From: Bacilli bacterium
GTDB lineage: Bacteria > Bacillota_I > Bacilli_A > RF39 > UBA660
NCBI GenBank assembly: GCA_036342255.1
Contig: JAZAUS010000002.1
Location: 6,334-70,333 of the forward strand
DNA length: 64,000 nucleotides
Reading direction: 5' to 3'
Shown here piece after piece: positions 1 to 64,000 of this stretch. The notes under the pieces were generated by a model. The model saw nothing but the letters and a program-made list of their open reading frames with translations. It was not told the origin of the DNA and did no database searches. A program made the translations under genes and the position numbers. Positions within the stretch are counted from its first letter, which is position 1. The number at the start of each line of letters is the position of its first letter.

Positions 1-245
1 GTATTATTAGTTACTTTGATATTAAATATTTTAGCATCATAAGAGTCTATACTTATACTTTTATATTCTTCAATATCTTCAATATTTAAACTAAAATCAA
101 AAGTTATGCCAACAGCGTCTTCATCTGTAATATAATCATGACTAAATTTGGCATAAGTAGGAGTTAAAATAGTTAATATTATTAATAAAACTACTATAGA
201 ACATAAATATAGATACATATTTTTTCTAATTATATCTTTGTTCAT
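1..245 (-). CDS. hypothetical membrane-anchored protein, 3' part cut by window start (N-term MNKDIIRKNMYLYLCSIVVLLIILTILTP...)
   Basis: ATG at 245..243 with GGAGG RBS (complement of 253..257) 7 nt upstream; hydrophobic N-terminal segment; frame open to window edge. Confidence 0.4.
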   Translation of the reverse strand, partial: MNKDIIRKNMYLYLCSIVVLLIILTILTPTYAKFSHDYITDEDAVGITFDFSLNIEDIEEYKSISIDSYDAKIFNIKVTNN

Positions 246-381
246 TTTATACCTCCTACTCTATTGTTTAGTATACTATGAATAGAGATAAATTTCAAGA
301 TTTTTGAATTTTTTTCTTTAATTTTAAATAATAATATTCAAATATGTTTTTTTTTGATATACTTATTATAGGTGATACTAT

Positions 382-1281
382 TTGAAAAAAGAGTTAATTA
401 TGAAATATATGGCAGTAATAGATGAAATTGCTGATAATAATAATTATGATAATAATATAAGGCATTTGTTATATTTAATTATTCCTGCTTTTATTACTAA
501 ATATACATATAAAGATAAATTGATAATAGATGTGTTTAAGAATACTCCTATTATTATTAAGAATGAAGATACTAAGTATGTTAATGCTTTTTATACTAGT
601 ATTCCGAAATTTGATGGTGATAAGATTGTTACAACTAAATATGTTGTTATTAATAATTATAGGGATAATTCTTTAATTAGGCTTTTAGATAGTTTAGTTC
701 ATGAATATAATCATGCTGTTAATTCATATCTTAAAGAGATTGTTGTTAAAGATAATATTGTTTATATTAGGACTGGGTTGACTTATATAACTTATGATAA
801 GAATAGTCTAAAGTCTATTGATAAACTTCCTTCATATATTTTAGAAGAGGTTATTAATACTAGACAAACTGAAGATATTATTGATATTATTAAGAATTAT
901 AAGGATAATGATATTGAGTCTATAAATAATACTATATATGCTATTAATATTGAGACAAATGATAATTATGAATCTAAAGCATATTATTTGGAGACTAGAA
1001 TATTAATGAAGTTACTTACTAATAGTACTTTTATTTATACTTTAGAGAACTTGCGTATGGAGGGTAATATTGATGATATAGAGAAATGGTTTAATGATAT
1101 TACGGGAATTAAGAATAGTTATAATGATTTAATTGTCTATTTGAATAGGATTATTGAATTGGAATATAAAGTATCAGAGATAAAACATTTTAAAAGTTTT
1201 ACTATTAATAAAATTAAATCATTAATTGATAAAGTTAATTATATTATTGATACTTTTAATAAAAATTGTAATTTTAGATAA
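382..1281 (+). CDS. hypothetical protein with HExxH motif (LVHEYNHAVN), possible metallopeptidase-like
   Basis: 299-aa ORF, only + strand gene in first 40 kb; HEYNH motif seen in translation; no signal peptide; start could also be M7/M10. Confidence 0.5.
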   Translation: MKKELIMKYMAVIDEIADNNNYDNNIRHLLYLIIPAFITKYTYKDKLIIDVFKNTPIIIKNEDTKYVNAFYTSIPKFDGDKIVTTKYVVINNYRDNSLIRLLDSLVHEYNHAVNSYLKEIVVKDNIVYIRTGLTYITYDKNSLKSIDKLPSYILEEVINTRQTEDIIDIIKNYKDNDIESINNTIYAINIETNDNYESKAYYLETRILMKLLTNSTFIYTLENLRMEGNIDDIEKWFNDITGIKNSYNDLIVYLNRIIELEYKVSEIKHFKSFTINKIKSLIDKVNYIIDTFNKNCNFR

Positions 1282-1340
1282 TATAAATAAAAAAACATAA
1301 CTAATATAAGAAATTACTTCTATATTAGTTTATGTTTTTT

Positions 1341-2927
1341 TTAGTATTCAATTTCGTTTTGTCTTTGATATTCTACAGGTTCATATACCGTTCCAGTAAA
1401 CCATATTTCACCAGAGTTTTTGTCTCTTATTAAGAACATATATGGTTTGTTAAATGATAAATCTATTTTTTCTACTGGTACTTTGTAAAGATACTCAAAG
1501 CCACAGCTTCCAGCTCCTGCTCCACCAACAGCGGTTGCAGCAGCAGCTTTAATTCCATCATTTGAGAATTCTATATTGGCTTTATGTGTTGCTTTATTAA
1601 TAGCAATATTACTTGATGATAAATTAGATAAATCAGCCTTATTGGAGTCAAATACATTAGTTATTCCTAGTTTATTTAAATCATTCATTAGATTTAATTC
1701 ATAGTCAAATTTAAACATTGGAATATAACCATATATTTCTGTTATTACTCCATCTTTAAAACTATCTAATTCAATTGGTTTTAAATTTGTAATTAGATTA
1801 TTAATTTCTTTAGAGTTGGTATTTTTTATATAATTATCTAAATTATCATTTTTAGGCATAATACCAATATATTGTAGTGTTGTTCCATTATATTCTTTTA
1901 AATCTTTAGCAAATACTTTTACATTATTATCACTATAAAAATTAAAATCGGTTGAACTGCTAAGTTGTTTATATCCTTCATTAATCTCTTTTATATAATC
2001 ATCAACATAAGATTTTACATCTTTATCTTTTCCTGGATCACAACTTTGTGATTCATAATTATCACTATTTAACCATTCTTGGTACTTTTTAGTAATATTA
2101 TCTCTAATATTTTGTTCTCCTAGGGTATTTAAAATATCATATTTATTAGCTACTACTCCAATCTCTGCTGATTTTGCTTTTTTAGAGAAACCATTAAATT
2201 CAAGTTCATGATAAGAAGAAATATTTAATGATCCTATAAATTTATGATAATCTTCATGAGCAAAATTTACATAATATGGTTTAGTTTCACTTTGAATTTT
2301 ATTAACCCATTCCATATCAATTGCTAAGGCATTTGTTAATATAAAATCTTGGTTTGATATATCATCTGCTATATTATTTATTAATTTGAATGTTTTATTA
2401 CTTACCCATGAATTAATAACGTCTGGTGTTTTAAATGAATCATATACTATTTCTGCATTATATTTATTGGATAAAGTACTAGCATATGAATCTTTTATTG
2501 AATTTTTAAAAGAATCTTTAATAAATAATGCATTTGCAAATGACATATTATTATTATTTATATATTTTTTAGCACTATAGGTTCCTATAATATCAGATAT
2601 TTGTTTTTTGGTTTCACCATTTGCTCCTTCTTCAAGCATTTCTAAAGCATATTTAATAGATAGTGGACTATATGTTTTATTCTTTTTCTCATTTTCTAAT
2701 TGAAGAAAATATAAGTCAAAATTTTCTAATGAATTACTTGATAAGCGATATGGTGAATATTTAGTTTCAGTTTTAACTTTAACTTCTTCAAATTTTTTCT
2801 TTCTAGTTATTTCATAGCAACATACACCAAATAGCATTAAAATTATTAACATTAATAATACTACAATAAATAATCTTCTATTTCGTTCTAGATTATCTTT
2901 TTTGATTGTTTTTTCTTTTTTTTTCAC
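1341..2927 (-). CDS. serpin-family protease inhibitor with N-terminal transmembrane anchor
   Basis: 528 aa; hinge/RCL-like GIKAAAATAV and C-terminal FNKPYMFLIRD motif typical of serpins; N-terminal KK-rich segment followed by hydrophobic helix LFIVVLLMLIILMLFGV; GTG start with AGGAG RBS. Confidence 0.75.
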   Translation of the reverse strand: MKKKEKTIKKDNLERNRRLFIVVLLMLIILMLFGVCCYEITRKKKFEEVKVKTETKYSPYRLSSNSLENFDLYFLQLENEKKNKTYSPLSIKYALEMLEEGANGETKKQISDIIGTYSAKKYINNNNMSFANALFIKDSFKNSIKDSYASTLSNKYNAEIVYDSFKTPDVINSWVSNKTFKLINNIADDISNQDFILTNALAIDMEWVNKIQSETKPYYVNFAHEDYHKFIGSLNISSYHELEFNGFSKKAKSAEIGVVANKYDILNTLGEQNIRDNITKKYQEWLNSDNYESQSCDPGKDKDVKSYVDDYIKEINEGYKQLSSSTDFNFYSDNNVKVFAKDLKEYNGTTLQYIGIMPKNDNLDNYIKNTNSKEINNLITNLKPIELDSFKDGVITEIYGYIPMFKFDYELNLMNDLNKLGITNVFDSNKADLSNLSSSNIAINKATHKANIEFSNDGIKAAAATAVGGAGAGSCGFEYLYKVPVEKIDLSFNKPYMFLIRDKNSGEIWFTGTVYEPVEYQRQNEIEY

Positions 2928-2943
2928 TTAATCTACTCCTTTA

Positions 2944-4068
2944 TTATTCTCTATTGCCTTTAGGTACTTGTTGTGTTATACAATGAATGTTTCCTCCACC
3001 TAGTAGAATTTCTCTAGCGTAGATTGGTTCTATTTTTCTATCAGGATATAGTTTTTGTAGTGTTTCAATTGCTTTTTTATCCATTGGATCATTAAATACT
3101 GGTAGAGCTATAAATCCATTGCCTGTCAAATAATTAACATAAGATGCTGCCATTCTATCACCTTCATTACGAGGTAATGTTCCCTCAACATAATCAATTC
3201 CACCACTCTCTTCTGCAGTAATAAATTGAGGAGATGGACAATACAATTTATGAATTTCTAATTTACGACCTCTAGCATCTTTTACTTTACTTAAATATTC
3301 ATAATCTTGTCTGCTAATTTTATATTGAGGGTCCTTCTTATCATCTGACCATGCTAATACTACAACACCAGGTCTAACAAAATTACAAATATTATCTACA
3401 TGTCCATTAGTATCTATGTCATTGTATAATCCTTTAGGAATCCATAATACTTTTTCTACATTTAAATAGTCTTTTAATATTTTTTCGATTTGTTTTTTCT
3501 TAAGTTTTGGATTTCTACCTGGAGATAGTAATGTTTCTTCTGTTACCATTGCTGTTCCTTCTCCATCAACATGGAAAGAACCACCTTCACAAACAAAATC
3601 TCTTATTTGATAGTAATCAACCCACTCAATTTCAGCCATTTTTTGACCTATACATTCATCAAAATCCCAAGGGAAGTATATTCCATCATAGAATCCTCCA
3701 TAGGCATTAAATCCCCAGTCAATTGCTCTTAGATCACCTTTTTTATTTACTAGGAATGTAGCTCCTGTATCTCTAGCCCAAGAATCATTATTAGATAATT
3801 CAATTACTCTAACACTATCTGGTAACATATTTCTAGCATTAGCATATTGATCTTTATTAACTAACATAGTCATTTTTTCATATTTAGCAATTGTACTAGC
3901 TACTTCAACAAATACTTCCTGAGCTGGTTTTGCACCATTACGCCAATTATCTGTTCTTTGTGGCCATAGCATGTATATTCCATCTTGTTCTTCGAATTCT
4001 CCAGGCATCCTAAAACCATCTTTTTTCGGAGTACTTTTTAGTCTTTTCAAATAAATCCCTTCTTTCAA
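2944..4068 (-). CDS. aguA: agmatine deiminase
   Basis: 374 aa; N-terminal STPKKDGFRMPGEFEEQDGIYMLWPQRTDNWR and C-terminal GGGNIHCITQQ match agmatine deiminase (AguA) family. Confidence 0.9.
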   Translation of the reverse strand: MKEGIYLKRLKSTPKKDGFRMPGEFEEQDGIYMLWPQRTDNWRNGAKPAQEVFVEVASTIAKYEKMTMLVNKDQYANARNMLPDSVRVIELSNNDSWARDTGATFLVNKKGDLRAIDWGFNAYGGFYDGIYFPWDFDECIGQKMAEIEWVDYYQIRDFVCEGGSFHVDGEGTAMVTEETLLSPGRNPKLKKKQIEKILKDYLNVEKVLWIPKGLYNDIDTNGHVDNICNFVRPGVVVLAWSDDKKDPQYKISRQDYEYLSKVKDARGRKLEIHKLYCPSPQFITAEESGGIDYVEGTLPRNEGDRMAASYVNYLTGNGFIALPVFNDPMDKKAIETLQKLYPDRKIEPIYAREILLGGGNIHCITQQVPKGNRE

Positions 4069-4116
4069 TTTCTTTTTTTATTAAAGGAATTCTTTATTTA
4101 GAATTCCTTTAATATT

Positions 4117-5517
4117 TTATTTTTTTACTTTTATTCTTGCAACTAATATTTCTTCACATATGAATGATAATATTACTCCAGCATATAGTGGAATACTATC
4201 CATTATATATTCACTTGTAAAATCACCAAATAATGTAAATATAATTCCAAGTACTAAGATTATAAATGGTACCCAGCCTGCTAAAGTGATAAGTGTTGGG
4301 CCTCCTGGTACTTTGTAAGGTCTTTTGGCTTTTGAATCTGTTTTTCTTAGTTTTAAGAATGCTAAGAACATTGGTGCATAACTAATTAATAAAGTTATCC
4401 AACTTAAACAGAAGAATAAGCTAAAACCTGCTCCAAAGTCTTCACTAACTAGATTTGCTATTATGCCACCTATTACAATAGCTGATGCAACTAGACCATT
4501 TATAAGTGCTGCTTTATATGGTACTCCTTCTTCATTAGTTGGAGTAAATATTTTTGGTAAACTTCCATCTTCTGCAGCATATTTAGCTACTTCATTTACA
4601 CCAAATGACCATGATGCGATATTAGCGATAAATGTATATATAAACATTAATCCTGCTACTATTACAAATGATTTCATTAGGCTACTACTTATACCAACTG
4701 CAGTAAATAATGCTGTTAAGACTTCTACAACATTTTCAGGATCCATTTTTGCTACTACTTTTGGTGATAGAGCAATATTAAATCCTGTTGCTGGTAAAAT
4801 GTAGAATATTGCCATTAGTAAGCCACCGAATATTAATGCTTTTGGTATTTCTTTTTTAGGATTTTCCATGTCTTCAGCCCAAGTTCCTACTACTTCAAAT
4901 CCCATAAAGTTGAATAATATTATTGAAATGAATGACCAACTTGCTAAATCCATAGATGGGAATAAGTCTCCTACACCTGTAATTGGATTTGCACTTTTTC
5001 CTGTTTTTAATACTGCATATATTCCTAATAGTCCAATTCCTAATAATAATACTATTTTAAAGATTGTTCCTAGGTTTACTACATATTTGCTTTCACCTAT
5101 TCTTTTTGTACTTAATAGTGTTACTATCCATACATATAATAATTGAATTAATAATAATGTTACAACAGTTAGTTCAATATTAAACATACCTGCTATTATA
5201 TCTGTTACAGCAACAGCTAATGATGCAATCCATAGTGGGAAATTAACCCAATAGTTCCAGGCAACACGTCCAGCCCATTTTGGACCAAATGCTCTTTTTA
5301 CCCAATCATACATTCCTCCTTCACTAGGATATGTAGTTCCAAGTTCTGCTGTAATCATACCATATGGTAGACAAAATGCTATAAGCAAGAATATCCACCA
5401 GAAATATTGTTGATTACCAATAGCAGCTGTTGGCATTACTGATTCACATACTAGTGTTAAACATACAGTTCCTAATATGGCATCAACTAATTTAAATTTT
5501 TTCTTTCCTTTTTCCAT
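4117..5517 (-). CDS. aguD: APC-family agmatine:putrescine antiporter
   Basis: 466 aa, about 12 predicted TM helices, APC transporter signature region near N-term; sits between aguA and putrescine carbamoyltransferase as in agmatine deiminase operons. Confidence 0.8.
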   Translation of the reverse strand: MEKGKKKFKLVDAILGTVCLTLVCESVMPTAAIGNQQYFWWIFLLIAFCLPYGMITAELGTTYPSEGGMYDWVKRAFGPKWAGRVAWNYWVNFPLWIASLAVAVTDIIAGMFNIELTVVTLLLIQLLYVWIVTLLSTKRIGESKYVVNLGTIFKIVLLLGIGLLGIYAVLKTGKSANPITGVGDLFPSMDLASWSFISIILFNFMGFEVVGTWAEDMENPKKEIPKALIFGGLLMAIFYILPATGFNIALSPKVVAKMDPENVVEVLTALFTAVGISSSLMKSFVIVAGLMFIYTFIANIASWSFGVNEVAKYAAEDGSLPKIFTPTNEEGVPYKAALINGLVASAIVIGGIIANLVSEDFGAGFSLFFCLSWITLLISYAPMFLAFLKLRKTDSKAKRPYKVPGGPTLITLAGWVPFIILVLGIIFTLFGDFTSEYIMDSIPLYAGVILSFICEEILVARIKVKK

Positions 5518-5531
5518 AATATACTCCTATT

Positions 5532-6524
5532 TTATTCTTCATTTAAATTTTTCTTGCATATTTCAATTGTTTCATCCATTTTCCCCATGAAATATATTAG
5601 TAATCCTCTCATTGCTGTTAGTCTATTCTCTGCTTCATCAAAGCAAATTGATATTTTTTCATCATCCATTACTTCATCTGTTACTTCTTCTCCTCTTGTA
5701 GCAGGTAAGCAATGCATAAATTTTACATTTGGAGAACATTTTTTAATCATATCCATATTTACTTGATATTTTGGATAGAATATTTTCATTCTCTCTTCTT
5801 TTGGAAGTTCTGATTCATATAATCCATACCAAACATCAGTATAAATAAAATCAGCATCCTTTAAAGCTTCTTGTGGGTTATCTGTAATTAAATAACTTCC
5901 TCCACTTGCTTTACAATTTTCCTCAAGTATATCTACATACTCTCCTTTTAATTGGAAATCTTTTGGACCATAGTGAACGTAATGACCACCCATCTTGGTA
6001 ATCATCATACCTAAAGATGCACATACTTGAGTACAATCTCCTACAAATACAACTTTACATTCTTCAATTGTTTTGTTTTCTGGTAAGTGTTCAAACATTG
6101 TAATGATATCACCCATCTCTTGAGTAGGATGATTATAATCACTCATACCATTAAGTACAGGTACAGTAGAATATTTTGCTAATTCTACTACTGTTTTATG
6201 TTGTTGAACACGAGCCATTATCACATCTACAAGTCTTGACAAAACAATTGAAGTATCTTTCATACTTTCATGTTTACCAAGCTGTATTTGCCCCGGTGCC
6301 AAATATTGAGCATGTCCACCTAATTGAGTCATTGCTGTTTCAAAAGAAACACGAGTCCTAGTAGATGATTGCTCAAAAATCATACCTAATGTCTTATGAT
6401 ATAAAACATTAAGTGGATATCCTGCTTTAATATTCTTCTTAATAAGAAGACTTAAATTAACGATATCCAATAACTCTTCCTTAGTAAAATCTTGAGTCGT
6501 AATATAATCTTTTACTCTCATCAA
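5532..6524 (-). CDS. aguB: putrescine carbamoyltransferase
   Basis: 330 aa; STRTR carbamoyl-phosphate motif, HCLP motif, near full-length similarity to enterococcal putrescine carbamoyltransferase by recall. Confidence 0.9.
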
Positions 6525-6684
6525 TCTCCTCCTTCTATTTTACATTTTTAGTATACCATAAGCTAAATTGTTTTTCAATTATATTTAACTAAAAAGATAC
6601 ATGAATGTTATTTTAATAATATTAAAAAAAGATATAAATTTAATCTATATCATTTTTAATTCTTATCATATAGTTATTAACAAA

Positions 6685-8736
6685 CTATTTCGTATGTTTA
6701 TTATAATATTTATCATTAGCAATATACATTTCTATTTTTACACCAATTTTAACTACTAATTCATTTAATATCTCTTTTATTTTATTATTATAATCTTTAA
6801 TATTATTTATATCATTATCTTCTAAACTTTTTAATTGCTTATTGATTGTATTTATTATATCTTTTCGCATATTTTTTTTCTGTTCTTCATTTAAAACATT
6901 ATCTTCTATATAATTATTTAATTCCTTAACTGTAGATGTTATAGCCTTATTTTGATCATCTTCTTTTAATGTTACTCTTCCATTTAATTCAGTTATTTCC
7001 TTACTTTCAGTCAACTCTTTAATTATATTATCTTTATTACATTTTTCTAATAATGGATTTCCCGCTCCCAATAATTCATAATATTTTAATAATTTTAAAA
7101 CAAACTGTAATTCTTTTCTCAATTCTAATTCTTTATCATTATATTTATCTTTCTTTAAAGGCTTAACATCTTTCTCTTTTAAAATATTTTTTAAATCATT
7201 TTTATATTTATTTATACAATCATTAAACTTATCTTCTAAAATTTTTCTATATTCTACACTTGATAAAGATTTAATACTTATTTTAATACCCGTTAATAAT
7301 TCTCCAATTTCTGTTTCATTATTATTCCCTTCCAAAGAAGAAAGTAACAATTCATACGGCAATTCATTATAATAATACTTTGATATTTCATCATATAATT
7401 TTGATATTTCTAAATCAAAGTATACATCTATATCTAAATCACTATTAATATCTTCTTTATTATTTATAATAGCCTTAATACTTGAATTTATTTTTTTAAT
7501 AGCTGTATCAATAATAGTATTAAAATCTTTTTCATATTTCTTTTTTTTATCATCTGGCATACTATTTATCATATATATAATATTATTTATTTTAGAATCT
7601 ATAGAATCAGCATCTTTTATAAAATCAAGTTTATCTTGAGATAATAATTCTTTATAACTTTCTAATTTAACAATTTTATCATTAGACTTTAAATTAAAAA
7701 TAATAAACTCTAGATTGGTTAATAACTTAGATTTTATATAACCAATATCATTTTTCCCAAAAATAAAATCATTACTTTCCCCATATACTGGACTTGTTTC
7801 CTCTACAGCTTTATCATATTCTTTTAATAACGCATCTACTTTATCATGTATACTATTTTTGATATCATCAGATAAATTATTACATATTTCATCTATTTTA
7901 TATAACAAATCCTGTATATCTTTAGAATACTTATTAATATCTTTAATATTATTTCCTTTATTATCATCTTCAGTTGACTTTTCATCATCTAGCAACTCAA
8001 TATTCACTGATTGCAAAATATCTTCTAGCATTGATTCATACATAAAAGAATACAAATGAGATTTTTTAATATCTTCACTAAGAGGATAACCTATATTTAA
8101 CGATATTCCTGATAATATGCCTTTTTGACATATAAACAATTCTTTTTGTCTATCCATTAACCATTTTATAGGCTTTACTTCGAACCATATTCGACGTCTC
8201 TTAGTATCATTTAAAAAAACATATTTCCTACCATTATACTCATATTCATCAAAAGGAACAAATCCTTCATTTCGATCTTTCAAATGATAACTCTTACCTG
8301 TTTTTTTCATTTCATAAAATTTCTTATTCAATTCTTTTTGCATTTTAGAATCAACTAAATCTTGAGGATATTCTCCAAATTCTACTTCATAATATCCATC
8401 AATATAGTTAGCTTTTGGTAACAACTTCTCAAATAAAAGAGGATATTTTATGACTGGAAGTATAATTCCGTACCATTCAGGTAAAAGACATTTACCTTCT
8501 TTACCATTTTCATCAAAACACTTTACATAATACTTATCCCTACTACGCCAATGTTCTTCATAAATAGTACCCTGAGTATAGAATTCCGGATAATTATAAT
8601 TACTAAGATTTTTAGCTAAATCAGTACAATTAAAATTGTAACCAAATCTTTTTATTACTTCTAATATGTTATCTCCCCATACTTCTTCTGGAGAAAGTAT
8701 ACCAATTTCTATTGAATCTGAATACATATTTATCAC
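6685..8736 (-). CDS. paralog family member P1 (type-1 N-module, 683 aa), function unknown
   Basis: N-term M..IEIGILSPEEVWG, YYEVEFGEYPQ, YEYNGRKYV, WFEVKPIKW, conserved C-terminal core ending IYIANDKYYNKHTK; no signal peptide. Confidence 0.8.
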   Translation of the reverse strand: MINMYSDSIEIGILSPEEVWGDNILEVIKRFGYNFNCTDLAKNLSNYNYPEFYTQGTIYEEHWRSRDKYYVKCFDENGKEGKCLLPEWYGIILPVIKYPLLFEKLLPKANYIDGYYEVEFGEYPQDLVDSKMQKELNKKFYEMKKTGKSYHLKDRNEGFVPFDEYEYNGRKYVFLNDTKRRRIWFEVKPIKWLMDRQKELFICQKGILSGISLNIGYPLSEDIKKSHLYSFMYESMLEDILQSVNIELLDDEKSTEDDNKGNNIKDINKYSKDIQDLLYKIDEICNNLSDDIKNSIHDKVDALLKEYDKAVEETSPVYGESNDFIFGKNDIGYIKSKLLTNLEFIIFNLKSNDKIVKLESYKELLSQDKLDFIKDADSIDSKINNIIYMINSMPDDKKKKYEKDFNTIIDTAIKKINSSIKAIINNKEDINSDLDIDVYFDLEISKLYDEISKYYYNELPYELLLSSLEGNNNETEIGELLTGIKISIKSLSSVEYRKILEDKFNDCINKYKNDLKNILKEKDVKPLKKDKYNDKELELRKELQFVLKLLKYYELLGAGNPLLEKCNKDNIIKELTESKEITELNGRVTLKEDDQNKAITSTVKELNNYIEDNVLNEEQKKNMRKDIINTINKQLKSLEDNDINNIKDYNNKIKEILNELVVKIGVKIEMYIANDKYYNKHTK

Positions 8737-8776
8737 TTCTCTCTACTATTATTTTTTGTTCATTTAATTATCTAAA

Positions 8777-11083
8777 CTATTTCGTATGTTTATTATAATA
8801 TTTATCATTAGCAATATATATATCTATTTTTAAACCTACATCTACTATTAAGTCATGTAAAATATTTTTTAATTCTTTATTATATTCTTTAGCATTTTTT
8901 ATATCTTTTGTTGTTAAATTCTTTATTGATTCATCTATTCTATTTATTAAGTCATTTCGCATTTCATTTTTGATTTCTTCTTCTATTACATTATCTACTA
9001 TATAGTTATTTAATTCTATTACTGTTGATGTTATAGCTTTTGACTCATCTTCTTTAGATATATCTTTTTTTATTTTTCTATTAATTATATCTTTACTTTC
9101 TTCTAATTCTTTTAAAATACTATCTTTATTATACTTATTATTAGATTGTTCTTCTAACACTTCTAATATATCATATTTTTTGATTAATTTTGCTAATTCT
9201 TGGATTTCTTTTCTTATACTAATCTCTATTTCTTTAGAATTAGTTTTCTTTAACAAATCATTATTATTTAAAATATCTGTTATTAACTGTATATACTTCT
9301 CTTTAATATTATTAAATCTAGTTTCTATATCGTCTTTGTATTTTATATTATTTTCTTTTAATTCTTTTATTTTTTCTTCTATTAATTTTATTTCTTCGAT
9401 AAGATTTGAACTATTATTGTCTTCTTTATTTAAGGCGTTTAGTAGCTTTTCAAATGGTAATGCAGTATTACGATATGATAATATTTCATCATATAGTTTA
9501 GATATATTTAAATCTAGTTTTCTATCTATATTAGAATCTTTTGATAGTGATAAATCTGGTTTATCATTAGTTTCTTTTTCTAATTCTTTTGATAATTCAT
9601 TAATAGCGTCATCTATAAAACTAATTAATGATTTTTCAAATGTCTCTTTTTTTGAATTGCTCATTTCATTTAATATAAATATAATATTATTTATTTTAGC
9701 CTCTGTTGAATTATCATCATTAACTAGTATAGTTCCATTTTGAGATAATAATCTTTTATATTTACTTAATTTTTCTAATAATTTAATAGTCTTGTCTTCA
9801 TTTTTTAAGTTTAGTATTATTAATTCTAAATTAGATAATAATGATGTTTTTAAATAAGCAATATCTTTTTTATCTATATCTAATTCATAGATATTTCCAT
9901 ATTTTGGTTTAGCTTCTTTTAAATCATTATCATATTGATCTAGTAAACTATTTACTTCATCCATTATACTCTTTTTGGTATTATCTGGTAGATTATTACA
10001 AATATCATATATCTTATCTAATAATTCTTCTATATCATTAGAATATTTATTAATTCTAGTTGGATTATCTTTTACTTTATTAATATATGATAATATTATC
10101 TCTTTTGGTAATATATTCTTAATTGTATTCATCGCAACATCACTTAATTCAGGACCATCTAAAATTATTTGAGCTATTCCTGTAAAATCTTTTAATTCTT
10201 CAATTATTGCTTTTAATTCATAAATATTATTATACTTAATTGTTTTTGTTAATTTTGTTGATTGTAAGATATCTTTTAAAAAGTATTTTTTTAAAAATTG
10301 TTCTGTATCTTCTCTAGATGGTTTTATAGTATGTACTTTTACATAATAACGTATTTTTAGATATATTTCTTCATATTCTTTTTCTGTTTTACATATATTA
10401 TTAAATAATCCTAGTTTAGAATATAATACTCCATCTTCTATCTCCCATTTTATAGGTAATACTTTAAGCCAATATACTTCATTATTATTGTTTATGAAAC
10501 GAATATATTTTTCATTGTTATACTCATATTCTTCATAAGATTTATATGTAGTTTTACAATGTTTATTAACTACCCTTCCACTAACAATACCAAAATTATA
10601 TTGTTTTGGCTTTATTACAACCTTAGGTTCTTCTTTTATTATTGTTGATGGGATAGTATAAGTCTTTCCTGTTTTTTTAAATTCTTTACTATTAGAAGAA
10701 CCTCTTTGAATAAATAATTGTTCTAGTTTTTTTTGAGTATCTGGCTCTACTTTAGTTTGAGGATATTCACCTAACTCTATGGTTTTACTGCTACTATTAT
10801 TTTTTGTAATTTGAGATAACAATTCAGCATCTAATTCTATTTTAGGATATACTGCTTTATCAGGATATCCTAAATAATCCTTAGTACTATCTTTATTAAT
10901 AGCCATTAATAGTGTTAAATCAGTGGAAGTAAAGTTTCCTTTGGTTAAGTTAGATACGGGATAGCCCATTCGTATTAAATATTCTTCATCTGTTTCTTCA
11001 GCATATGGAGTATTATCATCATAATGACTACGACTTTTATAATTTGGAATTTGTAAATCATTTAAATAATCTATGCTTATCAT
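8777..11083 (-). CDS. paralog family member P2 (type-2 N-module, 768 aa)
   Basis: N-term IDYLNDL, IELGEYPQ, YEEYEYNNEKYIRF, WLKVLPIKW, ILDGPEL, shared C-terminal core; last about 14 aa and 3' DNA identical to P1. Confidence 0.8.
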   Translation of the reverse strand: MISIDYLNDLQIPNYKSRSHYDDNTPYAEETDEEYLIRMGYPVSNLTKGNFTSTDLTLLMAINKDSTKDYLGYPDKAVYPKIELDAELLSQITKNNSSSKTIELGEYPQTKVEPDTQKKLEQLFIQRGSSNSKEFKKTGKTYTIPSTIIKEEPKVVIKPKQYNFGIVSGRVVNKHCKTTYKSYEEYEYNNEKYIRFINNNNEVYWLKVLPIKWEIEDGVLYSKLGLFNNICKTEKEYEEIYLKIRYYVKVHTIKPSREDTEQFLKKYFLKDILQSTKLTKTIKYNNIYELKAIIEELKDFTGIAQIILDGPELSDVAMNTIKNILPKEIILSYINKVKDNPTRINKYSNDIEELLDKIYDICNNLPDNTKKSIMDEVNSLLDQYDNDLKEAKPKYGNIYELDIDKKDIAYLKTSLLSNLELIILNLKNEDKTIKLLEKLSKYKRLLSQNGTILVNDDNSTEAKINNIIFILNEMSNSKKETFEKSLISFIDDAINELSKELEKETNDKPDLSLSKDSNIDRKLDLNISKLYDEILSYRNTALPFEKLLNALNKEDNNSSNLIEEIKLIEEKIKELKENNIKYKDDIETRFNNIKEKYIQLITDILNNNDLLKKTNSKEIEISIRKEIQELAKLIKKYDILEVLEEQSNNKYNKDSILKELEESKDIINRKIKKDISKEDESKAITSTVIELNNYIVDNVIEEEIKNEMRNDLINRIDESIKNLTTKDIKNAKEYNKELKNILHDLIVDVGLKIDIYIANDKYYNKHTK

Positions 11084-11124
11084 TCTATCATTCCTTTACA
11101 ATACAATTAAAGTATCTTTTTTAA

Positions 11125-13530
11125 TTATTTGGTATGTTTTTCATAATTAGATATTCTTTTATTATATATTTCCATTTCTAATTCTACATCTACTAAACTA
11201 TATAATATTTTTCTTAGTTCTTGATTATAATCTTTTAAATTATTTATTTCTTTTTTATTTAAATCTTCAATTGATTCATCAATTTTCTTAATTATAAGAT
11301 TCCTTATCATATCTCTAGTGTCTTTATCAGGTATTTTTTTATATAAATAATTATTCATTTCAGTAATAGTAGATGTAATTGCTTTTAATTCAATATCTTT
11401 TGTTATTTTAACAGTTTCTTTATTGTTTATTATTTGTTTACTTTCTTCTAATTGATTTAATAAATCTTCTTTATCATATTTTTTTGTTTTTAATGAATCC
11501 ATAATATTATATTGTTTTATCATAATTAATAATTCTTGTATTTCTTTTATAAGTTTAGTTTCTATTTTTTCATATTTAGTATTATTTAATAAATCTTTAT
11601 TACCTATGATATTTTTTAGCATATTAATATATTTTGCCTTTATAGAATTAAATTTATTATTAATATCTTCTTTATAATTATTATTTGATAAATTATTAAC
11701 TATTTCTTCAATTAAATTTAATTCTTCAATTATATCTGATGAAGTATTAGTATTCTTCTCTAAAGCATTTAGTAATTTTACAAATGGTATTATCTTATTA
11801 TAAGATAAAGATACTTCATCATATAATTTAGAGATATTTAAATCTAATTTTTTATCTATATCAAAACCATTGTTATAAGATAAATCTGGTTTAAAATCTA
11901 TACCTTTTTCTAATTCTTTTGATACTCCCCTAGTAGCATCATCTAAATATTTTATTAGTTCTTCTCTATATGATTCTTTATTATTATTTATTTCATTTAT
12001 CATAAATATAATATTATTAATTTTAGCATATATAGAACTATCATCTTTTATTAATTCTTTTGGACTTGTAGATAATATTTTTTTATAATTACTTAATTTT
12101 TCCATATAGTTAATAGCTTTATCTTCACTTGTTAGCTGCAATAGTATTAATTCTAATTCATTTAATAATAATGGTTTTAGTAAATCAATATCTTTTTCAC
12201 CAAGATTAAAGTCATTGCTAGAGCCAAATTCTGGTTTAGCCTCTTTTAGATCTTTTTTATATTGTTTTAGTAATTTACTAACCTTATCTGTTATACTTTT
12301 TTTAGTATTATCTGGTAAATTATTACTAATGTTATATATCTTATCTAATAAGTCTTGTATATCTTCAGAAAAGTCACCATTTTTGAAAGATAGTTCTATT
12401 AATGGGGAAATTAACCTTTTAATTTTTTTTATTTCACTGCTAGTTAGTTCAGGACCATCTAATATAAGTTTAGTTATCCTTTTTGTATCATCATAAATTT
12501 TAACTCTATCATATTCTTTTGTATTTTGTTGGAAAATATTATGCATTATATCTGTATTATTCTTTTTTTTATCCTTATGTGCTTGATCTTTATTACCATT
12601 CAAAATACTTTTTAATTCATTAAAATTAGTATATTTTATAACTTTTGTTAAATTAACAGATTGGAGAATATCTTTTAAAAAATTATTTTCTAGGAAATTA
12701 CTAGTTTTATAATCTGATATTTCTATGAAACTCCAAGGCTTTTTTTTCCACCAATTTTCATAATAATAATCTTTTTCATAATAAGGTACATCACGATTCA
12801 TAACTTCATATGCATATCTACTTATATTTCGATCTTCATTTCCTAAAAAACTATTAAATAGTCCTAATTTTGAATATAAGATTCCATTTTCAACTTCCCA
12901 TTTTATTGGTAAAACTTTTAACCATATTACTTCATTAGATTTTCCTTTTCTATTATCAACAAAACGTATATACTTATTACCTTTATATTCATATTCGTTA
13001 TATTTTGTTACTCTATCCTTACTTTCCCTATTTTGAAATCTATATTTACCATAATATGCATCTGAGGGCTCTGATTTAATTATTGGTGTTGTTTCTATAG
13101 TATATGTATGTCCAGTTAGTTTTAGTTTTTGATAAGCAGATGCTTTGGAATTATTATAGAATGAACTGGCAGTTTTATATAATTGTTCTAGTTCTTGCCC
13201 AACTACTGGGTCAGCCTTAGTTTGAGGATATTCACCAAATTCTATTATATTATCATCACTATATTCATCAATAAGTGATAATAAAATATCTTTGGGTAAT
13301 AATAATTTAGGATATACTATTTCGTTTATTGATCCATATCTAAAAACAGGAATAAATCTGGCCATGTAATAATCATAACTTGTTAATTCAGCTAAATCAG
13401 TTTTATTAAAAGATTCTTCTTCTAAGCATGATGTAGGATATCCTAATGTTTTTATACTCTTATAATCAAGAAGTCTATCAGTTGATATTTTATCTAGATT
13501 AGGACAATAATCTATTTCAATGTGTTCCAT
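11125..13530 (-). CDS. paralog family member P3 (type-2, 801 aa)
   Basis: IEFGEYPQ, YNEYEYKGNKYIRF, WLKVLPIKW, FLKDILQSV, ILDGPEL, NISKLYDEV, KAITSTITEMNNYL. Confidence 0.8.
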   Translation of the reverse strand: MEHIEIDYCPNLDKISTDRLLDYKSIKTLGYPTSCLEEESFNKTDLAELTSYDYYMARFIPVFRYGSINEIVYPKLLLPKDILLSLIDEYSDDNIIEFGEYPQTKADPVVGQELEQLYKTASSFYNNSKASAYQKLKLTGHTYTIETTPIIKSEPSDAYYGKYRFQNRESKDRVTKYNEYEYKGNKYIRFVDNRKGKSNEVIWLKVLPIKWEVENGILYSKLGLFNSFLGNEDRNISRYAYEVMNRDVPYYEKDYYYENWWKKKPWSFIEISDYKTSNFLENNFLKDILQSVNLTKVIKYTNFNELKSILNGNKDQAHKDKKKNNTDIMHNIFQQNTKEYDRVKIYDDTKRITKLILDGPELTSSEIKKIKRLISPLIELSFKNGDFSEDIQDLLDKIYNISNNLPDNTKKSITDKVSKLLKQYKKDLKEAKPEFGSSNDFNLGEKDIDLLKPLLLNELELILLQLTSEDKAINYMEKLSNYKKILSTSPKELIKDDSSIYAKINNIIFMINEINNNKESYREELIKYLDDATRGVSKELEKGIDFKPDLSYNNGFDIDKKLDLNISKLYDEVSLSYNKIIPFVKLLNALEKNTNTSSDIIEELNLIEEIVNNLSNNNYKEDINNKFNSIKAKYINMLKNIIGNKDLLNNTKYEKIETKLIKEIQELLIMIKQYNIMDSLKTKKYDKEDLLNQLEESKQIINNKETVKITKDIELKAITSTITEMNNYLYKKIPDKDTRDMIRNLIIKKIDESIEDLNKKEINNLKDYNQELRKILYSLVDVELEMEIYNKRISNYEKHTK

Positions 13531-13558
13531 ATTTGCCTCCTAATAATTCTTATTATGT

Positions 13559-16500
13559 TCATTTAATAATCTTCTTATATGTTTTCAAATCATATATATA
13601 TATTTCTATTTGTAATCTTACATCCATTAATTTACCTAATACTTCATATAAGTATTTATTATAATCTTTATAATTATTAATTTGAATATCATTTAATTCT
13701 ATTATTTCATTATCAATAATTTCATTTAGTAAATCTTTTACTTCTCTTATAGTATTAATATCAGATATATTATCTATAAGATAATTATATGTTTCTATAA
13801 CAGTAGATGTTATAGCCTTTAATTCATCATAATTAGATAAGTGAGCATCTTCTTTGTTAATTATATCTTTACTTTCTTTTAATTGTTCTAATAAATTATC
13901 TTTAGTATATTTTAGATGAGATTTTATATTTATACTTTCTAAGACATTATATTTTTTTATTAGTTTTAATAAATCTTGTAAATCATTTTTAAGATTTTTT
14001 TCTATTTCATCATATTTTGTTTTATTTAATGATTTGCTATCATTTAAAAGACTTTCTAATATACAAATATTTTCTGCTATTAAAGTATTAAATCTGTTTT
14101 CTATTTCATCTTTATAATCGCTATTATTTTCTATTAATACTTTAATAACCTCTTCTATACCAGATATTATATTAGTTATGTCTATATTGGTACTACCATT
14201 ATTATTTATAAGTGAATTAAGTAACTTTTCAAATGGTACATTTTTTTCATAATAGGTTAAAACTTTATCATATAATTTAGATATGTTTAATTTGAATGTT
14301 TTATCAACATCAAAATTTTTTGGTAATGATATGTCAGGTTTATCATCAATACCTTCTTCTAATAATTTAGATAACTCTTTAATACTATTATCAATAATTG
14401 TATTTAATTCATTCAAATATAATTGTTTCTTATCATCATTCATTTCATTTGTCATAAATATAATATTATTAATCTTAGTTTCTATAGAGTCATTATCTTT
14501 AATAAATTGGGTATTGTTTTGAGATATTATTTTTTTATAATTACTTAATTCTTCTAAGAATTTAATAGTTTTATCTTCATTAGTTAGATTTATATTTATT
14601 ATTTCTAATTTAGATAATAATGATGGTTTTAAAGAATAAATATCATCTTGTCCTATAACAAGTTCATTAGTATGATTAAATTTAGGTTTTAATTTTTGAA
14701 TACCATTATCATATTGCTTTAATAATTCTTTTACTTGATCTGTTATTTTTTTCTTAGCATTATTTGGCAAACCATCACAGATACTATTTATTTTATCTAA
14801 TAAATTTTGAATATCTTTTGGATATTCTTTTGTTTGTTCTTCTTCTATTACAGTTTTCATTTTTTCTTTTTCAATTGAGAAACTATTAATAAACATTTTA
14901 TTATTTAAAAAGGTATATATTCCACTATCAATAAATATAGATTTTTCATTTTTAATCATAGTCATTAATAATACATCTTTACTAATTAGCAAATCATTTT
15001 TTTCATCTATTAACCAAGTAATACCTTTGACTTTATACCATATTTTAACACTTCCTTTTTGTTGAACATAAACATATTTTTCCCCATTATATTCATATTC
15101 ATAGCATTTTTCTTTTAGAGAACTATCTAATTGATATATTCTCCCCGTTTTCTTTAACTCATTATTCTTAAAAAGAAAATCTAAATGATTCATTAAATAT
15201 ACTTCTACTTCTTCTTGAGGATATTCACCAAACTCCACTTCGTAATAATAACCCTGACGAGATGCATTTGGTAATAATTTCTTAACAAGATTTTTTGATT
15301 TTATAACTGGTAATAATTCAATAGAAGAATATTGGTTAAAATATAAATTATTGTTTTTCTGATCTAAAGCCTTAAATATCACTCCATTGTTGTCCATAAA
15401 CCATTTAGAAAACAAGCAATTGTTAAATTCCCCTTTTCTAGGGCTTAAAAGAATAGGATAACTATCAAGAATACTGTTTCTAAAAGTTAAATATATTTTC
15501 TTTGCAAAATCTGTCACATGAATAGGATTATGTCTCAAATCATACATATTTTTTAATGTTTTTTCAATATAATCTGGTGATAATAAAGTTAACTCCATAT
15601 CATTATTGATTCTAAATACTAAATTAGATATTTCTTCAGAAAACATGCCATTAATTAATACATCTAAATCTTTACTATTTCCATATATTATTTCAGCTTT
15701 TGGAGAAAAGAAATGTTTTATAGATTCTAATTCACTTTTATTTAATTCTGGTCCATCTAAAATTATCTTTGATGCTTTATTATAAGTACTAATTCCCCCA
15801 TTATTTTTAATAATAGTATTTAATTCTTTAAAGTTATTATATTTTATAGCCTTAGATAATTTTACTGTTTGTAATATATCTTTTAAAAAATGATCTTCTA
15901 AAAAATTAATAGTTTCTTCTTTTGATGGTTGTAGTCTACTTATTTTACTTAAACCTTTTTTATTTTTATTAATGTCTTCTGTTATAAATAAATTATTAAA
16001 GACACCAATTCTAGAATATAAGTATCCATCTTGATAATCCCATTTTATAGGAGAAACTTTAAACCAATTAACTATAGGTAATAAACTATATTCATCATCA
16101 ACATAACGAATATATTTTTCATTATTAACTTTAAATTCAATACAATTCTTAGCAAATACTCTTCCTTGCATATGAATAACATTAGATTTTTCTCCATTAG
16201 GTAATTTAATAGTCTTCTCTTTCTCTTGAGTAATAATATTATTTGGTATTGTATAAGAATTACCAGTTACCTTTAAAGCATCACTTTTAGTCCTATATAA
16301 ACGTTCTAAATATAAATAGGTTGTTTCATCAACTCCATTTTGAGGATACTCACCAAATTCGATAGTTGAAATTTTAGCATCTTTATTTGAAATAAAAGAC
16401 ATTACTTCATCTGGTAATTTAATTCTTGGATATACTATAGCATTAGATAAATGATCGGGATATTTTGAAGAAATACAGCATGTCAAATCTGCCAAATCAG

Positions 16501-16594
16501 TTGTTTCAAAAGCATATTTTATTCTATCATTATCAGATGCATGTATGGAATCACGCTCTAAATCAGTCAAATAATCTATTTTCATTTTGTCCAT
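13559..16594 (-). CDS. paralog family member P4 (1011 aa, chimeric: type-2 N-module followed by a second type-1 N-module, then common core)
   Basis: two EFGEYPQ / EYEYNGEKY / W-KV-PIKW modules in one ORF (IEFGEYPQNGV... and YYYEVEFGEYPQEEV...), then YPKDIQNLLDKI core. Confidence 0.8.
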   Translation of the reverse strand: MDKMKIDYLTDLERDSIHASDNDRIKYAFETTDLADLTCCISSKYPDHLSNAIVYPRIKLPDEVMSFISNKDAKISTIEFGEYPQNGVDETTYLYLERLYRTKSDALKVTGNSYTIPNNIITQEKEKTIKLPNGEKSNVIHMQGRVFAKNCIEFKVNNEKYIRYVDDEYSLLPIVNWFKVSPIKWDYQDGYLYSRIGVFNNLFITEDINKNKKGLSKISRLQPSKEETINFLEDHFLKDILQTVKLSKAIKYNNFKELNTIIKNNGGISTYNKASKIILDGPELNKSELESIKHFFSPKAEIIYGNSKDLDVLINGMFSEEISNLVFRINNDMELTLLSPDYIEKTLKNMYDLRHNPIHVTDFAKKIYLTFRNSILDSYPILLSPRKGEFNNCLFSKWFMDNNGVIFKALDQKNNNLYFNQYSSIELLPVIKSKNLVKKLLPNASRQGYYYEVEFGEYPQEEVEVYLMNHLDFLFKNNELKKTGRIYQLDSSLKEKCYEYEYNGEKYVYVQQKGSVKIWYKVKGITWLIDEKNDLLISKDVLLMTMIKNEKSIFIDSGIYTFLNNKMFINSFSIEKEKMKTVIEEEQTKEYPKDIQNLLDKINSICDGLPNNAKKKITDQVKELLKQYDNGIQKLKPKFNHTNELVIGQDDIYSLKPSLLSKLEIININLTNEDKTIKFLEELSNYKKIISQNNTQFIKDNDSIETKINNIIFMTNEMNDDKKQLYLNELNTIIDNSIKELSKLLEEGIDDKPDISLPKNFDVDKTFKLNISKLYDKVLTYYEKNVPFEKLLNSLINNNGSTNIDITNIISGIEEVIKVLIENNSDYKDEIENRFNTLIAENICILESLLNDSKSLNKTKYDEIEKNLKNDLQDLLKLIKKYNVLESINIKSHLKYTKDNLLEQLKESKDIINKEDAHLSNYDELKAITSTVIETYNYLIDNISDINTIREVKDLLNEIIDNEIIELNDIQINNYKDYNKYLYEVLGKLMDVRLQIEIYIYDLKTYKKIIK

Positions 16595-16618
16595 ATTATC
16601 AACCTTTCAACTTATTAT

Positions 16619-17044
16619 TTATACTCTTTTATTTGTATTCTTTTTACCAAAAATATTTGTATTAATAAATATAAATATATTTGATATTAATATTATTGTA
16701 TCTATTAACAATCCAGCAAAAGAGAATACATGTATACTATATATAACCCTAGCTGTATATGAAATAATAGCTCCTATTGTTACATATTTCTTCTCTAGAG
16801 TTAGACTATAACCATCTACTAAACTAGCAAATATTGGTAAGTAATCATACCAATTTCTTACACATAATAAGCTTATGGATATATATAATATAGCGCTAAC
16901 TATAAATATATATTTATCTTTATCTGTTTTATAATATAAGAAATCTCTTGTTCCTTCAAGTAAATATGTACAAGCACCACTATAAGCACCTAATAAAATA
17001 TAATGAATAAAATCTAATGCTCCTGATATAATATGAAAAGACAA
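16619..17044 (-). CDS. small polytopic membrane protein inside the array; TTG start, possible 5' frameshifted extension to 17136
   Basis: 141-aa hydrophobic ORF; overlapping ATG-initiated 40-aa hydrophobic ORF (17014..17136) in another frame suggests frameshift or sequencing error. Confidence 0.4.
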   Translation of the reverse strand: MSFHIISGALDFIHYILLGAYSGACTYLLEGTRDFLYYKTDKDKYIFIVSAILYISISLLCVRNWYDYLPIFASLVDGYSLTLEKKYVTIGAIISYTARVIYSIHVFSFAGLLIDTIILISNIFIFINTNIFGKKNTNKRV

Positions 17045-17183
17045 TCTTTATTAGTATCTTTTCTAAAATAACTTAGTATTAAAAATAATCCTGCTAATAA
17101 ACCTATAAACTGTATTATTAAAAATTTTATTTCCATATTGTATCCCTTATTCTATTAATTATTTATTTTATAAATATTTTAAG

Positions 17184-19322
17184 CTATCTAGTACGTTCAT
17201 TATATTCTTTAACTTTTTTTAAATACATATCCATATGTATTCTTACATTCATTATTTCTTTCAAAATTTCAAATACTATTTTACTATATTCTTCATAATT
17301 TTTAATTTTTATATTATTATTGTCTATTTTATAATTATATTTATCTAGTATCTTTTTTAAATCATCAAATATTTCCTTCTTTATTTCTTCATCTATTTCA
17401 CTATCTAATAAATCATTGTTTAATTCTGCAATTGTAGATTCAATAATATCATTACTATTTTCATAGGGAACATCACATTTTTCATAGCCTTCTATTATTT
17501 TTTTACAAAGGCATAATTGGTTACCTAATTCATAATTATAATTCATATACTTTTTAGGGGTTAAAGGAGTTAATACTTCTAATAAATTATATTTCTTTAT
17601 TAATAGTAATAATTCTTGTAATTCTCTTCTAAAATTTACTTCTATTTTTTCATAGTTAGAATTTTTTAACAGTTCATCATTATTAATAATATTTTTAATC
17701 ATATTAATGTATTTAATTATAATATTATTTTTTTTTCTTTTTATTTCTTCTTTTTGTTCTTTATCAGTTAATTCAGATGTTATTTTATTAATTCCTGTTA
17801 ATAGTTCATCTATTTCTGAAAGATTATCTTTTCCTTCTAATGAAGATAATAGTTTTTCAAAAGGTATTGCCTTTTCATGATATAATGATACATTATCATA
17901 TAATTTAGATATATTTAATTTAAGTTGCATATCAGCATCAAATCTTGGAGGAAAGGCATCTGGTTTATCATCTATACCTTTTTCTAACTCTTTTGATACT
18001 TCTTTAATAGCTTCATCTATATATTTAACTAATTCATTTTCAAAAAAATCTTTCTTATTACTAGTTATATCGTTTATCATTACTATAATATTATTAATCT
18101 GACTATCTATAGAATCATCATTTCTTATTAGTTCTTTAGGATTTGTAAATAATAATCTTTTATAGTCACTTAACTTTGATAATAAATTAATGGCTTTTTT
18201 TTCGCTTGTTAGTTTCATAACTATCATTTCTAATTCAACTAATAGTGTAGATTTTATCATACTAATATCTTTTTTATCAATATCAAATTCATCATTAAGA
18301 CTGTATTTTGGTTTAGAATCTTCTAAATCTTTATCATAATCACTTAATAATTTATCTACTTTGTCTAAGATAGGTTTTCTTGCATTATCTGGTAAATTAT
18401 CAACTATATTATTTATTTTATCTAATAATTCTTGTATATCTTGAGGATATTTGCCATATTTTTGTTTTTTTACTGACTGTAAAATATCTTTAACCATATA
18501 CTTATTCATAAATCTATATAGAGAAGAATCTTCAAATCTATAATTGCTACCATGACTTCCAGGACCATCATAACAAAATCGATTAGCAAGAGGTATACCT
18601 GATAGTATTCCATTTTTACATATAAACAATTCTCTTTCTGGATCAATAATCCACTTTAATGGTTGGACCTCATACCAAACCTTTTTAGTTTTACTTTTAT
18701 TTAAATAGTTCATACTGGCGATGGGAGCATTTTCTACATCTACACAAACATATCTTTTACCATTATATTCATATTCATCATATGCTATAACATTATCATC
18801 ACTAAACTTTTCTTCATTTTTTTCATCATCATCTTTCAAATAATATTTTCTATCAGTTTTATTTAATTGATCAAATGATAACATTCTAGTTAATTCTATT
18901 TGTAAATCAGTGCTTGCCATATTTTGAGGATACTCTCCAAATTCTACTTCTAATATGCCATTATTTTTATTTCCTTTAGGAAATAAATATTTAAATAAAG
19001 ATGATGATTTTATAACTGGAAGTATAATTCCATTGGACAAGCATCTATCTAATTCCCCCTTCTTACCATTTTCTAAAATAGTACTATAACTTACCTTAAT
19101 ATAATCAAAATTATTAGATGTCAATATCATATAAGGATACTTTCTATTTGATAAAGCTTTGGCTAAATCAGAACTTGGAATTTTAGAATGAGTCTTTTTA
19201 AGCTTTTCTATGTATTCATGAAATGTTTCTATTCTTCTATACTGAGAAAAAACTTCTTTTCTTTGATTTAATCCCCAAACATCATATGGTGAAAGTATAA
19301 TCATTTCAACATCATTAAACAT
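17184..19322 (-). CDS. paralog family member P5 (type-1, 712 aa)
   Basis: N-term VEMIILSPYDVWG, LEVEFGEYPQ, YDEYEYNGKRYV, WYEVQPLKW, YPQDIQELLDKI core. Confidence 0.8.
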   Translation of the reverse strand: MFNDVEMIILSPYDVWGLNQRKEVFSQYRRIETFHEYIEKLKKTHSKIPSSDLAKALSNRKYPYMILTSNNFDYIKVSYSTILENGKKGELDRCLSNGIILPVIKSSSLFKYLFPKGNKNNGILEVEFGEYPQNMASTDLQIELTRMLSFDQLNKTDRKYYLKDDDEKNEEKFSDDNVIAYDEYEYNGKRYVCVDVENAPIASMNYLNKSKTKKVWYEVQPLKWIIDPERELFICKNGILSGIPLANRFCYDGPGSHGSNYRFEDSSLYRFMNKYMVKDILQSVKKQKYGKYPQDIQELLDKINNIVDNLPDNARKPILDKVDKLLSDYDKDLEDSKPKYSLNDEFDIDKKDISMIKSTLLVELEMIVMKLTSEKKAINLLSKLSDYKRLLFTNPKELIRNDDSIDSQINNIIVMINDITSNKKDFFENELVKYIDEAIKEVSKELEKGIDDKPDAFPPRFDADMQLKLNISKLYDNVSLYHEKAIPFEKLLSSLEGKDNLSEIDELLTGINKITSELTDKEQKEEIKRKKNNIIIKYINMIKNIINNDELLKNSNYEKIEVNFRRELQELLLLIKKYNLLEVLTPLTPKKYMNYNYELGNQLCLCKKIIEGYEKCDVPYENSNDIIESTIAELNNDLLDSEIDEEIKKEIFDDLKKILDKYNYKIDNNNIKIKNYEEYSKIVFEILKEIMNVRIHMDMYLKKVKEYNERTR

Positions 19323-19340
19323 ATTATCACTCCTCGTATA

Positions 19341-21443
19341 TTATCTTGTATATTCTTTCCATTCTTTCATATTAGCTATATAATTATTTATTTCTATCTT
19401 TATTCCCATTATATCACTTAGAATCTTTTTTAACTCTTCCATATATTCTTTTGGATTATTTATATCAGTTTTTTCAAGTTCTAATTCTTTTTTGTCTATA
19501 ATACTAACTAAATCATGTTTTATTTCTTTTTTAGTATCATTATCTATTACACTATTAATTAAATGATTATTAATATCTATAATTGTAGAAGTAATAGATT
19601 GTAATTCAATCTCATTAGTTATTTCAACTACTTTATTACCTAATATTATTTGTTTGCTATCTTGTAATTCTTTAATTAGATTATTTTTACTATAATTTTT
19701 AGGTTTACATAATTCTAATATATTATATTTTTTTATTAATAATAATAATTCTTGTAATTCTTTTCGTAAATTATTCTCTATCTTTTCATACTTAGTATTT
19801 TTAATTAGTTCATCATTACCTATAATATTATTAATCATAGATATATAATTAGTTTTAATATCATTAAACTTAGTTTCTAATTCTTCTTTATACTCTTTAT
19901 TAGGAAATTCTGAAATAATCTTTTTTATATCTAATATCATTTTTCCTATTTCTGAATCATTATTACTATCTGTTTCAAATGCTTTAATTATCTTTTCATA
20001 TGGTATAACTTTATCATAATAAAAAGAAACATCGTCATATAACTTAGATATATTTAATTCTAATTTTTTATCTGCACCAAACCATTCTTTGATAGATATA
20101 TCTGGTTTATTATCTATACCTCTTTCTAATTCTTTAGATACCTCTTTAATAGCATTAGATATATACTTAATTAAATCATTTCTAAATAATTCTTTTTTAC
20201 TATTACTAATTTCATTTATCATAAATATAATATTATTAATTTTACTATCTAAAGAATCATCACCTTTTATTAGGTCTTTAGGATTTGTAGATAATAACTT
20301 CTTATAATCACTTAGTTTTGATAAAAACTTAATAGCTTTTTCCTCACTTGTTAAACTTATAATTATCATATCTAATTCTGTAATTAAATTTGTTTGTAAA
20401 AATTTAACATTTTTTAATTCTATTATTAATTCATGTTTAGGATTAAACATTGGTTTTGTCTGTTCAACATCTTTATCATATTCAATTAATAATTTATCTA
20501 CTTCCATCATAATAGAACTTTTTACATCATCTGGTAACTTACTACATACTTTAATTATTTCATTTATTTTTTCTTGTACTTCTTTAGGATATTTACTATA
20601 ATTTCTTGCTGGTTCAGATGATAATGATTTATCTTCTTCTAAAGAAACTGTTTGCATGATATCTTTTAACATACATCTAGTTATAAAATGATAAATCGCA
20701 GTATTTGAGTATTTAATCGTTCTCGCATACTTTTCATTTATTTTAGGTGCATAATATTTTATATTAGATAAAAGAGCTTTTTCACATACAAAACATTTTC
20801 TTTTCTCATCAACTAACCACTTTATTGGTTTTACCTCAAACCATCTATTTTTTTTATTACTTACATAATATCCAACTCTTTTAGGATTTGATTTTTCTTC
20901 TGGAATACAAATATACTTTTTTCCATTATATTCATACTCATCGTATGCTATTCTAGTTGCACTCCAATCTGTATTCCAACCTCCTTCCCATTCTTCAGTT
21001 ATATAATATCTTCTTCCAGTTTTATGTAATTGGTTAAGTGATAATTTATTATCTAGTTGTCTTTGCTCTACACTACTTACTTTTTCTTGAGGATATTCTC
21101 CAAATTCTACTTCATAGTAACCTTTCCAAACAGCTTTAGGAAATAATTGTTTAAATAACTCTTCTGAAGTAATAACAGGAAGTATTGCTCCATCCAAGTC
21201 ATAATGTGTAAATTCTTTTTCTCCATTTGGTAAAATGGAAACACCCATTAAATAATCTGAATAATAAGGATTGCCTTGAATTTCGGTACCACTTGTATGT
21301 ATGATTAGTGGTTCTTTCCCAGTATAAAGCTCCTGTGCTAAATCAGTACAAGAAAAACTTGTACCATATTCTTTTAAAACATCTAATTTATCTTCTCCCC
21401 AAACATCTTCTGGAGATAATAAAGATATTTCTACATTTTTCAT
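19341..21443 (-). CDS. paralog family member P6 (type-1, 700 aa)
   Basis: N-term VEISLLSPEDVWG, YYEVEFGEYPQ, YDEYEYNGKKYI, WFEVKPIKW, ITSTIIDINNHL. Confidence 0.8.
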   Translation of the reverse strand: MKNVEISLLSPEDVWGEDKLDVLKEYGTSFSCTDLAQELYTGKEPLIIHTSGTEIQGNPYYSDYLMGVSILPNGEKEFTHYDLDGAILPVITSEELFKQLFPKAVWKGYYEVEFGEYPQEKVSSVEQRQLDNKLSLNQLHKTGRRYYITEEWEGGWNTDWSATRIAYDEYEYNGKKYICIPEEKSNPKRVGYYVSNKKNRWFEVKPIKWLVDEKRKCFVCEKALLSNIKYYAPKINEKYARTIKYSNTAIYHFITRCMLKDIMQTVSLEEDKSLSSEPARNYSKYPKEVQEKINEIIKVCSKLPDDVKSSIMMEVDKLLIEYDKDVEQTKPMFNPKHELIIELKNVKFLQTNLITELDMIIISLTSEEKAIKFLSKLSDYKKLLSTNPKDLIKGDDSLDSKINNIIFMINEISNSKKELFRNDLIKYISNAIKEVSKELERGIDNKPDISIKEWFGADKKLELNISKLYDDVSFYYDKVIPYEKIIKAFETDSNNDSEIGKMILDIKKIISEFPNKEYKEELETKFNDIKTNYISMINNIIGNDELIKNTKYEKIENNLRKELQELLLLIKKYNILELCKPKNYSKNNLIKELQDSKQIILGNKVVEITNEIELQSITSTIIDINNHLINSVIDNDTKKEIKHDLVSIIDKKELELEKTDINNPKEYMEELKKILSDIMGIKIEINNYIANMKEWKEYTR

Positions 21444-21475
21444 ATTATCACTTCTTTCAGATTTTACTAAGTCTA

Positions 21476-23788
21476 TTACTTAATGATTTTTTTATATTTT
21501 TCCTCTTCTTTTGTATATACTTCTGTTTCTAGTTGAAGTTTCATTATTTTTCCTAATATTTTTCTTAATTCTTTATCATATTCTTTTTTGTTATTAATGG
21601 CCTTTCCTTCTAACTCTTCAAGTGATGAGTTAATATCATCCATTAGCTTTACTACTATTTCATTTTTTATATCTAATTTTATATCGTTATCTATTAAATA
21701 GTTATTTAATTCTTTAACTGTAGAGGTTATTGCTTTTAACTTGTCCTCTTCAGTTAGTTCAACTTTTTTATTATTTTTAACTATTTCTTTGCTTTCTTTT
21801 AATTCTTTAATTAAACTATCTTTGTTATATTTATCTGGTTTAAATAAATCTAATATTTCGTATTTCTTTACTACTAATAATAATTCTTGTAATTCTCTTC
21901 TTAAATTTAGTTCTATTCTTTCGTAGTTAGAGGTTTTAAGTAGATTACTATTATTAAGAATATTATTTATCATATTTATATATTTAGTTTTAATTTCATT
22001 ATATTTATTTTCTATTTCTTCTTTATGTTTGTTTTTAGATGAATCATTAATAATTATATTTATTCCTTTTAATATTTCATCTATTTCTGGTAATCTACCA
22101 TTACCCTCTAATGAAGATTTTAGTTTTTCAAAAGGTACTGACTTATCATAGTAAATAGATACTTCATCATATAATTTAGAGATATTTAATTCTAATCTCT
22201 TATCTACATCAAAATCTTCTTGAAAAGAATAATCTGGTTTAGTATCTATACCTTTTTCTAATTGTTTAGATACCTCTTTAATAGCTTCATCTATATAATT
22301 AATTAATTCTTTATAAATTGATTCTTTTTTACTAGTATTCATTTCATTAGACATGGCTAAAATATTATTTATTTTAGCCTCTGTGGTACTAGTATCACCT
22401 ACTATAGATAGATTATTTTGAGATAATAATTTCTTATAGTTACTTAATCTTGACAAATAGTTAATAGCTTTTTCCTCACTATTTAACATCATAATTATTA
22501 TTTCTAATTTAGATAATAATATTGGCTTTAGGTTTTCTATATCTTTCCCATTATAACTAAAGGGAGTATCAAAACCAAATTTTGGTTCTAATTCTACTAT
22601 ATCTTTATCATATTCATCTAATAATTTATCTACTTCATCAAACACATTTTTCTTTGCAACACTAGGTAGATTATTACATATAATACTTATTTTATTTAAT
22701 AAAGCTTGGATGTCTTCATGGTATTTACTATATTTAGAATTAATATTCTTTATTTCACTTCCGTAAGATATTTTGATTTCTGATGGAACTAAGGCTTTTA
22801 TTTTATTCATTTCTTGTTTTGTTAGTGTAGGACCATCTAATACTATTTCTGTAATACCATCTTTAAGTTCATAATTATTATCTTTTATTGTCATTTCTAA
22901 CTCAATAAAAGTATTATATTTTATTACTTTTGATAAGTGTACTGTTTGTAATAGATCCTTTAAAAACTGAGTTTCTAAGAATTGTTTAGTTTCCTTATAT
23001 GATTCTGTTAAATATTTATAATGTGTTTTAATTCCTAAAATACTATCATCTTCTTCTTTGTTGTTTTCTAATAAAGTATTAAATAAGCCTTGTTTTGCAT
23101 ATAGAATTCCATCTTCTATTATCCAAGTTACTGGTGATACTTCAAGCCATATTTCTTCTTTTGTTCCATATATTATATCTGAATAAACATAGCGTATATA
23201 TTTTTTGTTTTTATACTCATATTCTTCATATGTTGTTTTATTTGTTTTACCTGTTGTATTATAAGGATTGCTATGGCCACCCTTAATAAATCTTATCTTT
23301 GTTGGATTTTCTATTCTACGTGTTTCTTTAATTGTTGTTGTTGGGATGGTATATGTATTTCCTGTTGGTTTTAATTCTTGACTATTATTTGCATTAGGTT
23401 GTTGATATATTTGAATACTACTTGCATTTTTTTGTTTATATAGTTGTTCTAATTCTTGTTGAAGTTCTGGTTCTACTTTATTTTGAGGATATTCTCCAAA
23501 CTCTATAGTTGTTATACTAGAATCATTATTAGTAATTGATGCTAGCATCTCTTGTGGTAATATTAACTTGGGATATACAGTGTTACTATCTTGAACGATT
23601 GTTAATTTACCTAAATATGTTATATTAAAATTTCCTTGAGTTAGGTTTGCTATAGGTAAACCAAGTCTCTTTACATACTCCTCATCAGTTTCTTCATTAT
23701 TATTGGGAAAATCAGAAGCATATCGAGAACGATTCTTCTTCCTTACTATCTCCAAATTTCGTAAATAATCTATTTTTATTTTTTCCAT
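21476..23788 (-). CDS. paralog family member P7 (type-2, about 770 aa)
   Basis: IEFGEYPQ, YEEYEYKNKKYIRY, WLEVSPVTW, ILDGPTL; start moved to M8 (ATG 23788 with AGGA RBS) versus ORF-track 23809, which lacks an RBS. Confidence 0.75.
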   Translation of the reverse strand: MEKIKIDYLRNLEIVRKKNRSRYASDFPNNNEETDEEYVKRLGLPIANLTQGNFNITYLGKLTIVQDSNTVYPKLILPQEMLASITNNDSSITTIEFGEYPQNKVEPELQQELEQLYKQKNASSIQIYQQPNANNSQELKPTGNTYTIPTTTIKETRRIENPTKIRFIKGGHSNPYNTTGKTNKTTYEEYEYKNKKYIRYVYSDIIYGTKEEIWLEVSPVTWIIEDGILYAKQGLFNTLLENNKEEDDSILGIKTHYKYLTESYKETKQFLETQFLKDLLQTVHLSKVIKYNTFIELEMTIKDNNYELKDGITEIVLDGPTLTKQEMNKIKALVPSEIKISYGSEIKNINSKYSKYHEDIQALLNKISIICNNLPSVAKKNVFDEVDKLLDEYDKDIVELEPKFGFDTPFSYNGKDIENLKPILLSKLEIIIMMLNSEEKAINYLSRLSNYKKLLSQNNLSIVGDTSTTEAKINNILAMSNEMNTSKKESIYKELINYIDEAIKEVSKQLEKGIDTKPDYSFQEDFDVDKRLELNISKLYDEVSIYYDKSVPFEKLKSSLEGNGRLPEIDEILKGINIIINDSSKNKHKEEIENKYNEIKTKYINMINNILNNSNLLKTSNYERIELNLRRELQELLLVVKKYEILDLFKPDKYNKDSLIKELKESKEIVKNNKKVELTEEDKLKAITSTVKELNNYLIDNDIKLDIKNEIVVKLMDDINSSLEELEGKAINNKKEYDKELRKILGKIMKLQLETEVYTKEEEKYKKIIK

Positions 23789-23828
23789 ATTTTTAATCCT
23801 TCTTTTCATCTAAAATATAATATTACCA

Positions 23829-24578
23829 TTACTTTATTCCTTTTTTCTTGTTTAAATATTCATATATACATTTTTCTCTTTTTAAATCGTTATTTTTAAC
23901 ATTAGTATTAGGTAACATTTGATAATCACTAGCAACATATGGTGTACTCTTCTTTTTAAAAAATACTGTCTCTACAGTTGAATAATTTGTTCCATCAAAT
24001 CCAAATCCTTCAGATACTTCTTTAAAACCTAAACTATGATATAAGTTTTTAGCTCTTAAATTATGCATTAAGCAATCAAATCCTATTTCATCGAATCCTT
24101 CTTCATGCATTTGTTCAATAAAGTATTTCAAAAGCCTTTTACCTATACTTTTACCACGTAAATTAGTATCAATACATATATTGGTTAAATACATATATTT
24201 TTTCTCAACGACTTCATCTATTAATACTTTTAAATAATTATCTACTGTAAATTTATAATTATCATTTACATTAATTAAGTTAGTATAATCATAATCTAGA
24301 TTTGTAGTTGTATCAATAGCTCCACATATTCCTATTATTTTTTTATTTTCTTTATCATATGCAACATAAAAGTTTTCATAATGAAATATAAATCCTTCTT
24401 CATGCATTAATGGAACTAACACCTTTATAGCTTCATCCAAATTATTATTAAACCAAAAAGGATATATATATGGATCTGTATCATATATTAATCTAGCTAT
24501 CTCACTAAAATCATCATCTATAGTAGCCCTTCTCAATATTATATCATCAAAATTTATTTCATAACTTTTCTTACTCAT
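23829..24578 (-). CDS. GNAT-family N-acetyltransferase embedded in the paralog array
   Basis: 249 aa; acetyl-CoA binding-like motif NLRGKSIGKRLL (R/Q-x-x-G-x-G/A) in translation. Confidence 0.6.
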   Translation of the reverse strand: MSKKSYEINFDDIILRRATIDDDFSEIARLIYDTDPYIYPFWFNNNLDEAIKVLVPLMHEEGFIFHYENFYVAYDKENKKIIGICGAIDTTTNLDYDYTNLINVNDNYKFTVDNYLKVLIDEVVEKKYMYLTNICIDTNLRGKSIGKRLLKYFIEQMHEEGFDEIGFDCLMHNLRAKNLYHSLGFKEVSEGFGFDGTNYSTVETVFFKKKSTPYVASDYQMLPNTNVKNNDLKREKCIYEYLNKKKGIK

Positions 24579-24616
24579 TATTTTATTCTCCTTATATCTT
24601 TTATATTTAGTTATTT

Positions 24617-26752
24617 CTATTTAATACTCTTATTATAGTTATTTACATCCTTAACATAAATTTCAGTTCTTATTCTTATATTAATTATCTCACCTAATAT
24701 CTTATTTAATATATCATTATATTCTTTTTCATTTTTAATATCTTTTTTTTCTATATTTAGAATATATTTATCTATAATATTATTAAATTCAATTCCTATC
24801 TGTTCTATAGTTTTTTGATCTGTTATATTATCCATTAGATAATTATGAGTTTCTATGACAGTAGAAGTAATTGCCTTTAATTCATCTTTTTCAGATAATT
24901 GTCTAATTCCTGAAATATTAATAATAATCTTACTTTCTCTTAATTGTTCCAAAATATTATCCTTATTATATCTTCTATAACCATATACATCTAGTAAATT
25001 ATTCTTCTTTATTAATTTTAATAATGATTGTAATTCTTTTATTAAATCTGTTTCTATTTCATCATAATTTGTTTTATTAAACAATTCATCATTACCTTGA
25101 AGTTCATTAAGTAATATATCTCTTAATTTATCTATATATTTATTTCTAATAGAATTATATTTATTATTTACTTCTTCTTTATATTGGTTATTTGGTAAAT
25201 AGCTAATAATTTCTTCTATAGATAACAATAGATCTTTTATTTCAGAATTAATATGATTCTCTTTTAATAAAGAGCTTAATAGTTCATGAAGTGGAGCAAT
25301 TTTTTCATAATAAGATTTTACTTCATCGTATAGTTTTGAAATGTTTAATTCAAATTTTTTATCAATATCAAATTCTTTTTTTGTTGTTAAATCTATTTCA
25401 TTATCTATATCTTTTTCTAATATACTTGATAAGTCTTTAATAGCATCATCTATATATTTTGTTAATTTATTTTTTAGTATTATATCTTTACGTCCAGTAG
25501 TTTTATTCAACATAAAGACAATATTATTAATTTTATTATCTATAGAATTATCATCTTTTATTAATTCTAACTGTTCTTTTTTTGTTAATTTCTTAAAACT
25601 ACTTAATCTTTCTAAATACTTAATAGTTTTATCTTCATTATTTAAATTAGATATAATTATTTCTAATTTAGTTATTAGTAGTGGCTTTAATAATCTTACA
25701 TCTTTTTGTTCAAGACTAAAAGTTTCATTGAGACTAAAACTTGGTTTTAAAGAATCAATATCTTTATCATATTCTTTTAATATATTTTCTACATTTGATA
25801 AAACATTATTTTTAGCATTATCTGGCAAGTTATTACATATATCATTTATTTTATCTAATAAATCTTGAATTTCTTTTGGATATTTATTAGATTCTTTTTT
25901 TTCTATTTTTGATTGTTCTGTTATTTTTTCTTTTACATCATTATTAAAAGAAATATTTATACCATTTGGTATTAATAAACTAATTCTTTTTTCTTCAAGA
26001 AAGCTTAATTTAGGTCCACAAAAAACAATATTAGTAATTCCTTTATAAACCTTAAATCTATTGTTATCTTCAATTATATTCTTTAATTCAGTAAAATTTT
26101 GATAATTAATTGTTTTTTTAAAATTAACGGATTGTAAAATATCTTTCAAAAAATATTTTTGTAAAAATTTAGTAGTTTTTTCATATGCTATGGTGTAATT
26201 AAGATGAGAATTAGCACTATAATCTCCTTCTAATAAATAATTAAGCAATCCATCTCTTGAATATAAAACTCCACCTTCAATTTTCCATTTTATTGGTAAT
26301 ACTTTAAACCAACCTTTTTCAGTTATTTTAGTTTCAATATCATAAAAAGCATAGCGAATATACTTTTTACCTTTATATTCAAATTCTTGAAATATTTTTT
26401 TATTTGTTTTAGGATAGCCTTTTTCTAATCTAGATATTTCAATTGTAAAAGTATTACCAGTAGTTTTTAACTCTTCCTGGTAAGATTGATACTTTTTTTC
26501 CAATTCTTCTCTTAATTTTTGTTCAACTCTCTCTTGAGGATAATATCCTAATTCTATCATTTTTACATTAGGATCATTATTTGTTTTTAGTGATAATATT
26601 TCTTCTGGTATTATTAATTTAGGATAAACAAATTCTTTAGAAAAGATGGATTTTTTTGATCTATTAAGATTTGCAAAAACTGTACCCTGAAGATTTACAT
26701 TTATCTTTTTTTTCTCATCTTCAGTCATATCATCAATTATTATTTTTTTCAT
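24617..26752 (-). CDS. paralog family member P8 (type-2, 711 aa; first in transcription order)
   Basis: IELGYYPQ, FQEFEYKGKKYIRY, WFKVLPIKW, FLKDILQSV, YPKEIQDLLDKINDICNNLPDN core. Confidence 0.8.
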   Translation of the reverse strand: MKKIIIDDMTEDEKKKINVNLQGTVFANLNRSKKSIFSKEFVYPKLIIPEEILSLKTNNDPNVKMIELGYYPQERVEQKLREELEKKYQSYQEELKTTGNTFTIEISRLEKGYPKTNKKIFQEFEYKGKKYIRYAFYDIETKITEKGWFKVLPIKWKIEGGVLYSRDGLLNYLLEGDYSANSHLNYTIAYEKTTKFLQKYFLKDILQSVNFKKTINYQNFTELKNIIEDNNRFKVYKGITNIVFCGPKLSFLEEKRISLLIPNGINISFNNDVKEKITEQSKIEKKESNKYPKEIQDLLDKINDICNNLPDNAKNNVLSNVENILKEYDKDIDSLKPSFSLNETFSLEQKDVRLLKPLLITKLEIIISNLNNEDKTIKYLERLSSFKKLTKKEQLELIKDDNSIDNKINNIVFMLNKTTGRKDIILKNKLTKYIDDAIKDLSSILEKDIDNEIDLTTKKEFDIDKKFELNISKLYDEVKSYYEKIAPLHELLSSLLKENHINSEIKDLLLSIEEIISYLPNNQYKEEVNNKYNSIRNKYIDKLRDILLNELQGNDELFNKTNYDEIETDLIKELQSLLKLIKKNNLLDVYGYRRYNKDNILEQLRESKIIINISGIRQLSEKDELKAITSTVIETHNYLMDNITDQKTIEQIGIEFNNIIDKYILNIEKKDIKNEKEYNDILNKILGEIINIRIRTEIYVKDVNNYNKSIK

Positions 26753-26780
26753 AAAAACCTCCTATAATTTTAATTATATA

Positions 26781-27779
26781 TTATTTTATATCTGCCCATA
26801 TATTATCATATTTGCTAATGTTATTTCCTATATTTTTTACATAATACCCATTATTGAATATTTTTTGTGGAGATATTATACTGTTTTGTTTTATATTATT
26901 GGGACTTATATATGGATATTCTTTAGTTATACTGTCACTTACTTCATTTCTTAATAAATAATTAATGAATTTATAGGCATTTTCTAAATTTTTAGCTCCT
27001 TTTACTATACAGTAATTATCAGTACTTATGGCATGTCCTTCTTTGGGATCAATTATTTCTATATTTGGATTTTTTTCTTTTGCTAATTCGGCTTCGGCGT
27101 TCCACATAACGCCGATATCTGTTTCTTCTGTTATAAAGAAGCTTTTAGGACTATCACTATCATAGGCTTTTACGTTTTCTTTTAATTTTAATAGCCAATC
27201 TTTGGCTCTATCTAAGGCTATTGAATCTGTTGAACTCATATCATAGCCATTGGCTAATAGAGCCATTCCAATTATTATTCTTTGATCTTCTATAAGTACG
27301 ATATTATTTTTATATTTTTTATTTAATAAATCATTATAGCTTGATATTTTATCTTTAATATTATTTCTATTTACTGCTATTACTACTTCTGTTGTTAAGA
27401 ATGGTAGTGAGTAATCATTGTTGTAGTCATATACTTGTCTTAAAAATATATTATTTAAATTATTAATATTAGTTATTTGACTTTTATCTAATTGTTGAAT
27501 TAATCCTCTTTTTTTCATTAATTCAACCATATAATCACTTGGAAATATTACATCATATGTTCCTTCTTTAGAAGAATTAACTTTAGCTAATAATTCTTCA
27601 TTTGATGAATAAGTACCATAATTAACTTTAATTCCGGTTTCTTTTTCAAAATTTGATATTACTTCATCTGGAATGTAAGACGACCAATTTAGAACGTTTA
27701 CACTATTATTACTATTAGTATTTTTAGAACAGCCTGTTAAAATAATAAATAATAATATTAGTAGTAGTTTTTTATTCAT
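26781..27779 (-). CDS. potD: spermidine/putrescine ABC transporter substrate-binding lipoprotein
   Basis: 332 aa, lipobox LTGC after signal peptide; follows potABC. Confidence 0.8.
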   Translation of the reverse strand: MNKKLLLILLFIILTGCSKNTNSNNSVNVLNWSSYIPDEVISNFEKETGIKVNYGTYSSNEELLAKVNSSKEGTYDVIFPSDYMVELMKKRGLIQQLDKSQITNINNLNNIFLRQVYDYNNDYSLPFLTTEVVIAVNRNNIKDKISSYNDLLNKKYKNNIVLIEDQRIIIGMALLANGYDMSSTDSIALDRAKDWLLKLKENVKAYDSDSPKSFFITEETDIGVMWNAEAELAKEKNPNIEIIDPKEGHAISTDNYCIVKGAKNLENAYKFINYLLRNEVSDSITKEYPYISPNNIKQNSIISPQKIFNNGYYVKNIGNNISKYDNIWADIK

Positions 27780-28564
27780 CTTACTTCACCTGCTGCTATC
27801 TTTCTTGATTGATTTATAGCTGATGCTGTTAAGATAATTATTGTTACTAGTAGCATTAGTGTTGATAAGGCATTAACATCAGGAGTGATACCTGTTTTGA
27901 TAATAGAATATATTTTTAATGGTAATGTATTACTTCCTGGTCCAGCCGTAAAATAACTTATTACTACATCATCCATTGATAGAGTGAAAGCTAATGTTGC
28001 TCCACTTATTACACCCGGCATAATGGATGGTAAAGTTATTTTTAAAAAAGTTGTAAATTCATTTGCTCCTAAATCAGCTGCTGCTTCTTCATATGTTTTT
28101 ATTAGTGGTGATAAGGTTGAGCGTACACTAACTATTACATATGGTATTGAGAAAGCTATATGTGATAATATTAGGGTAAACATTCCTAGTTCTAATTTTA
28201 ATAAAGTATACATTGATAATAGAGATATACCTAATACTATTTCTGGTATAACTATTGGTATATAGATTAATTTGTTTATTAAATTTTTTCCTGGAAAATT
28301 GTGTTTATTTAGGCCTACAGCACCTATAGTGCCTATTATTGTTGAGATAACAGTACTAGTTATAGCTATAATCATGGTATTTATAAATGCTTCTAATAAA
28401 TCTCTGTTGTGAAGTAAGGTATTGTACCATTTAAAAGTAAAGCCTTCAAAAATAATATTCATTTTTGAAGTATTAAAAGAAAACACTATTAGTATGATAA
28501 TTGGTAAATATAGGAAGAAGAATACTAGTGCAACAAATAGGTTTTTTAAGTGTTTATTTTTCAT
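27776..28564 (-). CDS. potC: spermidine/putrescine ABC transporter permease
   Basis: 262 aa, 6 TM, ABC permease EAA-like region; 4-nt overlap with potD. Confidence 0.8.
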   Translation of the reverse strand: MKNKHLKNLFVALVFFFLYLPIIILIVFSFNTSKMNIIFEGFTFKWYNTLLHNRDLLEAFINTMIIAITSTVISTIIGTIGAVGLNKHNFPGKNLINKLIYIPIVIPEIVLGISLLSMYTLLKLELGMFTLILSHIAFSIPYVIVSVRSTLSPLIKTYEEAAADLGANEFTTFLKITLPSIMPGVISGATLAFTLSMDDVVISYFTAGPGSNTLPLKIYSIIKTGITPDVNALSTLMLLVTIIILTASAINQSRKIAAGEVR

Positions 28565-29419
28565 TTACATTCCTCCTAATTCATCTAATTTACCACCAAG
28601 TTTTTTATAAATTTGTACTAATATGAAAGTAACAAGGATTAAGAAAATTGAAATAGCTGAACCTAACGGCCAATTTCTTGCGGTTAAGAATTGGTTTTTA
28701 ATTAAATTACCTATTATCATTACTTTTCCTCCACCTAATATATCAGCTATAAAGAAATATCCAATAGCTGGTATAAATACCATTAAAGACCCATTAAAAA
28801 CTCCTGATATGGTTTCTGGGACAATGATATTTTTAAACACTTTAAATGGAGTTGCTCCTAAATCTCTGGCTGCTTCAATGATGTTTTCATCAATTTTGAA
28901 GACAGCACTGCATACTGGCATTATCATAAATGGTAATAATGTATATGTCATACCTATAATAATGCCTATGTTATTATACATTAATGATAGTGGTTTATCT
29001 ATTAAGGATAATCCTTGCAAAGTATTATTTATTACTCCTGTTTTTCTTAAGAGAACTATCCAACCATAGGTTCTAATTAGAGAATTGGTTAGGAATGGTA
29101 TCATTACTAATTTGGTCATTAGATTTCTGGTTGATTCTTTTTTTTCTCTTAATATTAGAGCAAATGGGTATGCTATACATATACATATTATAGTAGTTAT
29201 TATGGCTATTAAGCTTGATTTTAATAGAATTCTAATATATGTTAAGTTAAAGATAGTTAAATAATTTATTAGGCTAAAATTATATATAACTCCGCCATAT
29301 GAATCGTTTTGACAGAAGCTTAAGAAGAATATATAAATTAGAGGTAATAGTATTAAGATAAGGCTATAGATGGTAACTGGTAAAATAAATAGGTATTTAA
29401 ATAATTTATTTTTATTCAT
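28565..29419 (-). CDS. potB: spermidine/putrescine ABC transporter permease
   Basis: 284 aa, polytopic permease; overlaps potA by 8 nt. Confidence 0.8.
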   Translation of the reverse strand: MNKNKLFKYLFILPVTIYSLILILLPLIYIFFLSFCQNDSYGGVIYNFSLINYLTIFNLTYIRILLKSSLIAIITTIICICIAYPFALILREKKESTRNLMTKLVMIPFLTNSLIRTYGWIVLLRKTGVINNTLQGLSLIDKPLSLMYNNIGIIIGMTYTLLPFMIMPVCSAVFKIDENIIEAARDLGATPFKVFKNIIVPETISGVFNGSLMVFIPAIGYFFIADILGGGKVMIIGNLIKNQFLTARNWPLGSAISIFLILVTFILVQIYKKLGGKLDELGGM

Positions 29420-30488
29420 ATTTTTTTCCTCTAATTGGTACTATATCTTCATCTTCTATTTTTATATATATTTCTTCTTCTTCAATAAAATCTATATTAC
29501 CATTGGTATTAACTTTTAAATCTAATTCTCCTTCAGTATCGATAAATAATTTTGTAATAGCGCCATCATAAACAACATCTTTAACTACTCCTTTAATACT
29601 ATTTTTTAAGGGGTTCTTTGATATTTTTATGTTTTCTGGTCTTATTAGAATGCTTATTCTATTTTTTACTTTATCTGATTCATGTTTAGGAATTGTAAAT
29701 GTTATATTATCTTCTATTTTTATTTTGGTTTCATCATTTTTAATAGAGGTAATTATACCAGGGATGATGTTGGATTCTCCTATAAAGTCTGCTGCAAATA
29801 TGGTATTTGGTTTACGATATATATTTTGTGGAGTATCATTTTGTTGAATTATACCTTTATCAATAATAACGATACGATCACTCATAGTTAAGGCTTCATC
29901 TTGATCATGAGTAACATAAATAAATGTTATTCCTAATTTTTTTTGTATTTTTTTTAGTTCTATTTGCATTGTTCTTTTTAATTTAAGATCTAGTGAACAT
30001 AATGATTCATCTAGTAATAGTACTTTAGGATTCATTATTACTCCTCTGGCAATAGCTACTCTTTGTTGTTGTCCTCCTGATAATTGAGATGGTAATCTAT
30101 CTTCAAATCCTTCTAGTTTCACTAACTTTATAACATTTTTTACCCTTTTTTCTATTTCTTCAGGATCAACTTTTTTCATTTTTAAGCCAAAGCTTATATT
30201 ATCCCAAGTTGTCATATGTGGAAATAAAGCAAAATTTTGAAAAATGGTATTTACTTCTCTTTTGGTTGGATCAACATTTGTTACGTCTACATTATCTAAA
30301 TAAATTTTACCATTTGTTACTTTTTCTAATCCTGATATCATTCTAAGAATAGTTGTTTTACCACAACCAGATGGACCTAATAGAGTTAAGAATTCTCCTT
30401 CATATATGTCTAATGATAAATTTTTAATTACATATTTATCATTATATTTTTTAGAAATATTATCTAATTTTACAATTACTTTTTCCAT
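29412..30488 (-). CDS. potA: spermidine/putrescine ABC transporter ATP-binding protein
   Basis: 358 aa; Walker A GPSGCGKTT, ABC signature LSGGQQQRVAIARG, C-terminal TOBE-like domain. Confidence 0.85.
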   Translation of the reverse strand: MEKVIVKLDNISKKYNDKYVIKNLSLDIYEGEFLTLLGPSGCGKTTILRMISGLEKVTNGKIYLDNVDVTNVDPTKREVNTIFQNFALFPHMTTWDNISFGLKMKKVDPEEIEKRVKNVIKLVKLEGFEDRLPSQLSGGQQQRVAIARGVIMNPKVLLLDESLCSLDLKLKRTMQIELKKIQKKLGITFIYVTHDQDEALTMSDRIVIIDKGIIQQNDTPQNIYRKPNTIFAADFIGESNIIPGIITSIKNDETKIKIEDNITFTIPKHESDKVKNRISILIRPENIKISKNPLKNSIKGVVKDVVYDGAITKLFIDTEGELDLKVNTNGNIDFIEEEEIYIKIEDEDIVPIRGKKYE

Positions 30489-30555
30489 ACTATCTCCCTC
30501 TATTTTCTTTATTTAATTATATCATTATAATATATATAAATCAATTATTTAGAGA

Positions 30556-30587
30556 TATAAAAAAGAGTATTAAATATTTAATACTCT
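30556..30587 (-). terminator. rho-independent terminator after carbamate kinase
   Basis: perfect hairpin agagtattaaa/tttaatactct (30564..30587) preceded on + strand by A-run (T-run on minus). Confidence 0.6.
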
Positions 30588-30588
30588 G

Positions 30589-31530
30589 TTATTTGTTTTT
30601 GATTATTGTTCCTGTTAATCCTTTAACAGCATCACTTGCTTTCTCTAGTGAAGATATGATAGCTTTTCTAGTATTATCTCCTTTTACAAAGTCGATACAT
30701 GCTTCTACTTTTGGAAGCATACTTCCTTTAGCAAAATGTCCATCATTTATATATTTTTCTGCTTCTTTTACGGTTAGTTTATCTAACTCTTTTACTTTTG
30801 GAGTATTATAGTTTAGACATACTTTGTCAACTGCTGTTAGAATTAGTAATGTGTCTGCCTTTATTTCTTTGGCAAGAAGGGCTGCGGATCTATCTTTATC
30901 TATTACTGCTTCAACTCCTTCTAATAATTCTATTTTATTAGTTTTTATTACTGGAATTCCTCCACCACCTACTGCTATGACTATATTATCATTATTTACT
31001 AGTTGTTCAATAACATTTTTTTCAATGATATCGATAGGTTTAGGAGATGGTACTACTCTTCTATAGCCACGACCGGCATCTTCAACAAAAACATATCCTT
31101 TTTCTGCTACAATTTTGTCAGCTTCTTCTTTAGTATAAAATTTACCAATTGGTTTAGTTGGGTTGGAGAATGCACTATCTTTAGGATCAACTAGGACTTG
31201 TGTTATTAGTGTGGCACAATTCTTTTTTACTTTTTGACGTTCTAATTCATCTTGTAAGCATTGTTGTAATTGATATCCAATATAACCTTGACTCATACTT
31301 CCGCATTCTGGAAATGGCATTGATGGAGTTTTCACTTCACCTAAATGAGAATAATCCATAGCTAGAAATATTTGACCTACTTGTGGACCATTTCCATGTG
31401 TTAATACTATTTTGTTACCACTTTTTACTAAGTCAACAATTATTTTAGCAACACCTTCTAATAAATCTAATTGTTCTTCAGGACTATTACCTAAAGCATT
31501 TCCTCCTAGAGCTATTACTATTTTACTCAA
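30589..31530 (-). CDS. arcC: carbamate kinase
   Basis: 313 aa; N-term MSKIVIALGGNALG and amino-acid kinase fold motifs typical of carbamate kinase. Confidence 0.85.
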   Translation of the reverse strand: MSKIVIALGGNALGNSPEEQLDLLEGVAKIIVDLVKSGNKIVLTHGNGPQVGQIFLAMDYSHLGEVKTPSMPFPECGSMSQGYIGYQLQQCLQDELERQKVKKNCATLITQVLVDPKDSAFSNPTKPIGKFYTKEEADKIVAEKGYVFVEDAGRGYRRVVPSPKPIDIIEKNVIEQLVNNDNIVIAVGGGGIPVIKTNKIELLEGVEAVIDKDRSAALLAKEIKADTLLILTAVDKVCLNYNTPKVKELDKLTVKEAEKYINDGHFAKGSMLPKVEACIDFVKGDNTRKAIISSLEKASDAVKGLTGTIIKNK

Positions 31531-31606
31531 ACTATCATCCTACTTTCTATATTTAGAGTATATCATATTTATTTATTATGTTCAATAAAATGAAGATAAG
31601 TATTTA

Positions 31607-32395
31607 CTACTTATCTTCATTATTAGTATGATTTACTATTTTATTAGCAACTTTTGCTAAGTCTTTACCTTCAAAAGCTCTTAAAACTTCTATTGGTATA
31701 GCAAATATAATTGTATTTGATTGATCAGATGATAAATCATTTAGGGTTGCTAATGTTCTTAAATGTAGAGCTCCTGGAGTTGTAGACATTATATTAGCAG
31801 CTTCAGCTAAATTTTTAGCAGCTTCAGTTTCACCAACTGATTTAGTTATTACAGCTGCTTTTTCTCTTTCGGCTTCTGCAACTTTTGCAATTACTCTTTG
31901 CATCTCTTCTGGTAGTTTAATGTCTTTTAATTCTACATTTTCTACTTTTATTCCCCAAGGATCTGTTGCTTCATCAATTACTTTACATATCTCAGTTGAT
32001 ATTTTATCTCTTTCTGTTAATAATTCATCTAAAGATACAGCTCCAACAGCGTTACGCATTGTTGTTTGAGCTAATTGAGAAACAGCATATTGATAATGTT
32101 CTACAGCAATAACAGCTTTTGATGCATCAAATACTTTATAATATAATACAGCATTTATTCTAATAGATACATTATCTTTAGTAATTGCATCTTGTTCTGC
32201 AACATCAACGGCTTTAGTACGAATATCTATTTTTTGATAAGATTCAATAATTGGTAATACAATATTCCATCCAGGATTTAATATTTTTTTGAATTTACCA
32301 AATCTAAATAGTATACCCCTTTCATATTCAGTAATTTGTCTTATTGATATTAATAAAATAAAACCAATTACTATTAATAAACTAATTAAAACCAT
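31607..32395 (-). CDS. SPFH/band-7 (stomatin/prohibitin-like) membrane protein
   Basis: 262 aa; N-terminal TM then SPFH domain, Ala/Glu-rich coiled-coil region. Confidence 0.75.
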   Translation of the reverse strand: MVLISLLIVIGFILLISIRQITEYERGILFRFGKFKKILNPGWNIVLPIIESYQKIDIRTKAVDVAEQDAITKDNVSIRINAVLYYKVFDASKAVIAVEHYQYAVSQLAQTTMRNAVGAVSLDELLTERDKISTEICKVIDEATDPWGIKVENVELKDIKLPEEMQRVIAKVAEAEREKAAVITKSVGETEAAKNLAEAANIMSTTPGALHLRTLATLNDLSSDQSNTIIFAIPIEVLRAFEGKDLAKVANKIVNHTNNEDK

Positions 32396-32450
32396 AGTAC
32401 ACTCCTTTCTAGTTTAAGTATACATTTAATATTCATAAATGTAAATATTT

Positions 32451-33512
32451 TTATCCAATTAATAATAATTTTATTATTATTATCCATTTACTCTTTGTTT
32501 TATTAGGAATATTCTTTATATCTTTTATTAATTTTATTACTTCATTTATTTTTAAATCTTGTAATTGTTCCGTATATTCTATTTTTAATTTTTTAAAAAT
32601 GTCAAAAGTATTTATAACTAGTTCTTCTTTTTCTTCATTAGTCATTTTATCTAAATATATTTTTAAATTTTCTTTTAATTTAGTACTCTTTTTGCTTAAA
32701 TGGCCTTGGAATAGTAAGCCTCCGAAGACTTCCCATGAGAATCCATCATGAGCCCATAATCCTTTATTGGGACTATTTACAATGAAGTAGTTGGTATTTT
32801 CTAAAGTCATACCAACTATGCTGTAATTTGGTACTATTGTTATTAATTTGTTAGTTAGATCTTGATATAATTCTTTATTATTTTCTATCATTTCTTTTTT
32901 TAGTCCAGGGCCATCATAATTATATACTTTTTTTACTCTTTTTTTATAATTATTATTACTAAACATATAAGCATACATTGATAGGTTTCCACCTTTAGAA
33001 TGGCCTCCAATATAAATATTTCGATCAAAAAAGTTAATAGTATCTTCTAAATATTTTAGGGCTAGTTTTTGAGATGGAATATAATCTTTATAAAACATTT
33101 CTAAGTCTTCTCTCCAACCTACTATACTGCTATCGGTTCCACGATAGCTTATGTATGTTAATTTATCTAATCTTATTGTTATGGCTGAGAATTGTGTTTC
33201 TTTATCTATTATCTCTATATGGTTATATATTTTTAAATTCTTGTATCTTTTAGAGTCTTTTAATGTTTCCATTAATTTATAACAATTAGGAAATAACCAA
33301 TTCTCTTTTTTGGGATTAAAACATTTAAATTTTTCTATAAATAAATTAATAGCATCATCTAAATATATATAATCTTTTTTGCTATTTGGAACGATGTCTT
33401 TTAATTTTACATAACTTAATAAAGCAAATATTAATGAATCTGTTTCATTGAAGTTATATTCTTTCATTGGTATATTTTTATAATATTCTATATAATCAAA
33501 TATATTTTTCAT
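32451..33512 (-). CDS. alpha/beta hydrolase, DUF2974/lipase-like
   Basis: 353 aa; GGHSKGG nucleophile elbow (GxSxG) in translation. Confidence 0.55.
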   Translation of the reverse strand: MKNIFDYIEYYKNIPMKEYNFNETDSLIFALLSYVKLKDIVPNSKKDYIYLDDAINLFIEKFKCFNPKKENWLFPNCYKLMETLKDSKRYKNLKIYNHIEIIDKETQFSAITIRLDKLTYISYRGTDSSIVGWREDLEMFYKDYIPSQKLALKYLEDTINFFDRNIYIGGHSKGGNLSMYAYMFSNNNYKKRVKKVYNYDGPGLKKEMIENNKELYQDLTNKLITIVPNYSIVGMTLENTNYFIVNSPNKGLWAHDGFSWEVFGGLLFQGHLSKKSTKLKENLKIYLDKMTNEEKEELVINTFDIFKKLKIEYTEQLQDLKINEVIKLIKDIKNIPNKTKSKWIIIIKLLLIG

Positions 33513-33520
33513 CTTATCAC

Positions 33521-34279
33521 CTAGTTTAATTCTATATTAATACTTATGGGGCAGTGGTCACTGCCATAGACATCTTTATGGATGGTTGGATTTTTAACTT
33601 TATTAATGATACTTTTTGATACAAGAAAATAATCTATTCTCCAACCAATGTTATTCTCTCTTGCATGTCCCATGTAACTCCACCAAGTATAGGCATCTTT
33701 TTGATCTTTGTTATAATATCTGTACGTATCAATAAAGCCACTATCTAAAAGAGTGGTAAATTTTTCTCTTTCTTCATCTGTGAAACCTGCATTACCGCGA
33801 TTTGCTTTAGCATTTTTTATATCCATTTCTGTATGTGCAACATTAAAGTCACCACATATTATTACTGGTTTCTTTTTCTCTAATTGTTTTAAATAATTTT
33901 TTATATCTTCTTCCCATTTCATGCGATAATCTAATCTTGATAAATCTCTTTTAACGTTTGGTACATATTGGTTAACTAAGTAGAAATCTTTATATTCTAA
34001 TGTAATTACTCTTCCTTCATGGTCGTGTTCATCTATACCTATTCCGTATGTAACATTAAGAGGTTCATAACAAGTATATATCATTGTTCCTGAATATCCT
34101 TTTTTATCTGCTGGATTTAGATAACAATAATAGTCTTTGGGATTAAAATCTATTTGTTCTTGTAATGCTTTGACTTCTTGTAAGCAATAGATGTCAGCAT
34201 CTATATTGTAAAAAAAGTCTTCAAAGCCTTTTTTTAAGCAGGCTCTAAAGCCAGCTACATTCCAAGATATAATTTTCAT
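33521..34279 (-). CDS. xth: exodeoxyribonuclease III
   Basis: 252 aa; MKIISWNVAG..., CLQEVK, GDFNVAHTE, GSDHCPI motifs of the ExoIII/APE family. Confidence 0.85.
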   Translation of the reverse strand: MKIISWNVAGFRACLKKGFEDFFYNIDADIYCLQEVKALQEQIDFNPKDYYCYLNPADKKGYSGTMIYTCYEPLNVTYGIGIDEHDHEGRVITLEYKDFYLVNQYVPNVKRDLSRLDYRMKWEEDIKNYLKQLEKKKPVIICGDFNVAHTEMDIKNAKANRGNAGFTDEEREKFTTLLDSGFIDTYRYYNKDQKDAYTWWSYMGHARENNIGWRIDYFLVSKSIINKVKNPTIHKDVYGSDHCPISINIELN

Positions 34280-34321
34280 ATTAACACTTCCTTGCGTAAT
34301 GTATTATATCACTATTTTCTT

Positions 34322-36916
34322 TTATTTTATAGTTCTATATATTATTTTATATAACTCTGATACTATTATTATTAGTAATGAGAAGGCAAATGATAGAATT
34401 ATGGTTGGTAATGGTAAATTAGTTATTTTTAAGAAATTAGCTAGAATTGGTACTTTTATTACTATAATTTGTAATAATATGGAACCTATTATGGTTATTA
34501 TTACTAATGGATTGCTAGTTAATGGTGTGGTAAAAATACTATTTTTTTCGCTTCGACAATTTAGAACATGAATATTTTGAATGAAGACCATTAGAAGCAT
34601 AATTATGCTTCTAGATAGTAAGAGATTAGTATTTTTATCATTTAAATATTTCCAAATTGTAAATATCATGAATGATATAGTAAAGGCAAATATAAGTACT
34701 TCTATCATTAACTCTTTGTTAAATAATGATTCATCTGTTTTTCTTGGCGGGGTATTCATTATATCTTTTGATCCTCTTTCAAATGATAAAGCCATATCTT
34801 GTAGACCATCTGTAACAATATTTAGCCATAATAATTGGATGGCTACTAATGGCAATTCGTAGCCTAAACATACTGAGAATAGATAAAATAATACTTCTGC
34901 TAACCCACAAGACAATAAGAATAAAACTATTTTTCTTATGTTAGCATAAGCTATTCTTCCTTCTTTTACTCCTTCTACAATAGAAGTAAAATTATCATCC
35001 ATTATAATCATATCTGCTGTATCAATGGCTACATCTGTACCACTTCCCATTGCTACTCCTATATTGGCTGTTTTTATTGCTGGAGCATCATTAACTCCGT
35101 CTCCTGTTACTGCTACATATTCCCCTGTTCTTTTTAGAGCACTAACTATATTTAGTTTATCTGTTGGGGTCACTCTTGAAAAAACTTTAATTTTTTTAAT
35201 ATAATTATCAAAATAAGATTGTCCTTTGGAGTAAGCTTCTTCTAATTCTTTGCTAGTTATAACTTCTTTTTCAGTATTGACTAAATTTAATTCTTTAGCA
35301 ATAGCTAGAGCTGTTTTAGGATGATCTCCTGTTATCATTATAACTTTGATACCTGCATTTTGACACTCTTTAATGGATTCTTTAACTTCATCTCTAACAG
35401 GATCTATAAAAGCTACTAGACCTAAGAAATCTAAATCTTTTATGTCTTTTTCTTTGGTACTATCTACATAGCCATCGCATACTGCTATTACGCGATAGCC
35501 TTCTTTTGATAATTCTTCATTTTGTTTTATATATTTTTCACTATGTTGAGAAAATGACATTACTTTTTCGATTGAGCCTTTAACGGTACATTTTAGTTTC
35601 CCATTGTCTCTATAGAATACTGCTGAATATTGTTTTTCTGATTCATATGATATCATTTTTTCTTGTTGATAATTGATACTTGTATTCAATTTTGATTTAA
35701 GAGCTAGAAAGGCTATATCGATAGAATCACCATAGTATTTGAATTTGTTTTGTTCTTTGGTAAAATGAGCTTCATTATTTAAAGCACATAGATTTATTAT
35801 TTTGGTTACTTGAGTGATAGATTTTTCATTATTAATTATTATTTCTCCATCATTATTGTATCCGGTACCTGTTATATTAATAATTTCACCATTTTTTAAT
35901 ACTATTTTTCTTGCTGTTTGTTCATTGGCTGTAAGTGTTCCTGTTTTGTCAGTTGCAATGACAGTGCAACTGCCTAGTGCTTCTACGGAATTTAAATTTT
36001 TTACGATAACATTTTTTTTACTCATTTTATTGGATGCTATTGTTAGGGCCATTGTTAGGGCTAATGGTAGCCCTTCTGGCATGGCAGATATGGCTAATGC
36101 TACTACTGAGAGAAAAATTGAATTAAATTTATAACCATTTATATATAGAATAATACTAGATATGATAGCTATTATGACCATTATAAGGCTTATTTGTTTG
36201 GTAAAATGTTCCATCCTAATGGTTAATGGGGTTTTTTCTTCTTGAGTATCAGTAACTTGTTTGAATATTTTTCCTATTTCTGTATCTATGCCTGTAGATG
36301 TTACAATAGCTTTAGCTCTACCAGTAATTATATTACATCCTGCATATAACATATTCTTGCGTTCTGCTAAAATAGTATTATCCTTTATTACTTTATTATT
36401 CTTTACTATGTTAATACTTTCTCCTGTTAATATAGATTCATCTACTTGGAGATTATTGGCTTCAATTATTCTAGCATCTGCATTTATTTTATCTCCACTT
36501 TCTAAAAGAATAATATCTCCTTTTATGATATTTTCAGAATCTATAATATATTCTTTATTATCTCTTAATACTTTGCTTTTATTTTTTAGCATATTATTTA
36601 AACTTTCAGCTGATTTTAAAGCTTTATTTTCTTGATAAGTACCCATTATTGTATCTACTAGAATAATAAAGATAATAACACTAGCGTCAACTATTTCTCC
36701 TACTATAAAAGAAATTATTACTGTTATAATTAGGATTATTTCAATAGGAGATGTGAATTCTTTTAAAAATAATTCTATAATACTTGGTCTTTTTTTCTTT
36801 GGCAATATGTTTTTGCCTTCTTCTTTTATTCTTTTATTTACTTCATTATTAGTTAATCCTTTACTATTAGATTTTAACCTTTTATATATTATATCTATAT
36901 CCTCGTTATAGTACAT
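34322..36916 (-). CDS. P-type Ca2+-transporting ATPase (type II)
   Basis: DKTGTLT phosphorylation motif, PEGLP, TGDGVNDAPA; start placed at second ATG (36916), which has GGAGGT SD 5 nt upstream, rather than ORF-track 36928. Confidence 0.85.
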   Translation of the reverse strand: MYYNEDIDIIYKRLKSNSKGLTNNEVNKRIKEEGKNILPKKKRPSIIELFLKEFTSPIEIILIITVIISFIVGEIVDASVIIFIILVDTIMGTYQENKALKSAESLNNMLKNKSKVLRDNKEYIIDSENIIKGDIILLESGDKINADARIIEANNLQVDESILTGESINIVKNNKVIKDNTILAERKNMLYAGCNIITGRAKAIVTSTGIDTEIGKIFKQVTDTQEEKTPLTIRMEHFTKQISLIMVIIAIISSIILYINGYKFNSIFLSVVALAISAMPEGLPLALTMALTIASNKMSKKNVIVKNLNSVEALGSCTVIATDKTGTLTANEQTARKIVLKNGEIINITGTGYNNDGEIIINNEKSITQVTKIINLCALNNEAHFTKEQNKFKYYGDSIDIAFLALKSKLNTSINYQQEKMISYESEKQYSAVFYRDNGKLKCTVKGSIEKVMSFSQHSEKYIKQNEELSKEGYRVIAVCDGYVDSTKEKDIKDLDFLGLVAFIDPVRDEVKESIKECQNAGIKVIMITGDHPKTALAIAKELNLVNTEKEVITSKELEEAYSKGQSYFDNYIKKIKVFSRVTPTDKLNIVSALKRTGEYVAVTGDGVNDAPAIKTANIGVAMGSGTDVAIDTADMIIMDDNFTSIVEGVKEGRIAYANIRKIVLFLLSCGLAEVLFYLFSVCLGYELPLVAIQLLWLNIVTDGLQDMALSFERGSKDIMNTPPRKTDESLFNKELMIEVLIFAFTISFMIFTIWKYLNDKNTNLLLSRSIIMLLMVFIQNIHVLNCRSEKNSIFTTPLTSNPLVIITIIGSILLQIIVIKVPILANFLKITNLPLPTIILSFAFSLLIIIVSELYKIIYRTIK

Positions 36917-37000
36917 AGCTACCTCCATAAAAAAATTAAGAATTATTATATTCTTAATTTTATTTTATCATATTTTTATTTTTTTTCAAATATAGCTTAA

Positions 37001-37426
37001 TTATTCATTATTTCCCATTGTGAAACATACCATATACTTTTTAAATTCAACAAAAAACATATCATCCATTAAATAAAACATACTTATGCCTCCATCACAT
37101 CTACCAAGTGAATCTAATAATTTGTTGTTTTTTATTGTATATACTTTGATTGGATTACCTATTTCAAGATTAATCCAATATAATAAGCTTTCTAATAACT
37201 TTTTTTCATCAGTACCTAACCAAGAGGCTAGTATTTGTTCTAGTGTTTTATTTGTTTCTTCTAATTCAATTAATTCTTCTTTTATTTTGTATTTATTGGC
37301 AAAAGATTTTTTGTAATCTTTTTTATACATGCAATCTACTTCTATAAATGAAGGGCCTATATAGGAAGAAATAGATGAAGCTAGATTAGTTAGTCCGGTT
37401 AGATATGAACTAATATTTTGCTGCAT
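37001..37426 (-). CDS. hypothetical protein
   Basis: ORF-track 154 aa; start probably internal M14 to avoid 26-nt overlap with gpmI. Confidence 0.4.
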   Translation of the reverse strand: MQQNISSYLTGLTNLASSISSYIGPSFIEVDCMYKKDYKKSFANKYKIKEELIELEETNKTLEQILASWLGTDEKKLLESLLYWINLEIGNPIKVYTIKNNKLLDSLGRCDGGISMFYLMDDMFFVEFKKYMVCFTMGNNE

Positions 37427-37439
37427 TATATCACCACCT

Positions 37440-38954
37440 TTATTTATTAATAAGTACTTTCCCATCTATTTCAATAGGTATTGGTATATTTAATAGTGAT
37501 AACATAGTTGGAGCTATGTCTGCTAGTTTACCATTATCTATTAATTTTAGATTTTTTCTCGTTATGATAAATGGTACTTTATTGGTTGTATGTGTTGTAC
37601 ATGGAGTACCATCTTCATTAATCATAACATCACAATTACCATGATCAGCTGTTACTATTAGAATTCCATCTATTTCTTTTATTTTGTCATATAATCTTTT
37701 TAGACATTTATCGACGAATTCTACTGCTACAACGGCAGCATCATAATTACCAGTGTGTCCAACCATATCCCCATTAGCATAGTTTAAAATAACTACATCT
37801 AAATAATCTTTATTTAGTTCTTTTAATAATTTATCTGTTATTTCTTCAGCACTCATTTCCGGTTTTAAATCATATGTGGCTACTTTTGGAGAATGAACTA
37901 GTATTCTTTTAGAGTGTTTTAATTCTTTTTCTACTCCTCCATCAAAGAAATAAGTAACATGGGCATATTTTTCTGTTTCTGCTATTCTTAGTTGATTTAA
38001 GCCTAAGCCTTCTATATACTCACCTATGGTATTGTTTAATACTTGGTGATCAAAAGCATGTTCACCCATAACAGTATCTGTAATTGGCATCATTGATACT
38101 AGCTTTATATTATTAAATGTCTTAGTTTCCATAGGACTAGCTTTAGGATTAGTTATGGCTGTACACATTTCTCTTAATCTATCTGGACGATAATTAAAGA
38201 TTATTATGCCATCGTTATCATTTAAGTAGCCATTGGTATTATTAATTATACTTGGTTTAATGAATTCATCTGTTATATCATTTTCATATGATTTATTAAA
38301 TACTTCTGTAGGAGTGTTATATTTATCACCTATTCCATAACAGATAGCATCATACGCTAGTTTTAATCTATCATAGTTATTATCTCTATCCATAGCATAA
38401 TATCTACCAGATATAGTAGTAATAACACCTATATTTGTTTCTTTTAATTTTTTTTCTAATTCTTCTATATACTTTATTCCACCATGAATATCGGTATCTC
38501 TTCCATCTGTGAACATATGCAAATAAACTTCATTAATGTTTTGTTTTTTACACATATCAATGATGGCAAATAAGTGCGATATATGAGAATGAATTCCTCC
38601 ATCACTTAAAAGACCCATAATATGTAATTTGGAATTATTATCTTTAACATGTTGCATTATCTTTAATATATTTTCATTTTTAAAGAAATTTTTACTTTCT
38701 ATTTCTCTATTAATTAATTCTTGTGGTTGATATACTATTCTTCCTGCTCCTATATTCATGTGTCCTACTTCACTATTGCCCATTTGACCTTTTGGAAGAC
38801 CTACTAATTGGCCAGAGGCTTCTAATAAAGTATGAGGATAATTATTGTATAAATAATCAAATGTAGGTTTTTTAGCGTTTTTAAAAGCATTACCATTACT
38901 TTCTTTTCTAATACCACAACCATCTAGTATACATAATACTAAAGTCTTTTTCAT
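37440..38954 (-). CDS. gpmI: 2,3-bisphosphoglycerate-independent phosphoglycerate mutase
   Basis: 504 aa; full-length iPGM (N-term MKKTLVLCILDGCG..., metal-binding His/Asp motifs). Confidence 0.9.
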   Translation of the reverse strand: MKKTLVLCILDGCGIRKESNGNAFKNAKKPTFDYLYNNYPHTLLEASGQLVGLPKGQMGNSEVGHMNIGAGRIVYQPQELINREIESKNFFKNENILKIMQHVKDNNSKLHIMGLLSDGGIHSHISHLFAIIDMCKKQNINEVYLHMFTDGRDTDIHGGIKYIEELEKKLKETNIGVITTISGRYYAMDRDNNYDRLKLAYDAICYGIGDKYNTPTEVFNKSYENDITDEFIKPSIINNTNGYLNDNDGIIIFNYRPDRLREMCTAITNPKASPMETKTFNNIKLVSMMPITDTVMGEHAFDHQVLNNTIGEYIEGLGLNQLRIAETEKYAHVTYFFDGGVEKELKHSKRILVHSPKVATYDLKPEMSAEEITDKLLKELNKDYLDVVILNYANGDMVGHTGNYDAAVVAVEFVDKCLKRLYDKIKEIDGILIVTADHGNCDVMINEDGTPCTTHTTNKVPFIITRKNLKLIDNGKLADIAPTMLSLLNIPIPIEIDGKVLINK

Positions 38955-39014
38955 TTTATCATTCTCCTTAACTAAATATTATTATACAATAAAAAGACTT
39001 TTATTTAAAGTCTT

Positions 39015-39443
39015 TTATCTTAATTTAGGTTTATCATTATTCTCAAATAGTTTATTATAATTTGCAACACGTTTTCCATATACTATTTCACTATCGGTTC
39101 TAGATTTATGCATTATTTCTTCAAAAGTTATTTTTTCATAATCTTCTTCAGTAAGAAAGCTATGACTTCCTTTTTTTGATTCTGCTAAGTCTTGGATAAT
39201 GCATTTATAAGTATATACTGTTTTTTCTTCAAGGTTTAGTATGCTATTAGGGATTGGATAATTATTATGAGCAAAACTGTTATATAGTTCTTTTAAGAAT
39301 TTTATTGTTTTAGTATAAGCTGCTTCATCATTTAGCCATTCACCAGCAAGTCTTCCTTTTTCTGTGCTTTCTAAATTGCTTATATATTCATTAAGTTTTT
39401 CATCCCATCTTCTACTTTGTTCTATCTTATCCATTATTATCAC
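39015..39443 (-). CDS. hypothetical protein
   Basis: 142-aa ORF, no recognisable motif. Confidence 0.4.
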   Translation of the reverse strand: MIIMDKIEQSRRWDEKLNEYISNLESTEKGRLAGEWLNDEAAYTKTIKFLKELYNSFAHNNYPIPNSILNLEEKTVYTYKCIIQDLAESKKGSHSFLTEEDYEKITFEEIMHKSRTDSEIVYGKRVANYNKLFENNDKPKLR

Positions 39444-39480
39444 TCCTAGTTTAGTTGTTGATTATATTTTATCAAACAAT

Positions 39481-39507
39481 AGAAAAAGTAGCAATAGATA
39501 TGCTACT
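39481..39507 (-). terminator. rho-independent terminator after the LOG-like gene
   Basis: hairpin agtagca-N7-tgctact followed by T-run on minus strand; same element recurs at 47040..47070. Confidence 0.5.
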
Positions 39508-40033
39508 TTTTTTGTGTTAATTCAATGGCTTTAGATAAAGCTTCTTGTGGTGTTGATACTTTTATACATTTTAATCTTTTTCTATCATCTAGATATTTAT
39601 TGGATAATTTATTGGCCCAACCACCATATTTGTCTACTACTATTATTGGTATTTCTGCTTGATATGCTATGGCTATTTCGGTTAGGGTTCCTGATCCTCC
39701 TGATATAGCTATTATAATGTCACAAGATAATACTAGGTTAAATTCTCTTCCACCACCTATTTCTAATCCTGAATTGATTAAGATGGTTGGGCGATATGAT
39801 CCATAAATTTTTTTATTTTTACCACTAGTAATACCTACAGTGATTCCATTATTTTTACTGGCTGATTTGGCTGCTTCTGTTGATAGAGATGTATACTCTT
39901 TTTCAGCACCATATACTAGTATGTTTCCTGATTTGGCTATTAATTTGCCTAATTCTTTGGCAAATTTAATAGCTTCTTTACTATATTTTAAATCAGCAGC
40001 TGATCCCATTATACCTATTTGTATCTTTTTCAT
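39503..40033 (-). CDS. LOG-family / TIGR00725-like Rossmann-fold protein
   Basis: 176 aa; GIMGSA...GITVGI...ISGGSGTLTE pattern of LOG/SLOG-type nucleotide-binding proteins. Confidence 0.55.
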   Translation of the reverse strand: MKKIQIGIMGSAADLKYSKEAIKFAKELGKLIAKSGNILVYGAEKEYTSLSTEAAKSASKNNGITVGITSGKNKKIYGSYRPTILINSGLEIGGGREFNLVLSCDIIIAISGGSGTLTEIAIAYQAEIPIIVVDKYGGWANKLSNKYLDDRKRLKCIKVSTPQEALSKAIELTQKK

Positions 40034-40704
40034 AATTTTCTTATCTCCTTCTTTAAGGTTTTAACGACTTCTTCATTTTCATTAGTATTAATTATTCTTT
40101 CAGGTAACTCTGATATTTTGGTATTGGTTTTCTTTTGTTTATCTATTTCTTCCCATAGATAGGTACTTCTATATAGGCAACCTTTAGAAAAATATTTTTC
40201 ATATTTATCAGGTATAGAGGCTCTTTCATTAGGATTGCCATATGGTTTAAAATATGGAGCTTTATAGAGGCCGTTATTGGTATTAATCATAATACCGGAG
40301 CCTGCTATGCCAAAATAGAAGTCTCTTTCACATATTTGATCTATGACACTTGTTGACATTAAATAGTTGGTTATAAGGCCATATTTTAGATTTTGATTAA
40401 AAATATAATAGGCTTTACTGGTAGTTAGGGATGATATTATTCCTACTACTTTTATATTATATTTATTAAATCTATTAATAATATCTTTTAGTACATTACC
40501 TGAGAATACTACATCATCTGCTAATATTATTTGTTTTGCTTGTATTTGGTTAGATAATCTTGATATTTGGTAATCTAATGATTCACTGGTTCTAGATATT
40601 ATTTCATTAGTACCATCTACTCTAGTGCAATCTAAAAAATAGATATTTTTTTCATCAGGCCTTATATAAATTTTATCTAGAGTAACAATGGGGATAGTCA
40701 CCAC
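40030..40704 (-). CDS. type I phosphoribosyltransferase-like protein
   Basis: 224 aa; PRPP-binding-like IILADDVVFSGNVL motif; GTG start; 4-nt overlap with the LOG-like gene. Confidence 0.5.
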   Translation of the reverse strand: MVTIPIVTLDKIYIRPDEKNIYFLDCTRVDGTNEIISRTSESLDYQISRLSNQIQAKQIILADDVVFSGNVLKDIINRFNKYNIKVVGIISSLTTSKAYYIFNQNLKYGLITNYLMSTSVIDQICERDFYFGIAGSGIMINTNNGLYKAPYFKPYGNPNERASIPDKYEKYFSKGCLYRSTYLWEEIDKQKKTNTKISELPERIINTNENEEVVKTLKKEIRKL

Positions 40705-40918
40705 TTATTAGGTTATTTACTTCTAACATTTCTTCTTCTGTAATTATAGTTACATTACTATTAAATATTTTATTTACATCCCTTTTAAAATCTTCTCTTA
40801 TGGTATTAATTACTATATTGTTTGGTATAAATTTATATTCATAATTATAGGCATTTACGCCTTTTAATATTCTTTTTATGTCATTACTAAAGACAATTCC
40901 TTTATTTATTTTTTTCAT
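40673..40918 (-). CDS. hypothetical small protein overlapping the PRTase-like gene start by 32 nt (possible frameshifted N-terminal domain)
   Basis: 81-aa ORF with GAGGAG RBS; different frame from the downstream gene. Confidence 0.4.
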   Translation of the reverse strand: MKKINKGIVFSNDIKRILKGVNAYNYEYKFIPNNIVINTIREDFKRDVNKIFNSNVTIITEEEMLEVNNLISGDYPHCYSR

Positions 40919-40956
40919 AATAATCTCCTCTTTCTTATATTTATTTAATTAAAAAA

Positions 40957-40981
40957 GCTATACAAGTAGTACTTGTATAGC
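40957..40981 (-). terminator. perfect 12-bp-arm palindrome followed by T-run on minus strand, between leader ORF and the RBS of the downstream operon (terminator/attenuator)
   Basis: gctatacaagta-g-tacttgtatagc with aaaaaa on + strand side. Confidence 0.5.
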
Positions 40982-41043
40982 ATAATAGTTTTATTTATAG
41001 CTAGATACAAGCACTACAAATAGCACTTGTACCTACGACAGGG

Positions 41044-41112
41044 TCAATGTCGTATTAACAAGTGCAGACTATTATGATGATGATTAAATTGTATTATATA
41101 TAATTTAATCAT
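41044..41112 (-). CDS. candidate 22-aa leader peptide MIKLYIIQFNHHHNSLHLLIRH
   Basis: ATG with GGAAGG RBS 7 nt upstream; overlaps a series of ACAAGT/ACTTGT alternative pairing segments ending in a terminator hairpin. Confidence 0.2.
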   Translation of the reverse strand: MIKLYIIQFNHHHNSLHLLIRH

Positions 41113-41162
41113 AATAATCCTTCCTTTCGTTGCAGTGATTATAGCATATAATATACTTTAAG

Positions 41163-41723
41163 TCAATTTTTTATGCATATATCTTCAGCATCCCAGTTAT
41201 TAAAATTAGGTTTTAAAGATAGTCTTTTTGCTCTGCTTTCTTTTCTTTTTTTACTTACATCTATATTTCTAATATTATCAAGAGCTATCTCATAATATTT
41301 AATGGCAGTTAAATCATTAATATTAGGATATACTTCTTTTAATTTAAAATATATAGCCTGAGCTAAACTTAAATCACATTTATTTCCAGTATTAATACCA
41401 TCAATTCTACTATGATGATTTTTTAAATAGTCATACATTATTTTATTTTTAAGTGAAAGATCATCTCTATTTTCATCTAAAACGCTTTCATCTAAACCGC
41501 ACTTAATACATCCACAACGTTTATTTTTATCATCATAAACTTTTGAATATACTAATACATGCTTACATAAATCATATTGTTCATTGCATAAGCTATAATT
41601 TAACATCTTCTTTAATTCTATATATTTTTTTACATTTTTATCTTCTTCAAGTAGTTTTATCTCATTCTTTATTTTTTTCCTTATCTCTTTCATTTTAGTA
41701 TATTCATTATCCAATTCTTTCAT
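41163..41723 (-). CDS. hypothetical protein with Cys cluster (CGCIKCG)
   Basis: 186-aa ORF; coiled-coil N-term; possible zinc-binding Cys pairs. Confidence 0.5.
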   Translation of the reverse strand: MKELDNEYTKMKEIRKKIKNEIKLLEEDKNVKKYIELKKMLNYSLCNEQYDLCKHVLVYSKVYDDKNKRCGCIKCGLDESVLDENRDDLSLKNKIMYDYLKNHHSRIDGINTGNKCDLSLAQAIYFKLKEVYPNINDLTAIKYYEIALDNIRNIDVSKKRKESRAKRLSLKPNFNNWDAEDICIKN

Positions 41724-41855
41724 TTAAAATTCCTCCAATTATAAATACTATTATAAATATTTCTCGTTTCTAATGTTTTTACCATTTCTACAAATATATC
41801 AATTTTATTTCTAGAATTGATATTTATTAGTAAATAGAAGAAAAGTTAAACCAAA

Positions 41856-42887
41856 TTATTTACGGCGCAAGCGACAAAGCGGCTTATACTTCATCCGATT
41901 TCTTCTTTCCAAATACAGTCTTTTTTCTTCTTGAAGTTTTTCTCTTGTAATAGGTGAATCATTTTGTACCACACTATCATCATATTTTGAACTTAAAGAT
42001 TGTAATTGTTCTAGATATGGTTTAATTTCTAGTAATACCTCATGTAATTGTTCTTTACTTTCTACATTTTTTAAACTTTCTATAATTTTACTTGTAATAT
42101 CATATTGAGAATATAAATCATCAACACCAATACTCAAATCAACAGAATTTCTTATACTATCACATTCTTCCTGTTTTTCTTTCTTTAAGCTTACAATTCT
42201 ATCAAATGTAAACTCTTTAGTTATATCTTCTGGTAATTTTTTATAATCAAATAATAAACTATTAACTGTAATTTTTTTCCCATATTTCGAAAGTTCGCAT
42301 TTTGAAATGTCGCCTAAGGAAACATCGGCAACTATTTCATAATTAGAACCAGTTGTTCTATATTCAACGATATCGCTTCGATAATTAGGAATTGCCTCCA
42401 TATTATCTAGATATGATATGCTAAAATTCTCATTAAGTTTTGTATATATTTTATACTCATTATTAGTGAAATCCAATTCTTCATTAAATTCTAATCTATC
42501 AAAACCTAATTTATTAATTTGTTCTAATAAAGAAAGTATTCTTTCTAAATCTTTTTGATGGTTTGTAATATACTTATAGAAGAAATCTACACTAGATTCC
42601 TCGTTTGAATTACCATAACAATCATTAATAAATTCACCTATACTATAAAATTTATTTATTATATCTATAACTGATTTATTATCTTTATAGAATCTTTTAA
42701 TTATTTTTGAGCCAACAACAAAATGGCCATTAGATATTTTACATAAATTATATACTATATCACTGTAATCTTCTTCTTTTATCAATCTTGTTAAATTTTT
42801 AGTAAATTCATCATAATCATTTAATATATGACATAATGCAATTAGATTATTTACTTGAATTGATATTGTTTTCTCTTCTTTTTCCAT
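41856..42887 (-). CDS. hypothetical protein
   Basis: 343-aa ORF, no recognisable motif. Confidence 0.5.
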   Translation of the reverse strand: MEKEEKTISIQVNNLIALCHILNDYDEFTKNLTRLIKEEDYSDIVYNLCKISNGHFVVGSKIIKRFYKDNKSVIDIINKFYSIGEFINDCYGNSNEESSVDFFYKYITNHQKDLERILSLLEQINKLGFDRLEFNEELDFTNNEYKIYTKLNENFSISYLDNMEAIPNYRSDIVEYRTTGSNYEIVADVSLGDISKCELSKYGKKITVNSLLFDYKKLPEDITKEFTFDRIVSLKKEKQEECDSIRNSVDLSIGVDDLYSQYDITSKIIESLKNVESKEQLHEVLLEIKPYLEQLQSLSSKYDDSVVQNDSPITREKLQEEKRLYLERRNRMKYKPLCRLRRK

Positions 42888-43025
42888 AAAACCTCCTCAT
42901 TTCGATAATTTATTATATTATTATATAATTAATTAGTCAATCACTTGATTAGGGTATTATTATTTAGTTTTCTTTTTTTCATTTGAATAATTAAATTCTA
43001 GATAGAGTTTATTGCTCTTTATGTC

Positions 43026-43113
43026 TTTTTCTTATAAACAAAAAAAATCAATCATTTCTGATTGATATCTTTCTAAATAATTCGAATAGTTCGAACAGAT
43101 TCGTCAATAGTGT
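43026..43113. repeat. about 87-bp repeat copy A (contains palindromes ATCAATCA-TTTC-TGATTGAT and GTTCGAA-TAG-TTCGAAC)
   Basis: near-identical to 48496..48582; partial copy at 43890..43919. Confidence 0.7.
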
Positions 43114-43127
43114 AATGCCGTAAATAT

Positions 43128-43598
43128 CTACAACTTCTTATTAAGGACTTTTGGATTATTAAAAATTATTTCTGGACTATAATATTTATTAGTAGTTTCT
43201 GTTGCTACCCACCCATAATCTTTAATAATTTTTGAAAATTCATCTAATCTTTTTTCTGGAATAGTTATTAATGGTTTTTCAGTACCTAAATACTCATATG
43301 AATCCTCTAGTATCAATTTAGAATAACCTTTTTTACGATAGTCTTCATTTATTAAAAGTGTACATATTTTAGATTCATCTTCAGTTTTTTTTAACATCGA
43401 TAAACCTACTATTTGAAAACCATCTAAATAAAATATAGCTTCACCATTTCCCGTTATTATTCTTGGTAAATTTTTTTGATAATACCATTTATAATATTCT
43501 GGATACTGAAGTTTATTATAGTCAGTTAATAAATAAATCTCGTTAACAGCTTTAGAAAAATTTTTATCTTTCATATTGCTTAATATATATTTTTCCAT
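43128..43598 (-). CDS. hypothetical protein, possibly GNAT-like acetyltransferase
   Basis: 156 aa; weak R-x-x-G-x-S motif (YRKKGYSKLIL). Confidence 0.4.
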   Translation of the reverse strand: MEKYILSNMKDKNFSKAVNEIYLLTDYNKLQYPEYYKWYYQKNLPRIITGNGEAIFYLDGFQIVGLSMLKKTEDESKICTLLINEDYRKKGYSKLILEDSYEYLGTEKPLITIPEKRLDEFSKIIKDYGWVATETTNKYYSPEIIFNNPKVLNKKL

Positions 43599-43889
43599 AG
43601 TACACCTCGGTTTTATATTATAACATAATCATATGTTATTTCAATATTTTATTTTATCAAAATATCTGTTATTCATTTATATTATTGTAATATTTATACA
43701 ATAGTTTTTACAAGAATATTTAGTTAGTTTAGGTACTATTATCCTTTAACTTTAATAAAAGTGTATAGAGATGAAGTTATGAGAAAATAAGAGAAATATC
43801 TTTGTACTATCATATATTTATTATATAAGATATTTCTTCACATATACAAAATAACAAAAAAAGAACTTTTTGAAAGCTCTCTATATGAA

Positions 43890-43919
43890 GTTCGAATAAT
43901 TCGAACAGATTCGTCAATG
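43890..43919. repeat. partial (30-bp) copy of the GTTCGAATA-TTCGAACAGATTCGTCAAT repeat
   Basis: matches the distal half of the repeats at 43026 and 48496. Confidence 0.6.
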
Positions 43920-44081
43920 ATACATGTGAAGAAAAAGTTGAATACCTTTTCTTGTAAACTTTATTAGGTAGTAATAAATTATTACCTAATATAAATATAC
44001 TACATTTTAAGTAAATGTTACAAAAAATAGTAAAAATATATAATTATATGTTAAAATATATACATAAGGGAGGTTTTTAAT

Positions 44082-45230
44082 TTGAAAAGTGTTGATGAAT
44101 TTGTAAGAAAAGATTGGACTTGGCCTGAAACTCTTAATGGTCAAATTGAAAATTATAAAGAATTAAATGACAGAATTGAAGATTGTTTATCTAGAAAAGA
44201 ACAATATGATAAATTAATTAGTGAAGAAAAGAATAATGAAGAAAATGGGAAATTAAGCTTTAAAGAACAATGGGGGTTATATAGTATTGTTGATAATTTG
44301 ATAAGAAAAAGTTCTAGTAATTGTACTTATTTAGGCGTAGATTTACTAGATTTAAGGCGACGATTAAAAAATGTTTATAAAGAAGTTTATGATTATGTTA
44401 GAATTAAGGATGAATTAAGAAGTCTTAGAGAAGAAAAACATAAAATATTAACTGAATATATTACTTTTAATATTTTTTATAAAGATTTTTTTAATGAACG
44501 TTGTGTAGACAGACACTTTTTTGTTAAATTAGAAGACGAATTAAAATGTATGTGTTGTGGTGCAACAACAAAAGATTATCCTTTGAGTAAAGAAGAACTA
44601 GATTTTTTAACATTATGTGCAGAAAATCAAGGAATATTATTAAAAGAAGTAACTAAAAATGATTTTCCTTTATTACAAGTTCTTATGGAAGAACAAGATT
44701 ATTATAGAAGTTTGAGAGAACCTTTAGATGTTGACAATGAATATTATTTATCAATAGCTGAAGAACAATGGTTAGAAGACGAAGCAGAAATACCACATTT
44801 AAGAGTACAAATTAGAATAGCACATTTACTTGATTCACAAAAATATGATAGTGAAGATATTAAAGTCACTAATCCAAAATACTTATCTGATGAAAAATCA
44901 AAAAAATTATTATTAGAAGTTGAAAAAGAATTGGGAAGAATTCAAGGAATTGATTCTAGATTTAAAGATTTAATGATGGAAGAATGTAAAACTGCAAAAT
45001 ATGAAATATTAATTTTATCAGGAGCACATATCCCAACTTTATTAGAACAAGCACAAAATGAAGATGAAAAAGTTGCATTAACAAAAGCATATTATAATAT
45101 TTCAAATCAAGAATTTAGAGATAATAGTAACTATTTTGATTCAAGATGGGATGCACTTTCATATGATTGCATAACTGCTAATCCTGAAATTAACAATAGA
45201 ATATTACAAATGAAGATAAGAAGAAAATAA
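44082..45230 (+). CDS. hypothetical protein
   Basis: 382-aa ORF with GGGAGG RBS; acidic, Cys-x-x-Cys pair (CMCCGAT). Confidence 0.55.
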   Translation: MKSVDEFVRKDWTWPETLNGQIENYKELNDRIEDCLSRKEQYDKLISEEKNNEENGKLSFKEQWGLYSIVDNLIRKSSSNCTYLGVDLLDLRRRLKNVYKEVYDYVRIKDELRSLREEKHKILTEYITFNIFYKDFFNERCVDRHFFVKLEDELKCMCCGATTKDYPLSKEELDFLTLCAENQGILLKEVTKNDFPLLQVLMEEQDYYRSLREPLDVDNEYYLSIAEEQWLEDEAEIPHLRVQIRIAHLLDSQKYDSEDIKVTNPKYLSDEKSKKLLLEVEKELGRIQGIDSRFKDLMMEECKTAKYEILILSGAHIPTLLEQAQNEDEKVALTKAYYNISNQEFRDNSNYFDSRWDALSYDCITANPEINNRILQMKIRRK

Positions 45231-45354
45231 CTGCAATTTATTGTAATTAAAAAATACATAATTTTGCTTTAACAAAAAGTTCATACTTAATTATATTTTA
45301 GGATTTTAAAAGAAACTTTCACTTTGTACTCCTATTAAATCTGCCAATAAAAAG

Positions 45355-45445
45355 TATGTTTTATCTATTGTATATAGATATTATCGACAAGCGAATGCTT
45401 GTCTTTTTAAATATCAAAATCCTTGTCATGCAATAGTTTTATTAA
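45355..45445 (+). repeat. about 90-bp repeat cassette copy 1 containing an intrinsic terminator
   Basis: 44-nt core identical to 46787..46830 and flanks about 85% identical. Confidence 0.65.
45386..45408 (+). terminator. rho-independent terminator
   Basis: hairpin gacaagc-gaat-gcttgtc followed by ttttt. Confidence 0.7.
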
Positions 45446-45541
45446 TAGATATACTATATTTTAAGGAAAAACAATAAAAAATATATTTTTCCTTAGAAAA
45501 TATGATATAATAGCTTTACTTTCGTTAAGGGGGAAGATAAT

Positions 45542-46603
45542 ATGTTTATACCAGTAGTGCCATTTGTACCACATACAACTGTAATTAATAAGACAATAGT
45601 ATATAATGATATAGTATTACCACTTAAAGATTTAGGTAATAATTTAAAAATTTGTAGTATTAGTAATATTAGTGAATATTCATTAGAAAGTTGCCTAAAA
45701 AAAATATTTGAATCTAATCCTGATGTAATATTTAATACAATTCAATATTCAAAAGAAGGTAAAAAGATATATTTTTATACTGATAAAGCTGTATCTACAC
45801 AAGCTTGGGAAGAAAGCAAAATTACTAAATACAAACCATTAAGCAATAGTGAAGAAATTATAAAAGAAGTTGATGAATTATTTACTCAAGAAAGAATTAA
45901 AGATACTGATTGTATATCATTATATGATATTGCAAATCTAATAAAAATATTTGACAATAAATACAAATATATAAAAGAAAGATATCAAGAACATTTTTAT
46001 AATATTAATCCAAGTATTATAATTTATAATTTTGATTATAAAAAGAAGCAATTAAGAATCGAATTTAAAAATGACGAAATATTTTTTGCAAAACAAAATG
46101 ATGATTTATATGTTGTTGAAAGTGAATCATTACATTATCAAGAATTATTAACTCTTATAGGAAAAGAATTATCAGAGCTTTATGATGAATTAATAAAGTT
46201 CCATGATTTTAAAAATCAATCTGCTTATGAAATAAAAGCATTAAATTCTAATTTCTTAGTTTATATAGGGCAGTATGGTGTTGATATTCATGTCGATAAA
46301 CGATCTAATAGATTTTCCAAAGATTTTAGTTTATCATCCCATAGTTATAAAAAGGAATATTATTATGAATGTAATTCAACTTCAGTTATAACAGCACTTA
46401 AAGGAAAAGAAGATGAGATATTTAAAAGAATATTTGTAAAAATTGATGATTGCCCTGAATGGAGCAAAACAATATTATATCAAATGAGACAAGATCAATT
46501 AGAAGAAGAAAAAAGATTAGAAGAAAAACAACTTTATAAAGAAATGAAAAGGCAAAAAAGATTAGAATTAAAAAGAAAGATTTTTCCTTGGATGAATAAA
46601 TAA
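45542..46603 (+). CDS. hypothetical protein
   Basis: 353-aa ORF with GGGGGAAG RBS; Lys/Glu-rich C-terminal tail. Confidence 0.55.
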   Translation: MFIPVVPFVPHTTVINKTIVYNDIVLPLKDLGNNLKICSISNISEYSLESCLKKIFESNPDVIFNTIQYSKEGKKIYFYTDKAVSTQAWEESKITKYKPLSNSEEIIKEVDELFTQERIKDTDCISLYDIANLIKIFDNKYKYIKERYQEHFYNINPSIIIYNFDYKKKQLRIEFKNDEIFFAKQNDDLYVVESESLHYQELLTLIGKELSELYDELIKFHDFKNQSAYEIKALNSNFLVYIGQYGVDIHVDKRSNRFSKDFSLSSHSYKKEYYYECNSTSVITALKGKEDEIFKRIFVKIDDCPEWSKTILYQMRQDQLEEEKRLEEKQLYKEMKRQKRLELKRKIFPWMNK

Positions 46604-46751
46604 TAGTCAAGCATGTTTCTGTTTGCGATTGCAAATAAAAGTGGCAATAGATTTTAAAAAAACATATTTTTGATTGATTGTTTAATTAAGCTTTAAGGTT
46701 TCAAAAGGGAATATTCCCTTTGCACACACCATTTTGACTCTATCAAATGAA

Positions 46752-46850
46752 AAATATGTTACTCTATTAGAAATAGAATATTATATGACAAGCGAATGCT
46801 TGTCTTTTTAAATATCAAAATCCTTGTCATACCATAGTTTTATAAAAGAT
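46752..46850 (+). repeat. repeat cassette copy 2 containing an intrinsic terminator
   Basis: see copy 1. Confidence 0.65.
46787..46809 (+). terminator. rho-independent terminator
   Basis: hairpin gacaagc-gaat-gcttgtc followed by ttttt. Confidence 0.7.
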
Positions 46851-46879
46851 ATAATCATTCTCACTTTCTTTCTTAAACA

Positions 46880-47036
46880 ACAAAAAAAACTAACATTTCT
46901 AGTTAGTTCATTTATTGCATCTCGGATAAGTTGTCCGAGTTTACTATCATAATGGTGCGAACGACGAAGTGGTTTACAACTCTTTGGCATAAAGACGATT
47001 GATTTATATCAATCACTACATTCATTTTACCAAAGA
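46880..47036 (-). ncRNA. candidate small structured RNA (locally GC-richer, bounded by two minus-strand terminators)
   Basis: lies between the terminator of gene 47064..47771 (47040..47070) and hairpin aactaac-N7-gttagtt plus T-run (46880..46906); internal hairpins ctcgga-N7-tccgag and gattgat-ataa-atcaatc. Confidence 0.25.
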
Positions 47037-47063
47037 ATAGAAAAAGTAGCAATAACTTTTATG

Positions 47064-47771
47064 CTACTTTGATTCTTTTTTTCTTCCTAATACTTTTTGT
47101 TTTGCTTTTTGCAATTGTTCTTTTTCTTTTTGGTACATTTGCTCTTCAATAATTTTTATATTTTTTTGTTCCTCAGATTCAATTTTATCAATGTCTTCTT
47201 TACTACTTACTTTTATAAAAGAATCTCTAAGTTGACTATAACAATCAGAATTTGGTAGTAATGTATTTGGATCAACTGTAAATATTAATTTTTGATTATT
47301 TAATCTATATGAATATATTTCTTTTTCAACATATAATTTAATTTCATCTGGATTTTCATCATCTTTATATATATCTATAATAGTACCTTCTAACCAATTA
47401 GCTTCTTTTAGCATACTATTATCTTTTATAGAATAAATACCTCCACAACGATATCGACCAGTGTTGCCCCAATAAGTGAACATTATCCTATCATCAGAAA
47501 TAAAATAAAATTGACTAAATCTTTCAGAAAATAATTTTATAAACTTAGATTTTTGTAGTTTATATCTTACTATTTCGAAATCATCATAATTTGCTCTTCT
47601 AAAAACAAGAAACTCATCGTCTGTGACTTGTTCAAAACCTATAATGTGATTCAAAAAATAAATTTCTTCATTTTCCTTATCTATAAGTTTGTAAGAATTA
47701 TAATTTTCTTTATCAATTTCAACGATTTTCCATCTTTTTTCATCTGCTTTTGTTTCATATAATCTACTCAT
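47064..47771 (-). CDS. hypothetical protein
   Basis: 235-aa ORF with GGAGGGA RBS. Confidence 0.5.
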   Translation of the reverse strand: MSRLYETKADEKRWKIVEIDKENYNSYKLIDKENEEIYFLNHIIGFEQVTDDEFLVFRRANYDDFEIVRYKLQKSKFIKLFSERFSQFYFISDDRIMFTYWGNTGRYRCGGIYSIKDNSMLKEANWLEGTIIDIYKDDENPDEIKLYVEKEIYSYRLNNQKLIFTVDPNTLLPNSDCYSQLRDSFIKVSSKEDIDKIESEEQKNIKIIEEQMYQKEKEQLQKAKQKVLGRKKESK

Positions 47772-47846
47772 AGTATCCCTCCTGTTTAATTAGCATATAT
47801 TATAACATAACTTTTTGGCTTTTCATACTACAATTATTTTTTTTTA

Positions 47847-48485
47847 TTACCTCTCATAATCATCACGATTTTTCTCTTTTTTATTAATAACACTAGTATA
47901 TTCTTTTTCGTCCATAATACCATTTATAAATAAATTATCAGCCATTTCTTTATATTTATCATCTTTATCGCCAAATATACCATGTATTTTATCGTGAATA
48001 AATTTTATTACTCTTTGAAATTTATCTTTCCAATAGTCTAATGAATCTTTTAAATCTTTTATTTTAGATTTTAATGAAGAAATTTCATCATCTGAATTTT
48101 CTTCATTTTCATAGTAAGGAACATGTTTTGATTCTACTAATATAGATTCCTTACTATATACAACATTACCATCACATTCAGCTGGTATTAATTTAAATAC
48201 ATCATCAACATTTTCTAGTAAAGTTCCATTATCTTCTTTAACATATAATACACCAAGATTATGAACATAGATTTCATTTGAATAATTAAATGCTAGAAAT
48301 GTAATACCTTTAATAATAATTCTATGTGGCTCAATATAAGTTAAATTAGTATGTTGTATTTTCCTAATACTACCATTCTCTATGATAGGTGTAGTATTGC
48401 AAAAATCACATATAACATTTAATCTAGAAACTAATGATTCATCAATCTCAATTTCTTCTTTAATTATTTTTATCATAGACACCAA
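47847..48485 (-). CDS. hypothetical protein (TTG start in ORF track)
   Basis: 212-aa ORF; Cys pairs (CDFCNTTP ... AECDG). Confidence 0.45.
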   Translation of the reverse strand: MVSMIKIIKEEIEIDESLVSRLNVICDFCNTTPIIENGSIRKIQHTNLTYIEPHRIIIKGITFLAFNYSNEIYVHNLGVLYVKEDNGTLLENVDDVFKLIPAECDGNVVYSKESILVESKHVPYYENEENSDDEISSLKSKIKDLKDSLDYWKDKFQRVIKFIHDKIHGIFGDKDDKYKEMADNLFINGIMDEKEYTSVINKKEKNRDDYER

Positions 48486-48495
48486 CCTTTCTATG

Positions 48496-48582
48496 ATTTT
48501 TTCTTATAAAATGAAAAAATCAATCATTTCTGATTGATATCTATCTAAAAGTTCGAATAGTTCGAACAGATTCGTCAATGGT
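48496..48582. repeat. about 87-bp repeat copy B, abutting the 3' end of tRNA-Thr
   Basis: near-identical to 43026..43113; last 3-4 nt overlap the tRNA CCA end. Confidence 0.7.
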
Positions 48583-48654
48583 GCTGAAGACAGGACTTGA
48601 ACCTGCGACCTATTCATTACGAGTGAATTGCTCTACCAACTGAGCTACTTCAGC
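48579..48654 (-). tRNA. tRNA-Thr (anticodon CGU), CCA encoded
   Basis: cloverleaf folds by hand: acceptor GCUGAAG/CUUCAGC, D-stem GCUC/GAGC, anticodon stem AUUCA/UGAAU with loop CUCGUAA, T-loop GGTTCAAGTCC. Confidence 0.85.
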
Positions 48655-48713
48655 ATTACCAATATAATTATAGCACATTTTTGTTAAATAGAACAATGAT
48701 TTATAAAAAAAGA

Positions 48714-49163
48714 CTATTGAAGTCTTTTAGATAATACTTTATGTTCAGTTAATTCATTTTGTCTAATATAATTACTTATTTCTTCATCTGTTATATCTTC
48801 AATAGTCTTTTTTAAGTATTTGGATGCTATAGAATAAGGTTTTGTACATATTATTTCTTCTATTACACCTTTTTGTTCAAGAATACTTCTTATAATATCT
48901 TCATAATATGTGTTATCATATAAAATTTTATTTGTTTGAATATTTTTCTTATATTTGTTTACTCGTTCTGCAATTAGTATTTGGGTTTCTTTTTTTAGTT
49001 TTTTAGTTGGACCTATGTTTACCCAGTTTAACATGTATCCATCAGATGTTGCTTTTACTAGATCTTCATAATCTACCATAAAGCCAGCTGTATGTTGTTC
49101 TTTTATTTTTATTAATCCAGTTACTATTTCTTCAAATTTTGAGATTAATGAATTGTTTTTCAT
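48714..49163 (-). CDS. hypothetical protein
   Basis: 149-aa ORF directly downstream of smc. Confidence 0.45.
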   Translation of the reverse strand: MKNNSLISKFEEIVTGLIKIKEQHTAGFMVDYEDLVKATSDGYMLNWVNIGPTKKLKKETQILIAERVNKYKKNIQTNKILYDNTYYEDIIRSILEQKGVIEEIICTKPYSIASKYLKKTIEDITDEEISNYIRQNELTEHKVLSKRLQ

Positions 49164-49191
49164 ATGAACACTCCTTTTAAAGATTAGAAGA

Positions 49192-52137
49192 TTATTTTTT
49201 AATATCTTCTAATCTTACACTTACTAGTTTACTAACACCTGATTCTTGCATGGTAATTCCATATAAGATATCGGCAAATTCCATGGTTTTCTTTTTGTGA
49301 GTTATTAAAATAAATTGTGTTTTATCTCTATATTTTTCTAAATATTTGCCAAATGATTCGACGTTAGCATCGTCTAAGGCTGCTTCAACCTCATCTAATA
49401 AACAGAATGGTACTGGTCTAACATTTAGAATAGCAAATAATAAGGATATAGCTGTAAATGTTTTTTCACCACCTGATAGAAGTGATAGACTTTTTAAATT
49501 CTTACCTGATGGTACAGCTTTTATATCAATACCTGTTTCTAGAATATTATCTGGTTCAGTTAAAGTTAATTCAGCCTCGCCTCCACCAAATAGTTCTTTA
49601 AATACTTTTTTAAATTCTACTCTTATTTCTTCAAATGTTTTAAGAAACTTTTCTTGCATGATAGTATCCATTTCATTAATAATTTCCATTAATGTTTGTT
49701 CGGCGTTATGTAAATCTTCTTTTTGACTATTTAGAAAATTGTATCTTTCACTTACTCTTTTATATTCTTCAATAGCACCTATATTAACATTATCTATTCT
49801 TTTTATATTATCTTTAATATTATTAACTTGTTCTCTTGCTATATTTTCATCTATTTCTAATTTATAATTATTTATAGCACTTTCATAAGTCATATTATAT
49901 TCTTCTGTTAGACGCATTAATAGATTATCCATTTTAATATTTATGGTGTTGATATTTAAATTTAGTTTGTTTAATTCTTTTTCTTTGTTATTAATATAGC
50001 TGTTACTTTGTTTGCTGTTTGTTTCTAATTCTGTTATTGTTTCAGATAATGATTGCTTTTCTTTATTTAGTAATTCTATGCTGTTTTCTATATCGTTTTT
50101 ATTATTAATTGTAGCATAATAAGTGTTCAGTAATTTTTCTAATTCTCCTTTACTTTTATCTTTGTTAATAGCTTCTAAATCTTTTAATTCTCTTGCTATA
50201 TTATCTTTATTATTATTATTATCTTCTTTTTCAGTATTAGTCTTTTTAATAATATTATTAATTGAGATTATCGAATTAGTTATTTCATGTAATTCTTTTT
50301 CTTTTGATGTTATAGTTTTTGATATATTAGTTATCTCTTGTTCTAGTTTTTTATTACTATTTATTAATTCTTGATATTCTCTTTTTTTGTTATCTAGTTC
50401 ATACTTTTCGTTGATTAGGTTGTTTTTATTAGTAATGGAACCACCTGTTATAGATCCACCTACGTTTACTATTTGGCCATCTAGTGTTACTATTTTGTAA
50501 CGATTATTAATTGTTTTAGATATAGAATTGGCACTTTCTATATCTTCTGTTATAATAATATTCCCAAGTTGATTTAAGATAATATTTTCATATGTTTTTT
50601 GATATTTAACTATATTTGAGGCAACATTAATGAATCCTTTAATGTTTTTTATTGTATTTAATGTTTGTTCATCTATTGCCCTTGGCTTAATTGTATCTAG
50701 AGGGTAAAATGTTGCTCGGCCTAGCTTATTATCTTTTAGATACTTAATCATCTCTTTGGCATCATTTGGTGTATTGACTACTAGATAGTTACTGGCATTT
50801 CCTAAAGACATGCTAATGCATGTAGCATATTTATCATCTACTTCAATTAATTTAGCTATTACATTATGATAGTTTTTTAATCTTGGATTGTTTAAAATAT
50901 TTTTTATAGATGGTGGTAAAGATTCGTTATTATTTATGGTTCTTTCTTGATAATCTATTTTATATTTTAAATCTGTTAGGTCACGATTGTTTTTTTGAAT
51001 ACTATTATTGATTTTGTTATAATCTTTATTTAATTCTTCTATTTCTTTTTCTAATATGTTTTTTTCTCTTTCTAGTTTAGATAATTGTTTGGTATTATTA
51101 TCTATTATTAAGTTTAGATTATCTATATTATTATTAAGCTTTAATAGATCTTCTTTCAGTTTAATTATATTTGAACTTACTTCATTAGTTTTTTTAGTGT
51201 ATTTTTCTCTTTCTTTTAATATTCTTACATTAGCATCTATTTTTTCAATATTTTTTGTAAGTTCAACTAATTGGTGCTGATTTTCTGTAATTTTATTTTC
51301 TACTTTAATTAATTCTTCTTTTTTGGTAATTATTTCTATATCATAATTAGAATTATTTATGGATAAACTAGTAAGTTCATCGTTTATTTCATTTATTTTG
51401 TCTTCTGTTATTTTTATTTCATAGCTGTAATTATTAATATCATGACTCATTAATGATATTTCAATATTTTTTAATTTCTCTTTTAATTCTAAGTATTTTT
51501 GAGCATCTTCACTTTGTCTTTTTAATGGTTCAAGATTTGTTTCTAATTCACTTATAATATCGTTGATACGTTCAATATTAGTATTGGTTCTATCTAATTT
51601 TTTTAAAGCTTCTATTTTTCTTTTTTTGTATTTTAATACGCCAGCAGCACTTTCAAATACTGATCTTCTATCGTCTGCTTTGGCACTTAATATTTCATCT
51701 ATTTTTCCTTGAGAAATTATATTGAATGATTCTTTATCTACTCCAGAATCGGCAAATAAGTTTGTTATATCTTTTAATCTACAGTTCTCATTGTTTAGGA
51801 AAAATTCACTTTCACCTGATCTATACATTATCCTTTTTATTGATACTTCAGTATAATTAATTGGTAGATGTCTATCTGAATTGTCAAAAACTAATGTTAT
51901 TGAAGCACTGTTTAAAGGCTTTCTACTTTTGCTTCCAGAAAATATTATATCTACAGATGAATCACCTCTTAATGATTTTATAGATTGTTCTCCTAATACC
52001 CATCTAACAGCATCTACTACATTGCTTTTACCACTTCCATTAGGTCCTACTATTCCATTAATATTCTGCCCAAAATTAATTTCTGTTTTATCAGCAAAAG
52101 ATTTGAAACCATATGCTTTTATACTTTTTAGATACAT
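49192..52137 (-). CDS. smc: chromosome partition protein SMC (short, about 980-aa form)
   Basis: N-term Walker A GPNGSGKSN, long coiled coils, hinge, C-terminal LSGGEKT signature and Walker B LLDEVEAALD. Confidence 0.85.
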   Translation of the reverse strand: MYLKSIKAYGFKSFADKTEINFGQNINGIVGPNGSGKSNVVDAVRWVLGEQSIKSLRGDSSVDIIFSGSKSRKPLNSASITLVFDNSDRHLPINYTEVSIKRIMYRSGESEFFLNNENCRLKDITNLFADSGVDKESFNIISQGKIDEILSAKADDRRSVFESAAGVLKYKKRKIEALKKLDRTNTNIERINDIISELETNLEPLKRQSEDAQKYLELKEKLKNIEISLMSHDINNYSYEIKITEDKINEINDELTSLSINNSNYDIEIITKKEELIKVENKITENQHQLVELTKNIEKIDANVRILKEREKYTKKTNEVSSNIIKLKEDLLKLNNNIDNLNLIIDNNTKQLSKLEREKNILEKEIEELNKDYNKINNSIQKNNRDLTDLKYKIDYQERTINNNESLPPSIKNILNNPRLKNYHNVIAKLIEVDDKYATCISMSLGNASNYLVVNTPNDAKEMIKYLKDNKLGRATFYPLDTIKPRAIDEQTLNTIKNIKGFINVASNIVKYQKTYENIILNQLGNIIITEDIESANSISKTINNRYKIVTLDGQIVNVGGSITGGSITNKNNLINEKYELDNKKREYQELINSNKKLEQEITNISKTITSKEKELHEITNSIISINNIIKKTNTEKEDNNNNKDNIARELKDLEAINKDKSKGELEKLLNTYYATINNKNDIENSIELLNKEKQSLSETITELETNSKQSNSYINNKEKELNKLNLNINTINIKMDNLLMRLTEEYNMTYESAINNYKLEIDENIAREQVNNIKDNIKRIDNVNIGAIEEYKRVSERYNFLNSQKEDLHNAEQTLMEIINEMDTIMQEKFLKTFEEIRVEFKKVFKELFGGGEAELTLTEPDNILETGIDIKAVPSGKNLKSLSLLSGGEKTFTAISLLFAILNVRPVPFCLLDEVEAALDDANVESFGKYLEKYRDKTQFILITHKKKTMEFADILYGITMQESGVSKLVSVRLEDIKK

Positions 52138-52229
52138 CCTATCACCATCTTACTTATTATAATTTATCATATTTTAAGATATTTTACAAGCAATATAAAA
52201 AGAGTTCTAATTATATTTGTGAACTCTTT

Positions 52230-53159
52230 TTATATTTTTATATTTTTACTATTTAAATAATTCTTTAGTAAATTATATTCATCATATGTTATCATACTTA
52301 ATTGATTTATATCTAAATTAATATTATTTATATCTTTGATATTTAATCTATTTATAATATCTTTTATTTTAGTATATTCTTGAATAGTATATCCATTTGT
52401 TAATTTGGCATTGACATCATTTAATAAGATATAATAATTTTTATAAGTTTCTTCTTTGTTGTTACTATCAAATATAGCACTACAGTCAATGCCATCGATG
52501 ATGAAGGTATTGCTATTAATTGGGATATTATCTTTGATAATATCGTTTGTTTCTGGTTCTTCAATTATAATATTTTCTTCTATTGGTTCAGAAATACTAT
52601 TATCAATTTCTTGTTTATATTGTTTGGTTAATTTTTTTTCTAATATGATATCTTTTATCTTATTAATTATAATTTCAATTAGATATATATAACATATTAT
52701 ATTTATATATATTATAAAGATTATATAATTAATATTTATTACTTTTAATACGTGATCTATGGTTATGTTTGTTAAATTTAATCTATTTGTTAATATTAAT
52801 ATAACATTTATCATGAAGATTAATAAATTAATACTAAACATTAAATAATTTATTATTTTATATTTTTTTGATTTAATAAAATTAATATTTATGACTGTTA
52901 TGATATTAACAATTATTAAAAGTAATAAATATGTCTTAATATTTGAATATTGTAGCTTGAATACAGCATTTAATCTATCATTGAAGATAAGGAAACCTAT
53001 CCATATTATGATTACATATACTATTACATATATTTGTTTTAATAATGGTTTTATTTTTTTATGAGATAAAAAAATAAAGGATATAATGAATAAGATAACT
53101 ACTATACTTAGATAAGCAAAATTTATATTTGCTATAAAGTTAATTAGTTCTTTTTTCAT
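52230..53159 (-). CDS. polytopic membrane protein with soluble C-terminal domain
   Basis: 309 aa; about 5 N-terminal TM helices. Confidence 0.5.
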   Translation of the reverse strand: MKKELINFIANINFAYLSIVVILFIISFIFLSHKKIKPLLKQIYVIVYVIIIWIGFLIFNDRLNAVFKLQYSNIKTYLLLLIIVNIITVININFIKSKKYKIINYLMFSINLLIFMINVILILTNRLNLTNITIDHVLKVININYIIFIIYINIICYIYLIEIIINKIKDIILEKKLTKQYKQEIDNSISEPIEENIIIEEPETNDIIKDNIPINSNTFIIDGIDCSAIFDSNNKEETYKNYYILLNDVNAKLTNGYTIQEYTKIKDIINRLNIKDINNINLDINQLSMITYDEYNLLKNYLNSKNIKI

Positions 53160-53172
53160 AATATCCTTCCTT

Positions 53173-54405
53173 TTAATTTGAATAATTCTTTATCATACTT
53201 TTAAATAGACTATATTCTTCTTCAGAATATCTTAATTTTAGTCTTAAATCTAGTCTACTATCTATATTGATAATATTACTATTATTCATTTCTCTTATTT
53301 CTTTTAACATTTTATTAAATGTTTTATAATCATTTAATGTATAATTATCTTTTTCATTTTTTTGTTCTTCAATTAATGGAATACCATTATTTAATAATCT
53401 ATCAAATAATATTTCACTGTCTACTTTTGGTTCTTCAACATCCATTATATTAGATTCTTGTTCTAGATCTTCATCAATAGATATAGTTAAATCATTTAGA
53501 CTGAAATTATCTTCAATTGTTTTATTTATATTTGTTTCGATAATTTCGGGTTCAGTTGATAATTCTATGTTATTATTTTCTATATTATCAAATGTTAAAA
53601 TATTATTATCTATATTTTTTGCTGTTTCAAATTCGTCCTCTAATGTTTCTATATAAGATAACTCGTTTGTATCATCTTCATTCTTAGAAAATGTATATAG
53701 ATAATTTTCCTCTTCTAATTGGTTTTCATCGTTGGTGATATCATCATCAATATTATCTATTTCTAATGTTGCTTTATTTATTATATTATTATTTATATAT
53801 TCTTCTTCAACATCTGTTTCTTTATTATTTCTTTCAATAATTCTAGATGCTATAATATTTGTTATATAAATAACTGCTAATGATATTAACCAAATAATAA
53901 ATATACCTATACTTATTTCTAATAATACTACTAAACTAGTATTTGAAAATAAAGATTTTTTAGAAAAAATATCTATTTTATTTTTACCTATAACTTCTAA
54001 TATTAGTGCTAATAGGAATTTTGTTGTAAAGAAACATATTCCATTGGCAATACGATAGGCTTTATCTATTTTCTTATTTAATAAACTTGTTAAAGTTACG
54101 ATATCTATTAATAATAAAGTGAATAAATAGCTTTGTGTTGATGGAAAATAGATATCTTTAAAGATGTTTGTTGCTATACTATCAAATACTCTATTTAATG
54201 TCATTGTATGATTTGATATAGTAACTATAAATAAGATAAGATAGCTTATTATCATTAGAATAATTACTTTATTATTTTTTATTTTTTTAGAAATTAATAC
54301 TATTGTTAATAAGGCAAATATTATTAGGAATATTGGATAGATAATAGAACTTCCAATAATACTAAATAAGTATCCTATTTTATCAAATATATTCGTGTAT
54401 TTCAT
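53173..54405 (-). CDS. polytopic membrane protein with highly acidic low-complexity C-terminal region
   Basis: 410 aa; N-terminal TM helices, Asp/Glu/Asn-rich tail. Confidence 0.5.
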   Translation of the reverse strand: MKYTNIFDKIGYLFSIIGSSIIYPIFLIIFALLTIVLISKKIKNNKVIILMIISYLILFIVTISNHTMTLNRVFDSIATNIFKDIYFPSTQSYLFTLLLIDIVTLTSLLNKKIDKAYRIANGICFFTTKFLLALILEVIGKNKIDIFSKKSLFSNTSLVVLLEISIGIFIIWLISLAVIYITNIIASRIIERNNKETDVEEEYINNNIINKATLEIDNIDDDITNDENQLEEENYLYTFSKNEDDTNELSYIETLEDEFETAKNIDNNILTFDNIENNNIELSTEPEIIETNINKTIEDNFSLNDLTISIDEDLEQESNIMDVEEPKVDSEILFDRLLNNGIPLIEEQKNEKDNYTLNDYKTFNKMLKEIREMNNSNIINIDSRLDLRLKLRYSEEEYSLFKSMIKNYSN

Positions 54406-54431
54406 GTCAACCTCCCCCTTAAATTTCCTTT

Positions 54432-55082
54432 CTATTCTATATTATCAAGTTCTAATATATATATGGTTTGTTTTGTTTCATCATCTTTGGTACAAGTTAT
54501 TAGAGTCATTGTACTTTTATTTTCATCTCTATAAATTGTAACTGTACCATCTTTTGTGTCAGTATAAATATTTACTATTTTGTAGTTATATTTTTTGTTT
54601 TTATAAGTTACACTTGCTATATCGCCTAAACCTAATTGGTATAGATTAGCAAAATAACTATTACTATAATTTCCAGAATGTCCTATAATTATAACATTAC
54701 CATATTCTTCATCTGGATAACTAGATACTTCTAAGATTTTTATGTTGAATTTAACATTATTTAATGAAGATTCTTTAGCATAAAAACCTTTTTGAAAACC
54801 TATTTTAGGTATTGATAGTTGTCCAATATATGATTGATAATTTGGATCTTGTTCTGTATCAACGCTATTTGAATCCCCTTCATTTTCTTGTTCAGTAGTT
54901 TCTTTTACCTCTTCAGATTCTTTTTCATTATCTTTTTTTATTTCCTCTGAAATAGCTATATTCATACTACTGAATACTTCTTCTCTTTTTTCTATAATAT
55001 AATTATGTAGCAAAAGAGTAATACCTATTATGATGAGTATTACTCCTGATGCTATTTGATATTTTAATTTATTAAATTCCAT
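54432..55082 (-). CDS. sortase
   Basis: 216 aa; N-terminal membrane anchor, catalytic His (IIIGHSG) and TLITC active-site motif; start codon overlaps the end of the upstream substrate gene. Confidence 0.8.
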   Translation of the reverse strand: MEFNKLKYQIASGVILIIIGITLLLHNYIIEKREEVFSSMNIAISEEIKKDNEKESEEVKETTEQENEGDSNSVDTEQDPNYQSYIGQLSIPKIGFQKGFYAKESSLNNVKFNIKILEVSSYPDEEYGNVIIIGHSGNYSNSYFANLYQLGLGDIASVTYKNKKYNYKIVNIYTDTKDGTVTIYRDENKSTMTLITCTKDDETKQTIYILELDNIE

Positions 55083-56886
55083 TATTCTTTTTAAAATTCT
55101 TAGCGATTAGAACAGAACCCATCATTAATACTATTAACCCTATCATAGATGAAGCAATAGTACTAAATGAACCTGTACTTGGTACTGCTACTTCTTCAGC
55201 TTTTTGTGGTACTACTTCTTTAGTGTTATATACGATAACATTAATGTTTGTTTCGTTGTTTTCTGGTACTGTAAAGCTTACTTTTTCTGTTGACAATTTA
55301 TATCCTTCTGGTGCATCTGTTTCAGTAATTGTATAAGTTCCTGGAGCTAGATTTTTTATTACATGAGCAGTTGTTTCAGTAACAAAGGTTTCAACAACTT
55401 CTCCTTTTTCATTTCTAACTTCTAATGTTGCTCCAGCAATTTGTTCTTTTGTAGAACTATCTTGTTTATTGATAATTACTTGTGGTGCAACAACTTTTTT
55501 AGGACTATTATACATAACTACTGGACTAGTTTCACCATTTTCATCTACTTCAAATGTAACAGATTCAGTAGATAATTCATATCCTTCTGGTGCAATTGTT
55601 TCTGTTAATTTGTATTTTCCTGGTTTTAAATCTGTTATAACATGTGGTGTTGAACCAGATACCCATTTATCTATTTCATTACCATTTTCATCTTCTAATA
55701 CTAAAGTTGCTCCTGGTAATTCTTGTTTTGTAGTTGCATCTTGTTTACTAATTGTAGTTTTCTTTACTTCTTTTTTAGTTGGAGTATTATACATAACTAC
55801 TTTATTAGTTGTTCCTTTATTTGTAACTTCGAAAGATATTTCTTCAGTTGATAAATCATATCCTTCTGGTGCAATTGTTTCTTTCAATTTATATGTTCCT
55901 GGAGTTAAACTTACTTCATGTGGTGTATCTGATGAAGTCCATGAATCAATTACTTCATTTGATGCATTTCTTATTTCTAATTTTGCTCCTGGTAATTCTT
56001 TCTTAGAAGTTACATCTTGTTTGCTGATTACAACTTTATCTACTGCTAATGACATACTTTTTGATGCACTAGCACTTTTTGCGATTGGATAAGTTGCACT
56101 CATAACTTGGTATTTGCTATTACTTGGAGTGTATTTATATGATTTAAGTATAGTCTTGCTGTTAGAAACTTTAACTGTGAAAGTACTTTTTGTATTGCTA
56201 ACTGAGCTAGCTGGTACTTTAATAGTTATTTTATTTCCATTTTTAGTAAAATCTGTATTCTTTGGTGCATTTACTAATTCTACTTTATAATCACTTTCTG
56301 AACTGTTAACAACTATTCCATTAGAAACATAGTATTTACCATCATTACTTATAGTGAAGTTAATACTATCTGTTGTAATACTAATAGTTGGAGCAGCTTG
56401 ATTATAGCTTTTTTGAGCTTTAGCTTTACTTACTAAATCTTTAATTTGTTTTGCATATGTATTTGATGAAGATGAAATTTTTGATTTAAATGTGTTAATA
56501 CTATCTGAATAATTCATCTTTTTAGTATCCATTAGGTAAATCCAATATGCAGTTTGTGCTACAAAATATTCCTTATCTGTTTTAGCTTTATATCCTTGCT
56601 CTAAAATGTAATTTACACCTGGATCAGTATATGATCCTGCATTTGTGTAATTAACACTTGTTACTGGCATGTTTTTAGCATAAGTTGCACAGTATACGTA
56701 TTTTCCATCAGTAGTTTCCTTTATATGAAATGTTTGAGGAAAACTAATTGGTGGCGTATAATTACGATATTTCATCTTTAAAGATGAAGGTGCTGAACTA
56801 GCAGCATTTACATTACTTAATCCTAATATAGATATAATAGTTATAAATAATGCAAGAATTGATTTTCTTATATTATATTTTTTCAT
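55072..56886 (-). CDS. sortase-anchored surface protein with three tandem Cna-B/SpaA-type domains and VPSTG sorting signal
   Basis: signal peptide MKKYNIRKSILALFITIISILGLSNVNA (start moved to ATG 56886, which has AAGGAGGG SD); C-term VPSTG + hydrophobic stretch + KNFKKNNGI. Confidence 0.8.
   Translation of the reverse strand: MKKYNIRKSILALFITIISILGLSNVNAASSAPSSLKMKYRNYTPPISFPQTFHIKETTDGKYVYCATYAKNMPVTSVNYTNAGSYTDPGVNYILEQGYKAKTDKEYFVAQTAYWIYLMDTKKMNYSDSINTFKSKISSSSNTYAKQIKDLVSKAKAQKSYNQAAPTISITTDSINFTISNDGKYYVSNGIVVNSSESDYKVELVNAPKNTDFTKNGNKITIKVPASSVSNTKSTFTVKVSNSKTILKSYKYTPSNSKYQVMSATYPIAKSASASKSMSLAVDKVVISKQDVTSKKELPGAKLEIRNASNEVIDSWTSSDTPHEVSLTPGTYKLKETIAPEGYDLSTEEISFEVTNKGTTNKVVMYNTPTKKEVKKTTISKQDATTKQELPGATLVLEDENGNEIDKWVSGSTPHVITDLKPGKYKLTETIAPEGYELSTESVTFEVDENGETSPVVMYNSPKKVVAPQVIINKQDSSTKEQIAGATLEVRNEKGEVVETFVTETTAHVIKNLAPGTYTITETDAPEGYKLSTEKVSFTVPENNETNINVIVYNTKEVVPQKAEEVAVPSTGSFSTIASSMIGLIVLMMGSVLIAKNFKKNNGI
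55213..56031 (-). repeat. three tandem about 276-bp (92-aa) coding repeats (ISKQD...LPGA-L....G....W-S...PH-I--L-PG-Y-L-ET-APEGY-LSTE...F-V...VVMYN)
   Basis: repeat visible in translation, residues about 303-575. Confidence 0.8.
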
Positions 56887-56973
56887 AACCTTGAACCCTC
56901 CTTGAATTTCGGTTTTATATAATAGCACTAAAAACATGGTTTGTCAAGTATTTTTTTACTTTTTGTTAATTTT

Positions 56974-57014
56974 TTAGCAATCTAAGTTGACAATTGCTAA
57001 AAAGGTGCTATAAT
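56974..57014 (+). promoter_or_regulatory. clpB promoter (TTGACA-16-TATAAT) overlapped by a CIRCE-like inverted repeat TTAGCAATC-N9-AATTGCTAA
   Basis: -35 at 56987..56992, -10 at 57009..57014, IR 56974..57000; GGGAG RBS 57025..57029. Confidence 0.6.
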
Positions 57015-57039
57015 TAATCTTGAAGGGAGATGGATAAAA

Positions 57040-59154
57040 ATGAATATGGGCTTTAATAATAATGAAAATGATGAGAATGTATTAGAGAAATATGGACGTG
57101 ATATTACTGAAAGCTCAAAAGCTGGTAAGATAGATCCTGTTATTGGACGTGACGATGAAATAAGGAGTATTACAAGAATACTATCTAGGAAAACTAAAAA
57201 TAATCCTGTATTAATTGGTGAGGCTGGTGTTGGTAAAACAGCTATTGTTGAAGGTCTTGCTAATAGAATTATTAAAGGAGATGTTCCTAATAGTCTTAAG
57301 GATAAAACTATATGGGAGTTAGATATGGCTTCTTTAGTAGCAGGAGCTAAGTATCGTGGTGAATTTGAAGAAAGATTAAAAGTAGTATTAAAAAAGGTTA
57401 AAGAATCTGATGGAGAAATTATTTTATTTATAGATGAGATTCATATGATAGTTGGAGCTGGGGCTGTAGATGGGGCAATGGATGCTGGTAATATGCTAAA
57501 GCCTATGCTTGCTCGTGGTGAAATACATTGTATTGGTGCAACCACTTTAAATGAATATCGTAAATATATTGAAAAAGATAGTGCACTAGAAAGAAGATTT
57601 CAGAAAGTACAAGTTAATGAACCTACTGTTATGGATACTATAACTATATTAAGGGGGTTAAAATCTAAGTTTGAAGTTTATCATGGGGTTAATATTAAGG
57701 ATAATGCTTTAATAGCTGCTGCTACTTTATCTGATAGATATATTACTAATAGATTTTTGCCAGATAAGGCTATTGACTTGGTTGATGAAGCTTGTGCTAC
57801 AATAAAAGTACAAATGGAATCAGTTCCTACGGAACTAGATACTTTAACTAGAAAAATAATGCGTTTGCAGATAGAGAAAGCTGCTTTAAAGAAAGAAAAA
57901 GATGATATATCTAAAAATAGAAAATTAGAGATAGATAAGCAACTTGATAAATTAACTGAACAAGAAAAAAATTTAAGAGATGCTTGGGAGGAAGAAAAAG
58001 ATATTAATAGTTTAATTAGTAATAAGAAAGAAGAAATTGATAAGGCTAATTATAAATTGGAAGTAGCAGAGACTAATTATGATTTAGAAACTGCTGCTAG
58101 ATTAAGACATGGGGAAATACCTAAGCTAGAGTCTGAACTTATGGAACTGCAGAAGCAAAATAAATCTAATATTCTATCTGATACGGTTACTGATGAGAGT
58201 ATTGCTTCAATTATTTCTAAATGGACTTCTATTCCTATAAATAAACTAGTTGGTAGTGAAAAGGATAAATTATTGCATTTAGAAGAGAATATGAAGAAAC
58301 GTGTTATGGGTCAGGATAAGGCTATTCATTTGGTTAGTGAAGCTATTATAAGGGCAAGAGCTGGAATAAAAGATCCTAATCATCCAATTGGTTCATTCAT
58401 CTTCTTAGGACCTACTGGAGTTGGTAAAACTGAAGTTGCTAGAACTCTTGCATATGAATTATTTGATGATGAAAGACATATTGTTAGGATTGATATGTCT
58501 GAATATATGGAATCTCATAGTGTTGCTAGGTTAATCGGTTCTCCTCCAGGATATGTTGGATATGATGATGGAGGACAATTAACAGAAGCTGTTAGAAGAA
58601 ATCCCTACTCTATTGTTTTATTTGATGAGATTGAAAAGGCTCACAAAGATATTTTTAATATTTTATTACAAATACTAGATGATGGTAGAATTACTGATTC
58701 ACAAGGTAGATGCGTAGATTTTAAAAATACTATTATTATAATGACTTCTAATATTGGTAGTGAATATATTCTTGATAATCATGATAATTATGAAGATATG
58801 GTTATGGGTGAATTAAAGAATAATTTTAAACCTGAGTTTATTAATAGAATTGATGAAATAATTATATTTAATTCTCTTACAAAGGATGTTGTTTATACTA
58901 TTTTAGATAAGATAATTAGTGATTTGGAAGAACGTTTAAGAGATAAGAGATTGAAAGTTGTTTTAACGGATAAGGCTAAGGATTATATAATTAATGAGTC
59001 TTATGATGTTAATTTTGGAGCTAGACCTATTAAGAGATATGTTCAAAGAAATATTGAGACTTTGATTGCTAATGAGATTATTAAAGATAATATTAAATAT
59101 AATAGTACTATTGTTGTTGATGTTGATGAGGATAAGTTTATAATTGAGAATTAA
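57040..59154 (+). CDS. clpB: ATP-dependent chaperone ClpB lacking the N-terminal domain
   Basis: 704 aa; begins at the region equivalent to the end of the N-domain linker ([46 protein letters not shown]); two AAA+ modules, middle coiled-coil domain. Confidence 0.9.
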
Positions 59155-59164
59155 AAAAGAACCA

Positions 59165-59190
59165 ATAAGGTTCTTTTTAATTGGTTACAT
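59165..59190. terminator. bidirectional rho-independent terminator between clpB and the deacetylase gene
   Basis: hairpin aagaacc-aataa-ggttctt flanked by A-run and T-run. Confidence 0.6.
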
Positions 59191-60607
59191 TATGTTTTAT
59201 TTGTGGTGTATCTAAAGTAATATTTGAAAATGTATAGCCATTTTTCTTTCCATATTTGATTATATCACGTAAGGCATTTAGTGTTTTATAGTTGTTATCA
59301 TAATCATGTAATAGAACAATATTTGTTTTTTCATGATCAAGATTATTAATTACATTATTATATACATCTTCTTTTGTTTGAGCACTACCTGCGTCTTCAG
59401 AATCAACGTTCCAATCATAATATTTATAACCTTTATTAGTTAATTCTTTTGTTAGGTAACTCATTACTCCTTTGGTATATTTATTACTTATTGTATTGGA
59501 ACTTCCACCAGGGAAACGTATTATTTTTGGATTTATTCCAACTAATGAATATACTTTTTTAGATAAAATTGATAATCCCTCAATGTAGGCGTTGTTGCTT
59601 GAATAGTCAATATTATAACGATGAGTGTTGCTGTGAAGAGCTATAGTATGTCCTTCTTTATATTGTCTTTTAATCAAATAGTTTAAGTTATTATCTTTAT
59701 TTATAATAAAAAAGGTAGCTTTAATATCTTCTTCTTTTAATATATCAAGTATCTTTGGTGTTATTTGCGCACTTGGTCCATCGTCAAAGGTTAAGTATAT
59801 TTTGCCATCACCAGGATTATTAATTTCATTATTGGTTACTCGCACTATTCTTTTAATGGTTTCTTTATTTCCACTTGAATCTGATACTTCGTAGTTTATA
59901 GTATAGGTACCTAGTTTGTTATTGTCTAAGTCACTTGTTATTTTTACTTTATTAGTTAGATCTTTATCACAGTTATCTATGGCTTTGTATCCTGGTTCTT
60001 TATATTCTTTTCCAAGTGAAAGATATAAATAATTATTTCCTTCTAATGTTATTACTGGTTTATCTATGTCTTTAAGAGAAATTTTTCTTGTTTTAGAAGT
60101 AGTATTTCCACTTGTGTCTTTAACTGTATATACTATTTCTTTTTTGTACTTTTTAGTTGTTACTTTATTTGTAAGATCACCATCATAATTGTCTTTAGCA
60201 ATATATCCTATTTCTTTATATTCTTTATTAGGACATATATTTATTATTTTATCTCCTTTAAGTATTATTTCTGGTTTCAATTTATCTACAACATTAACAA
60301 TTCTTTTTTTCTTAATTGAGAATATAGAATTGTTAATGTTGTAGTTAACATAATATTTGCCTATTTTTTTATTATTTATATTATTATATATTTTGACTTT
60401 ATTGGTTAGGTCTTTATTTAAATAATAAGCTTTGTATCCTGGTTCTTTATAATTACTATATACATCCATATTAATTGTATCATTTGTTAATTTTATTTTT
60501 GGCATATATAATATTATAGAAGTAAATATTATTATATTGATTGCTATTAAGATATGTATGGATTTTGGTAATTTTTTATTTTTTTTATTGTTATATTTCT
60601 TTGACAT
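59177..60607 (-). CDS. membrane-anchored polysaccharide (peptidoglycan) deacetylase with two Ig-like (DUF5011-type) repeats
   Basis: 476 aa; N-terminal TM; NodB motifs TFDDGP and HS-TH; repeated KPxI-LKG...EYKE-GY-A-D-YDGDLT modules. Confidence 0.75.
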   Translation of the reverse strand: MSKKYNNKKNKKLPKSIHILIAINIIIFTSIILYMPKIKLTNDTINMDVYSNYKEPGYKAYYLNKDLTNKVKIYNNINNKKIGKYYVNYNINNSIFSIKKKRIVNVVDKLKPEIILKGDKIINICPNKEYKEIGYIAKDNYDGDLTNKVTTKKYKKEIVYTVKDTSGNTTSKTRKISLKDIDKPVITLEGNNYLYLSLGKEYKEPGYKAIDNCDKDLTNKVKITSDLDNNKLGTYTINYEVSDSSGNKETIKRIVRVTNNEINNPGDGKIYLTFDDGPSAQITPKILDILKEEDIKATFFIINKDNNLNYLIKRQYKEGHTIALHSNTHRYNIDYSSNNAYIEGLSILSKKVYSLVGINPKIIRFPGGSSNTISNKYTKGVMSYLTKELTNKGYKYYDWNVDSEDAGSAQTKEDVYNNVINNLDHEKTNIVLLHDYDNNYKTLNALRDIIKYGKKNGYTFSNITLDTPQIKHNVTN

Positions 60608-60686
60608 ACTATCACTACCTATTTATTAATATTATTTATAACTATATAAAAATAATAATTTAGAAAAATTATTATTTTGTTTATTA

Positions 60687-61010
60687 TTATTCACTTTCAT
60701 TTGCTTTAAAAGCTATTACAATCATTATTATTCCTATTATGGCACAAAATATTTCTACGAAGACGATACCTATTGATTTTTTGGGATTAATATTATCTTC
60801 AACGGTATCATCACTTTCTTCTTGGTCATCAAATAAACTATTATCTGATTCTTCACTCTCTTCGTATTCGTTATCTTCATAGTTATATGTATCAGTTATT
60901 TCTTCTGTTGTGGTAGTAGTTGTTGTAGTTTCTTCTGCTTTTACTACTATATTAGAAGAAAAACTTATTATAAATATTAACACTAGTATTGCTATTAGTT
61001 TCTTTTTCAT
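60687..61010 (-). CDS. small secreted/anchored acidic protein with Thr run and C-terminal TM
   Basis: 107 aa; signal peptide, TTTTTTT, Asp/Glu-rich, C-terminal hydrophobic helix. Confidence 0.45.
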   Translation of the reverse strand: MKKKLIAILVLIFIISFSSNIVVKAEETTTTTTTTEEITDTYNYEDNEYEESEESDNSLFDDQEESDDTVEDNINPKKSIGIVFVEIFCAIIGIIMIVIAFKANESE

Positions 61011-61129
61011 AATACCACCTTTATATTCAGTTTCTATTAATAGAATATCAAATAATTAGTAAAATTTCAAGAGAAAAGAATAATATTTATAAAAAAAGAT
61101 TATTGATTTTAATCAATAATCTTAGTATG

Positions 61130-62005
61130 TTAATTATTAATTTGTTTCATTACTTCGTCAGCAAAATTTTCATTTCTTTTTTCTATTCCTTCACCAACTT
61201 CATAACGTACAAAACTTATTACTTTGCTATTTTTAGATTCTACATATTTAGATACTTTCATCTTGCTTTCTTTTATAAAAGTTTGATCTACTAAACATAC
61301 TTCTTCAAAGAATTTGTTTAATCTTCCTTTTACAATCATTGGTATCTTTTTAGAATCTAATCCTTCATTTTCAGCTTGTTCTGTTAAAATTTCTTTTTCT
61401 CTTTCAATTCTTTCTTCTGGTACTTCATCTTGATTTAGGTATAATGGGCGCATTGCTGCTGCTTGCATTGCTATATCTTTAGCTAATTCTTCATCATCAC
61501 CATCTATAACAGTTACTGTTACAATTTTTCCGCCCATGTGTGAGTATGTACCAAATATTTCTTTAGCTTTCTTTTTAATAATTTCGAATCTTCTTAAGGT
61601 AAGTTTTTCACCTATTTTTCCACTTTTTTCAGCAATTATTTCTTCAATAGTTTTATCATCTATTTTCATTTTTAATGCTTCTTCTGTTGTTTTTGCTTTT
61701 CCATTTAATATAGCATCAGATACTATTTCTACTAATTCTTTAAATTCTTCGTTTTTGGCAACGAAATCTGTTTCTGAATTAATTTCAACAATTACTGCTT
61801 TATTCTTATTAATTTTGGCAAGAGCTAATCCTTCTGCTGCTATACGTGATTGTTTCTTTGCTGCTTTTGAAATTCCTTTTTCTCTTAACCAATCAATTGC
61901 TTCTTCAATATTCCCGTTTGTTTCGTCTAGTGCTTTTTTACAATCTAACATACCAGCACCAGTAGCTTCTCTTAATTCTTTTACCATACTTGCACTAATA
62001 GCCAT
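61130..62005 (-). CDS. tsf: translation elongation factor Ts
   Basis: 291 aa; [27 protein letters not shown]-terminal UBA-like motif of EF-Ts. Confidence 0.9.
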
Positions 62006-62026
62006 TTTTTTACCTCTTTCTTTTTT

Positions 62027-62986
62027 TTACTTTAAAACTTCTATTAATTCGCTTTTTTTCATTTTAGAATAGCCTTTTATTTCTCTTTTTTTAGCCATTT
62101 CTTTTAATTCTGCTACTGTTAGAATATTTAAATCTAGTTTTGGTTCAGCAATTTCTTCTTTTATTTCTTTTTGCTCTTCTTCTACTACTTTATTATCTTT
62201 TGGAGCTGGTTTTGTTTCTTTCTTAGTAAATTTTTTTTCTTTTTCTTTACGTTCAAAGCTCTTTGCTTTCTTTGTTTCATCTTCACTTACGTAATCTACT
62301 AAAGTTCCTCCATTTACTTCAACAATTGCATTTGTTAAAGAACCTAATACTACTTTAATAGCTCTAACTGCATCATCATTTCCTGGGATTACATAATCTA
62401 CTAGATCTGGATCACAGTTAGTGTCAATAATACCAAATGTTGGTATTCCTAATTTATGTGCTTCTCTTATTGCATTTTCTTCTTTAATAGAATCTACAAT
62501 AATTACAGCTTGTGGTAATCTATTCATTTCTCTTATACCACAAAGGTTTCTGTTTAGTTTTTCATATTCTTTTTTTAAGCCTATTACTTCTTTTTTTGGT
62601 AACTTGTCAAAAGTACCATCTTTTTCCATTTTTTCAATGTCTTCTAATCTTCTTACTCTTTTTCTAATTGTTCCAAAGTTTGTTAGGGTTCCTCCAAGCC
62701 ATCTTTCTGTCATGTAATACATATTACTTCTTGTTGCTTCTTCACGACATACTTCACTAGCTTGTTTTTTAGTTCCAACAAACAATACTTTTCCGCCATC
62801 TGCAACTATTTTTGTTAATGCTGCATAAGCTTCTTCTAATTTTTCTACAGTTTTTTGTAAATCAATTATATAAATATCATCACGAGAGTTGTAGATATAC
62901 TCTTTCATTTTAGGATTCCATCTCTTAGTTTGATGACCGAAATGAACTCCTGCTTCTAGCAAGTAACTCATAGATACTACTGCCAT
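62027..62986 (-). CDS. rpsB: 30S ribosomal protein S2 with about 85-aa Lys/Glu-rich C-terminal extension ending in a Rho_N-like motif
   Basis: start set at ATG 62986 (MAVVSMSY..., AGGAGG RBS) rather than GTG 63040; S2 core; tail [31 protein letters not shown]. Confidence 0.85.
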
Positions 62987-63189
62987 TTTTTCATTCCTCC
63001 TTTTTGTTTTGCTTCCAAATATTTCAACTTTATCTTCCACTTATAAATAAGCACTAGAAAGATAAATCCATATTTGTGAATATTTTGAAAAGCCATAATT
63101 ATGTTAACATAAAAATTCTTTATTAACAAGGGTTTTGTAAAAAAAACTTACTAATTTAGTATTATTACTAAACTAGTAAGTTATTTTTT

Positions 63190-64000
63190 TTAATATTCAT
63201 ACCATAATCCTGATTTTTTTAGTTTGTTTATGGTATTTGTATGTTCCTTTTGGGTTCTACTAAAATAAATTTTTTTATTTTTATCTGCAACAAAATAATA
63301 ATAATCATTATCATCAGGAGTTAGAACTGCTTCAATGGCTTCAATTGAGCTACTACATATTGGTGATATAGGTAATGTTTTAAATGTTGCACATCTTGTA
63401 TTATAGTTATTGCAACTTGTTACCTCTTCTGAGTATAAATCTCTTTCACCCATGTTTATTTTAGCTCCATAATAGGTTGTTACATCACTTCCTAAATTCA
63501 TATTGCTAGCCATTCTATTCATAAATACTCTTGCTATTTTCTTTCTTTCTTCTACTGTTGTTCCTTCTAGTTCAACAATTGAAGCTAATGTTAGTATTTG
63601 ATGAAGAGATAGTGAGTTTTTTTCTATGACGCTTTGATGCTTTTTTAATTGTCTATTTGTTTCATCAAGCATTTGTTCAAATATTTCTTCAACTGTACTA
63701 TCTTTTGATCTTAAACTGTAGGTATTTGGATATAAATATCCTTCTAATGAATAATAAATGTTACTATTTTTTATATCATTATTTAGAAACCAATATTTAT
63801 TTATTATTTTATTTAAATAGTTTTCATCTTTTAATAGGTTGTATACGTCTTCTTCTTTATTATTAGTGTGTTTTTCTATAATGTTGGCAATAGTACGCAT
63901 ATTTATTCCTTCTTTAAAAGTTATTTTTACATCATCTTGGGCTTTTTTTCCTTTACTTAGAATATCTACAATTTTTCTAGTACCCATATTTTGGCTTAAT
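63190..64000 (-). CDS. mltG: endolytic murein transglycosylase MltG (YceG family), N-terminus beyond window end
   Basis: YceG-domain motifs (ITFKEGINMRTIANII, LEGYLYPNTY, TLPISPICS); frame open upstream of ATG 63987 to window edge. Confidence 0.65.
   Translation of the reverse strand, partial: LSQNMGTRKIVDILSKGKKAQDDVKITFKEGINMRTIANIIEKHTNNKEEDVYNLLKDENYLNKIINKYWFLNNDIKNSNIYYSLEGYLYPNTYSLRSKDSTVEEIFEQMLDETNRQLKKHQSVIEKNSLSLHQILTLASIVELEGTTVEERKKIARVFMNRMASNMNLGSDVTTYYGAKINMGERDLYSEEVTSCNNYNTRCATFKTLPISPICSSSIEAIEAVLTPDDNDYYYFVADKNKKIYFSRTQKEHTNTINKLKKSGLWYEY

Follow-up and report, generated by a model that had tools for sequence, protein, structure and literature searches.

We propose that three predicted transcription units make up a chromosomal agmatine/polyamine island at this locus, and the best overall explanation of the island, which we hold to be probable, combines a history of gene rearrangement with expansion of a gene family in a variable hotspot. 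The island, from an uncultured ruminant-gut bacterium, is an ordinary one for agmatine fermentation and polyamine uptake, a variant in gene order that contains no new pathway, and the sole novelty left is the function of the arrayed family.

Gene content and predicted transcription units

The window, i.e., the whole stretch of 64,000 nucleotides analysed, carries aguB, aguD, aguA, a serpin gene, potABCD, a carbamate kinase gene (CK) and eight paralogs, all on the minus strand and at the positions given in the initial annotation.

1341-2927, minus strand: serpin (PF00079, 157.6 bits)
2944-4068, minus strand: aguA, agmatine deiminase (TIGR03380, 568.9 bits, cut-off 381.8)
4117-5517, minus strand: aguD, APC-family permease (Pfam AA_permease_2, E 5e-46)
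5532-6524, minus strand: aguB, putrescine carbamoyltransferase (TIGR04384, 545.9, cut-off 500)
26781-27779, minus strand: potD (top match the E. coli PotD model, below cut-off)
27776-28564, minus strand: potC (top match the E. coli PotC model, below cut-off)
28565-29419, minus strand: potB (top match the E. coli PotB model, below cut-off)
29412-30488, minus strand: potA (TIGR01187, 364.8, cut-off 355.6)
30589-31530, minus strand: CK, carbamate kinase, arcC/aguC orthologue (TIGR00746, 385 bits, cut-off 358)

The agu proteins share 80-93% identity with their counterparts in three related loci (L001, L004 and L095), and AguD reaches the cut-off of none of the equivalog models. The potABCD genes (26781..30488, minus strand) are predicted to encode a spermidine/putrescine-type ABC importer, and PotD carries a lipobox (LTGC). 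As had been noticed, CK lies about 24 kb from aguBDA on the same strand with potABCD and the paralog array between them, and a serpin gene stands where aguC is expected, starting 16 nt past the aguA stop codon. The serpin is predicted to be membrane-anchored by a transmembrane segment at residues 19-37, and its alignment to conserpin places the reactive-centre-loop hinge at GIKAAAATAV; none of the related loci was found to carry a serpin.

From spacing, hairpins and consensus matches only, three units are predicted. CK would be transcribed alone and end at its own terminator; potABCD would continue through all eight paralogs, and the GNAT gene and frameshifted ygjV among them, as far as a terminator after paralog 1, with none detectable inside the unit; and aguB-aguD-aguA-serpin would be read from a conserved promoter.

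A complete pathway in an unusual order

The canonical order of agmatine deiminase operons is aguBDAC (PMC3796520), and putrescine carbamoyltransferase (PTC) was identified in PMC514541 and PMC3282769. The four functions of the aguBDAC operons of Enterococcus faecalis, Streptococcus mutans and Lactococcus, namely putrescine carbamoyltransferase, an APC-type permease, agmatine deiminase and CK, also occur in the window, where aguB-aguD-aguA keep the matching order and orientation. Unlike in those operons, CK precedes potABCD, 24 kb upstream, and has its own terminator, a serpin gene is found 3' of aguA, no AguR-type regulator gene is seen near these genes, and potABCD is the conserved upstream neighbour in the clade of the window. 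Judging from gene position, AguD would exchange agmatine for putrescine, whereas the remaining steps follow family membership: AguA would yield N-carbamoylputrescine and NH3, AguB putrescine and carbamoyl phosphate, and CK ATP from carbamoyl phosphate. As all four functions are present, the pathway is predicted to stay complete despite the separate expression of CK.

The window CK and those of 53 metagenome loci ordered arcA-arcB-CK-arcD share an orthologous group (65-83% identity), and the CK terminating the fused agu-arc superclusters in L001, L004 and L095 is a further match. Unlike in arcABCD clusters, the linkage of the window CK is to pot and agu genes only, and no arcA, arcB or arcD was found within the 64-kb window.

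Proposed relocation of the carbamate kinase gene

In every relative covering the interval (L001, L002, L003, L005, L006, L035 and L095) potABCD is directly upstream of aguBDA, and the extended -10 element upstream of potA (TGATATAAT) is kept in L001, L002 and L006. CK directly follows aguA in L020 (aguA 94.5% identical to that of the window, CK 81%), L035 (CK 78%), L002 and L003 (52%), and L087 and L092 (48-49%). Arc genes precede it in L001, L004, L016 and L095, and 53 of 80 metagenome loci have it inside arcA-arcB-CK-arcD. A position upstream of potA is shared by the window and L015 alone, the two CKs being 94% identical; the window CK is 81-83% identical to those of L001, L004, L016, L018 and L020.

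The initial annotation had offered the insertion of the array and pot genes into an agu/CK operon as one account of this order. A split of an ancestral CK-aguBDA (or aguBDAC) operon by potABCD and the array is suggested by CK and aguBDA sharing a strand, by the 24 kb between them holding nothing but pot and array, and by the lack of the array in most relatives; we nevertheless find it very improbable. The array is indeed an addition with respect to relatives, seven of the eight other genomes covering the region upstream of aguB being without it (L001, L002, L003, L005, L006, L035 and L095). The pot genes, on the other hand, were not inserted, since they adjoin aguB in all seven relatives covering the interval and their promoter element is conserved. 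The CKs of relatives lie downstream of aguA, a CK upstream of aguB with no pot genes in between is seen in no relative, and as the canonical order is aguBDAC (PMC3796520), insertion cannot yield a CK-pot-agu order. Since only the window and L015 have CK ahead of potA, we conclude that CK was relocated. A CK normally unlinked to aguBDA, together with absence of the array, had been named as evidence against the earlier view; CK proves to be normally agu-linked in the clade, and only the absence of the array was borne out, in seven of eight genomes.

We propose that the ancestral order of the clade was potABCD, a short variable gap, aguBDA and CK, that some lineages have arc genes between aguA and CK, and that in the lineage of the window and L015 the presumed single catabolic CK moved to just upstream of potA, the serpin now filling the aguC slot. 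The direction of this move was read by parsimony from draft MAG and metagenome contigs, among which L001 and L004 group as sisters (aguB 97% identical) with the window outside them (91%). A search for a mechanism found no IS element and no repeats.

The potD-aguB gap and its paralog array

The gap between potD and aguB is a naturally variable hotspot of accessory genes. It measures about 80-130 nt in L002, L003, L005, L006 and L035, 1.5 kb in L001 (a GNAT gene and ygjV) and 4.5 kb in L095 (two GNAT genes, ygjV and small ORFs); in L004/L012 it holds an LRR-type array and a speD-like gene, and in the window it reaches 20.3 kb.

6685-8736, minus strand: paralog 1
8777-11083, minus strand: paralog 2
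11125-13530, minus strand: paralog 3
13559-16594, minus strand: paralog 4, 1011 aa, N-domain duplicated (three profile stretches)
16619-17136, minus strand: YgjV-family membrane protein gene (PF10688)
17184-19322, minus strand: paralog 5
19341-21443, minus strand: paralog 6
21476-23809, minus strand: paralog 7
23829-24578, minus strand: GNAT acetyltransferase, 249 aa (Pfam Acetyltransf_1)
24617-26752, minus strand: paralog 8, 711 aa, 28 nt past potD without a terminator between (AF2 model, pLDDT 84)

The GNAT and YgjV genes, though interleaved among the paralogs, are older residents of the pot-agu gap and not members of the array. The ygjV gene carries a 1-nt deletion (frameshift) at about 17040-17052, and DNA alignment with the L001 orthologue shows its 5' 30 codons kept out of frame. 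The embedded GNAT had been taken as a hint of polyamine acetylation, for which we find no support: a presumed orthologue (73% identical) has a YgjV gene as its neighbour in the L095 gap, where there is no array, a 68% identical homologue accompanies a YgjV gene in L098 in a polysaccharide/TIR context without pot or agu genes, and the top matches of the window GNAT are RimI-like, with none of the SpeG models matched.

The array (6685-26752) consists of eight paralogs of 683-1011 aa, 34-41% identical to paralog 1 over their full length and 38-50% in the C-terminal module. They are monophyletic, the L004 paralogs, which have LRR_5 N-domains, falling elsewhere in the tree; the eight thus represent a lineage-specific expansion, which may have filled a hotspot already holding GNAT and YgjV genes. 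The paralogs are soluble and modular, with a variable N-terminal beta-rich domain and a conserved C-terminal helical-bundle rod of about 430 aa; neither transmembrane segment nor signal peptide was detected in them, and no Pfam, PHROG or PADLOC match. Most likely they are binding or scaffold proteins, and the family would be a fast-evolving passenger of the hotspot rather than a set of polyamine enzymes.

Homologues of the C-terminal helical module bear LRR_5 N-domains of the BspA-type LRR families of gut Firmicutes (P0009, P0011, P0014-P0016 and P0105) and, like the window paralogs, occur in tandem arrays (L004/L012, L100); by contrast, LRRs are absent from all eight window paralogs. The beta-rich N-terminus of the latter, for which no Pfam model matched, carries EFGEYPQ and W-x-V-x-P-I-K-W as motifs. 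A likeness of the YPQ and W motifs to DUF6273 is taken as a lead only. Copies of DUF6273 also occur in some distant N-domain homologues (P0116, P0033 and P0048); this domain (PF19789) is a C-type-lectin-like ligand-binding domain and a target of diversity-generating retroelements (PMC10743442).

Alternative readings of the array

We think it unlikely that the paralogs and the embedded GNAT serve in the metabolism or sensing of polyamines under joint regulation with potABCD and aguBDA. The genes are co-directional with spacers of 18-47 nt and no terminator separates potD from paralog 8, the first terminator-like hairpin following paralog 1, so that the array may be co-expressed with potABCD and a functional tie is possible. 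GNAT homologues adjoin pot, agu or CK in L001, L023 and L095, and in L004/L012 another array sharing the C-module immediately precedes a speD-like gene and aguB, a matching place that could reflect more than a shared hotspot. Against this, the window and L004 arrays are not mutual closest relatives, seven relatives that retain pot-agu have none of the family, other members adjoin parAB/rnpA, relA/dtd and further unrelated genes, homologues have the N-domain exchanged for BspA-type LRRs, a GNAT-YgjV pair also occurs apart from pot and agu genes, and the paralogs have no catalytic, transport or small-molecule-binding signature. The tie suggested earlier is hence unsupported.

That a mobile element or prophage remnant brought in the array as cargo on integrating between potD and aguB would suit a variable hotspot and the GC content of the array (0.20-0.24), which is below that of the agu genes (0.31-0.32), but the GC3 of the array (0.09-0.13) equals that of its neighbours. 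No integrase, transposase or phage gene, no PHROG or PADLOC match and no flanking or near-identical repeats were found, nor any relative in a scan of viral contigs. With paralogs interleaved with resident GNAT and ygjV, local birth-and-death fits better than a single insertion, and we regard cargo as quite improbable. Least credible, and barely so, is a chimeric MAG contig joined at the repeated paralogs. Such repeats break assemblies, the Logan contigs L009 and L014, as well as L012, end in or at the edge of an array, and the MAG contig alone shows the interior joins between paralogs 7 and 1 and that of paralog 1 to aguB. Independent Logan assemblies nevertheless span CK-potABCD-paralog 8-GNAT-paralog 7 at 100% identity (L014) and aguB-aguD-aguA-serpin and onwards (L009), the CK-potA junction recurs in L015, a different genome (84% nucleotide identity) ordered CK-potABC, and the paralogs, 60-79% identical at the DNA level, are too diverged for misjoins.

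Promoters, terminators and RNA hairpins

30558-30587, minus strand: terminator-like 10-bp hairpin and U6, directly 3' of the CK stop codon (-9.3 kcal/mol, z -2.6)
30516-30544, minus strand: promoter-like site of potABCD, TTGATT-17-TGaTATAAT
6624-6651, minus strand: terminator-like hairpin and U7 after paralog 1 (-13.7 kcal/mol over a 76-nt stretch, z -2.6)
6550-6578, minus strand: promoter-like site of aguB, TTGAAA-17-TGgTATACT
4079-4114, minus strand: 15-bp stem-loop between aguD and aguA (-17 kcal/mol, z -8.1)
1289-1341, no strand assigned: strong hairpin between an A-run and a U-run (-17.4 kcal/mol, z -6.2)

The terminator ascribed to CK is thus present; the CKs of L001 and L004 have no such hairpin downstream. 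Two promoters had been proposed, at 6.5-6.7 kb and 26.75-26.8 kb. The former agrees with the aguB site, which is conserved in L001 and L004, and the latter finds no support, falling in a gap of 28 nt that holds just a ribosome-binding site; the scan of this 25% GC sequence returned fewer promoter sites than shuffled controls. The hairpin after paralog 1 marks the end of the predicted pot-array unit, and that at 1289-1341 is a bidirectional terminator between the serpin gene and a convergent ORF (382-1281). The stem-loop between aguD and aguA, which has no U-run on the mRNA strand, is kept in relatives with covariation, compensatory changes affecting 4 of its 9 pairs (7 genomes).

Gene content of the locus

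The locus departs from a known pathway cluster in gene order alone: its genes encode a complete, conventional agmatine deiminase pathway. Every gene from 1341 to 31530 lies on the minus strand, at the coordinates and with the co-directionality that the initial annotation had given.

Genes of the locus and the model matches that identify them
1341-2927, minus: serpin (PF00079, 157.6 bits) with an N-terminal membrane anchor
2944-4068, minus: aguA, agmatine deiminase (TIGR03380 equivalog, 568.9 bits against a cut-off of 381.8)
4117-5517, minus: aguD, APC-family permease between aguB and aguA (AA_permease_2, E 5e-46)
5532-6524, minus: aguB, putrescine carbamoyltransferase (TIGR04384, 545.9 bits against a cut-off of 500)
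6685-26752, minus: array of eight paralogous ORFs of 683-1011 aa, with a GNAT and a YgjV gene interleaved
26781-29419, minus: potB, potC and potD (top matches the E. coli Pot models, under their cut-offs)
29412-30488, minus: potA, ATPase (subfamily TIGR01187, 364.8 bits against a cut-off of 355.6)
30589-31530, minus: carbamate kinase, CK (TIGR00746, 385 bits against a cut-off of 358.25)

AguB is not an OTC, as its TIGR04384 score of 545.9 bits exceeds the 331 bits that it obtains with the OTC model TIGR00658. AguD reaches no NCBIfam equivalog at cut-off (the top one is TyrP, 155 against 630), and its position between aguB and aguA suggests an agmatine/putrescine antiporter. The transporter genes have the architecture of a Pot importer (an ATPase, two permeases and a periplasmic-type binding protein), with scores of 261 against 348 for potB, 286 against 326 for potC and 232 against 582 for potD, and a specificity for polyamines is predicted. 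Judged by family membership, PotABCD would import polyamines and AguD would exchange agmatine for putrescine; AguA would form N-carbamoylputrescine, from which AguB would release putrescine and carbamoyl phosphate, and CK would use the latter and ADP to produce ATP. No AguR-type regulator domain was found with Pfam in the scanned ORFs between 382 and 33512, a range that excludes exoIII (33521-34279) and a P-type ATPase (34322-36928).

The contiguous order aguB-aguD-aguA-aguC is absent from the window, in which CK is located 24 kb upstream of aguB and aguA is followed by the serpin gene; this canonical order is seen in six related loci (L002, L003, L020, L035, L087 and L092). The rearrangement carries little weight for metabolism; operon-based calls that need aguC beside aguA would, however, wrongly score this genome as incomplete.

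Gene order in related genomes

The window belongs to a contig of 198,741 bp from the MAG 'Bacilli bacterium' (locus tags VZS44_012xx) and has a GC content of about 25%. Because the genes elsewhere in the window are of the housekeeping kind (iPGM, SMC, a ClpB/ClpC-like ATPase, a SpaA-type pilin and a tRNA), we consider it chromosomal and not an obvious mobile element; megablast detected no match to the agu genes among plasmids. Six close loci were obtained by an AguA scan of GTDB species representatives, in which the nearest relatives recovered were ruminant-gut MAGs, 80 further loci came from a metagenome scan with CK, and L095-L099 from two look-ups of GNAT homologues. All were annotated with Pfam and by tblastn/blastx searches in which proteins of the window and L001 served as the panel. 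By aguB/aguD identity, L001 and L004 are sisters (97%/94%) and the window lies outside both (91%/82%), while the aguB genes of remoter relatives are 88% (L095), 87% (L035) and 71-74% (the L002/L003/L005/L006 group) identical. Independent Logan assemblies reproduce both CK-potABCD-paralog 8-GNAT-paralog 7 and aguBDA-serpin.

Gene order in related loci (percentages are identities to the window's proteins)
L002, L003: potABCD-aguBDA-CK-ygjV; CK only 52%
L005, L006: potABCD-aguBDA-ygjV
L035: potCD-aguBDA-CK; CK 78%
L020: aguA-CK; aguA 94.5% over the last 73 residues, CK 81%
L001: potABCD-GNAT-ygjV-aguB-aguD-aguA'-aguA-arcA-arcB-arcD-(amino-acid ABC transporter)-CK-rpsP; CK 82%
L095: potABCD-two small ORFs-GNAT(206 aa)-ygjV-GNAT(248 aa)-three small ORFs-aguBDA-(ABC)-arcA-arcB-CK; GNAT(248 aa) 73%
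L004/L012: at least three array genes-speD-like-aguB-aguD-aguA'-aguA-arcA-arcB-arcD-CK; CK 82%
L015: CK-potA-potB-potC-potD'; CK 94%

Two explanations had been offered for the distance between CK and aguBDA, either that the pot genes and the array were inserted into an ancestral agu/CK operon or that the paralogs are tied to polyamine metabolism, and both fail in their main claim. In every relative that spans the interval potABCD is directly upstream of the agu genes, and an extended -10 element, TGATATAAT, is kept 5' of potA in the window, L001, L002 and L006. This adjacency and the conserved element argue that the pot genes were not inserted; pot and agu together form the conserved backbone of a polyamine island. 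Of the insertion account one narrower point holds, that the array is a lineage-specific addition, a single clade of eight window paralogs. As for the second account, the array shows no tie to polyamine chemistry.

In five relatives potD and aguB are ~80-130 nt apart, against 1.5 kb for L001, 4.5 kb for L095 and 20.3 kb for the window; what fills the interval also changes from case to case (one or two GNATs, ygjV, small ORFs, a speD-like gene, or arrays). On the aguB side the window, L001 and L004 become homologous again ~95 nt upstream of that gene, and this stretch contains a conserved promoter element, TTGAAA-17-TGgTATACT. The variable size and contents between homologous flanks indicate that the gap is an accessory-gene hotspot, and it provides a clear example of one within a conserved metabolic island.

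Position of the carbamate kinase

The window's CK falls in one orthologous group (65-94% identity) whose members occupy several neighbourhoods: inside arcA-arcB-CK-arcD in 53 of the 80 metagenome loci, at the end of an agu-arc supercluster in L001, L004, L016 and L095, immediately 3' of aguA in L020 and L035, and, among the loci compared, ahead of potA only in the window and L015. From ~40 nt upstream of CK through potC, L015 and the window share 84% nucleotide identity, beyond which L015 has a different gene, and the CK-pot junction is therefore a shared derived feature of a sub-lineage. By parsimony, the ancestral site of CK was downstream of aguA and the gene relocated in the lineage of the window and L015. 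No mechanism of relocation is visible at the locus; as a speculation, exactly the order CK-pot-agu would result if pot-agu-CK had been duplicated in tandem and the two copies had then undergone reciprocal losses. A single catabolic CK gene thus moves between agu, arc and pot neighbourhoods in this ruminant-gut clade, and none of arcA, arcB or arcD is present within the 64-kb window.

Three relatives (L001:6444-18133, L004:6389-15987 and L095:9359-17674) carry fused superclusters of agmatine and arginine deiminase genes with a single CK at the end. L001 and L004 have in addition an extra copy of aguA (52-53% identical), and in L004 a speD-like (AdoMet_dc) gene is directly upstream of aguB. In the window, genes for an SPFH/Band-7 membrane protein and an Mbeg1-like (PF11187) protein (31607-33512, minus strand) are directly upstream of CK; no relative has either of them beside CK or pot. 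A short rumen contig (L023:5-1520) carries a GNAT gene 44% identical to that of the window directly ahead of a CK (77%), a further GNAT-CK adjacency.

The GNAT and YgjV genes

The presence of a GNAT in the array had been taken to hint at polyamine acetylation. The window protein has the GNAT fold (Acetyltransf_1, E 2e-12), and yet it matches no SpeG model, its top NCBIfam model being RimI (38 bits against a cut-off of 86), and in the PDB its top match is BH1408, human SSAT2 appearing only at E 6e-4 over 68 residues. Its sequence thus lends no support to a polyamine N-acetyltransferase of the SpeG/SSAT type. In L098 a GNAT(249 aa)-ygjV pair is found among polysaccharide-synthesis and TIR-domain genes, without pot or agu genes; as the pair occurs outside the pot/agu context, the GNAT says little in favour of a polyamine function for the array.

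Both genes are older residents of the potD-aguB gap: the window GNAT shares 73% identity with the L095 gene, and the YgjV proteins of the window and L001 share 73-78%. A GNAT of 248-249 aa and a YgjV-family gene recur as neighbours in the window (23829-24578 and 16619-17136), L095:6379-7674 and L098:10001-11660, which suggests a conserved two-gene module. The YgjV-family gene of the window (16619-17136, minus strand) is full length, but compared with its L001 orthologue it lacks 1 nt, and the resulting frameshift at ~17040-17052 leaves the first 30 codons, which encode the first TM helix, in another frame. Either the gene is a true pseudogene or the assembly is wrong at this point; the DNA alignment, which shows a 1-nt frameshift, rules out that the short ORF arose by 5' truncation upon insertion of paralog 5.

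The array paralog family

The eight ORFs of the array are true paralogs, 34-41% identical over the full length, 38-50% in the C-terminal module and 60-79% at the DNA level. A profile HMM of all eight, scanned against 1.84 billion representative proteins, gave 1356 matches, the top eight of which are the window's own proteins (at least 787 bits, the next scoring 350 bits); a word-index search with paralog 8 returned paralogs of its own MAG only, low-complexity words having saturated the candidate list. Two modules make up the profile. Most of the 1356 matches are to the N-terminal domain (~1-280), often in stand-alone proteins of ~300 aa, and the C-terminal module (~257-738) is found among roughly the 50 strongest (E <= 1e-30 for the whole profile), the majority of which carry BspA-type LRR_5 N-termini. 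In paralog 4 (1011 aa, 13559-16594, minus strand) the N-terminal domain is duplicated internally, residues 5-335 and 415-587 each matching it, and the shared C-module follows.

In a tree of the C-module the window paralogs form one clade, indicating that they expanded in the window lineage, and the array genes of L004/L012 (proteins P0016 and P0017, with LRR_5 N-domains) are placed elsewhere. The family is absent from the other loci L001-L099, and in readable neighbourhoods its members elsewhere adjoin parAB/rpmH-rnpA, or lie between relA and dtd, or among unrelated genes. The paralogs lack both signal peptides and TM segments, and all but one of the eight are acidic. In GC3 the array does not differ from its neighbours, and neither recombinase genes nor flanking repeats were found at it.

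Several identities were considered for the family. The paralogs have no match in Pfam, PHROG or PADLOC, and the C-module alignment recovered no relatives from metagenome and viral contigs; the lack of PHROG and PADLOC matches and of a viral-contig relative rules against a prophage or an anti-phage defence island. No near-identical repeats, as of a diversity-generating retroelement or recent gene conversion, were detected. LRR_5 repeats occur only in homologues that share the C-module and not in the paralogs themselves, which are thus not BspA-type LRR_5 proteins. A resemblance to DUF6273, which has a C-type-lectin-like fold (PMC10743442), was also tested and rejected, neither a PF19789 nor a C-type-lectin fold match being obtained. 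Our reading is that the array probably encodes fast-evolving soluble binding or scaffold proteins, locally expanded in a permissive gap. With eight copies here and about 50 public proteins that carry its C-terminal module, and with no annotation, Pfam model or informative structural neighbour, the family may merit a description of its own, and it is here, together with small side observations, that the residual novelty of the locus resides.

Transcription units, serpin and RNA elements

Transcription units were predicted from spacing, hairpins and conserved promoter elements. At the GC content of the window a consensus promoter scan was uninformative, giving fewer sites than shuffled sequences, and for promoters we rely on just the two sites that other genomes share. 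Because the terminator scan requires three G-C pairs, it missed AT-rich hairpins, which were checked by folding. The first predicted unit is CK alone, and the terminator attributed to it in the initial annotation is indeed present, as a 10-bp hairpin and U6 after the stop codon. The second, with -8 to 47 nt between its genes, would begin with potABCD, continue as far as paralog 1 and be closed by a terminator-like hairpin and U7 (6624-6651). The third, aguB-aguD-aguA-serpin, would end at a strong bidirectional terminator (1289-1341). Transcript ends are accordingly predicted near 30560, 6630 and 1290, and starts near 30510 and 6545.

The serpin gene starts 16 nt after aguA and is probably co-transcribed with aguBDA, and it is missing from all related agu loci examined. 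The hinge of its reactive-centre loop, GIKAAAATAV, aligns to GTEAAAATGV of conserpin and is of the canonical inhibitory type, so that the protein is a predicted inhibitor. Convergent with it is a 299-aa ORF (382-1281, plus strand), and a 406-aa ORF lies beyond the window start (L009:6467-7687); neither has a Pfam, PHROG or PADLOC match.

Rfam contains no known RNA family at the locus. Between aguD and aguA a 15-bp stem-loop (4079-4114; -17 kcal/mol, z -8.1) without a U-run on the mRNA strand is conserved in place across seven related genomes, 4 of 9 pairs showing compensatory changes, and matches no Rfam family; it may serve as an intra-operon processing or stability element.

Follow-up and report, generated by a model that had tools for sequence, protein, structure and literature searches.

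In the genome of a gut-type Bacilli bacterium, eight paralogous genes follow one another head to tail, raising the question of what such a set of diverged copies is for. We analysed the 64,000-nucleotide stretch of DNA that carries them (hereafter the window), in which they occupy positions 6685-26752 of the minus strand. A first-pass annotation had described a candidate undescribed system of large, apparently cytoplasmic proteins, and had considered defence sensors, polymorphic toxins or immunity proteins, and antigenic variation as possible roles.

Layout and divergence of the array

The ORF listing confirms eight co-directional genes encoding proteins of 683-1011 aa, each built from an N-terminal head, of type A or B, and a C-terminal tail:

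6685..8736, minus strand: p1, 683 aa, GVG start in the ORF call; type-A head 7942-8736 (head profile E 3e-72), tail 6688-7941
8777..11083, minus strand: p2, 768 aa; type-B head with ~70-aa extra module 10058-11083, tail 8780-10057
11125..13530, minus strand: p3, 801 aa; type-B head 12379-13530, tail 11128-12378
13559..16594, minus strand: p4, 1011 aa; type-B head 15605-16594, type-A head 14837-15604, tail 13562-14836
16619..17044, minus strand: YgjV-like inner-membrane gene, 141 aa (PF10688, E 9.8e-17), not a member of the family
17184..19322, minus strand: p5, 712 aa; type-A head 18462-19322, tail 17187-18461
19341..21443, minus strand: p6, 700 aa; type-A head 20604-21443 (modelled 20589-21443), tail 19344-20603
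21476..23809, minus strand: p7 (P0025), 777 aa as ORF, 770 aa in the public annotation; type-B head with extra module 22736-23809, tail 21479-22735
23829..24578, minus strand: GNAT acetyltransferase, 249 aa (PF00583, E 2e-12), not a member of the family
24617..26752, minus strand: p8, 711 aa; type-B head with shortened N-terminus 25895-26752, tail 24620-25894

The first gene of the array is p8, which has a GGAGG ribosome-binding site and potD 28 bp upstream, the whole context reading potABCD-[array]-OTCase. The 18-41 bp spacing reported earlier holds throughout the array, except for a 139-bp gap upstream of the YgjV-like gene, but the block is interrupted by the YgjV-like and GNAT genes. All eight copies are intact, full-length ORFs, most of them with plausible ribosome-binding sites. 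The DNA of p5 is identical to that in the Logan contig L010.

The other copies are 34-41% identical to p1 over their full length, and a tail profile matches each copy with E about 1e-162 to 1e-183, giving exactly eight matches within the window. The motifs quoted in the first-pass annotation, EFGEYPQ, YEEYEYNGKKYIR, W-KV-PIKW, FLKDILQSV, NISKLYD, ITSTV and a terminal KHTK/KIIK, are present in 8/8 copies. Judged by these comparisons, the proposed paralogy is far beyond chance. DNA identity between copies is only 60-80%, indicating that they are old and not cassette-like. Mosaicism is local, affecting p1 with p2 and head type versus tail segments: the last 90 aa of p2 are 62% identical to p1, versus 36-49% over the remaining p2 tail, and the similar stretch (78% nucleotide identity over 281 nt) indicates local recombination between the two genes. 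The array has the same GC3 as its flanks and a native codon composition, and is thus not recently acquired mobile DNA. The block is best explained by an old, diverged tandem amplification of a single gene.

Divergence is unevenly distributed along the proteins. Within head types, mean identity in the window is 31-34% for the first half of the head and 40-44% for the second half, while tail segments show pairwise identities of 27-62%, mostly 35-55%. Across the eight copies, the lengths of three head loops range over 8-37, 9-22 and 37-69 aa, p3 having the longest head loops and linker. Nowhere is the protein more variable than in these loops and in the first half of the head.

Head and tail domains

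The head is a compact beta/alpha module of ~250-285 aa. AlphaFold2 modelling of the p6 copy (pLDDT 85, pTM 0.85) agrees with the beta-rich N-terminus expected from sequence. Type A comprises p1, p5 and p6, and type B comprises p2, p3, p4, p7 and p8, with an extra module of ~70 aa (IKYxNFxEL...ILDGPEL) between head and tail. One head of each type lies in tandem in p4, as shown by separate head-profile matches (1e-108 and 5e-26) and by two EFGEYPQ and two PIKW-like motifs.

Scanned directly against Pfam, NCBIfam, PADLOC, PHROGs and PDB sequences, the eight proteins returned nothing significant. To this extent the initial description of proteins with no recognisable domain stands, but profile comparison places the head close to DUF6273 (PF19789). 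Searched against 5.8e9 sequences, the head profile picks up P0171, a bona fide DUF6273 protein, with E 3.9e-7. hhalign pairs the second half of the head with P0171 399-533 (probability 96%, E 2e-9) and the first half with P0171 593-664 (probability 90%, E 1.5e-6), the Pfam DUF6273 match on P0171 lying at 510-667. Likewise, the partial Pfam DUF6273 matches of relatives cover profile positions 116-168 on the first half and 9-59 on the second. Both halves are thus homologous to DUF6273 at profile level in swapped order, so that the head is a circularly permuted, divergent relative of DUF6273, with a predicted C-type-lectin-like ligand-binding fold.

DUF6273 has been described as a C-type-lectin-like domain that serves as target of diversity-generating retroelements (DGRs) or receptor-binding domain (PMC10743442; bioRxiv 10.1101/2024.10.15.618418), and is known from phage receptor-binding 'tentaclins', Mtd-like proteins and the N-terminal domain of the Thomasclavelia ramosa IgA peptidase. 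The bona fide and permuted forms share the motifs FGxYPQ, PIEW/PIKW, xxIRxWLNxxF/FMxxYFxKD, LLSxEE, TDxA, WWTxS and RPxL, and in one relative the equivalent segment is a DGR variable repeat. Unlike canonical relatives, the eight window proteins fall below every Pfam threshold and have no signal peptide, Ig-like or Flg_new repeats, and the window has no DGR. Their heads have also lost WWTxS and RPAL, which frame the variable repeat in canonical relatives, so their binding surface may differ.

The C-terminal tail, ~415 aa long, is all-helical in the AlphaFold2 model of the p6 copy (pLDDT 85, pTM 0.55; ~14-15 helices), in line with the helical core anticipated in the first-pass annotation. The model suggests a rod-like, spectrin-type arrangement of about four ~100-residue three-helix-bundle repeats, of which R1-R3 are mutually related (hhalign, 80-95% probability). 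Its short-long-long helices resemble generic three-helix bundles and spectrin-like triple-helical rods such as the EzrA cytoplasmic domain (PDB 4uxv). However, the resemblance extends over no more than one or two repeats, folds of this kind arise repeatedly by convergence and there is no sequence homology to the tail; unlike EzrA, the window proteins have no N-terminal membrane anchor. Across 85 members, the columns conserved at >=70% are I, L or Y, one Pro and one Glu/Arg pair, with no recognisable catalytic signature or effector activity. Since essentially only hydrophobic core positions are conserved, the tail would be a scaffold or interaction module and not an enzyme.

The tail is not confined to this genome. 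Among 1.84e9 representatives, the tail family counts 139 clusters at E<=1e-3 and 92 at E<=1e-10. The match spans profile positions 5-420 and ends <=30 residues from the C-terminus in 74/85 proteins. Of the 65 relatives scanned, 42 have the tail joined to BspA-type LRRs, and at least seven others carry it behind the same permuted head. The BspA-LRR proteins, from gut and bioreactor Firmicutes metagenomes (P0028, P0031, P0033 and others), show full-length tail homology (up to E 4e-91) and, as the window copies, are leaderless, soluble products of accessory genes; they differ in having a BspA/LRR_5 solenoid in place of the lectin-like module and in being single-copy wherever examined. We conclude that the tail is an undescribed, unnamed domain, and that the array proteins form an undescribed family, as a variant of a known theme.

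Localisation and alternative roles

Hydrophobicity and motif scans support the features listed as absent in the first-pass annotation: signal peptide, transmembrane helix, P-loop/Walker A, LPxTG and lipobox are missing from 8/8 proteins, and no YD-repeat array was found, a loose G-x(3-9)-YD pattern occurring once or twice in four copies, at chance level. The maximum Kyte-Doolittle 19-residue mean is 1.35 in array proteins versus 2.33 in the neighbouring YgjV-like membrane protein, which served as control. A hydrophobic stretch is present in only 2/171 relatives scanned, one internal and one inside a tail-fragment match. The SpaA/TED adhesin and PotD of the same genome bear canonical export signals. 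The array proteins are thus leaderless and, by their sequence, soluble. The lack of export signals, the cytoplasmic type of the head's fusion partners elsewhere and the canonical signals on the genome's own surface proteins together suggest a cytoplasmic setting.

In relatives, the gene stands singly in unrelated housekeeping surroundings, such as relA-[gene]-dtd and ychF-[gene]-pepF, with no conserved partner gene or synteny in the contexts examined. Here as in relatives, the neighbours are housekeeping genes and not defence islands. Because the gene is single-copy elsewhere and has no conserved partner, we regard the array as a paralog repertoire rather than the multi-gene system initially proposed.

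Could these proteins be housekeeping-type cytoplasmic adaptors or scaffolds? The spectrin-like rod would then organise or tether components, as EzrA-like or other coiled-coil-rich proteins do, and the heads would recognise different endogenous partners, amplification reflecting sub-functionalisation and not conflict. Such a role agrees with the purely hydrophobic conservation of the tail, the insertion of the gene inside housekeeping operons (including potABCD-[array]-OTCase), the native codon composition and the absence of matches in defence libraries. We nevertheless consider it doubtful: a family so rare and patchy and so devoid of conserved synteny is unlike a core cytoskeletal factor, the EzrA-like membrane anchor is absent, the heads are of hypervariable-recognition types (DGR-targeted lectin-like domains, LRRs), and in tandem sets heads diverge faster than bodies.

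It is clearly less probable that the array encodes non-classically exported adhesins or host- or glycan-binding proteins, whose heads would bind host or dietary ligands outside the cell and whose helical C-terminal domain would be an export signal, a carrier or a wall-association module. Besides the missing signals, and the canonical ones on the genome's real surface proteins, this possibility is opposed by the other fusion partners of the permuted head (AAA+, ankyrin, pentapeptide), which are cytoplasmic, and by the lack of any linked secretion-system gene in all contexts examined. In its favour, DUF6273 and BspA-type LRRs are typically found outside the cell, P0171 carries a lipoprotein signal, and DUF6273 forms the N-terminal domain of the secreted protease ThomasA and occurs on phage receptor-binding proteins (PMC12402451; PMC10743442). 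Moreover, the conserved module sits at the extreme C-terminus, where several secretion signals occur, and adaptation to a host would be well served by a repertoire of binding heads.

An antigenic- or phase-variation reservoir for a surface protein, with silent or alternate cassettes, slipped-strand mispairing, inversion or gene conversion, is very improbable: the co-directional, diversified tandem copies and their local mosaicism do recall low-GC surface-variation families (Mollicutes lipoprotein arrays, LPxTG adhesins), but export, anchoring and switch elements are absent, the copies are old and all intact, homopolymer tracts are not in excess (12 observed versus 10 expected, none in a switch-like position at the 5' end) and no simple-sequence arrays were found. 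A repertoire of LXG/Rhs-like toxins or orphan immunity proteins, of which tandem diversified paralogs are typical, fails just as plainly, since the polarity is reversed (variable N-terminus, constant C-terminus), the spacers contain no ORFs for small immunity proteins, the array products greatly exceed immunity proteins in size, and toxin-type catalytic signatures, YD-repeat arrays, LXG domains and linked secretion-system genes are lacking.

A candidate repertoire of recognition proteins

What the heads might do is suggested by their relatives. Elsewhere the same permuted head occurs in fusion with AAA_5/MoxR-type ATPases or with ankyrin or pentapeptide repeats; Walker A is present in 17/32 head relatives checked, 16 of which also have Walker B. 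A triad of head-MoxR-like ATPase, ~133-aa protein and DUF2201_N+DUF2201 protein, the latter presumably vWA-like, recurs in three contigs (L002, L003 and L012). L003 carries, immediately upstream of its head-plus-AAA_5 gene, a bAvd-like gene (weakly matched by Pfam, below the cut-off), a template repeat and a reverse transcriptase; the variable repeat falls within the first half of the head, 13 of 15 mismatches in 80 nt being at template adenines. In another contig (L011), three tandem copies are 86-100% identical over ~200 residues of the AAA+ core, with heads only 21-54% identical. Together with the identity gradient and loop lengths in the window, these two loci argue that the head is a variable recognition module.

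DGR-diversified C-type-lectin domains beside MoxR and vWA proteins have been proposed to act as cytoplasmic antigen sensors in 'ternary' conflict systems (Kaur et al. 2020, PMC7159879; Dore et al. 2024, PMC10907252). With the recurring triad, this proposal points to a conflict-type context for the head relatives, which share with these systems the MoxR-like ATPases, a DGR cassette at one locus, constant bodies with variable heads in tandem sets and a predicted cytoplasmic localisation. By contrast, no ATPase is part of the window proteins, which lack Walker motifs and have an all-alpha tail. A reverse transcriptase, a template repeat, a MoxR ATPase and a vWA or DUF2201 partner are all missing from the window, and neither VMAP nor effector genes lie nearby. 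The described systems usually place the lectin domain on the vWA protein or else on a separate target, and not N-terminal on the MoxR ATPase.

We therefore favour, with a probability of roughly 40%, the interpretation that the eight copies are inherited proteins for recognition in the cytoplasm, which may act as sensors in conflict or defence. The defence-sensor repertoire initially suggested thus gains indirect support from head relatives (MoxR/DUF2201 neighbours, DGR cassette, hypervariable tandem heads); as no effector or signalling domain is recognisable, no complete path from sensor to output can be drawn. Weighing against recognition are the lack of PADLOC or PHROG matches for the array proteins, the housekeeping neighbours, the flank-like GC3, the lost WWTxS and RPAL motifs, the DGR link coming from a single locus, the absence of DGR, MoxR and vWA from the window, and, for its cytoplasmic setting, the usually extracellular nature of DUF6273 and BspA LRRs and the lipoprotein signal of P0171.

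As cytoplasmic recognition proteins, each copy would bind a ligand through its variable head, most likely a foreign protein or glycan, for example from a phage or mobile element, and the constant tail would supply a common output, by self-association or by docking to a partner in the cell that all copies share. Together they would then constitute an inherited repertoire of specificities, a counterpart, by paralogy, to the diversity that at least one relative gains through DGR hypermutation.

Eight mosaic paralogs in one tandem array

The tandem array of eight large paralogs proposed in the first-pass annotation is recovered by the gene calls as eight long ORFs on the minus strand, each encoding an N-terminal head followed by a C-terminal tail. 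The proteins p2-p8 align to p1 end to end with 34-41% identity, and all the motifs quoted at that stage are found in p1-p8. The co-directional order also holds, but the array is not a pure block, as a YgjV-like and a GNAT gene are interposed.

Genes of the array (window coordinates; p1-p8 from ORF calls)
6685-8736, minus strand, p1, 683 aa
8777-11083, minus strand, p2, 768 aa
11125-13530, minus strand, p3, 801 aa
13559-16594, minus strand, p4, 1011 aa
16619-17044, YgjV-like membrane protein, embedded in the array and unrelated to p1-p8
17184-19322, minus strand, p5, 712 aa
19341-21443, minus strand, p6, 700 aa
21476-23809, minus strand, p7, 777 aa
23829-24578, GNAT acetyltransferase, embedded in the array and unrelated to p1-p8
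24617-26752, minus strand, p8, 711 aa

The window is strongly AT-rich (GC 0.19-0.31) and uses the standard bacterial code. Spacers in the array are 18-41 bp long, and a GGAGG-like ribosome-binding site is present at several starts. The public record places the window on a contig of 198,741 bp in a MAG annotated "Bacilli bacterium", with locus tags VZS44_01280-01325, and a Logan contig retrieved for protein P0004 is 100% identical to the window. The array is flanked upstream by potABCD and carbamate kinase, and downstream by OTCase, permease, agmatine deiminase and serpin genes. It thereby splits a polyamine/agmatine neighbourhood into two parts, 2944-6524 (OTCase, amino-acid permease, agmatine deiminase) and 26781-31530 (potABCD, carbamate kinase), all on the minus strand. 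Because all these genes lie on one strand, read-through transcription from the pot operon into the array is possible. No terminator-like site was detected on the minus strand between 5400 and 25300, a weak scan in AT-rich DNA that stops short of the 5' end of p8, and Rfam and tRNA scans gave no match within the array. The serpin gene (1341-2927, minus strand; PF00079, E 7e-46) encodes a bacterial serpin with an N-terminal hydrophobic anchor and ends the agmatine deiminase/permease/OTCase run. Elsewhere in the window, five ORFs of 309-410 aa have no Pfam match at the thresholds used: 41856-42887 (minus), 44082-45230 (plus), 45542-46603 (plus), 52230-53159 (minus) and 53173-54405 (minus). Around the two on the plus strand, at 44-46 kb, the GC and AT skews are locally reversed.

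The tail profile finds exactly eight matches in the window (E 1e-163 to 1e-183); its positions 1-422 are covered in p1-p8, with zero residues beyond the tail. At the DNA level, p1-p8 are 60-80% identical to one another and are thus old copies. Recent horizontal acquisition of the array was considered and rejected, since its GC3 (0.09-0.13) is the same as that of the flanks.

The heads fall into two subtypes, A (p1, p5, p6) and B (p2, p3, p4, p7, p8), with 38-48% identity among heads of one type and about 23-34% across types; type-B copies carry an extra module of ~70 aa ahead of the tail. The p4 gene encodes a type-B head, then a type-A head, then one tail, a natural fusion suggesting that heads may be exchangeable cassettes. 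Variability along p1-p8 forms a gradient and is concentrated in the head: within a head type, mean identity rises from 31-34% over the first half of the head to 40-44% over the second, and tail segments are 27-62% identical in pairwise comparisons, mostly 35-55%. Three head loops vary in length across the copies (8-37, 9-22 and 37-69 aa), two of which largely overlap low-confidence stretches of the AlphaFold2 head model. The last 90 residues of p1 and p2 are 62% identical, against 36-49% over the remaining tail, and the 3' ends of the two genes (6685-6962 and 8777-9054, minus strand) share 78% DNA identity over 281 nt, the remainder being far more diverged. This pattern indicates local recombination between two neighbours whose head types differ. 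The A/B grouping of the heads is not preserved in the tails, and the copies are mosaic.

A permuted, putatively lectin-like head and its relatives

Direct scans of p1-p8 against Pfam, NCBIfam, PADLOC and PHROGs returned nothing significant, and DUF6273 (PF19789) has no match in them by hmmscan even at E ≤ 1. Relatives of the head show partial Pfam matches to DUF6273, mostly sub-threshold; in several of them, model positions 116-168 (its C-terminal part) lie over the first half of the head, and positions 9-59 (its N-terminal part) over the second. The head profile also matches P0171 (E 3.9e-7), which is a lipoprotein containing Flg_new repeats and is clearly matched by DUF6273 (residues 510-667, E 1e-12). 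By hhalign, P0171 residues 399-533 correspond to the second half of the head (probability 96%, E 2e-9) and residues 593-664 to the first half (probability 90%, E 1.5e-6). Since the halves align to P0171 in swapped order, the head is, judged by its sequence, related to the DUF6273 domain by circular permutation: homology is detectable, but the order of segments is permuted and p1-p8 do not reach the Pfam gathering score. The earlier statement that the proteins hold no recognisable domain is thus accurate for direct library scans of p1-p8, and does not hold for the head, which is related to DUF6273 through P0171 and other relatives.

AlphaFold2 models the head as a single compact beta/alpha domain (pLDDT 85, pTM 0.85), for which Foldseek found no match in the PDB below E 0.1. 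Sequence searches of the PDB with the head and tail profiles gave a best E of 0.024, and a match to Hbl-B at E 0.38 is not significant. In the literature, DUF6273 appears as a C-type-lectin-like domain and, in phage receptor-binding proteins, as a target of DGRs (PMC10743442; bioRxiv 10.1101/2024.10.15.618418). The heads of the window have lost WWTxS and RPAL, the motifs that frame the variable repeat in relatives.

A profile built from the eight proteins recovered relatives that share the head only. In more than half of these relatives (17/32), the head is followed by an AAA_5/MoxR-type ATPase bearing a Walker A motif; 16 of these 17 also have Walker B, and in others pentapeptide or ankyrin repeats follow. 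In two proteins, P0010 (949 aa) and P0022 (938 aa), a permuted head is present at both the N- and the C-terminus, with an AAA_5 ATPase between. A triad recurs at three loci, comprising a head-MoxR-like ATPase, a protein of ~133 aa without domain and a DUF2201_N+DUF2201 protein. The triad has no PADLOC match at L002, L003 or L012; its ATPase part matches the phage ATPase family phrog_1297 (E 8.5e-49). At L003, a DGR cassette lies directly upstream of the head-MoxR gene.

Triads and DGR cassette beside relatives of the head (coordinates of each locus)
L002, 7705-13314, triad
L012, 813-4662, triad
L003, 10001-13633, triad
L003 (ENA ERZ28572572, scaffold_41), 7959-11896, DGR cassette
L003, 7959-8540, bAvd-like gene (Pfam score 22.8 bits, a weak match below the cut-off of 40)
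L003, 8619-8698, template repeat
L003, 8919-9941, reverse transcriptase
L003, 10207-10286, variable repeat near the 5' end of the head-MoxR-type ATPase gene, encoding head residues about 70-95

The template and variable repeats of L003 differ by 15 mismatches in 80 nt, 13 of which fall at template adenines. For a DGR target, an AAA+ ATPase whose variable repeat is N-terminal seems unusual, and this single locus is the source of the link between DGRs and the head. At L011 (299-6021; ENA ERZ27227484, k141_937683), three head-plus-AAA+ paralogs stand in tandem. Their AAA+ cores are 86-100% identical over about 200 residues and their heads just 21-54%. This sharp pattern of constant body and variable head implies either head swapping or gene conversion of the body. 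L002 contains two tandem copies that differ only near the C-terminus. For DGR-diversified C-type-lectin domains beside MoxR/vWA proteins, a function as cytoplasmic sensors of antigens in conflict systems has been proposed (PMC10907252; PMC7159879). The ATPase triads, the DGR of L003, the tandem heads of L011 and these proposed sensors thus argue that the head is a rapidly diversifying, specificity-determining recognition module of cytoplasmic proteins.

A predicted helical tail shared with other genomes

The family is not peculiar to this genome. Searched against 1.84 billion representatives, the eight-tail profile defines 139 clusters at E ≤ 1e-3, of which 92 reach E ≤ 1e-10; the longer matches mostly span profile positions 5-420, and the tail ends at most 30 residues from the C-terminus in 74 of the 85 full matches. 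BspA-type LRRs (PF13306) precede it in 42 of 65 relatives scanned, and the permuted head in at least seven. A further example of the latter is L007, from a Bacilli MAG, a distant relative and the only locus obtained from the profile scan of species-representative genome contigs.

No Pfam, NCBIfam or PDB sequence entry matched the tail. An AlphaFold2 model based on a 37-sequence alignment shows about 14-15 helices in a short-long-long repeat pattern (pLDDT 85, pTM 0.55), and the first three units of ~100 residues are mutually related (hhalign 80-95%). The tail is therefore predicted to consist of tandem triple-helical repeats of about 100 aa, of the spectrin type. The EzrA type likewise has triple-helical repeats of ~100 aa, but sequence homology to EzrA was not found (no PDB sequence match below E 0.02), nor was an N-terminal membrane anchor (no hydrophobic segment). 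Columns conserved in at least 70% of 85 members are nearly all I, L or Y, with one Pro and one Glu/Arg pair. We read the tail as a non-enzymatic rod or interaction scaffold, with no activity recognisable in it; a degenerate AAA+ domain was rejected, as the tail is all-alpha and has no Walker motifs.

The first-pass annotation had raised a candidate undescribed system, and a multi-gene system is not borne out: tail relatives are single-copy in every locus retrieved, with no conserved partner gene beside them. They sit among unrelated housekeeping genes (after the dnaK operon, between ychF and pepF, or between relA and dtd). A tblastn search of p6 against phage and plasmid collections gave no match, and the tail alignment, used for pattern scans over IMG/VR and the JGI metagenome contigs, led to no confirmed locus. 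Two loci from different genomes, L006:6723-16470 (tail gene P0031) and L003:1-7042 (head-AAA gene P0018), have like neighbourhoods, with an ABG transporter, ychF and rpsF-ssb-rpsR; this common neighbourhood may be an insertion hot spot.

What the repertoire may do

The p1-p8 family consists of two-module leaderless proteins, a permuted, putatively lectin-like head on a helical tail, in eight old, mosaic and intact copies. The best explanation, to which we give a probability of about 0.4, is a recognition repertoire, an inherited set of eight ligand specificities. The head of each copy would bind a ligand, the proteins would act in the cytoplasm, and the eight copies would together form the inherited repertoire. 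The relatives of the head, and the LRRs that serve as alternative head, suggest that foreign molecules are what these proteins recognise.

PADLOC-DB 2.0 matched p1-p8 at best at E 0.025-0.05 over short stretches, and relatives were likewise without meaningful match. DGR targets of the L003 kind have a reverse transcriptase and an adenine-specific repeat pair, both absent at the window: no RVT_1 was found in the window ORFs scanned, nor a template repeat, and repeats within 6000-27500 are paralog-to-paralog only, with 60-80% identity. A DGR acting within the window was rejected on these grounds. The MoxR-vWA ternary conflict system comprises a MoxR-type AAA+ ATPase with Walker A and B motifs and a linked vWA protein; DUF2201, which we take to be vWA-like, occurs only beside the AAA-type relatives. 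Among the window neighbours, no linked DUF2201/vWA protein, VMAP or effector gene was found, and p1-p8 themselves have no Walker A motif and no AAA Pfam match.

The strongest rival is a cytoplasmic scaffold or adaptor unconnected with conflict, to which the predicted rod-like tail would be suited; we consider it less probable than a recognition repertoire, toward which the diversifying relatives of the head point. Unconventional export as adhesins is less likely still. Regex and hydropathy scans found no signal peptide, lipobox, LPxTG motif or hydrophobic stretch of transmembrane strength in p1-p8. The same scans picked up the controls in the window, PotD with its lipobox and the following adhesin:

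55072-56937, minus strand, SpaA/thioester-domain (TED) adhesin with signal peptide and VPSTG sorting signal

This adhesin marks the host as a walled, sortase-using Gram-positive. Across the family, a hydrophobic segment occurs in only 2 of 171 proteins scanned; it is internal in one and falls within a tail-fragment match in the other. The absence of signal peptide, transmembrane helix, P-loop, YD repeats, lipobox and LPxTG, noted from the first reading, stands up to these scans, which also found no YD-repeat array.

Antigenic variation is very improbable: variable surface-protein arrays of lipoprotein or LPxTG type have export or sorting signals and switch elements or near-identical cassettes, and p1-p8 have none of these, being old copies with 60-80% DNA identity. 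Phase-variation switches were rejected, as homopolymer tracts of at least 8 nt are near expectation (12 observed, 10 expected) and TRF reported nothing in the array beyond weak AT-rich repeats with about two copies, with no simple-sequence arrays. A polymorphic toxin or immunity repertoire is equally improbable, since p1-p8 have a variable N-terminus and a constant C-terminus, the opposite polarity to LXG or Rhs/YD toxins, no LXG or Rhs Pfam match, and spacers of 18-41 bp that leave no room for immunity ORFs.

A more specific extension of the recognition repertoire is speculative and, in our estimate, doubtful. Proteins with the helical tail would make up a hitherto undescribed type of immune receptor, NTPase-free and built from one polypeptide. 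In it, a BspA-type LRR or permuted C-type-lectin-like head would be joined directly to the helical domain of four repeats, whose ligand-induced self-assembly executes or relays the response; the eight genes of this genome would then provide, as inherited paralogs, the receptor variety that DGRs produce by hypermutating the same head.

The general principle, a constant body whose recognition heads vary through tandem repertoires or DGRs, is already known. The tail domain, the permuted cytoplasmic lectin-like head and the NTPase-free architecture in eight copies appear to be undescribed. The tail, a new C-terminal domain of 415 residues, is found after two different classical recognition folds, the LRR and the lectin-like one. 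The DGR-type lectin-like domain also has a permuted, probably cytoplasmic form, whose fusion partners are MoxR-type ATPases, ankyrin repeats, pentapeptide repeats and the tail. Head diversity is reached by two routes, DGR hypermutation in one relative and tandem paralog repertoires, of two and three copies in relatives (the pair being near-identical) and eight in the window. If they are immune sensors, p1-p8 would represent a nucleotide-independent receptor architecture for bacterial immunity, and their eight natural specificities on one scaffold would make a convenient experimental system. If they are not, the tail would remain of interest as a new family of spectrin-like scaffolds in gut Firmicutes.

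Follow-up and report, generated by a model that had tools for sequence, protein, structure and literature searches.

Probable ancient module exchange and gene fusion in a tandem array of eight two-part paralogs from a Bacilli bacterium

The window, i.e. the whole 64,000-nucleotide stretch of DNA that was analysed, holds eight full-length genes of one protein family, arranged as tandem minus-strand paralogs over ~20 kb (6685-26752) of a gut Bacilli genome of about 22% GC. We consider it probable that the array as a whole is explained by an old tandem expansion, ancient exchange between its members and, separately, a deletion that fused two genes to give the double-module protein P4. All eight ORFs were present as previously described and are intact, each with its own ribosome-binding site. 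P1 (6685..8736; 683 aa, or 680 aa from the annotated start), P5 (17184..19322; 712 aa) and P6 (19341..21443; 700 aa) consist of a type-1 (T1) N-module and a C-terminal core; in P1 the N-module spans 7933-8736 (T1N HMM, 387 bits) and the helical core 6685-7932 (CORE HMM, 534 bits). P2 (8777..11083; 768 aa), P3 (11125..13530; 801 aa), P7 (21476..23809; 777 aa, or 770 aa from the probable true start at M8) and P8 (24617..26752; 711 aa) carry a type-2 (T2) N-module, which in P8 has a short leader, and an ILD adaptor before the core; N-module plus adaptor and core lie at 10049-11083 and 8777-10048 in P2 and at 12376-13530 and 11125-12375 in P3. P7 and P1 probably begin a few codons further downstream than their first ATG/GTG. 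P4 (13559-16594; 1011 aa, a 3036-nt ORF) contains a T2 module, an adaptor, a complete T1 module and a core. The array is flanked by potD and a gene for putrescine carbamoyltransferase. Two non-members on the same strand interrupt the array: a GNAT acetyltransferase gene between P8 and P7 (23829..24578; Pfam Acetyltransf_1, E 2e-12) and a ygjV-like membrane protein gene (PF10688) between P5 and P4 (16619..17136), which is split over two frames. Pfam, NCBIfam and PADLOC scans of the eight family proteins returned nothing meaningful.

The division into two N-module subtypes proposed in the earlier note was borne out, as the motifs it quoted are present. T1 modules start with ..(I/V)E(I/M).(I/L)LSP(E/Y)(E/D)VWG and later contain (Y/L)EVEFGEYPQ, and the T2 proteins P2, P3, P7 and P8 contain IDY(L/C).(D/N)L, VYPK(I/L) and IE(F/L)GEYPQ, together with a segment bearing ILDGPEL (IVFCGPKL in P8). 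This additional T2 segment, previously put at about 100 aa, is in fact about 65-90 aa long. The two types are homologous over ~175 aa (hhalign 99.9%, E 6e-35, 172 columns); their leaders fail to align. T1 has its own leader of ~95 aa and joins the core directly, whereas the leader of T2 is shorter and of another kind, and T2 is linked to the core via the ILD adaptor. Residues E-G-YPQ, T, E, Y, W, V, W and F are invariant across the nine modules. N domains of one type are 36-48% identical to each other and those of different types 24-32%, and the core, which had been described as constant, is only 39-52% identical between paralogs whatever their type. The contrast between a variable N-terminal and a constant C-terminal part therefore holds only between subtypes; within a subtype the N-module is about as conserved as the core.

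The core comprises ~420 C-terminal aa common to all eight paralogs, and neither this helical domain nor the ~60-aa 'GPxL' adaptor was matched by any Pfam or NCBIfam model. AlphaFold2 modeled P1 aa 1-268 with a pLDDT of 88.5 and a pTM of 0.85. In the model of P4 the core is predicted to be all-helical, and pLDDT exceeds 90 over aa ~430-550; the T2 and ILD part of that model has low confidence and was built essentially without an alignment, because the P4-centred MAFFT alignment placed the T2 modules onto the T1 module of P4. When the full P4 model was compared with the PDB by Foldseek, the only matches were weak ones to vinculin- or talin-like helical structures, and none reached E <= 0.001.

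Separate trees for N-modules and cores disagreed. These were neighbour-joining (NJ) trees on corrected p-distances of highly diverged, compositionally biased proteins, and several inner nodes had less than 60% support. In the N-module tree the window T1 modules formed a clade (88%), as did the T2 modules together with five outside proteins (86%), some of which have T2 modules attached to other C-termini. In the core tree the eight window cores were monophyletic with respect to 23 outside cores (99.5%); T1-type and T2-type cores each formed a clade in 0% of bootstraps, and the supported pairs were P4+P8 (81%) and P5+P6 (89.5%). We also ranked the T1/T2 labelling among the 35 possible 4+4 splits of the family: it came first for the N domain (+15.1 identity points) and 23rd for the core (-0.4). 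The split between T1 and T2 is thus strong in the N domain and absent from the core, and this incongruence of the sequences indicates that some recombination happened, either as module replacement or as gene conversion of cores.

Core similarity partly tracks adjacency. When the core was divided into segments, P1+P2 grouped in the last 90 aa (93%) and P5+P6+P7 in the middle third (84%), i.e. in both cases adjacent genes; P2 and P1 are 62% identical over the last 90 aa and 78% identical over the 3' 281 nt. The window cores share one ancestor and the N-types predate the expansion, which calls for one or more N-module replacements or for homogenisation of cores between neighbours; these data do not discriminate between replacement and gene conversion of the cores. 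A colinear blastn match of 2291 nt between P2-P1 and P7-P6 was considered as proof that a gene pair had been duplicated as a unit and was rejected, since any two homologous genes only 30-40 nt apart would give a colinear alignment, and the pairs are not reflected in the core trees.

P4 is the double-module chimera that the earlier note had described. Its T2 module occupies aa 1-249 (15848..16594, minus strand; T2N HMM, 328 bits) and its ILD adaptor, which contains KIILDGPELNKSELESIKHFF, aa 250-316 (15647..15847; ILD HMM, 87 bits at aa 250-314). Exactly between the ILD segment and the T1 module lies MFSEEISNLVFRIN (aa 317-330; 15605..15646), which aligns with core starts such as DFSEDIQDLLDKIYN and appears to be all that is left of a T2 gene's core, namely its first ~14 residues; the fusion junction is at the 3' end of this remnant. 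Of 15,960 null positions in the other ORFs of the window, only 1 equalled the remnant's PSSM score of 6.0 bits. The complete T1 module follows (aa 331-589; 14828..15604; T1N HMM, 307 bits at aa 331-576), and then the helical core (aa 590-1011; 13559..14827; CORE HMM, 566 bits). The T1 part opens with INNDMELTLLSP, the counterpart of the P5 start MFNDVEMIILSP, with the former ATG now ATC; no ribosome-binding site was found upstream of it in the junction DNA. From aa 331 to 1008, P4 aligns with essentially the whole of P5 (aa 3-709) at 35% identity (blastp, E 1e-126). Together with the module HMM scores this makes the second module a complete homologous module, not unrelated low-complexity sequence.

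These features of the junction are better explained by one in-frame deletion that fused a T2 gene with the next T1 gene than by the domain swapping previously suggested for P4; such a fusion would be the simplest origin, and the T2-then-T1 adjacency that it needs occurs twice in the present array (P7-P6 and P2-P1). In the N-module tree the T2 module of P4 fell within the window T2 group (54.5%) inside the wider T2 clade, and its T1 module was an outlier of the T1 clade, P1+P5+P6 grouping without it at 72%. When the P4 core was analysed by thirds, P4+P8 led the groupings that include P4 in the first third (45%) and in the last (73%), and no grouping stood out in the middle (P2+P4, 32%).

The array contains little that would point to recent exchange. 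In a DNA self-comparison the homologous paralogs did align, but the best identity was only 73% over ~1 kb, with the best shorter tract at 78% over 281 nt, and no pair of genes exceeded about 80% identity in any tract of at least 25 nt. Synonymous sites are saturated, at 65-73% identity. Judged from these sequences, all exchange among the paralogs is ancient and recent exchange is absent. The array held no flanking repeats and no donor or expression copies with near-identical tracts, the 64-kb window no silent or truncated cassettes or other module fragments, and positions 6000-27500 no near-identical direct repeat pair of the template/variable type. No inverted repeats of note were found; those detected are 25-47 nt long, 72-85% complementary and AT-rich, consistent with chance. 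The ORFs scanned beside the array and most of the larger window ORFs encode metabolic, transport and housekeeping proteins, and no recombinase or reverse-transcriptase (RVT) domain was found among them. The claim of recombination-driven domain swapping therefore stands in part: some recombination did occur, as the N/core incongruence and the shuffled modules in public data indicate, but a working diversification mechanism is not apparent. The array looks like the product of ordinary duplication, old recombination and deletion rather than an active diversity-generating device.

Several other explanations of the array were weighed against this one. If T1 and T2 had separated at the first duplication and only diverged vertically since, with a core tree left unresolved or distorted by saturation or composition, then no exchange at all would be needed; the narrow range of core identities is what such a history would give, and many inner nodes are poorly supported in trees that are NJ only. 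We nevertheless judge it improbable, because mixed-type core pairs are supported (P4+P8, and P1+P2 in the last 90 aa) while type-congruent clades are not, because the type signal in the N domain vanishes in the core, and because the T2 clade takes in outside proteins with other C-termini even though the window cores are monophyletic. At the opposite extreme, an active cassette-type device, antigenic or phase-variation-like, could currently be swapping N-terminal recognition modules onto a constant core. Same-strand tandem paralogs with short spacers, incongruent histories and one chimeric member would all fit such a device, which is however already largely refuted, and in our view highly improbable, given the low nucleotide identities, the lack of cassettes, fragments and meaningful inverted repeats in the window, the lack of recombinase and reverse-transcriptase domains among the scanned ORFs, the eight intact genes with their own ribosome-binding sites and the identity of the locus in another assembly, seen in two samples.

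The origin of P4 admits two further readings. A P8-like T2 gene may have received a copy of the 5' segment of a T1 gene (the module and some core) by insertion or conversion, with an illegitimate left junction at about core codon 14 and a homologous right junction inside the core. That the P4 core is sister to the core of T2-type P8 fits this, and counts to that extent against our main explanation, as does the brevity of the core-start remnant (14 residues); the outlying position of the P4 T1 module fits it too. However, as T1-type cores do not form a clade, the P4+P8 pairing is silent on which type of gene donated the core. Insertion also requires two junctions instead of one when the substrate for a one-step deletion is at hand twice in the array, and no switch of nearest relative was detected along the P4 core, so that we regard it as rather unlikely. 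We give very little credence to P4 being a non-functional accident, i.e. an assembly chimera or a decaying fused gene. Both of its modules do deviate at well-conserved motifs (IEFKVNN for YEEYEYN and KVKGITW for KV.PIKW), and LKDILQSV has been lost from the T1 part. Against this, the ORF is intact behind a ribosome-binding site, both modules retain every residue invariant across the nine modules, the HMM scores are high and proteins with double or triple T1 modules or with T1+LRR+ILD+core are known in other organisms. The junction is not an assembly artefact either, since window positions 11996-20238 recur unchanged (0 mismatches in 8243 nt) in an independent Logan assembly that was seen in two samples, and the array contains no repeat of more than about 80% identity by which an assembler could be misled.

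For the preferred explanation, that of old expansion, ancient exchange and a separate fusion, we infer the following order of events. T1 and T2 would be anciently separated versions of one homologous domain, older than the expansion, and the eight cores would descend from one recent ancestor. A soluble two-part protein, i.e. an N-module followed by the all-helical domain of ~420 aa, would have undergone an old, lineage-specific tandem expansion. Long ago there would have been at least one N-module replacement, or gene conversion of cores between neighbouring genes. Separately, one in-frame deletion would have removed the core of a T2 gene past its first ~14 codons, the spacer and the start codon of the downstream T1 gene, giving P4.

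The modules also occur outside the window in other combinations. At E <= 1e-3 the family profile matched 1458 representative proteins, the majority via the N-module, which forms a large family in gut-derived Bacilli/Mycoplasmatota-type MAGs. Elsewhere T1 is found alone, in double or triple tandem, or, most often, fused to MoxR-type AAA_5 ATPases; such a T1-AAA_5 gene was found to be followed by a small ORF and by a DUF2201_N/DUF2201 gene (DUF2201 is a vWA-like domain that accompanies a putative metallopeptidase domain), and T1-ATPase genes also form tandem arrays. One T1-AAA_5 example adjoins conjugation-type and recombinase genes. The core was found with LRR_5 repeats and ILD, with T1, or as T1+LRR+ILD+core (P0060), and T2+ILD with other C-termini (e.g. 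P0062 and P0066). The ILD segment of P4 is homologous to the segment that precedes the core in LRR_5-core proteins (hhalign 97.2%, E 2.8e-11). From their arrangement in these sequences, N-modules, ILD adaptor and core are independently mobile units that recombine with other domains. A first protein search with P4 as the query missed most paralogs. In a word-indexed search of proteins that used the core alignment, low-complexity candidates crowded out everything but P8, and pattern scans of GTDB genome contigs and JGI metagenome contigs found no relatives of the core.

The N-module is apparently a remote, permuted relative of DUF6273 (PF19789; gathering score 23.5 bits). None of the eight proteins, nor the P1 module, matched DUF6273 at E <= 1, and the domain was reached only by remote relatives (P0190 at 24.6 bits; 6 of 62 T1 relatives at E <= 0.05). 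On the DUF6273 profile, positions 54-171 are covered by the leader of T1-type modules and positions 20-68 by their C-terminal part, so the order of elements is permuted or register-shifted. A C-type-lectin-like fold has been reported for DUF6273 models (PMC10743442). The N-module is beta-rich and probably ligand-binding. Its description as a recognition part would follow from this remote similarity and from its interchangeability with LRR_5 repeats. The eight proteins lack transmembrane segments and signal peptides: their maximum 19-residue hydropathy is at most 1.35, and their maximum N-terminal 12-residue hydropathy is at most 1.18, compared with 3.17 in the PotD lipoprotein encoded next to the array. 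Our best guess is that the array supplies the cytoplasm with a repertoire of binding or sensor modules, all mounted on the same helical scaffold or effector. A bolder proposal, to which we attach only a slim chance, is a cytoplasmic pattern-recognition repertoire of a previously undescribed kind, in which interchangeable front ends detect invader or host molecules and the fold-orphan helical core is, via ILD, a shared oligomerising effector or scaffold. If so, P4 would be a dual-specificity sensor, and the same front end on MoxR-type ATPases near conjugation-type genes would mark a conflict-system sensor domain.

As a case of how families of multidomain paralogs arise by duplication, ancient exchange between neighbours and gene fusion, the array is clean but ordinary; the probable fusion in P4 still shows its scar in the 14-residue core remnant and the dead start codon. 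What emerged along the way is more useful than the shuffling itself: with definitions of the helical domain, the adaptor and the N-module family, curators could annotate many 'hypothetical proteins' from uncultured gut Bacilli, and these definitions offer a starting point for asking what the putative cytoplasmic binding modules recognise.

Recombining multigene families for surface variation are known from Mycoplasma, Borrelia and pilin-type cassette systems. The window array resembles them in that its paralogs stand in tandem and have mosaic histories, and in that the bacterium is host-associated and of low GC. It differs from them in lacking near-identical tracts, silent cassettes, a recombinase, signal peptides and lipoboxes, and in that all of its copies are full-length with their own translation signals. 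Unlike diversity-generating retroelements, it has no near-identical repeat pair within 6000-27500 and no RVT domain among the scanned ORFs. Pairs of MoxR-type AAA+ ATPases and vWA proteins (Kaur et al. 2020, PMC7159879) are resembled by the outside T1 relatives that carry an AAA_5 (MoxR-like) ATPase with a DUF2201 neighbour, whereas domain scans found no ATPase in the window family, which has no vWA partner and carries the helical core in their stead. The comparison with BspA-type LRR_5 proteins concerns the front end of the family. Typical BspA-like proteins are secreted or surface proteins, unlike the eight window proteins, which have no signal peptides and no LRR_5 matches in a Pfam scan. 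In other organisms, however, LRR_5-like repeats (identified by eye) fill the place of T2 upstream of ILD and core, and because both sit upstream of the same adaptor and helical core, LRR repeats and the N-module appear to be interchangeable front ends.

The earlier note had recognised two N-module subtypes and one double-module member in this tandem family of eight paralogs (P1 to P8), and this was borne out by module HMMs and by an alignment in which P4 was entered as two of nine rows. The eight long ORFs lie on the minus strand at 6685-26752, in a window of very low GC content (about 20-30%). Proteins P1 (6685-8736, 683 aa), P5 (17184-19322, 712 aa) and P6 (19341-21443, 700 aa) have a type-1 (T1) N-module followed directly by a core, a C-terminal all-helical domain of ~420 aa. 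In P2 (8777-11083, 768 aa), P3 (11125-13530, 801 aa), P7 (21476-23809, 777 aa) and P8 (24617-26752, 711 aa) a type-2 (T2) N-module is followed by a 65-90-aa segment containing ILDGPEL (the ILD segment) and then the core. P4 (13559-16594, 1011 aa; VZS44_01295 in public records) contains a T2 module (aa 1-249, HMM 328 bits), ILD (aa 250-314, 87 bits), a complete T1 module (aa 331-576, 307 bits) and a core (aa 590-1011, 566 bits). That this second module is complete, as had been proposed, was confirmed by the match of P4 aa 331-1008 to nearly the whole of P5 (blastp, 35% identity, E 1e-126), and both P4 modules retain all of the residues that are invariant across the nine modules. Profile-profile comparison aligned T1 with T2 over 172 columns (99.9% probability, E 6e-35), from VYPK/ILPV via EFGEYPQ, KTG..Y, YEYNGKKY and W.KV.PIKW to FLKDILQSV, while the leaders 5' of VYPK/ILPV did not align; T1 and T2 are versions of one domain.

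Along the direction of transcription the array reads P8 (T2), a GNAT gene, P7 (T2), P6 (T1), P5 (T1), a ygjV-like gene, P4 (T2+T1), P3 (T2), P2 (T2) and P1 (T1). Both interrupting genes are unrelated to the family: the first (23829-24578) encodes a GNAT acetyltransferase and the second (16619-17136, minus strand; PF10688) a membrane protein split over two frames, as a 40-aa and a 141-aa ORF. An independent public assembly (a Logan contig) has the same sequence here, and the ygjV-like gene is probably a frameshifted pseudogene or a sequencing error. The motif (g/t)tgataa(a)t stands directly 5' of the ATG in P1, P4, P5 and P6 (starts at 8727, 16594, 19322 and 21443), taking the ATG at codon 4 (8727) as the P1 start; in P7 a better ribosome-binding site precedes the second ATG (M8), and the lengths in the public annotation (P1 680 aa, P7 770 aa) agree with these downstream starts. 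No other ORF of at least 50 aa in the 64-kb window contains a family module. The array is flanked on one side by agmatine/putrescine catabolism genes (2944-6524: agmatine deiminase (PAD_porph), an amino-acid permease and an ornithine/putrescine carbamoyltransferase-like gene) and on the other by potABCD-type transporter genes and carbamate kinase (26781-31530). Because 20 kb of array divides this functionally coherent neighbourhood, the layout suggests either expansion of the array within an agmatine/putrescine energy-metabolism locus or its insertion there. Further out, a 528-aa ORF (1341-2927, minus strand) has a C-terminal serpin domain (Pfam Serpin, E 7e-46, best stretch aa 325-517); serpins are uncommon in bacteria and occur mainly in host-associated ones. 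Two more minus-strand genes (55072-56937 and 59177-60607) encode a SpaA-type prealbumin-fold repeat protein and a polysaccharide deacetylase that carries bacterial Ig-like domains. Such domains are typical of Gram-positive surface or cell-wall proteins, which makes a cell wall probable in this organism, though related MAGs carry Tenericutes or Mycoplasmatota labels.

An assembly artefact at P4 was ruled out by the Logan contig, which was seen in two samples and matches window 11996-20238 without a single mismatch over 8243 nt; an array-wide search also found no repeat above about 80% identity. The junction within P4 is informative about its origin. Between ILD and the T1 module, exactly where a core should begin, sits MFSEEISNLVFRIN, which aligns with the core starts of the other genes, e.g. 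DFSEDIQDLLDKIYN in P3. Scored with a PSSM of the core starts of the other seven genes, this site reaches 6.0 bits, a value equalled at only 1 of 15,960 positions when window ORFs unrelated to the family are scored. The residues after this remnant, INNDMELTLLSP, match the N-termini of T1 genes (MFNDVEMIILSP in P5 and MYMNNDMELTLL in the outside protein P0004), with ATC at the position of the T1 start codon, and the internal T1 part has no ribosome-binding site 5' of it, although one is present at all eight genuine starts. A single in-frame deletion that fused two genes is the simplest reading; it would have removed the core of a T2 gene after about 14 codons together with the 30-40-nt spacer and the start codon of the downstream T1 gene. 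The substrate needed, a T2 gene with a T1 gene next in line, is present twice in the array. Alternatively, the 5' segment of a T1 gene could have been inserted into a P8-like T2 gene, as the pairing of the P4 and P8 cores would favor (81% bootstrap in the core tree), but this requires two junctions where the deletion fusion requires one.

We built neighbour-joining bootstrap trees separately for the N-module and core partitions, and the two histories disagree. N domains share 36-48% identity when they are of one type and 24-32% when they are of different types, and the T1/T2 division ranks first among the 35 possible 4+4 splits (+15.1 identity points, within minus between); in the N-module tree a T2 clade, to which five outside proteins belong, has 86% support and a window T1 clade 88%. 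Core identity (39-52%) is independent of N-type, and here the same division ranks only 23rd of 35 (-0.4). The eight window cores are monophyletic with respect to 23 outside cores (99.5%), yet neither the T1-type nor the T2-type cores ever form a clade (0% each). Instead P5 pairs with P6 (89.5%), the three adjacent genes P5, P6 and P7 group in the middle third of the core (84%), and P1 groups with P2 over the last 90 aa (93%). P1 and P2 are adjacent and differ in N-type; identity over these last 90 aa is 62%, and no long tract in the array matches better than their 3' 281 nt (78% identity). Core relationships thus partly track physical adjacency and disregard N-type, a reading based on distance trees whose sequences are saturated and biased in composition. 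It requires either that N-modules were replaced on a core that had expanded recently or that neighbouring genes underwent gene conversion in their cores, and these data do not tell the two apart.

The exchange between paralogs is old: no gene pair exceeds 73% nucleotide identity over ~1 kb. The array contains no cassettes or significant inverted repeats, no recombinase or reverse transcriptase was found among the window ORFs scanned, and there is no sign of a diversification device working today. The idea of recombination-driven domain swapping thus holds as far as a modular family with a recombinant history is concerned; that history is ancient, P4 is best read as a deletion fusion, and an active mechanism is not part of the picture. 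The case is of modest interest as evolution and offers somewhat more through three domain families of uncultured gut Bacilli that had not been described before.

A search of 1.84 billion representative proteins with the family profile gave 1458 matches (E <= 1e-3) in two independent classes, N-module matches and core matches. The T1 module is widespread: some proteins (about 300 aa) consist of it alone, others have two or three copies in tandem, and others again (about 630 aa) join it to an AAA_5 (MoxR-type) ATPase. At three outside loci (L002 8001-11911, L003 8001-14456 and L004) the fusion gene lies upstream of a ~130-aa ORF and a DUF2201_N/DUF2201 gene. L002 has a conjugation-type setting with PrgI, VirB4/TraG-like, CHAP, reverse-transcriptase and serine-recombinase genes; L003 and L004 lie directly 3' of a ribosomal protein/rpoA operon and have a second T1 gene (650 aa) between the ATPase gene and the ~130-aa ORF. 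GTDB species representatives encode T1 at 181 loci. Of these, 76 distinct loci were retrieved, most of them belonging to MAGs of gut 'Bacilli', 'Tenericutes' or 'Mycoplasmatota'; tandem arrays of three to six T1 genes are frequent among them, and the core and T2 are absent from all 76. Because such arrays occur in other gut Bacilli/Tenericutes MAGs (L009 4322-18618, L013 3502-12970, L007 7650-11098, L008 and L019), with up to six consecutive ~630-aa genes (the ATPase-fusion size) or three ~366-aa genes, paralog arrays are a general habit of T1 beyond the window family. The T2+ILD unit is rare and is also seen with other C-termini, e.g. pentapeptide-repeat-like tails in P0062 and P0066. The core is rare too, and pattern scans of genome and metagenome contigs found no relatives of it; outside cores mostly follow BspA-type LRR_5-like repeats (judged by eye) and an ILD-homologous segment (hhalign 97.2%, E 2.8e-11, for ILD against the pre-core segment), and P0060 combines T1, LRR, ILD and core in 1219 aa. 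Since T1, T2+ILD and core combine variously in other organisms, the double front end of P4 is one case of a general combinatorial habit.

The eight proteins gave no match in scans against Pfam, NCBIfam and PADLOC. They all lack signal peptides and TM segments, in contrast to the neighbouring PotD lipoprotein, and the fusion of T1 to ATPases elsewhere argues that this module can work in the cytoplasm. In the AF2 model of P4 (pLDDT 68.6) the core is all-helical (pLDDT roughly 75-90), and it matched nothing in the PDB better than weak vinculin- or talin-like bundles. Its C-terminal end, approximately (E/Y)Y(N/K).(H/Y/I)(T/S/I)(K/R), is shared by most of the superfamily (YNKHTK, YEKHTK, YKKIIK, YNERTR, YNEHIR and YNQYSK among P1 to P8 and outside cores such as P0032, P0033, P0038 and P0041) and might be an interaction or export signal. 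Our best guess is that the array supplies a set of cytoplasmic binding modules built on a common helical scaffold; a new family of intracellular sensors is an unsupported possibility, which we regard as improbable. A comparison with a known domain comes from the T1-type modules of four outside proteins (P0025, P0008, P0190 and P0193), whose leader (..LLS.EE..WW.RS..RP.L) corresponds to positions 54-171 of Pfam DUF6273 and whose C-terminal PIKW..FLN part corresponds to positions 20-68, with a ~100-aa EFGEYPQ..YEYNGKKY beta segment between them, so that the T1-type module looks circularly permuted or register-shifted relative to DUF6273. Because DUF6273 has been modelled as a C-type-lectin-like domain, which is DGR-diversified in phage receptor-binding proteins (PMC10743442), and because the N-modules are interchangeable with LRR repeats, a role of these modules in binding or recognition is plausible.

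Follow-up and report, generated by a model that had tools for sequence, protein, structure and literature searches.

A putative histidine-specific transcription attenuator and a candidate +1 frameshift site in a PRTase/SLOG operon of an uncultured member of the Bacilli

In the 64,000-nucleotide stretch of DNA analysed here (the window), a minus-strand operon encoding a PRTase-like and a SLOG protein is preceded by a short His-rich ORF and a terminal palindrome with a T-run, raising the question of which signal controls these genes and how it is read. An earlier note, made from the letters of the window, had described this arrangement as a ribosome-mediated attenuator with mutually exclusive stems, and its elements were all found at the places it gave on the minus strand by sequence inspection and motif search (Table 1). 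The promoter, helix P1 and the inner stem of helix P2 were absent from that note. Comparison with related loci and modelling suggest that 40951..41166 (minus strand) is very probably a histidine-specific ribosome-mediated transcription attenuator, and that the operon is most likely switched on when charged histidine tRNA runs low.

The leader and its alternative folds

The leader promoter matches the sigma-70 consensus at 11 of 12 positions and carries the TG extension in addition, and the transcript putatively starts near 41131. The -35/-10 boxes, like the Shine-Dalgarno region, are conserved in the leader alignment and lie upstream of the small ORF, which at the sequence level places the transcription start before this ORF and not downstream of it. 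Histidine accounts for 5 of the 22 leader codons (the three tandem CAU and two more), whereas the long ORFs of the window use it for 0.97% of their codons. For CAYCAYCAY, 7 occurrences were counted across the window with 1.8 expected; the other 6 CAYCAYCAY/CATCATCAT sites were ruled out as leaders, all of them lying in short out-of-frame stretches. Further downstream, 27 nt separate GCACTTGT (41065..41058) from ACAAGTGC (41030..41023) on the minus strand, and the terminal palindrome has arms of 12 nt that are 100% complementary, with T6 directly 3'.

Table 1. Features of the leader, the operon and the candidate frameshift site (coordinates of the window; energies are predicted values)
Feature	Coordinates	Strand	Details
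Sigma-70 promoter, extended -10	41166..41138	-	TTGACT, 17-nt spacer, TG-TATAAT
Shine-Dalgarno region of leader ORF, GAAAGGAAGG	41128..41119	-	conserved in leader alignment
Leader ORF, 22 codons + TGA, peptide MIKLYIIQFNHHHNSLHLLIRH	41112..41044	-	translation; coding signature in relatives
Regulatory His codons CAU CAU CAU, leader codons 11-13	41082..41074	-	kept across classes
Helix P1, leader RBS/AUG (41120..41110) : CAUAAUAGUCU (41076..41066)	41120..41066	-	-11.6 kcal/mol
Helix P2 (segments 1:2), outer stem, GCACUUGU (41065..41058) : ACAAGUGC (41030..41023)	41065..41023	-	-20.1 kcal/mol
Helix P2, inner stem, UACGACA/UGUCGUA	41054..41048 : 41040..41034	-	loop contains leader stop codon
Helix 2:3, anti-antiterminator, UAGGUACAAGUGCUA : UAGUGCUUGUAUCUA	41035..41002	-	-17.0 kcal/mol
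Antiterminator 3:4, GUAGUGCUUGUAU (41017..41005) : AUACAAGUACUAC (40978..40966)	41017..40966	-	-18.4 kcal/mol
Intrinsic terminator 4:5, GCUAUACAAGUA C UACUUGUAUAGC, + U6	40981..40957, U6 40956..40951	-	-12.8 kcal/mol
GAGGAG RBS of first operon gene	40930..40925	-	ATG at 40918
First operon ORF, frame 0, 81 aa	40918..40673	-	matches N-terminal part of PRTase
PRTase-like ORF, +1 frame, annotated 224 aa from GTG	40704..40030	-	Pfam PF00156/PF24390
Candidate programmed +1 frameshift cassette	40704..40685	-	conserved site; distant clade has second one
SD-like GUGGUGA; CUAU spacer; CCC	40704..40698; 40697..40694; 40693..40691	-	parts of the frameshift cassette
Frame-0 A-site CAU (His)	40690..40688	-	+1 frame goes on AUU GUU
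SLOG cluster-4 / TIGR00725-like, 176 aa, last cassette gene	40033..39503	-	PF18306, E = 7.7e-30
Terminator-like hairpin at SLOG gene end	39511..39483	-	motif search

The 185-nt transcript is strongly structured, with a predicted energy of -55.2 kcal/mol vs -30.1 +/- 3.4 kcal/mol for 200 dinucleotide shuffles (z = -7.4). Folding of alternative structures, which the earlier note had suggested, recovered two mutually exclusive folds, both conserved above shuffled and slid controls: the share of paired cells is 91.5% for the antiterminated and 92.7% for the terminated fold, 14 pairs of each have changes on both sides, none of 500 shuffles equalled the observed pairing values of either fold, and pairing fell to 24-53% when the 3' partners were slid. 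Helix by helix, the outer stem of P2 is paired at 98% and its inner stem at 89% over 39 leaders, and in relatives 90.7% of cells are paired in helix 2:3 and 95% in the terminator, the latter with compensatory changes in 8 of its 12 pairs. Helix P1 is AU-rich, its 3' arm covering the last His codon with those that follow, and in relatives 92.5% of its cells are paired, with both-side changes in 5 of 11 pairs. P1 sequesters the leader's own start site, which bears on translation efficiency and was counted against the attenuator reading.

Taken together in a model, these elements would work as follows. The strong promoter would start a leader transcript of about 180 nt, on which a ribosome translates the 22-codon ORF. 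With ample His-tRNA(His), the ribosome would clear the three CAU codons, enter segment 1 and unwind P2, whereupon segment 2 would pair with segment 3, segment 4 would be left for segment 5, and the terminator with its U-run would end transcription before the operon. With His-tRNA(His) in short supply, it would stall on codons 11-13 and P2 would remain intact, so that the 3:4 antiterminator forms and RNA polymerase reads into the 81-aa ORF/PRTase and the SLOG gene, and also, in many relatives, into hisS. The readthrough response to histidine and the timing between ribosome and polymerase are what we infer from these structures.

Folding with a ribosome mask is consistent with this model. In the window leader, the predicted terminator probability stays at 0.04-0.06 while codons 7-13 occupy the A site and rises to 0.96-0.98 at codon 14 and beyond, i.e. 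the switch from antiterminator to terminator falls one codon past the last His, and helix 2:3 appears in the model with the ribosome at the leader stop codon. Eighteen leaders, that of the window included, switch at equilibrium, 16 of them exactly one codon past the last His. The terminator dominates every modelled state at equilibrium in roughly half of the leaders, namely those of classes B and C and the distant ones, so equilibrium folding cannot separate the ribosome states there, and switching in these leaders would depend on co-transcriptional kinetics; in truncated class C transcripts, the antiterminator is favoured (0.91) only where a ribosome occupies the first His codon or the middle one. 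For the class of the window, a leader without translation is predicted by the model to read through, the opposite of the trp paradigm.

The leader in relatives and the case for histidine

A search for the same leader upstream of homologous operons, likewise suggested by the earlier note, found that it recurs there: counting blastn matches and other sequence classes together, about 50 of 60 related loci have the leader in front of the same cassette. In 40 of these 60 it was found by blastn, with 63-85% nucleotide identity, and the PRTase proteins of those leader-bearing loci are only 44-75% identical; 10 more loci carry leaders of other classes (L027, L028, L030, L043, L046, L049, L051, L052, L053 and L056). 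A metagenome pattern scan gave one locus only. Comparison of these sequences indicates that the small ORF evolves as coding sequence. Among 34 leaders the frame of the ORF contains no stop, whereas the two remaining frames contain 88 and 120, ORF lengths vary by multiples of 3 only (N-terminal parts of 24, 27 or 30 nt), the stop occupies one alignment column (TAA in 31, TGA in 3 and TAG in 1), and CAC replaces CAT at some His codons in some loci. The His run is kept in all leader classes, mostly as HHH and in a few as HH or HHN-H, and it is the sole peptide feature common to at least four otherwise different RNA designs, the residues that follow it varying by class (NNLHLLIRH, RRSL, CRSTCIA, LH, LK, P).

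The leader core of about 90 nt is nearly invariant inside classes A and B and is wholly replaced in class C and the distant classes. The strong nucleotide conservation of the leader follows from the fact that each segment has two pairing partners and also codes for peptide. Alternatively, the core might be the aptamer of a metabolite-binding riboswitch for a nucleotide- or PRPP-related ligand, with the small ORF incidental, as could be suggested by a leader core more conserved at the nucleotide level than the PRTase protein, by the strong structure of the RNA (z = -7.4) and by downstream genes that handle nucleotides or PRPP. However, the ORF has a clear coding signature, and the His run stays where the core is replaced entirely. 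Rfam gave no match for such an element either: at gathering score only tRNA-Thr was found in the whole window, and a permissive search of the leader region returned chance-level miRNA, CRISPR-DR and sRNA matches only. We thus regard a riboswitch as extremely improbable. Queuosine sensing, in which HHHNN would present NAU codons read by Q34 tRNAs, was rejected on the same comparison of classes, HHHRRSL and HHHLH having no Asn.

A sequence-specific arrest peptide or general translation-stress sensor of the erm/cat type would be triggered by an antibiotic or an overall slowing of ribosomes, not by histidine. The C-terminal N[NS]LHLLIRH is conserved inside classes A and B, and P1, together with the likeness of the two translation initiation regions (the RBS/AUG region of the 81-aa ORF resembles that of the leader), recalls translational attenuation; but the residues past the His run are wholly different between classes and overlap RNA stems, and linkage to hisS points specifically to histidine, making such a sensor very unlikely. 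This linkage consists of full-length HisRS genes (PF13393 + PF03129) in or beside the cassette in 18 loci, and at one locus, L048, the leader lies directly upstream of hisS. No recognisable histidine gene was found in the window's own operon by domain and profile searches of its proteins, a point against the histidine reading.

It is also conceivable that a protein chooses the fold, either the PRTase-like product binding its own leader as PyrR does or another RNA-binding protein. The loop sequences of P2 are strongly conserved, and the PRTase weakly matches PyrR models among many PRTase models (E = 0.002-0.07), but these matches span only the generic PRPP-binding loop and lie far under curated cut-offs. 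The closest structural matches are to generic type I PRTases: comparison with PDB and NCBIfam gave only such proteins, and AlphaFold2 followed by Foldseek gave generic OPRT, HGPRT, UPRT, APRT and PRPP synthetase with TM 0.2-0.3. In addition, the leader classes have no common RNA motif besides the His codons, and L048 carries the same leader directly on hisS. Protein-mediated attenuation therefore has very little probability in our view, and PyrR-like autoregulation as such was rejected, generic PRPP-loop similarity being its sole support. The coding signature, the shared His run, the kept stems, the linkage to hisS and the modelled switch point thus support attenuation by a translating ribosome, as the earlier note had read the locus, and the leader would thereby assign a cue, low tRNA(His) charging, to a widespread PRTase/SLOG cassette.

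The operon and a candidate +1 frameshift in the PRTase gene

The cassette consists of three minus-strand ORFs, the 81-aa ORF, the PRTase and the SLOG protein, and the Pfam domains of the latter two agree with the previous assignment of the downstream genes to phosphoribosyl and nucleotide substrates. In this genome the operon probably ends at the hairpin found at the SLOG gene end. The neighbours of the cassette in the window, genes of 142, 186 and 343 aa among others, do not recur beside it elsewhere and are thus placed outside the system. PADLOC gave nothing meaningful on 10 neighbouring proteins, so that a known defence system is not supported; a retron ncRNA or type III toxin-antitoxin RNA was also rejected, there being no reverse transcriptase and no tandem repeats, and the ORF being clearly coding.

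In some orthologues, the counterpart of the 81-aa ORF is fused in frame to the PRTase, and AlphaFold2 predicts the 81-aa part and the core of a fused orthologue as one confident chain. Between the two frames, the window and 39 related loci keep CCC_CAT, the frame-0 stop usually following 5 codons on (4-12), and the fused orthologues have CCA or CCT followed by AT[TA] in place of CCC_C. Joining the two frames at this site gives exactly the sequence of the fused orthologues, YP-IV[TS]LDK. Of the Pro codons in the window ORFs, 3.9% are CCC, and among 17,873 codons CCC_C did not occur in frame anywhere else. In a distant clade, 5 of 5 loci carry CCC_CAT elsewhere in the gene, right before the PRPP loop, and the A-site codon is CAU (His) at both independent sites. 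About 3 nt 5' of the site lies an SD-like element with a median duplex energy of -7.8 kcal/mol, usually the strongest anti-SD match of the gene; duplexes of -6 kcal/mol or stronger were found in 30 of the 40 site-1 sequences (the raw count of 31 of 41 includes one spurious match in L052), and the element is weak where the ORFs are fused and missing from some class C loci.

It is probable, by a slight lean, that the full-length PRTase needs a +1 ribosomal frameshift at CCC_CAU as a second step after the leader. The proposed product would run from 40918 to 40691 in frame 0 and then from 40689 to 40030 in frame +1, giving about 295 aa; since annotation calls separate ORFs of 81 aa and 224 aa, it would have been missed in most genomes. 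In the proposed mechanism, peptidyl-tRNA(Pro), with the A site still awaiting His-tRNA, would slip from CCC and re-pair with the overlapping CCC. The frameshift site would thus probably sense hungry His codons, and PRTase would form only with low histidine charging at both transcription and translation. That two histidine sensors act in series, the leader at transcription and a hungry-codon CCC_CAU frameshift that evolved twice in the same gene family, is in our judgement an even proposition. Since CCC_C followed by an Ile codon forces CAU in frame 0, the His identity of this codon could be partly coincidental.

The two ORFs might instead yield separate coupled polypeptides, the second starting from GTG or AUU after the SD-like sequence, or be an inherited pseudogene. 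In most genomes gene callers give a protein of 223-228 aa, GTG codons lie in the +1 frame just upstream of the site in the window and in many class A loci (GTG or TTG in class A loci), and the SD-like element stands 7-8 nt 5' of AUU. However, in nearly all of the 40 sequences just 2-11 codons of the +1 frame are open before the site, 12 loci have no ATG, GTG or TTG in this stretch, and some class C loci have no SD-like element. The rare CCC is unchanged across the 40 sequences where fused orthologues use other Pro codons, the join reproduces the exact fused sequence, and a split of the protein at the second clade's site is implausible; both frames, moreover, are intact in about 45 genomes, against the decay of a pseudogene. 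We therefore consider the absence of a programmed frameshift unlikely. The SD-like element could alternatively drive weak initiation at AUU.

Likeness to known histidine and frameshift systems

Enterobacterial hisL (His_leader, RF00514) likewise has a short translated leader whose His codons stand in tandem, antiterminator and terminator helices that exclude each other, and an intrinsic terminator in front of the regulated operon, and the readthrough proposed here for a ribosome stalled on His codons follows the logic of hisL. In contrast to hisL, the present leader has no sequence or structure match to RF00514 (nothing at gathering score, nor at E <= 10 within 40800..41300), it has five segments and an extra helix that sequesters the leader's own start, it precedes a PRTase/SLOG cassette (hisS in some relatives) rather than a his biosynthesis operon, and it is found in a low-GC, uncultured member of the Bacilli. 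The run in the window has only three His codons vs seven in E. coli hisL, which was counted against the attenuator reading.

In Firmicutes, hisS and his genes are usually controlled by T-box(His) elements. These resemble the present leader, as modelled, in sensing tRNA(His) charging and in choosing between terminator and antiterminator upstream of hisS, but they do so without a leader ORF, by direct pairing of RNA and uncharged tRNA, and the T-box covariance model (RF00230) had no match in the window.

Naville and Gautheret 2010 (PMC2965389) and Ashniev et al. 2022 (PMC9413887) have described His leader-peptide attenuators of Firmicutes, as predictions only, whose ORFs contain 3-5 His codons in a row and whose targets are his biosynthesis operons, hisZ and a Bacillus hisS paralogue, the hisS paralogue being among those in PMC2965389. 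They have the same order of a His-codon leader ORF followed by attenuator and terminator hairpins, and published leaders of Terrisporobacter (Peptostreptococcaceae) and Lutispora share a CATCAT..TTGT..hairpin..TAGRTRCAAG core with the window leader. None has been reported before a PRTase/SLOG cassette, however, and none with a frameshift (PMC2965389; PMC9413887). The leader itself is thus an extension of an already predicted class to a new target and to uncultured small-genome gut Bacilli and Clostridia, and the frameshift at the His codon may add a second way of sensing histidine that has not been described before.

The candidate site resembles that of prfB (AGGGGG-UAU-CUU-UGA, with the SD-like element about 3 nt upstream) in the position of its SD-like element and in that some orthologues are in frame without the site. 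It differs from prfB and Ty1 in its slow codon, a sense CAU dependent on histidine in place of the stop codon of prfB and the constitutively rare codon of Ty1 (CUU_AGG_C). CCC also serves as slippery codon in the Listeria phage PSA/A118 sites CCC_UGA (PMC5009743). A 2016 review stated that 'no examples are known' of natural hungry-codon frameshifting that makes a starvation-specific protein (PMC5009743); a histidine-responsive frameshift, if true, would answer this question of the recoding literature, and the PRTase/SLOG pair, often co-operonic with hisS, would then be a histidine-starvation response module. The candidate frameshift cassette is short, about 30 nt.

Leader architecture and its relatives

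An earlier note on the window had described, from sequence alone, an attenuator-like leader with a His-rich small ORF and mutually exclusive stems. Its description of the elements was accurate: they were located on the minus strand and read in the order of the first seven rows of the table across 41170..40919, and the terminal palindrome with its T6 run precedes the next gene's GAGGAG RBS and ATG (40918). The promoter was absent from that description, as was helix P1, in which the leader's own RBS/AUG is paired to the last His codon and those that follow. The octamers GCACTTGT and ACAAGTGC are separated by 27 nt and enclose an inner stem with the leader stop codon in its loop. The leader transcript folds at -55.2 kcal/mol, compared with -30.1 +/- 3.4 kcal/mol for shuffled versions (z = -7.4), and an Rfam search returned no family matching it. 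The leader segment CAUAAUAGUCU pairs with the leader's own start; because the initiation regions of the leader ORF and of the 81-aa gene are a 75% direct repeat, it could cover the start of that gene as well, a possible extra layer of translational control.

Features of the window and of related loci (L-numbers)
Feature	Position or loci	Strand	Remark
Sigma-70 promoter, near-consensus	41166..41138	minus	TTGACT-17-TG-TATAAT, 11/12 matches
Leader RBS	41128..41119	minus	GAAAGGAAGG
Leader ORF	41112..41044	minus	22 codons, MIKLYIIQFNHHHNSLHLLIRH, stop TGA
Octamer	41065..41058	minus	GCACTTGT, complementary to ACAAGTGC
Octamer	41030..41023	minus	ACAAGTGC, complementary to GCACTTGT
Segment	41017..41005	minus	GTAGTGCTTGTAT
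Perfect palindrome	40981..40957	minus	12-nt arms, then T6
Leader ORF initiation region	41128..41097	minus	GAAAGGAAGGATTATTATGA
81-aa gene initiation region	40934..40903	minus	GAAAGAGGAGATTATTATGA
CCC_CAT, candidate frameshift site	40704..40685	minus	81-aa ORF/PRTase ORF junction; near locus position 4000 in L001-L046
142-aa ORF	39015..39443	minus	3' of SLOG gene
ORF block	41163..48485	both	156-382 aa
tRNA-Thr(CGT) gene	48579..48654		bounds ORF block
Class C leader peptide	L027, L028, L030, L043, L046, L038		M..FLN[EQ]LHHHRRSL
Leader peptide	L049		...IHLHHHP
Leader peptide	L051		...LHHHLH
Leader peptide	L053		...YHHHLK
Leader peptide	L056		...LHHTLI
Leader peptide	L052		...IIHHNLH...
Leader peptide	L048		...ELHHHCRSTCIA
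hisS overlapping SLOG gene end	L004, L007, L012, L016, L018, L021, L023, L026, L039, L042, L044, L059
hisS 5' of PRTase	L019, L048
hisS adjacent to cassette	L047, L058
hisS partial	L001, L008
Second SLOG-like ORF	L019, 3767..4402
PRTase frame in fragments	L048, 1799..2774		ORFs 1799-2167, 2472-2774

The window (GC ~24%) has four ORFs 3' of the leader, of 81, 224, 176 and 142 aa, and an identical protein in a public collection carries the locus tag VZS44_01395 and the name 'MAG: Bacilli bacterium'. The 224-aa ORF overlaps the 81-aa ORF and contains a type I PRTase PRPP loop (weak matches to PF00156 and PF24390), and the 176-aa protein is SLOG cluster-4 / TIGR00725-like (PF18306, E = 7.7e-30); PADLOC recognised none of the proteins. 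A PRTase profile search of species-representative genomes gave 60 loci, in which the cassette of 81-aa ORF, PRTase ORF and SLOG gene is kept and the window's flanking genes are not. By blastn with the leader, 40 loci carry it just 5' of the cassette at 63-85% nucleotide identity, compared with only 44-75% identity between the PRTase proteins. An alignment of 39 leaders shows conservation of the promoter boxes, the RBS, the ATG, the His codons, every pairing segment and the terminator. Within 34 leaders the ORF frame holds no stop codon, against 88 and 120 in the other two frames; the N-terminal part varies in length (24, 27 or 30 nt), the stop lies at one alignment column (31 TAA, 3 TGA, 1 TAG), and CAC stands in place of CAT at some His codons. 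Judged from this coding signature, the small ORF is translated.

Loci missed by blastn have quite different leader RNA sequences on the same plan, which is found in about 50 of the 60 loci; L047 clearly lacks a leader, and several loci that are distant or truncated give no information either way. These divergent leaders have only the His run in common, which argues against the leader peptide being a specific arrest peptide, and likewise against the leader being a riboswitch aptamer.

Alternative folds and ribosome position

Five leader segments can build two mutually exclusive folds: fold 1 combines P2 (1:2) and the antiterminator (3:4), at -20.1 and -18.4 kcal/mol, and fold 2 the anti-antiterminator (2:3) and the terminator (4:5), at -17.0 and -12.8 kcal/mol. 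Across the leader alignment 91.5% and 92.7% of cells are paired in the two folds, with 14 pairs changed on both sides in each; none of 500 shuffles reached the observed values, and pairing fell to 24-53% when the 3' partners were slid as a control. Compensatory pairs make up 8 of 12 in the terminator, and P2 and 2:3 are nearly invariant, as would be expected of segments that each pair in two ways while encoding peptide.

In the folding model the ribosome keeps nucleotides -15 to +12 relative to the A-site codon unpaired. For the window leader this gives a terminator probability of 0.04-0.06 while codons 7-13, among them His 11-13, occupy the A site; once codon 14 is reached the value is 0.96-0.98, and it stays there as far as the stop. 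The equilibrium switch fell exactly one codon past the last His in 16 of the 18 switching leaders. In class C, whose leader RNA has a quite different sequence, segment 3 is the pairing partner of the codons that follow the His run, and folding of truncated transcripts favoured the antiterminator (0.91) only with the ribosome on the first or the middle codon of that run. L048 has a compensatory variant in which AUUGUAGG/CCUACAAU replaces AUCGUAGG/CCUACGAU. The terminator was dominant in every modelled state of class B and distant leaders, so that under this model the switch there would have to be kinetic. We infer this structure and mechanism from sequence; the coding signature, the conserved exclusive folds and the modelled switch past the His run support ribosome-mediated attenuation, and the interpretation in the earlier note very probably holds.

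The proposed working principle is that of hisL of Enterobacteria (RF00514), although the RF00514 covariance model does not match the window leader. Two studies have predicted His leader peptides for Firmicutes, one of them 5' of hisZ and of a hisS paralogue from Bacillus (PMC2965389). Published Terrisporobacter and Lutispora leaders (PMC9413887) align with the window leader over the core CATCAT..TTGT..hairpin..TAGRTRCAAG, which by alignment makes it a further member of this predicted family, with a new target operon. His leader-type control itself is already known; what is new is a probable +1 frameshift that would respond to His in series with the leader, together with the assignment of the PRTase/SLOG cassette to a histidine-starvation response.

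A candidate +1 frameshift site in the PRTase gene

Some orthologues are fused, with a single PRTase of 295-307 aa reading ...(D/K)YP-IV[TS]LDK.... The window 81-aa ORF ends in frame 0 with GGT GAC TAT CCC CAT TGT TAC TCT AGA TAA, the +1 frame across the junction reads ATC CCC ATT GTT ACT CTA GAT AAA, and a +1 shift on CCC_C gives the exact fused-protein sequence. CCC_CAT is unchanged, despite variable flanks, in the window and in 39 loci that represent all leader classes, with the frame-0 stop usually 5 codons past it (range 4-12). The +1 frame is open only 2-11 codons 5' of the site in nearly all loci, 12 of which have no ATG, GTG or TTG there. Fused orthologues have CCA or CCT, then AT[TA], at this position. 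In the window ORFs (17,873 codons) CCC accounts for 3.9% of Pro codons, and none of the 18 other in-frame CCC codons is followed by C.

The prfB frameshift site has an SD-like element ~3 nt 5' of the shift site. That geometry is matched in most split genes, where an SD-like sequence lies ~3 nt 5' of CCC_CAT; its median duplex energy is -7.8 kcal/mol, and usually no other stretch of the gene gives a stronger match. In fused genes this sequence is weak. In a distant Clostridia clade (L051, L052, L053, L056 and metagenomic L061) the gene is in frame at the first position; the split comes about 50 codons later, immediately 5' of the PRPP loop and again at CCC_CAT, where the +1 frame encodes P-I-E-[IV]-S-L-I-D-D-V-V-F-S-G. 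AlphaFold2 predicts a fused orthologue as one chain with good confidence (pLDDT 85, pTM 0.83), in which the 81-aa part and the PRTase core are modelled jointly.

At either site, the A-site codon of frame 0 codes for His, an identity partly forced because CCC_C plus an Ile codon always gives CAU. The ribosome would shift +1 on CCC_C while this codon is 'hungry', joining the 81-aa part to the PRTase. Two independent Pro-Ile sites, in an operon with a His leader and hisS linkage, make such a mechanism plausible, and CCC_CAT is probably a conserved, His-sensitive +1 frameshift site. The actual product is then probably one protein of about 295 aa, where gene callers annotate two ORFs. A 2016 recoding review knew of no natural hungry-codon frameshifting that makes starvation-specific proteins, and our literature search for later reports on hungry-codon frameshifting found none.

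Linkage to hisS and neighbouring genes

The sole gene recurring beside the cassette is hisS (18 loci); none lies in the window. The linked HisRS are full-length (PF13393 + PF03129), fall into two families that share only about 30% identity, and are spread over Bacilli, Clostridia and Patescibacteria. The His leader of L048 is directly 5' of hisS.

Within the window, the 142-aa ORF lies beyond a terminator-like hairpin, has a weak ArdA-like match only (E = 0.02) and is missing from all related loci. The ORF block gave no convincing Pfam/PADLOC match (one GNAT-like, weak RepL and Phage_CRI matches), and its ORFs do not adjoin the cassette in other loci; it may be an integrated element. The PRTase frame of L048 is apparently in fragments, which may reflect decay or an assembly error, and L019 has a second SLOG-like ORF ~800 nt 3' of the cassette's SLOG gene.
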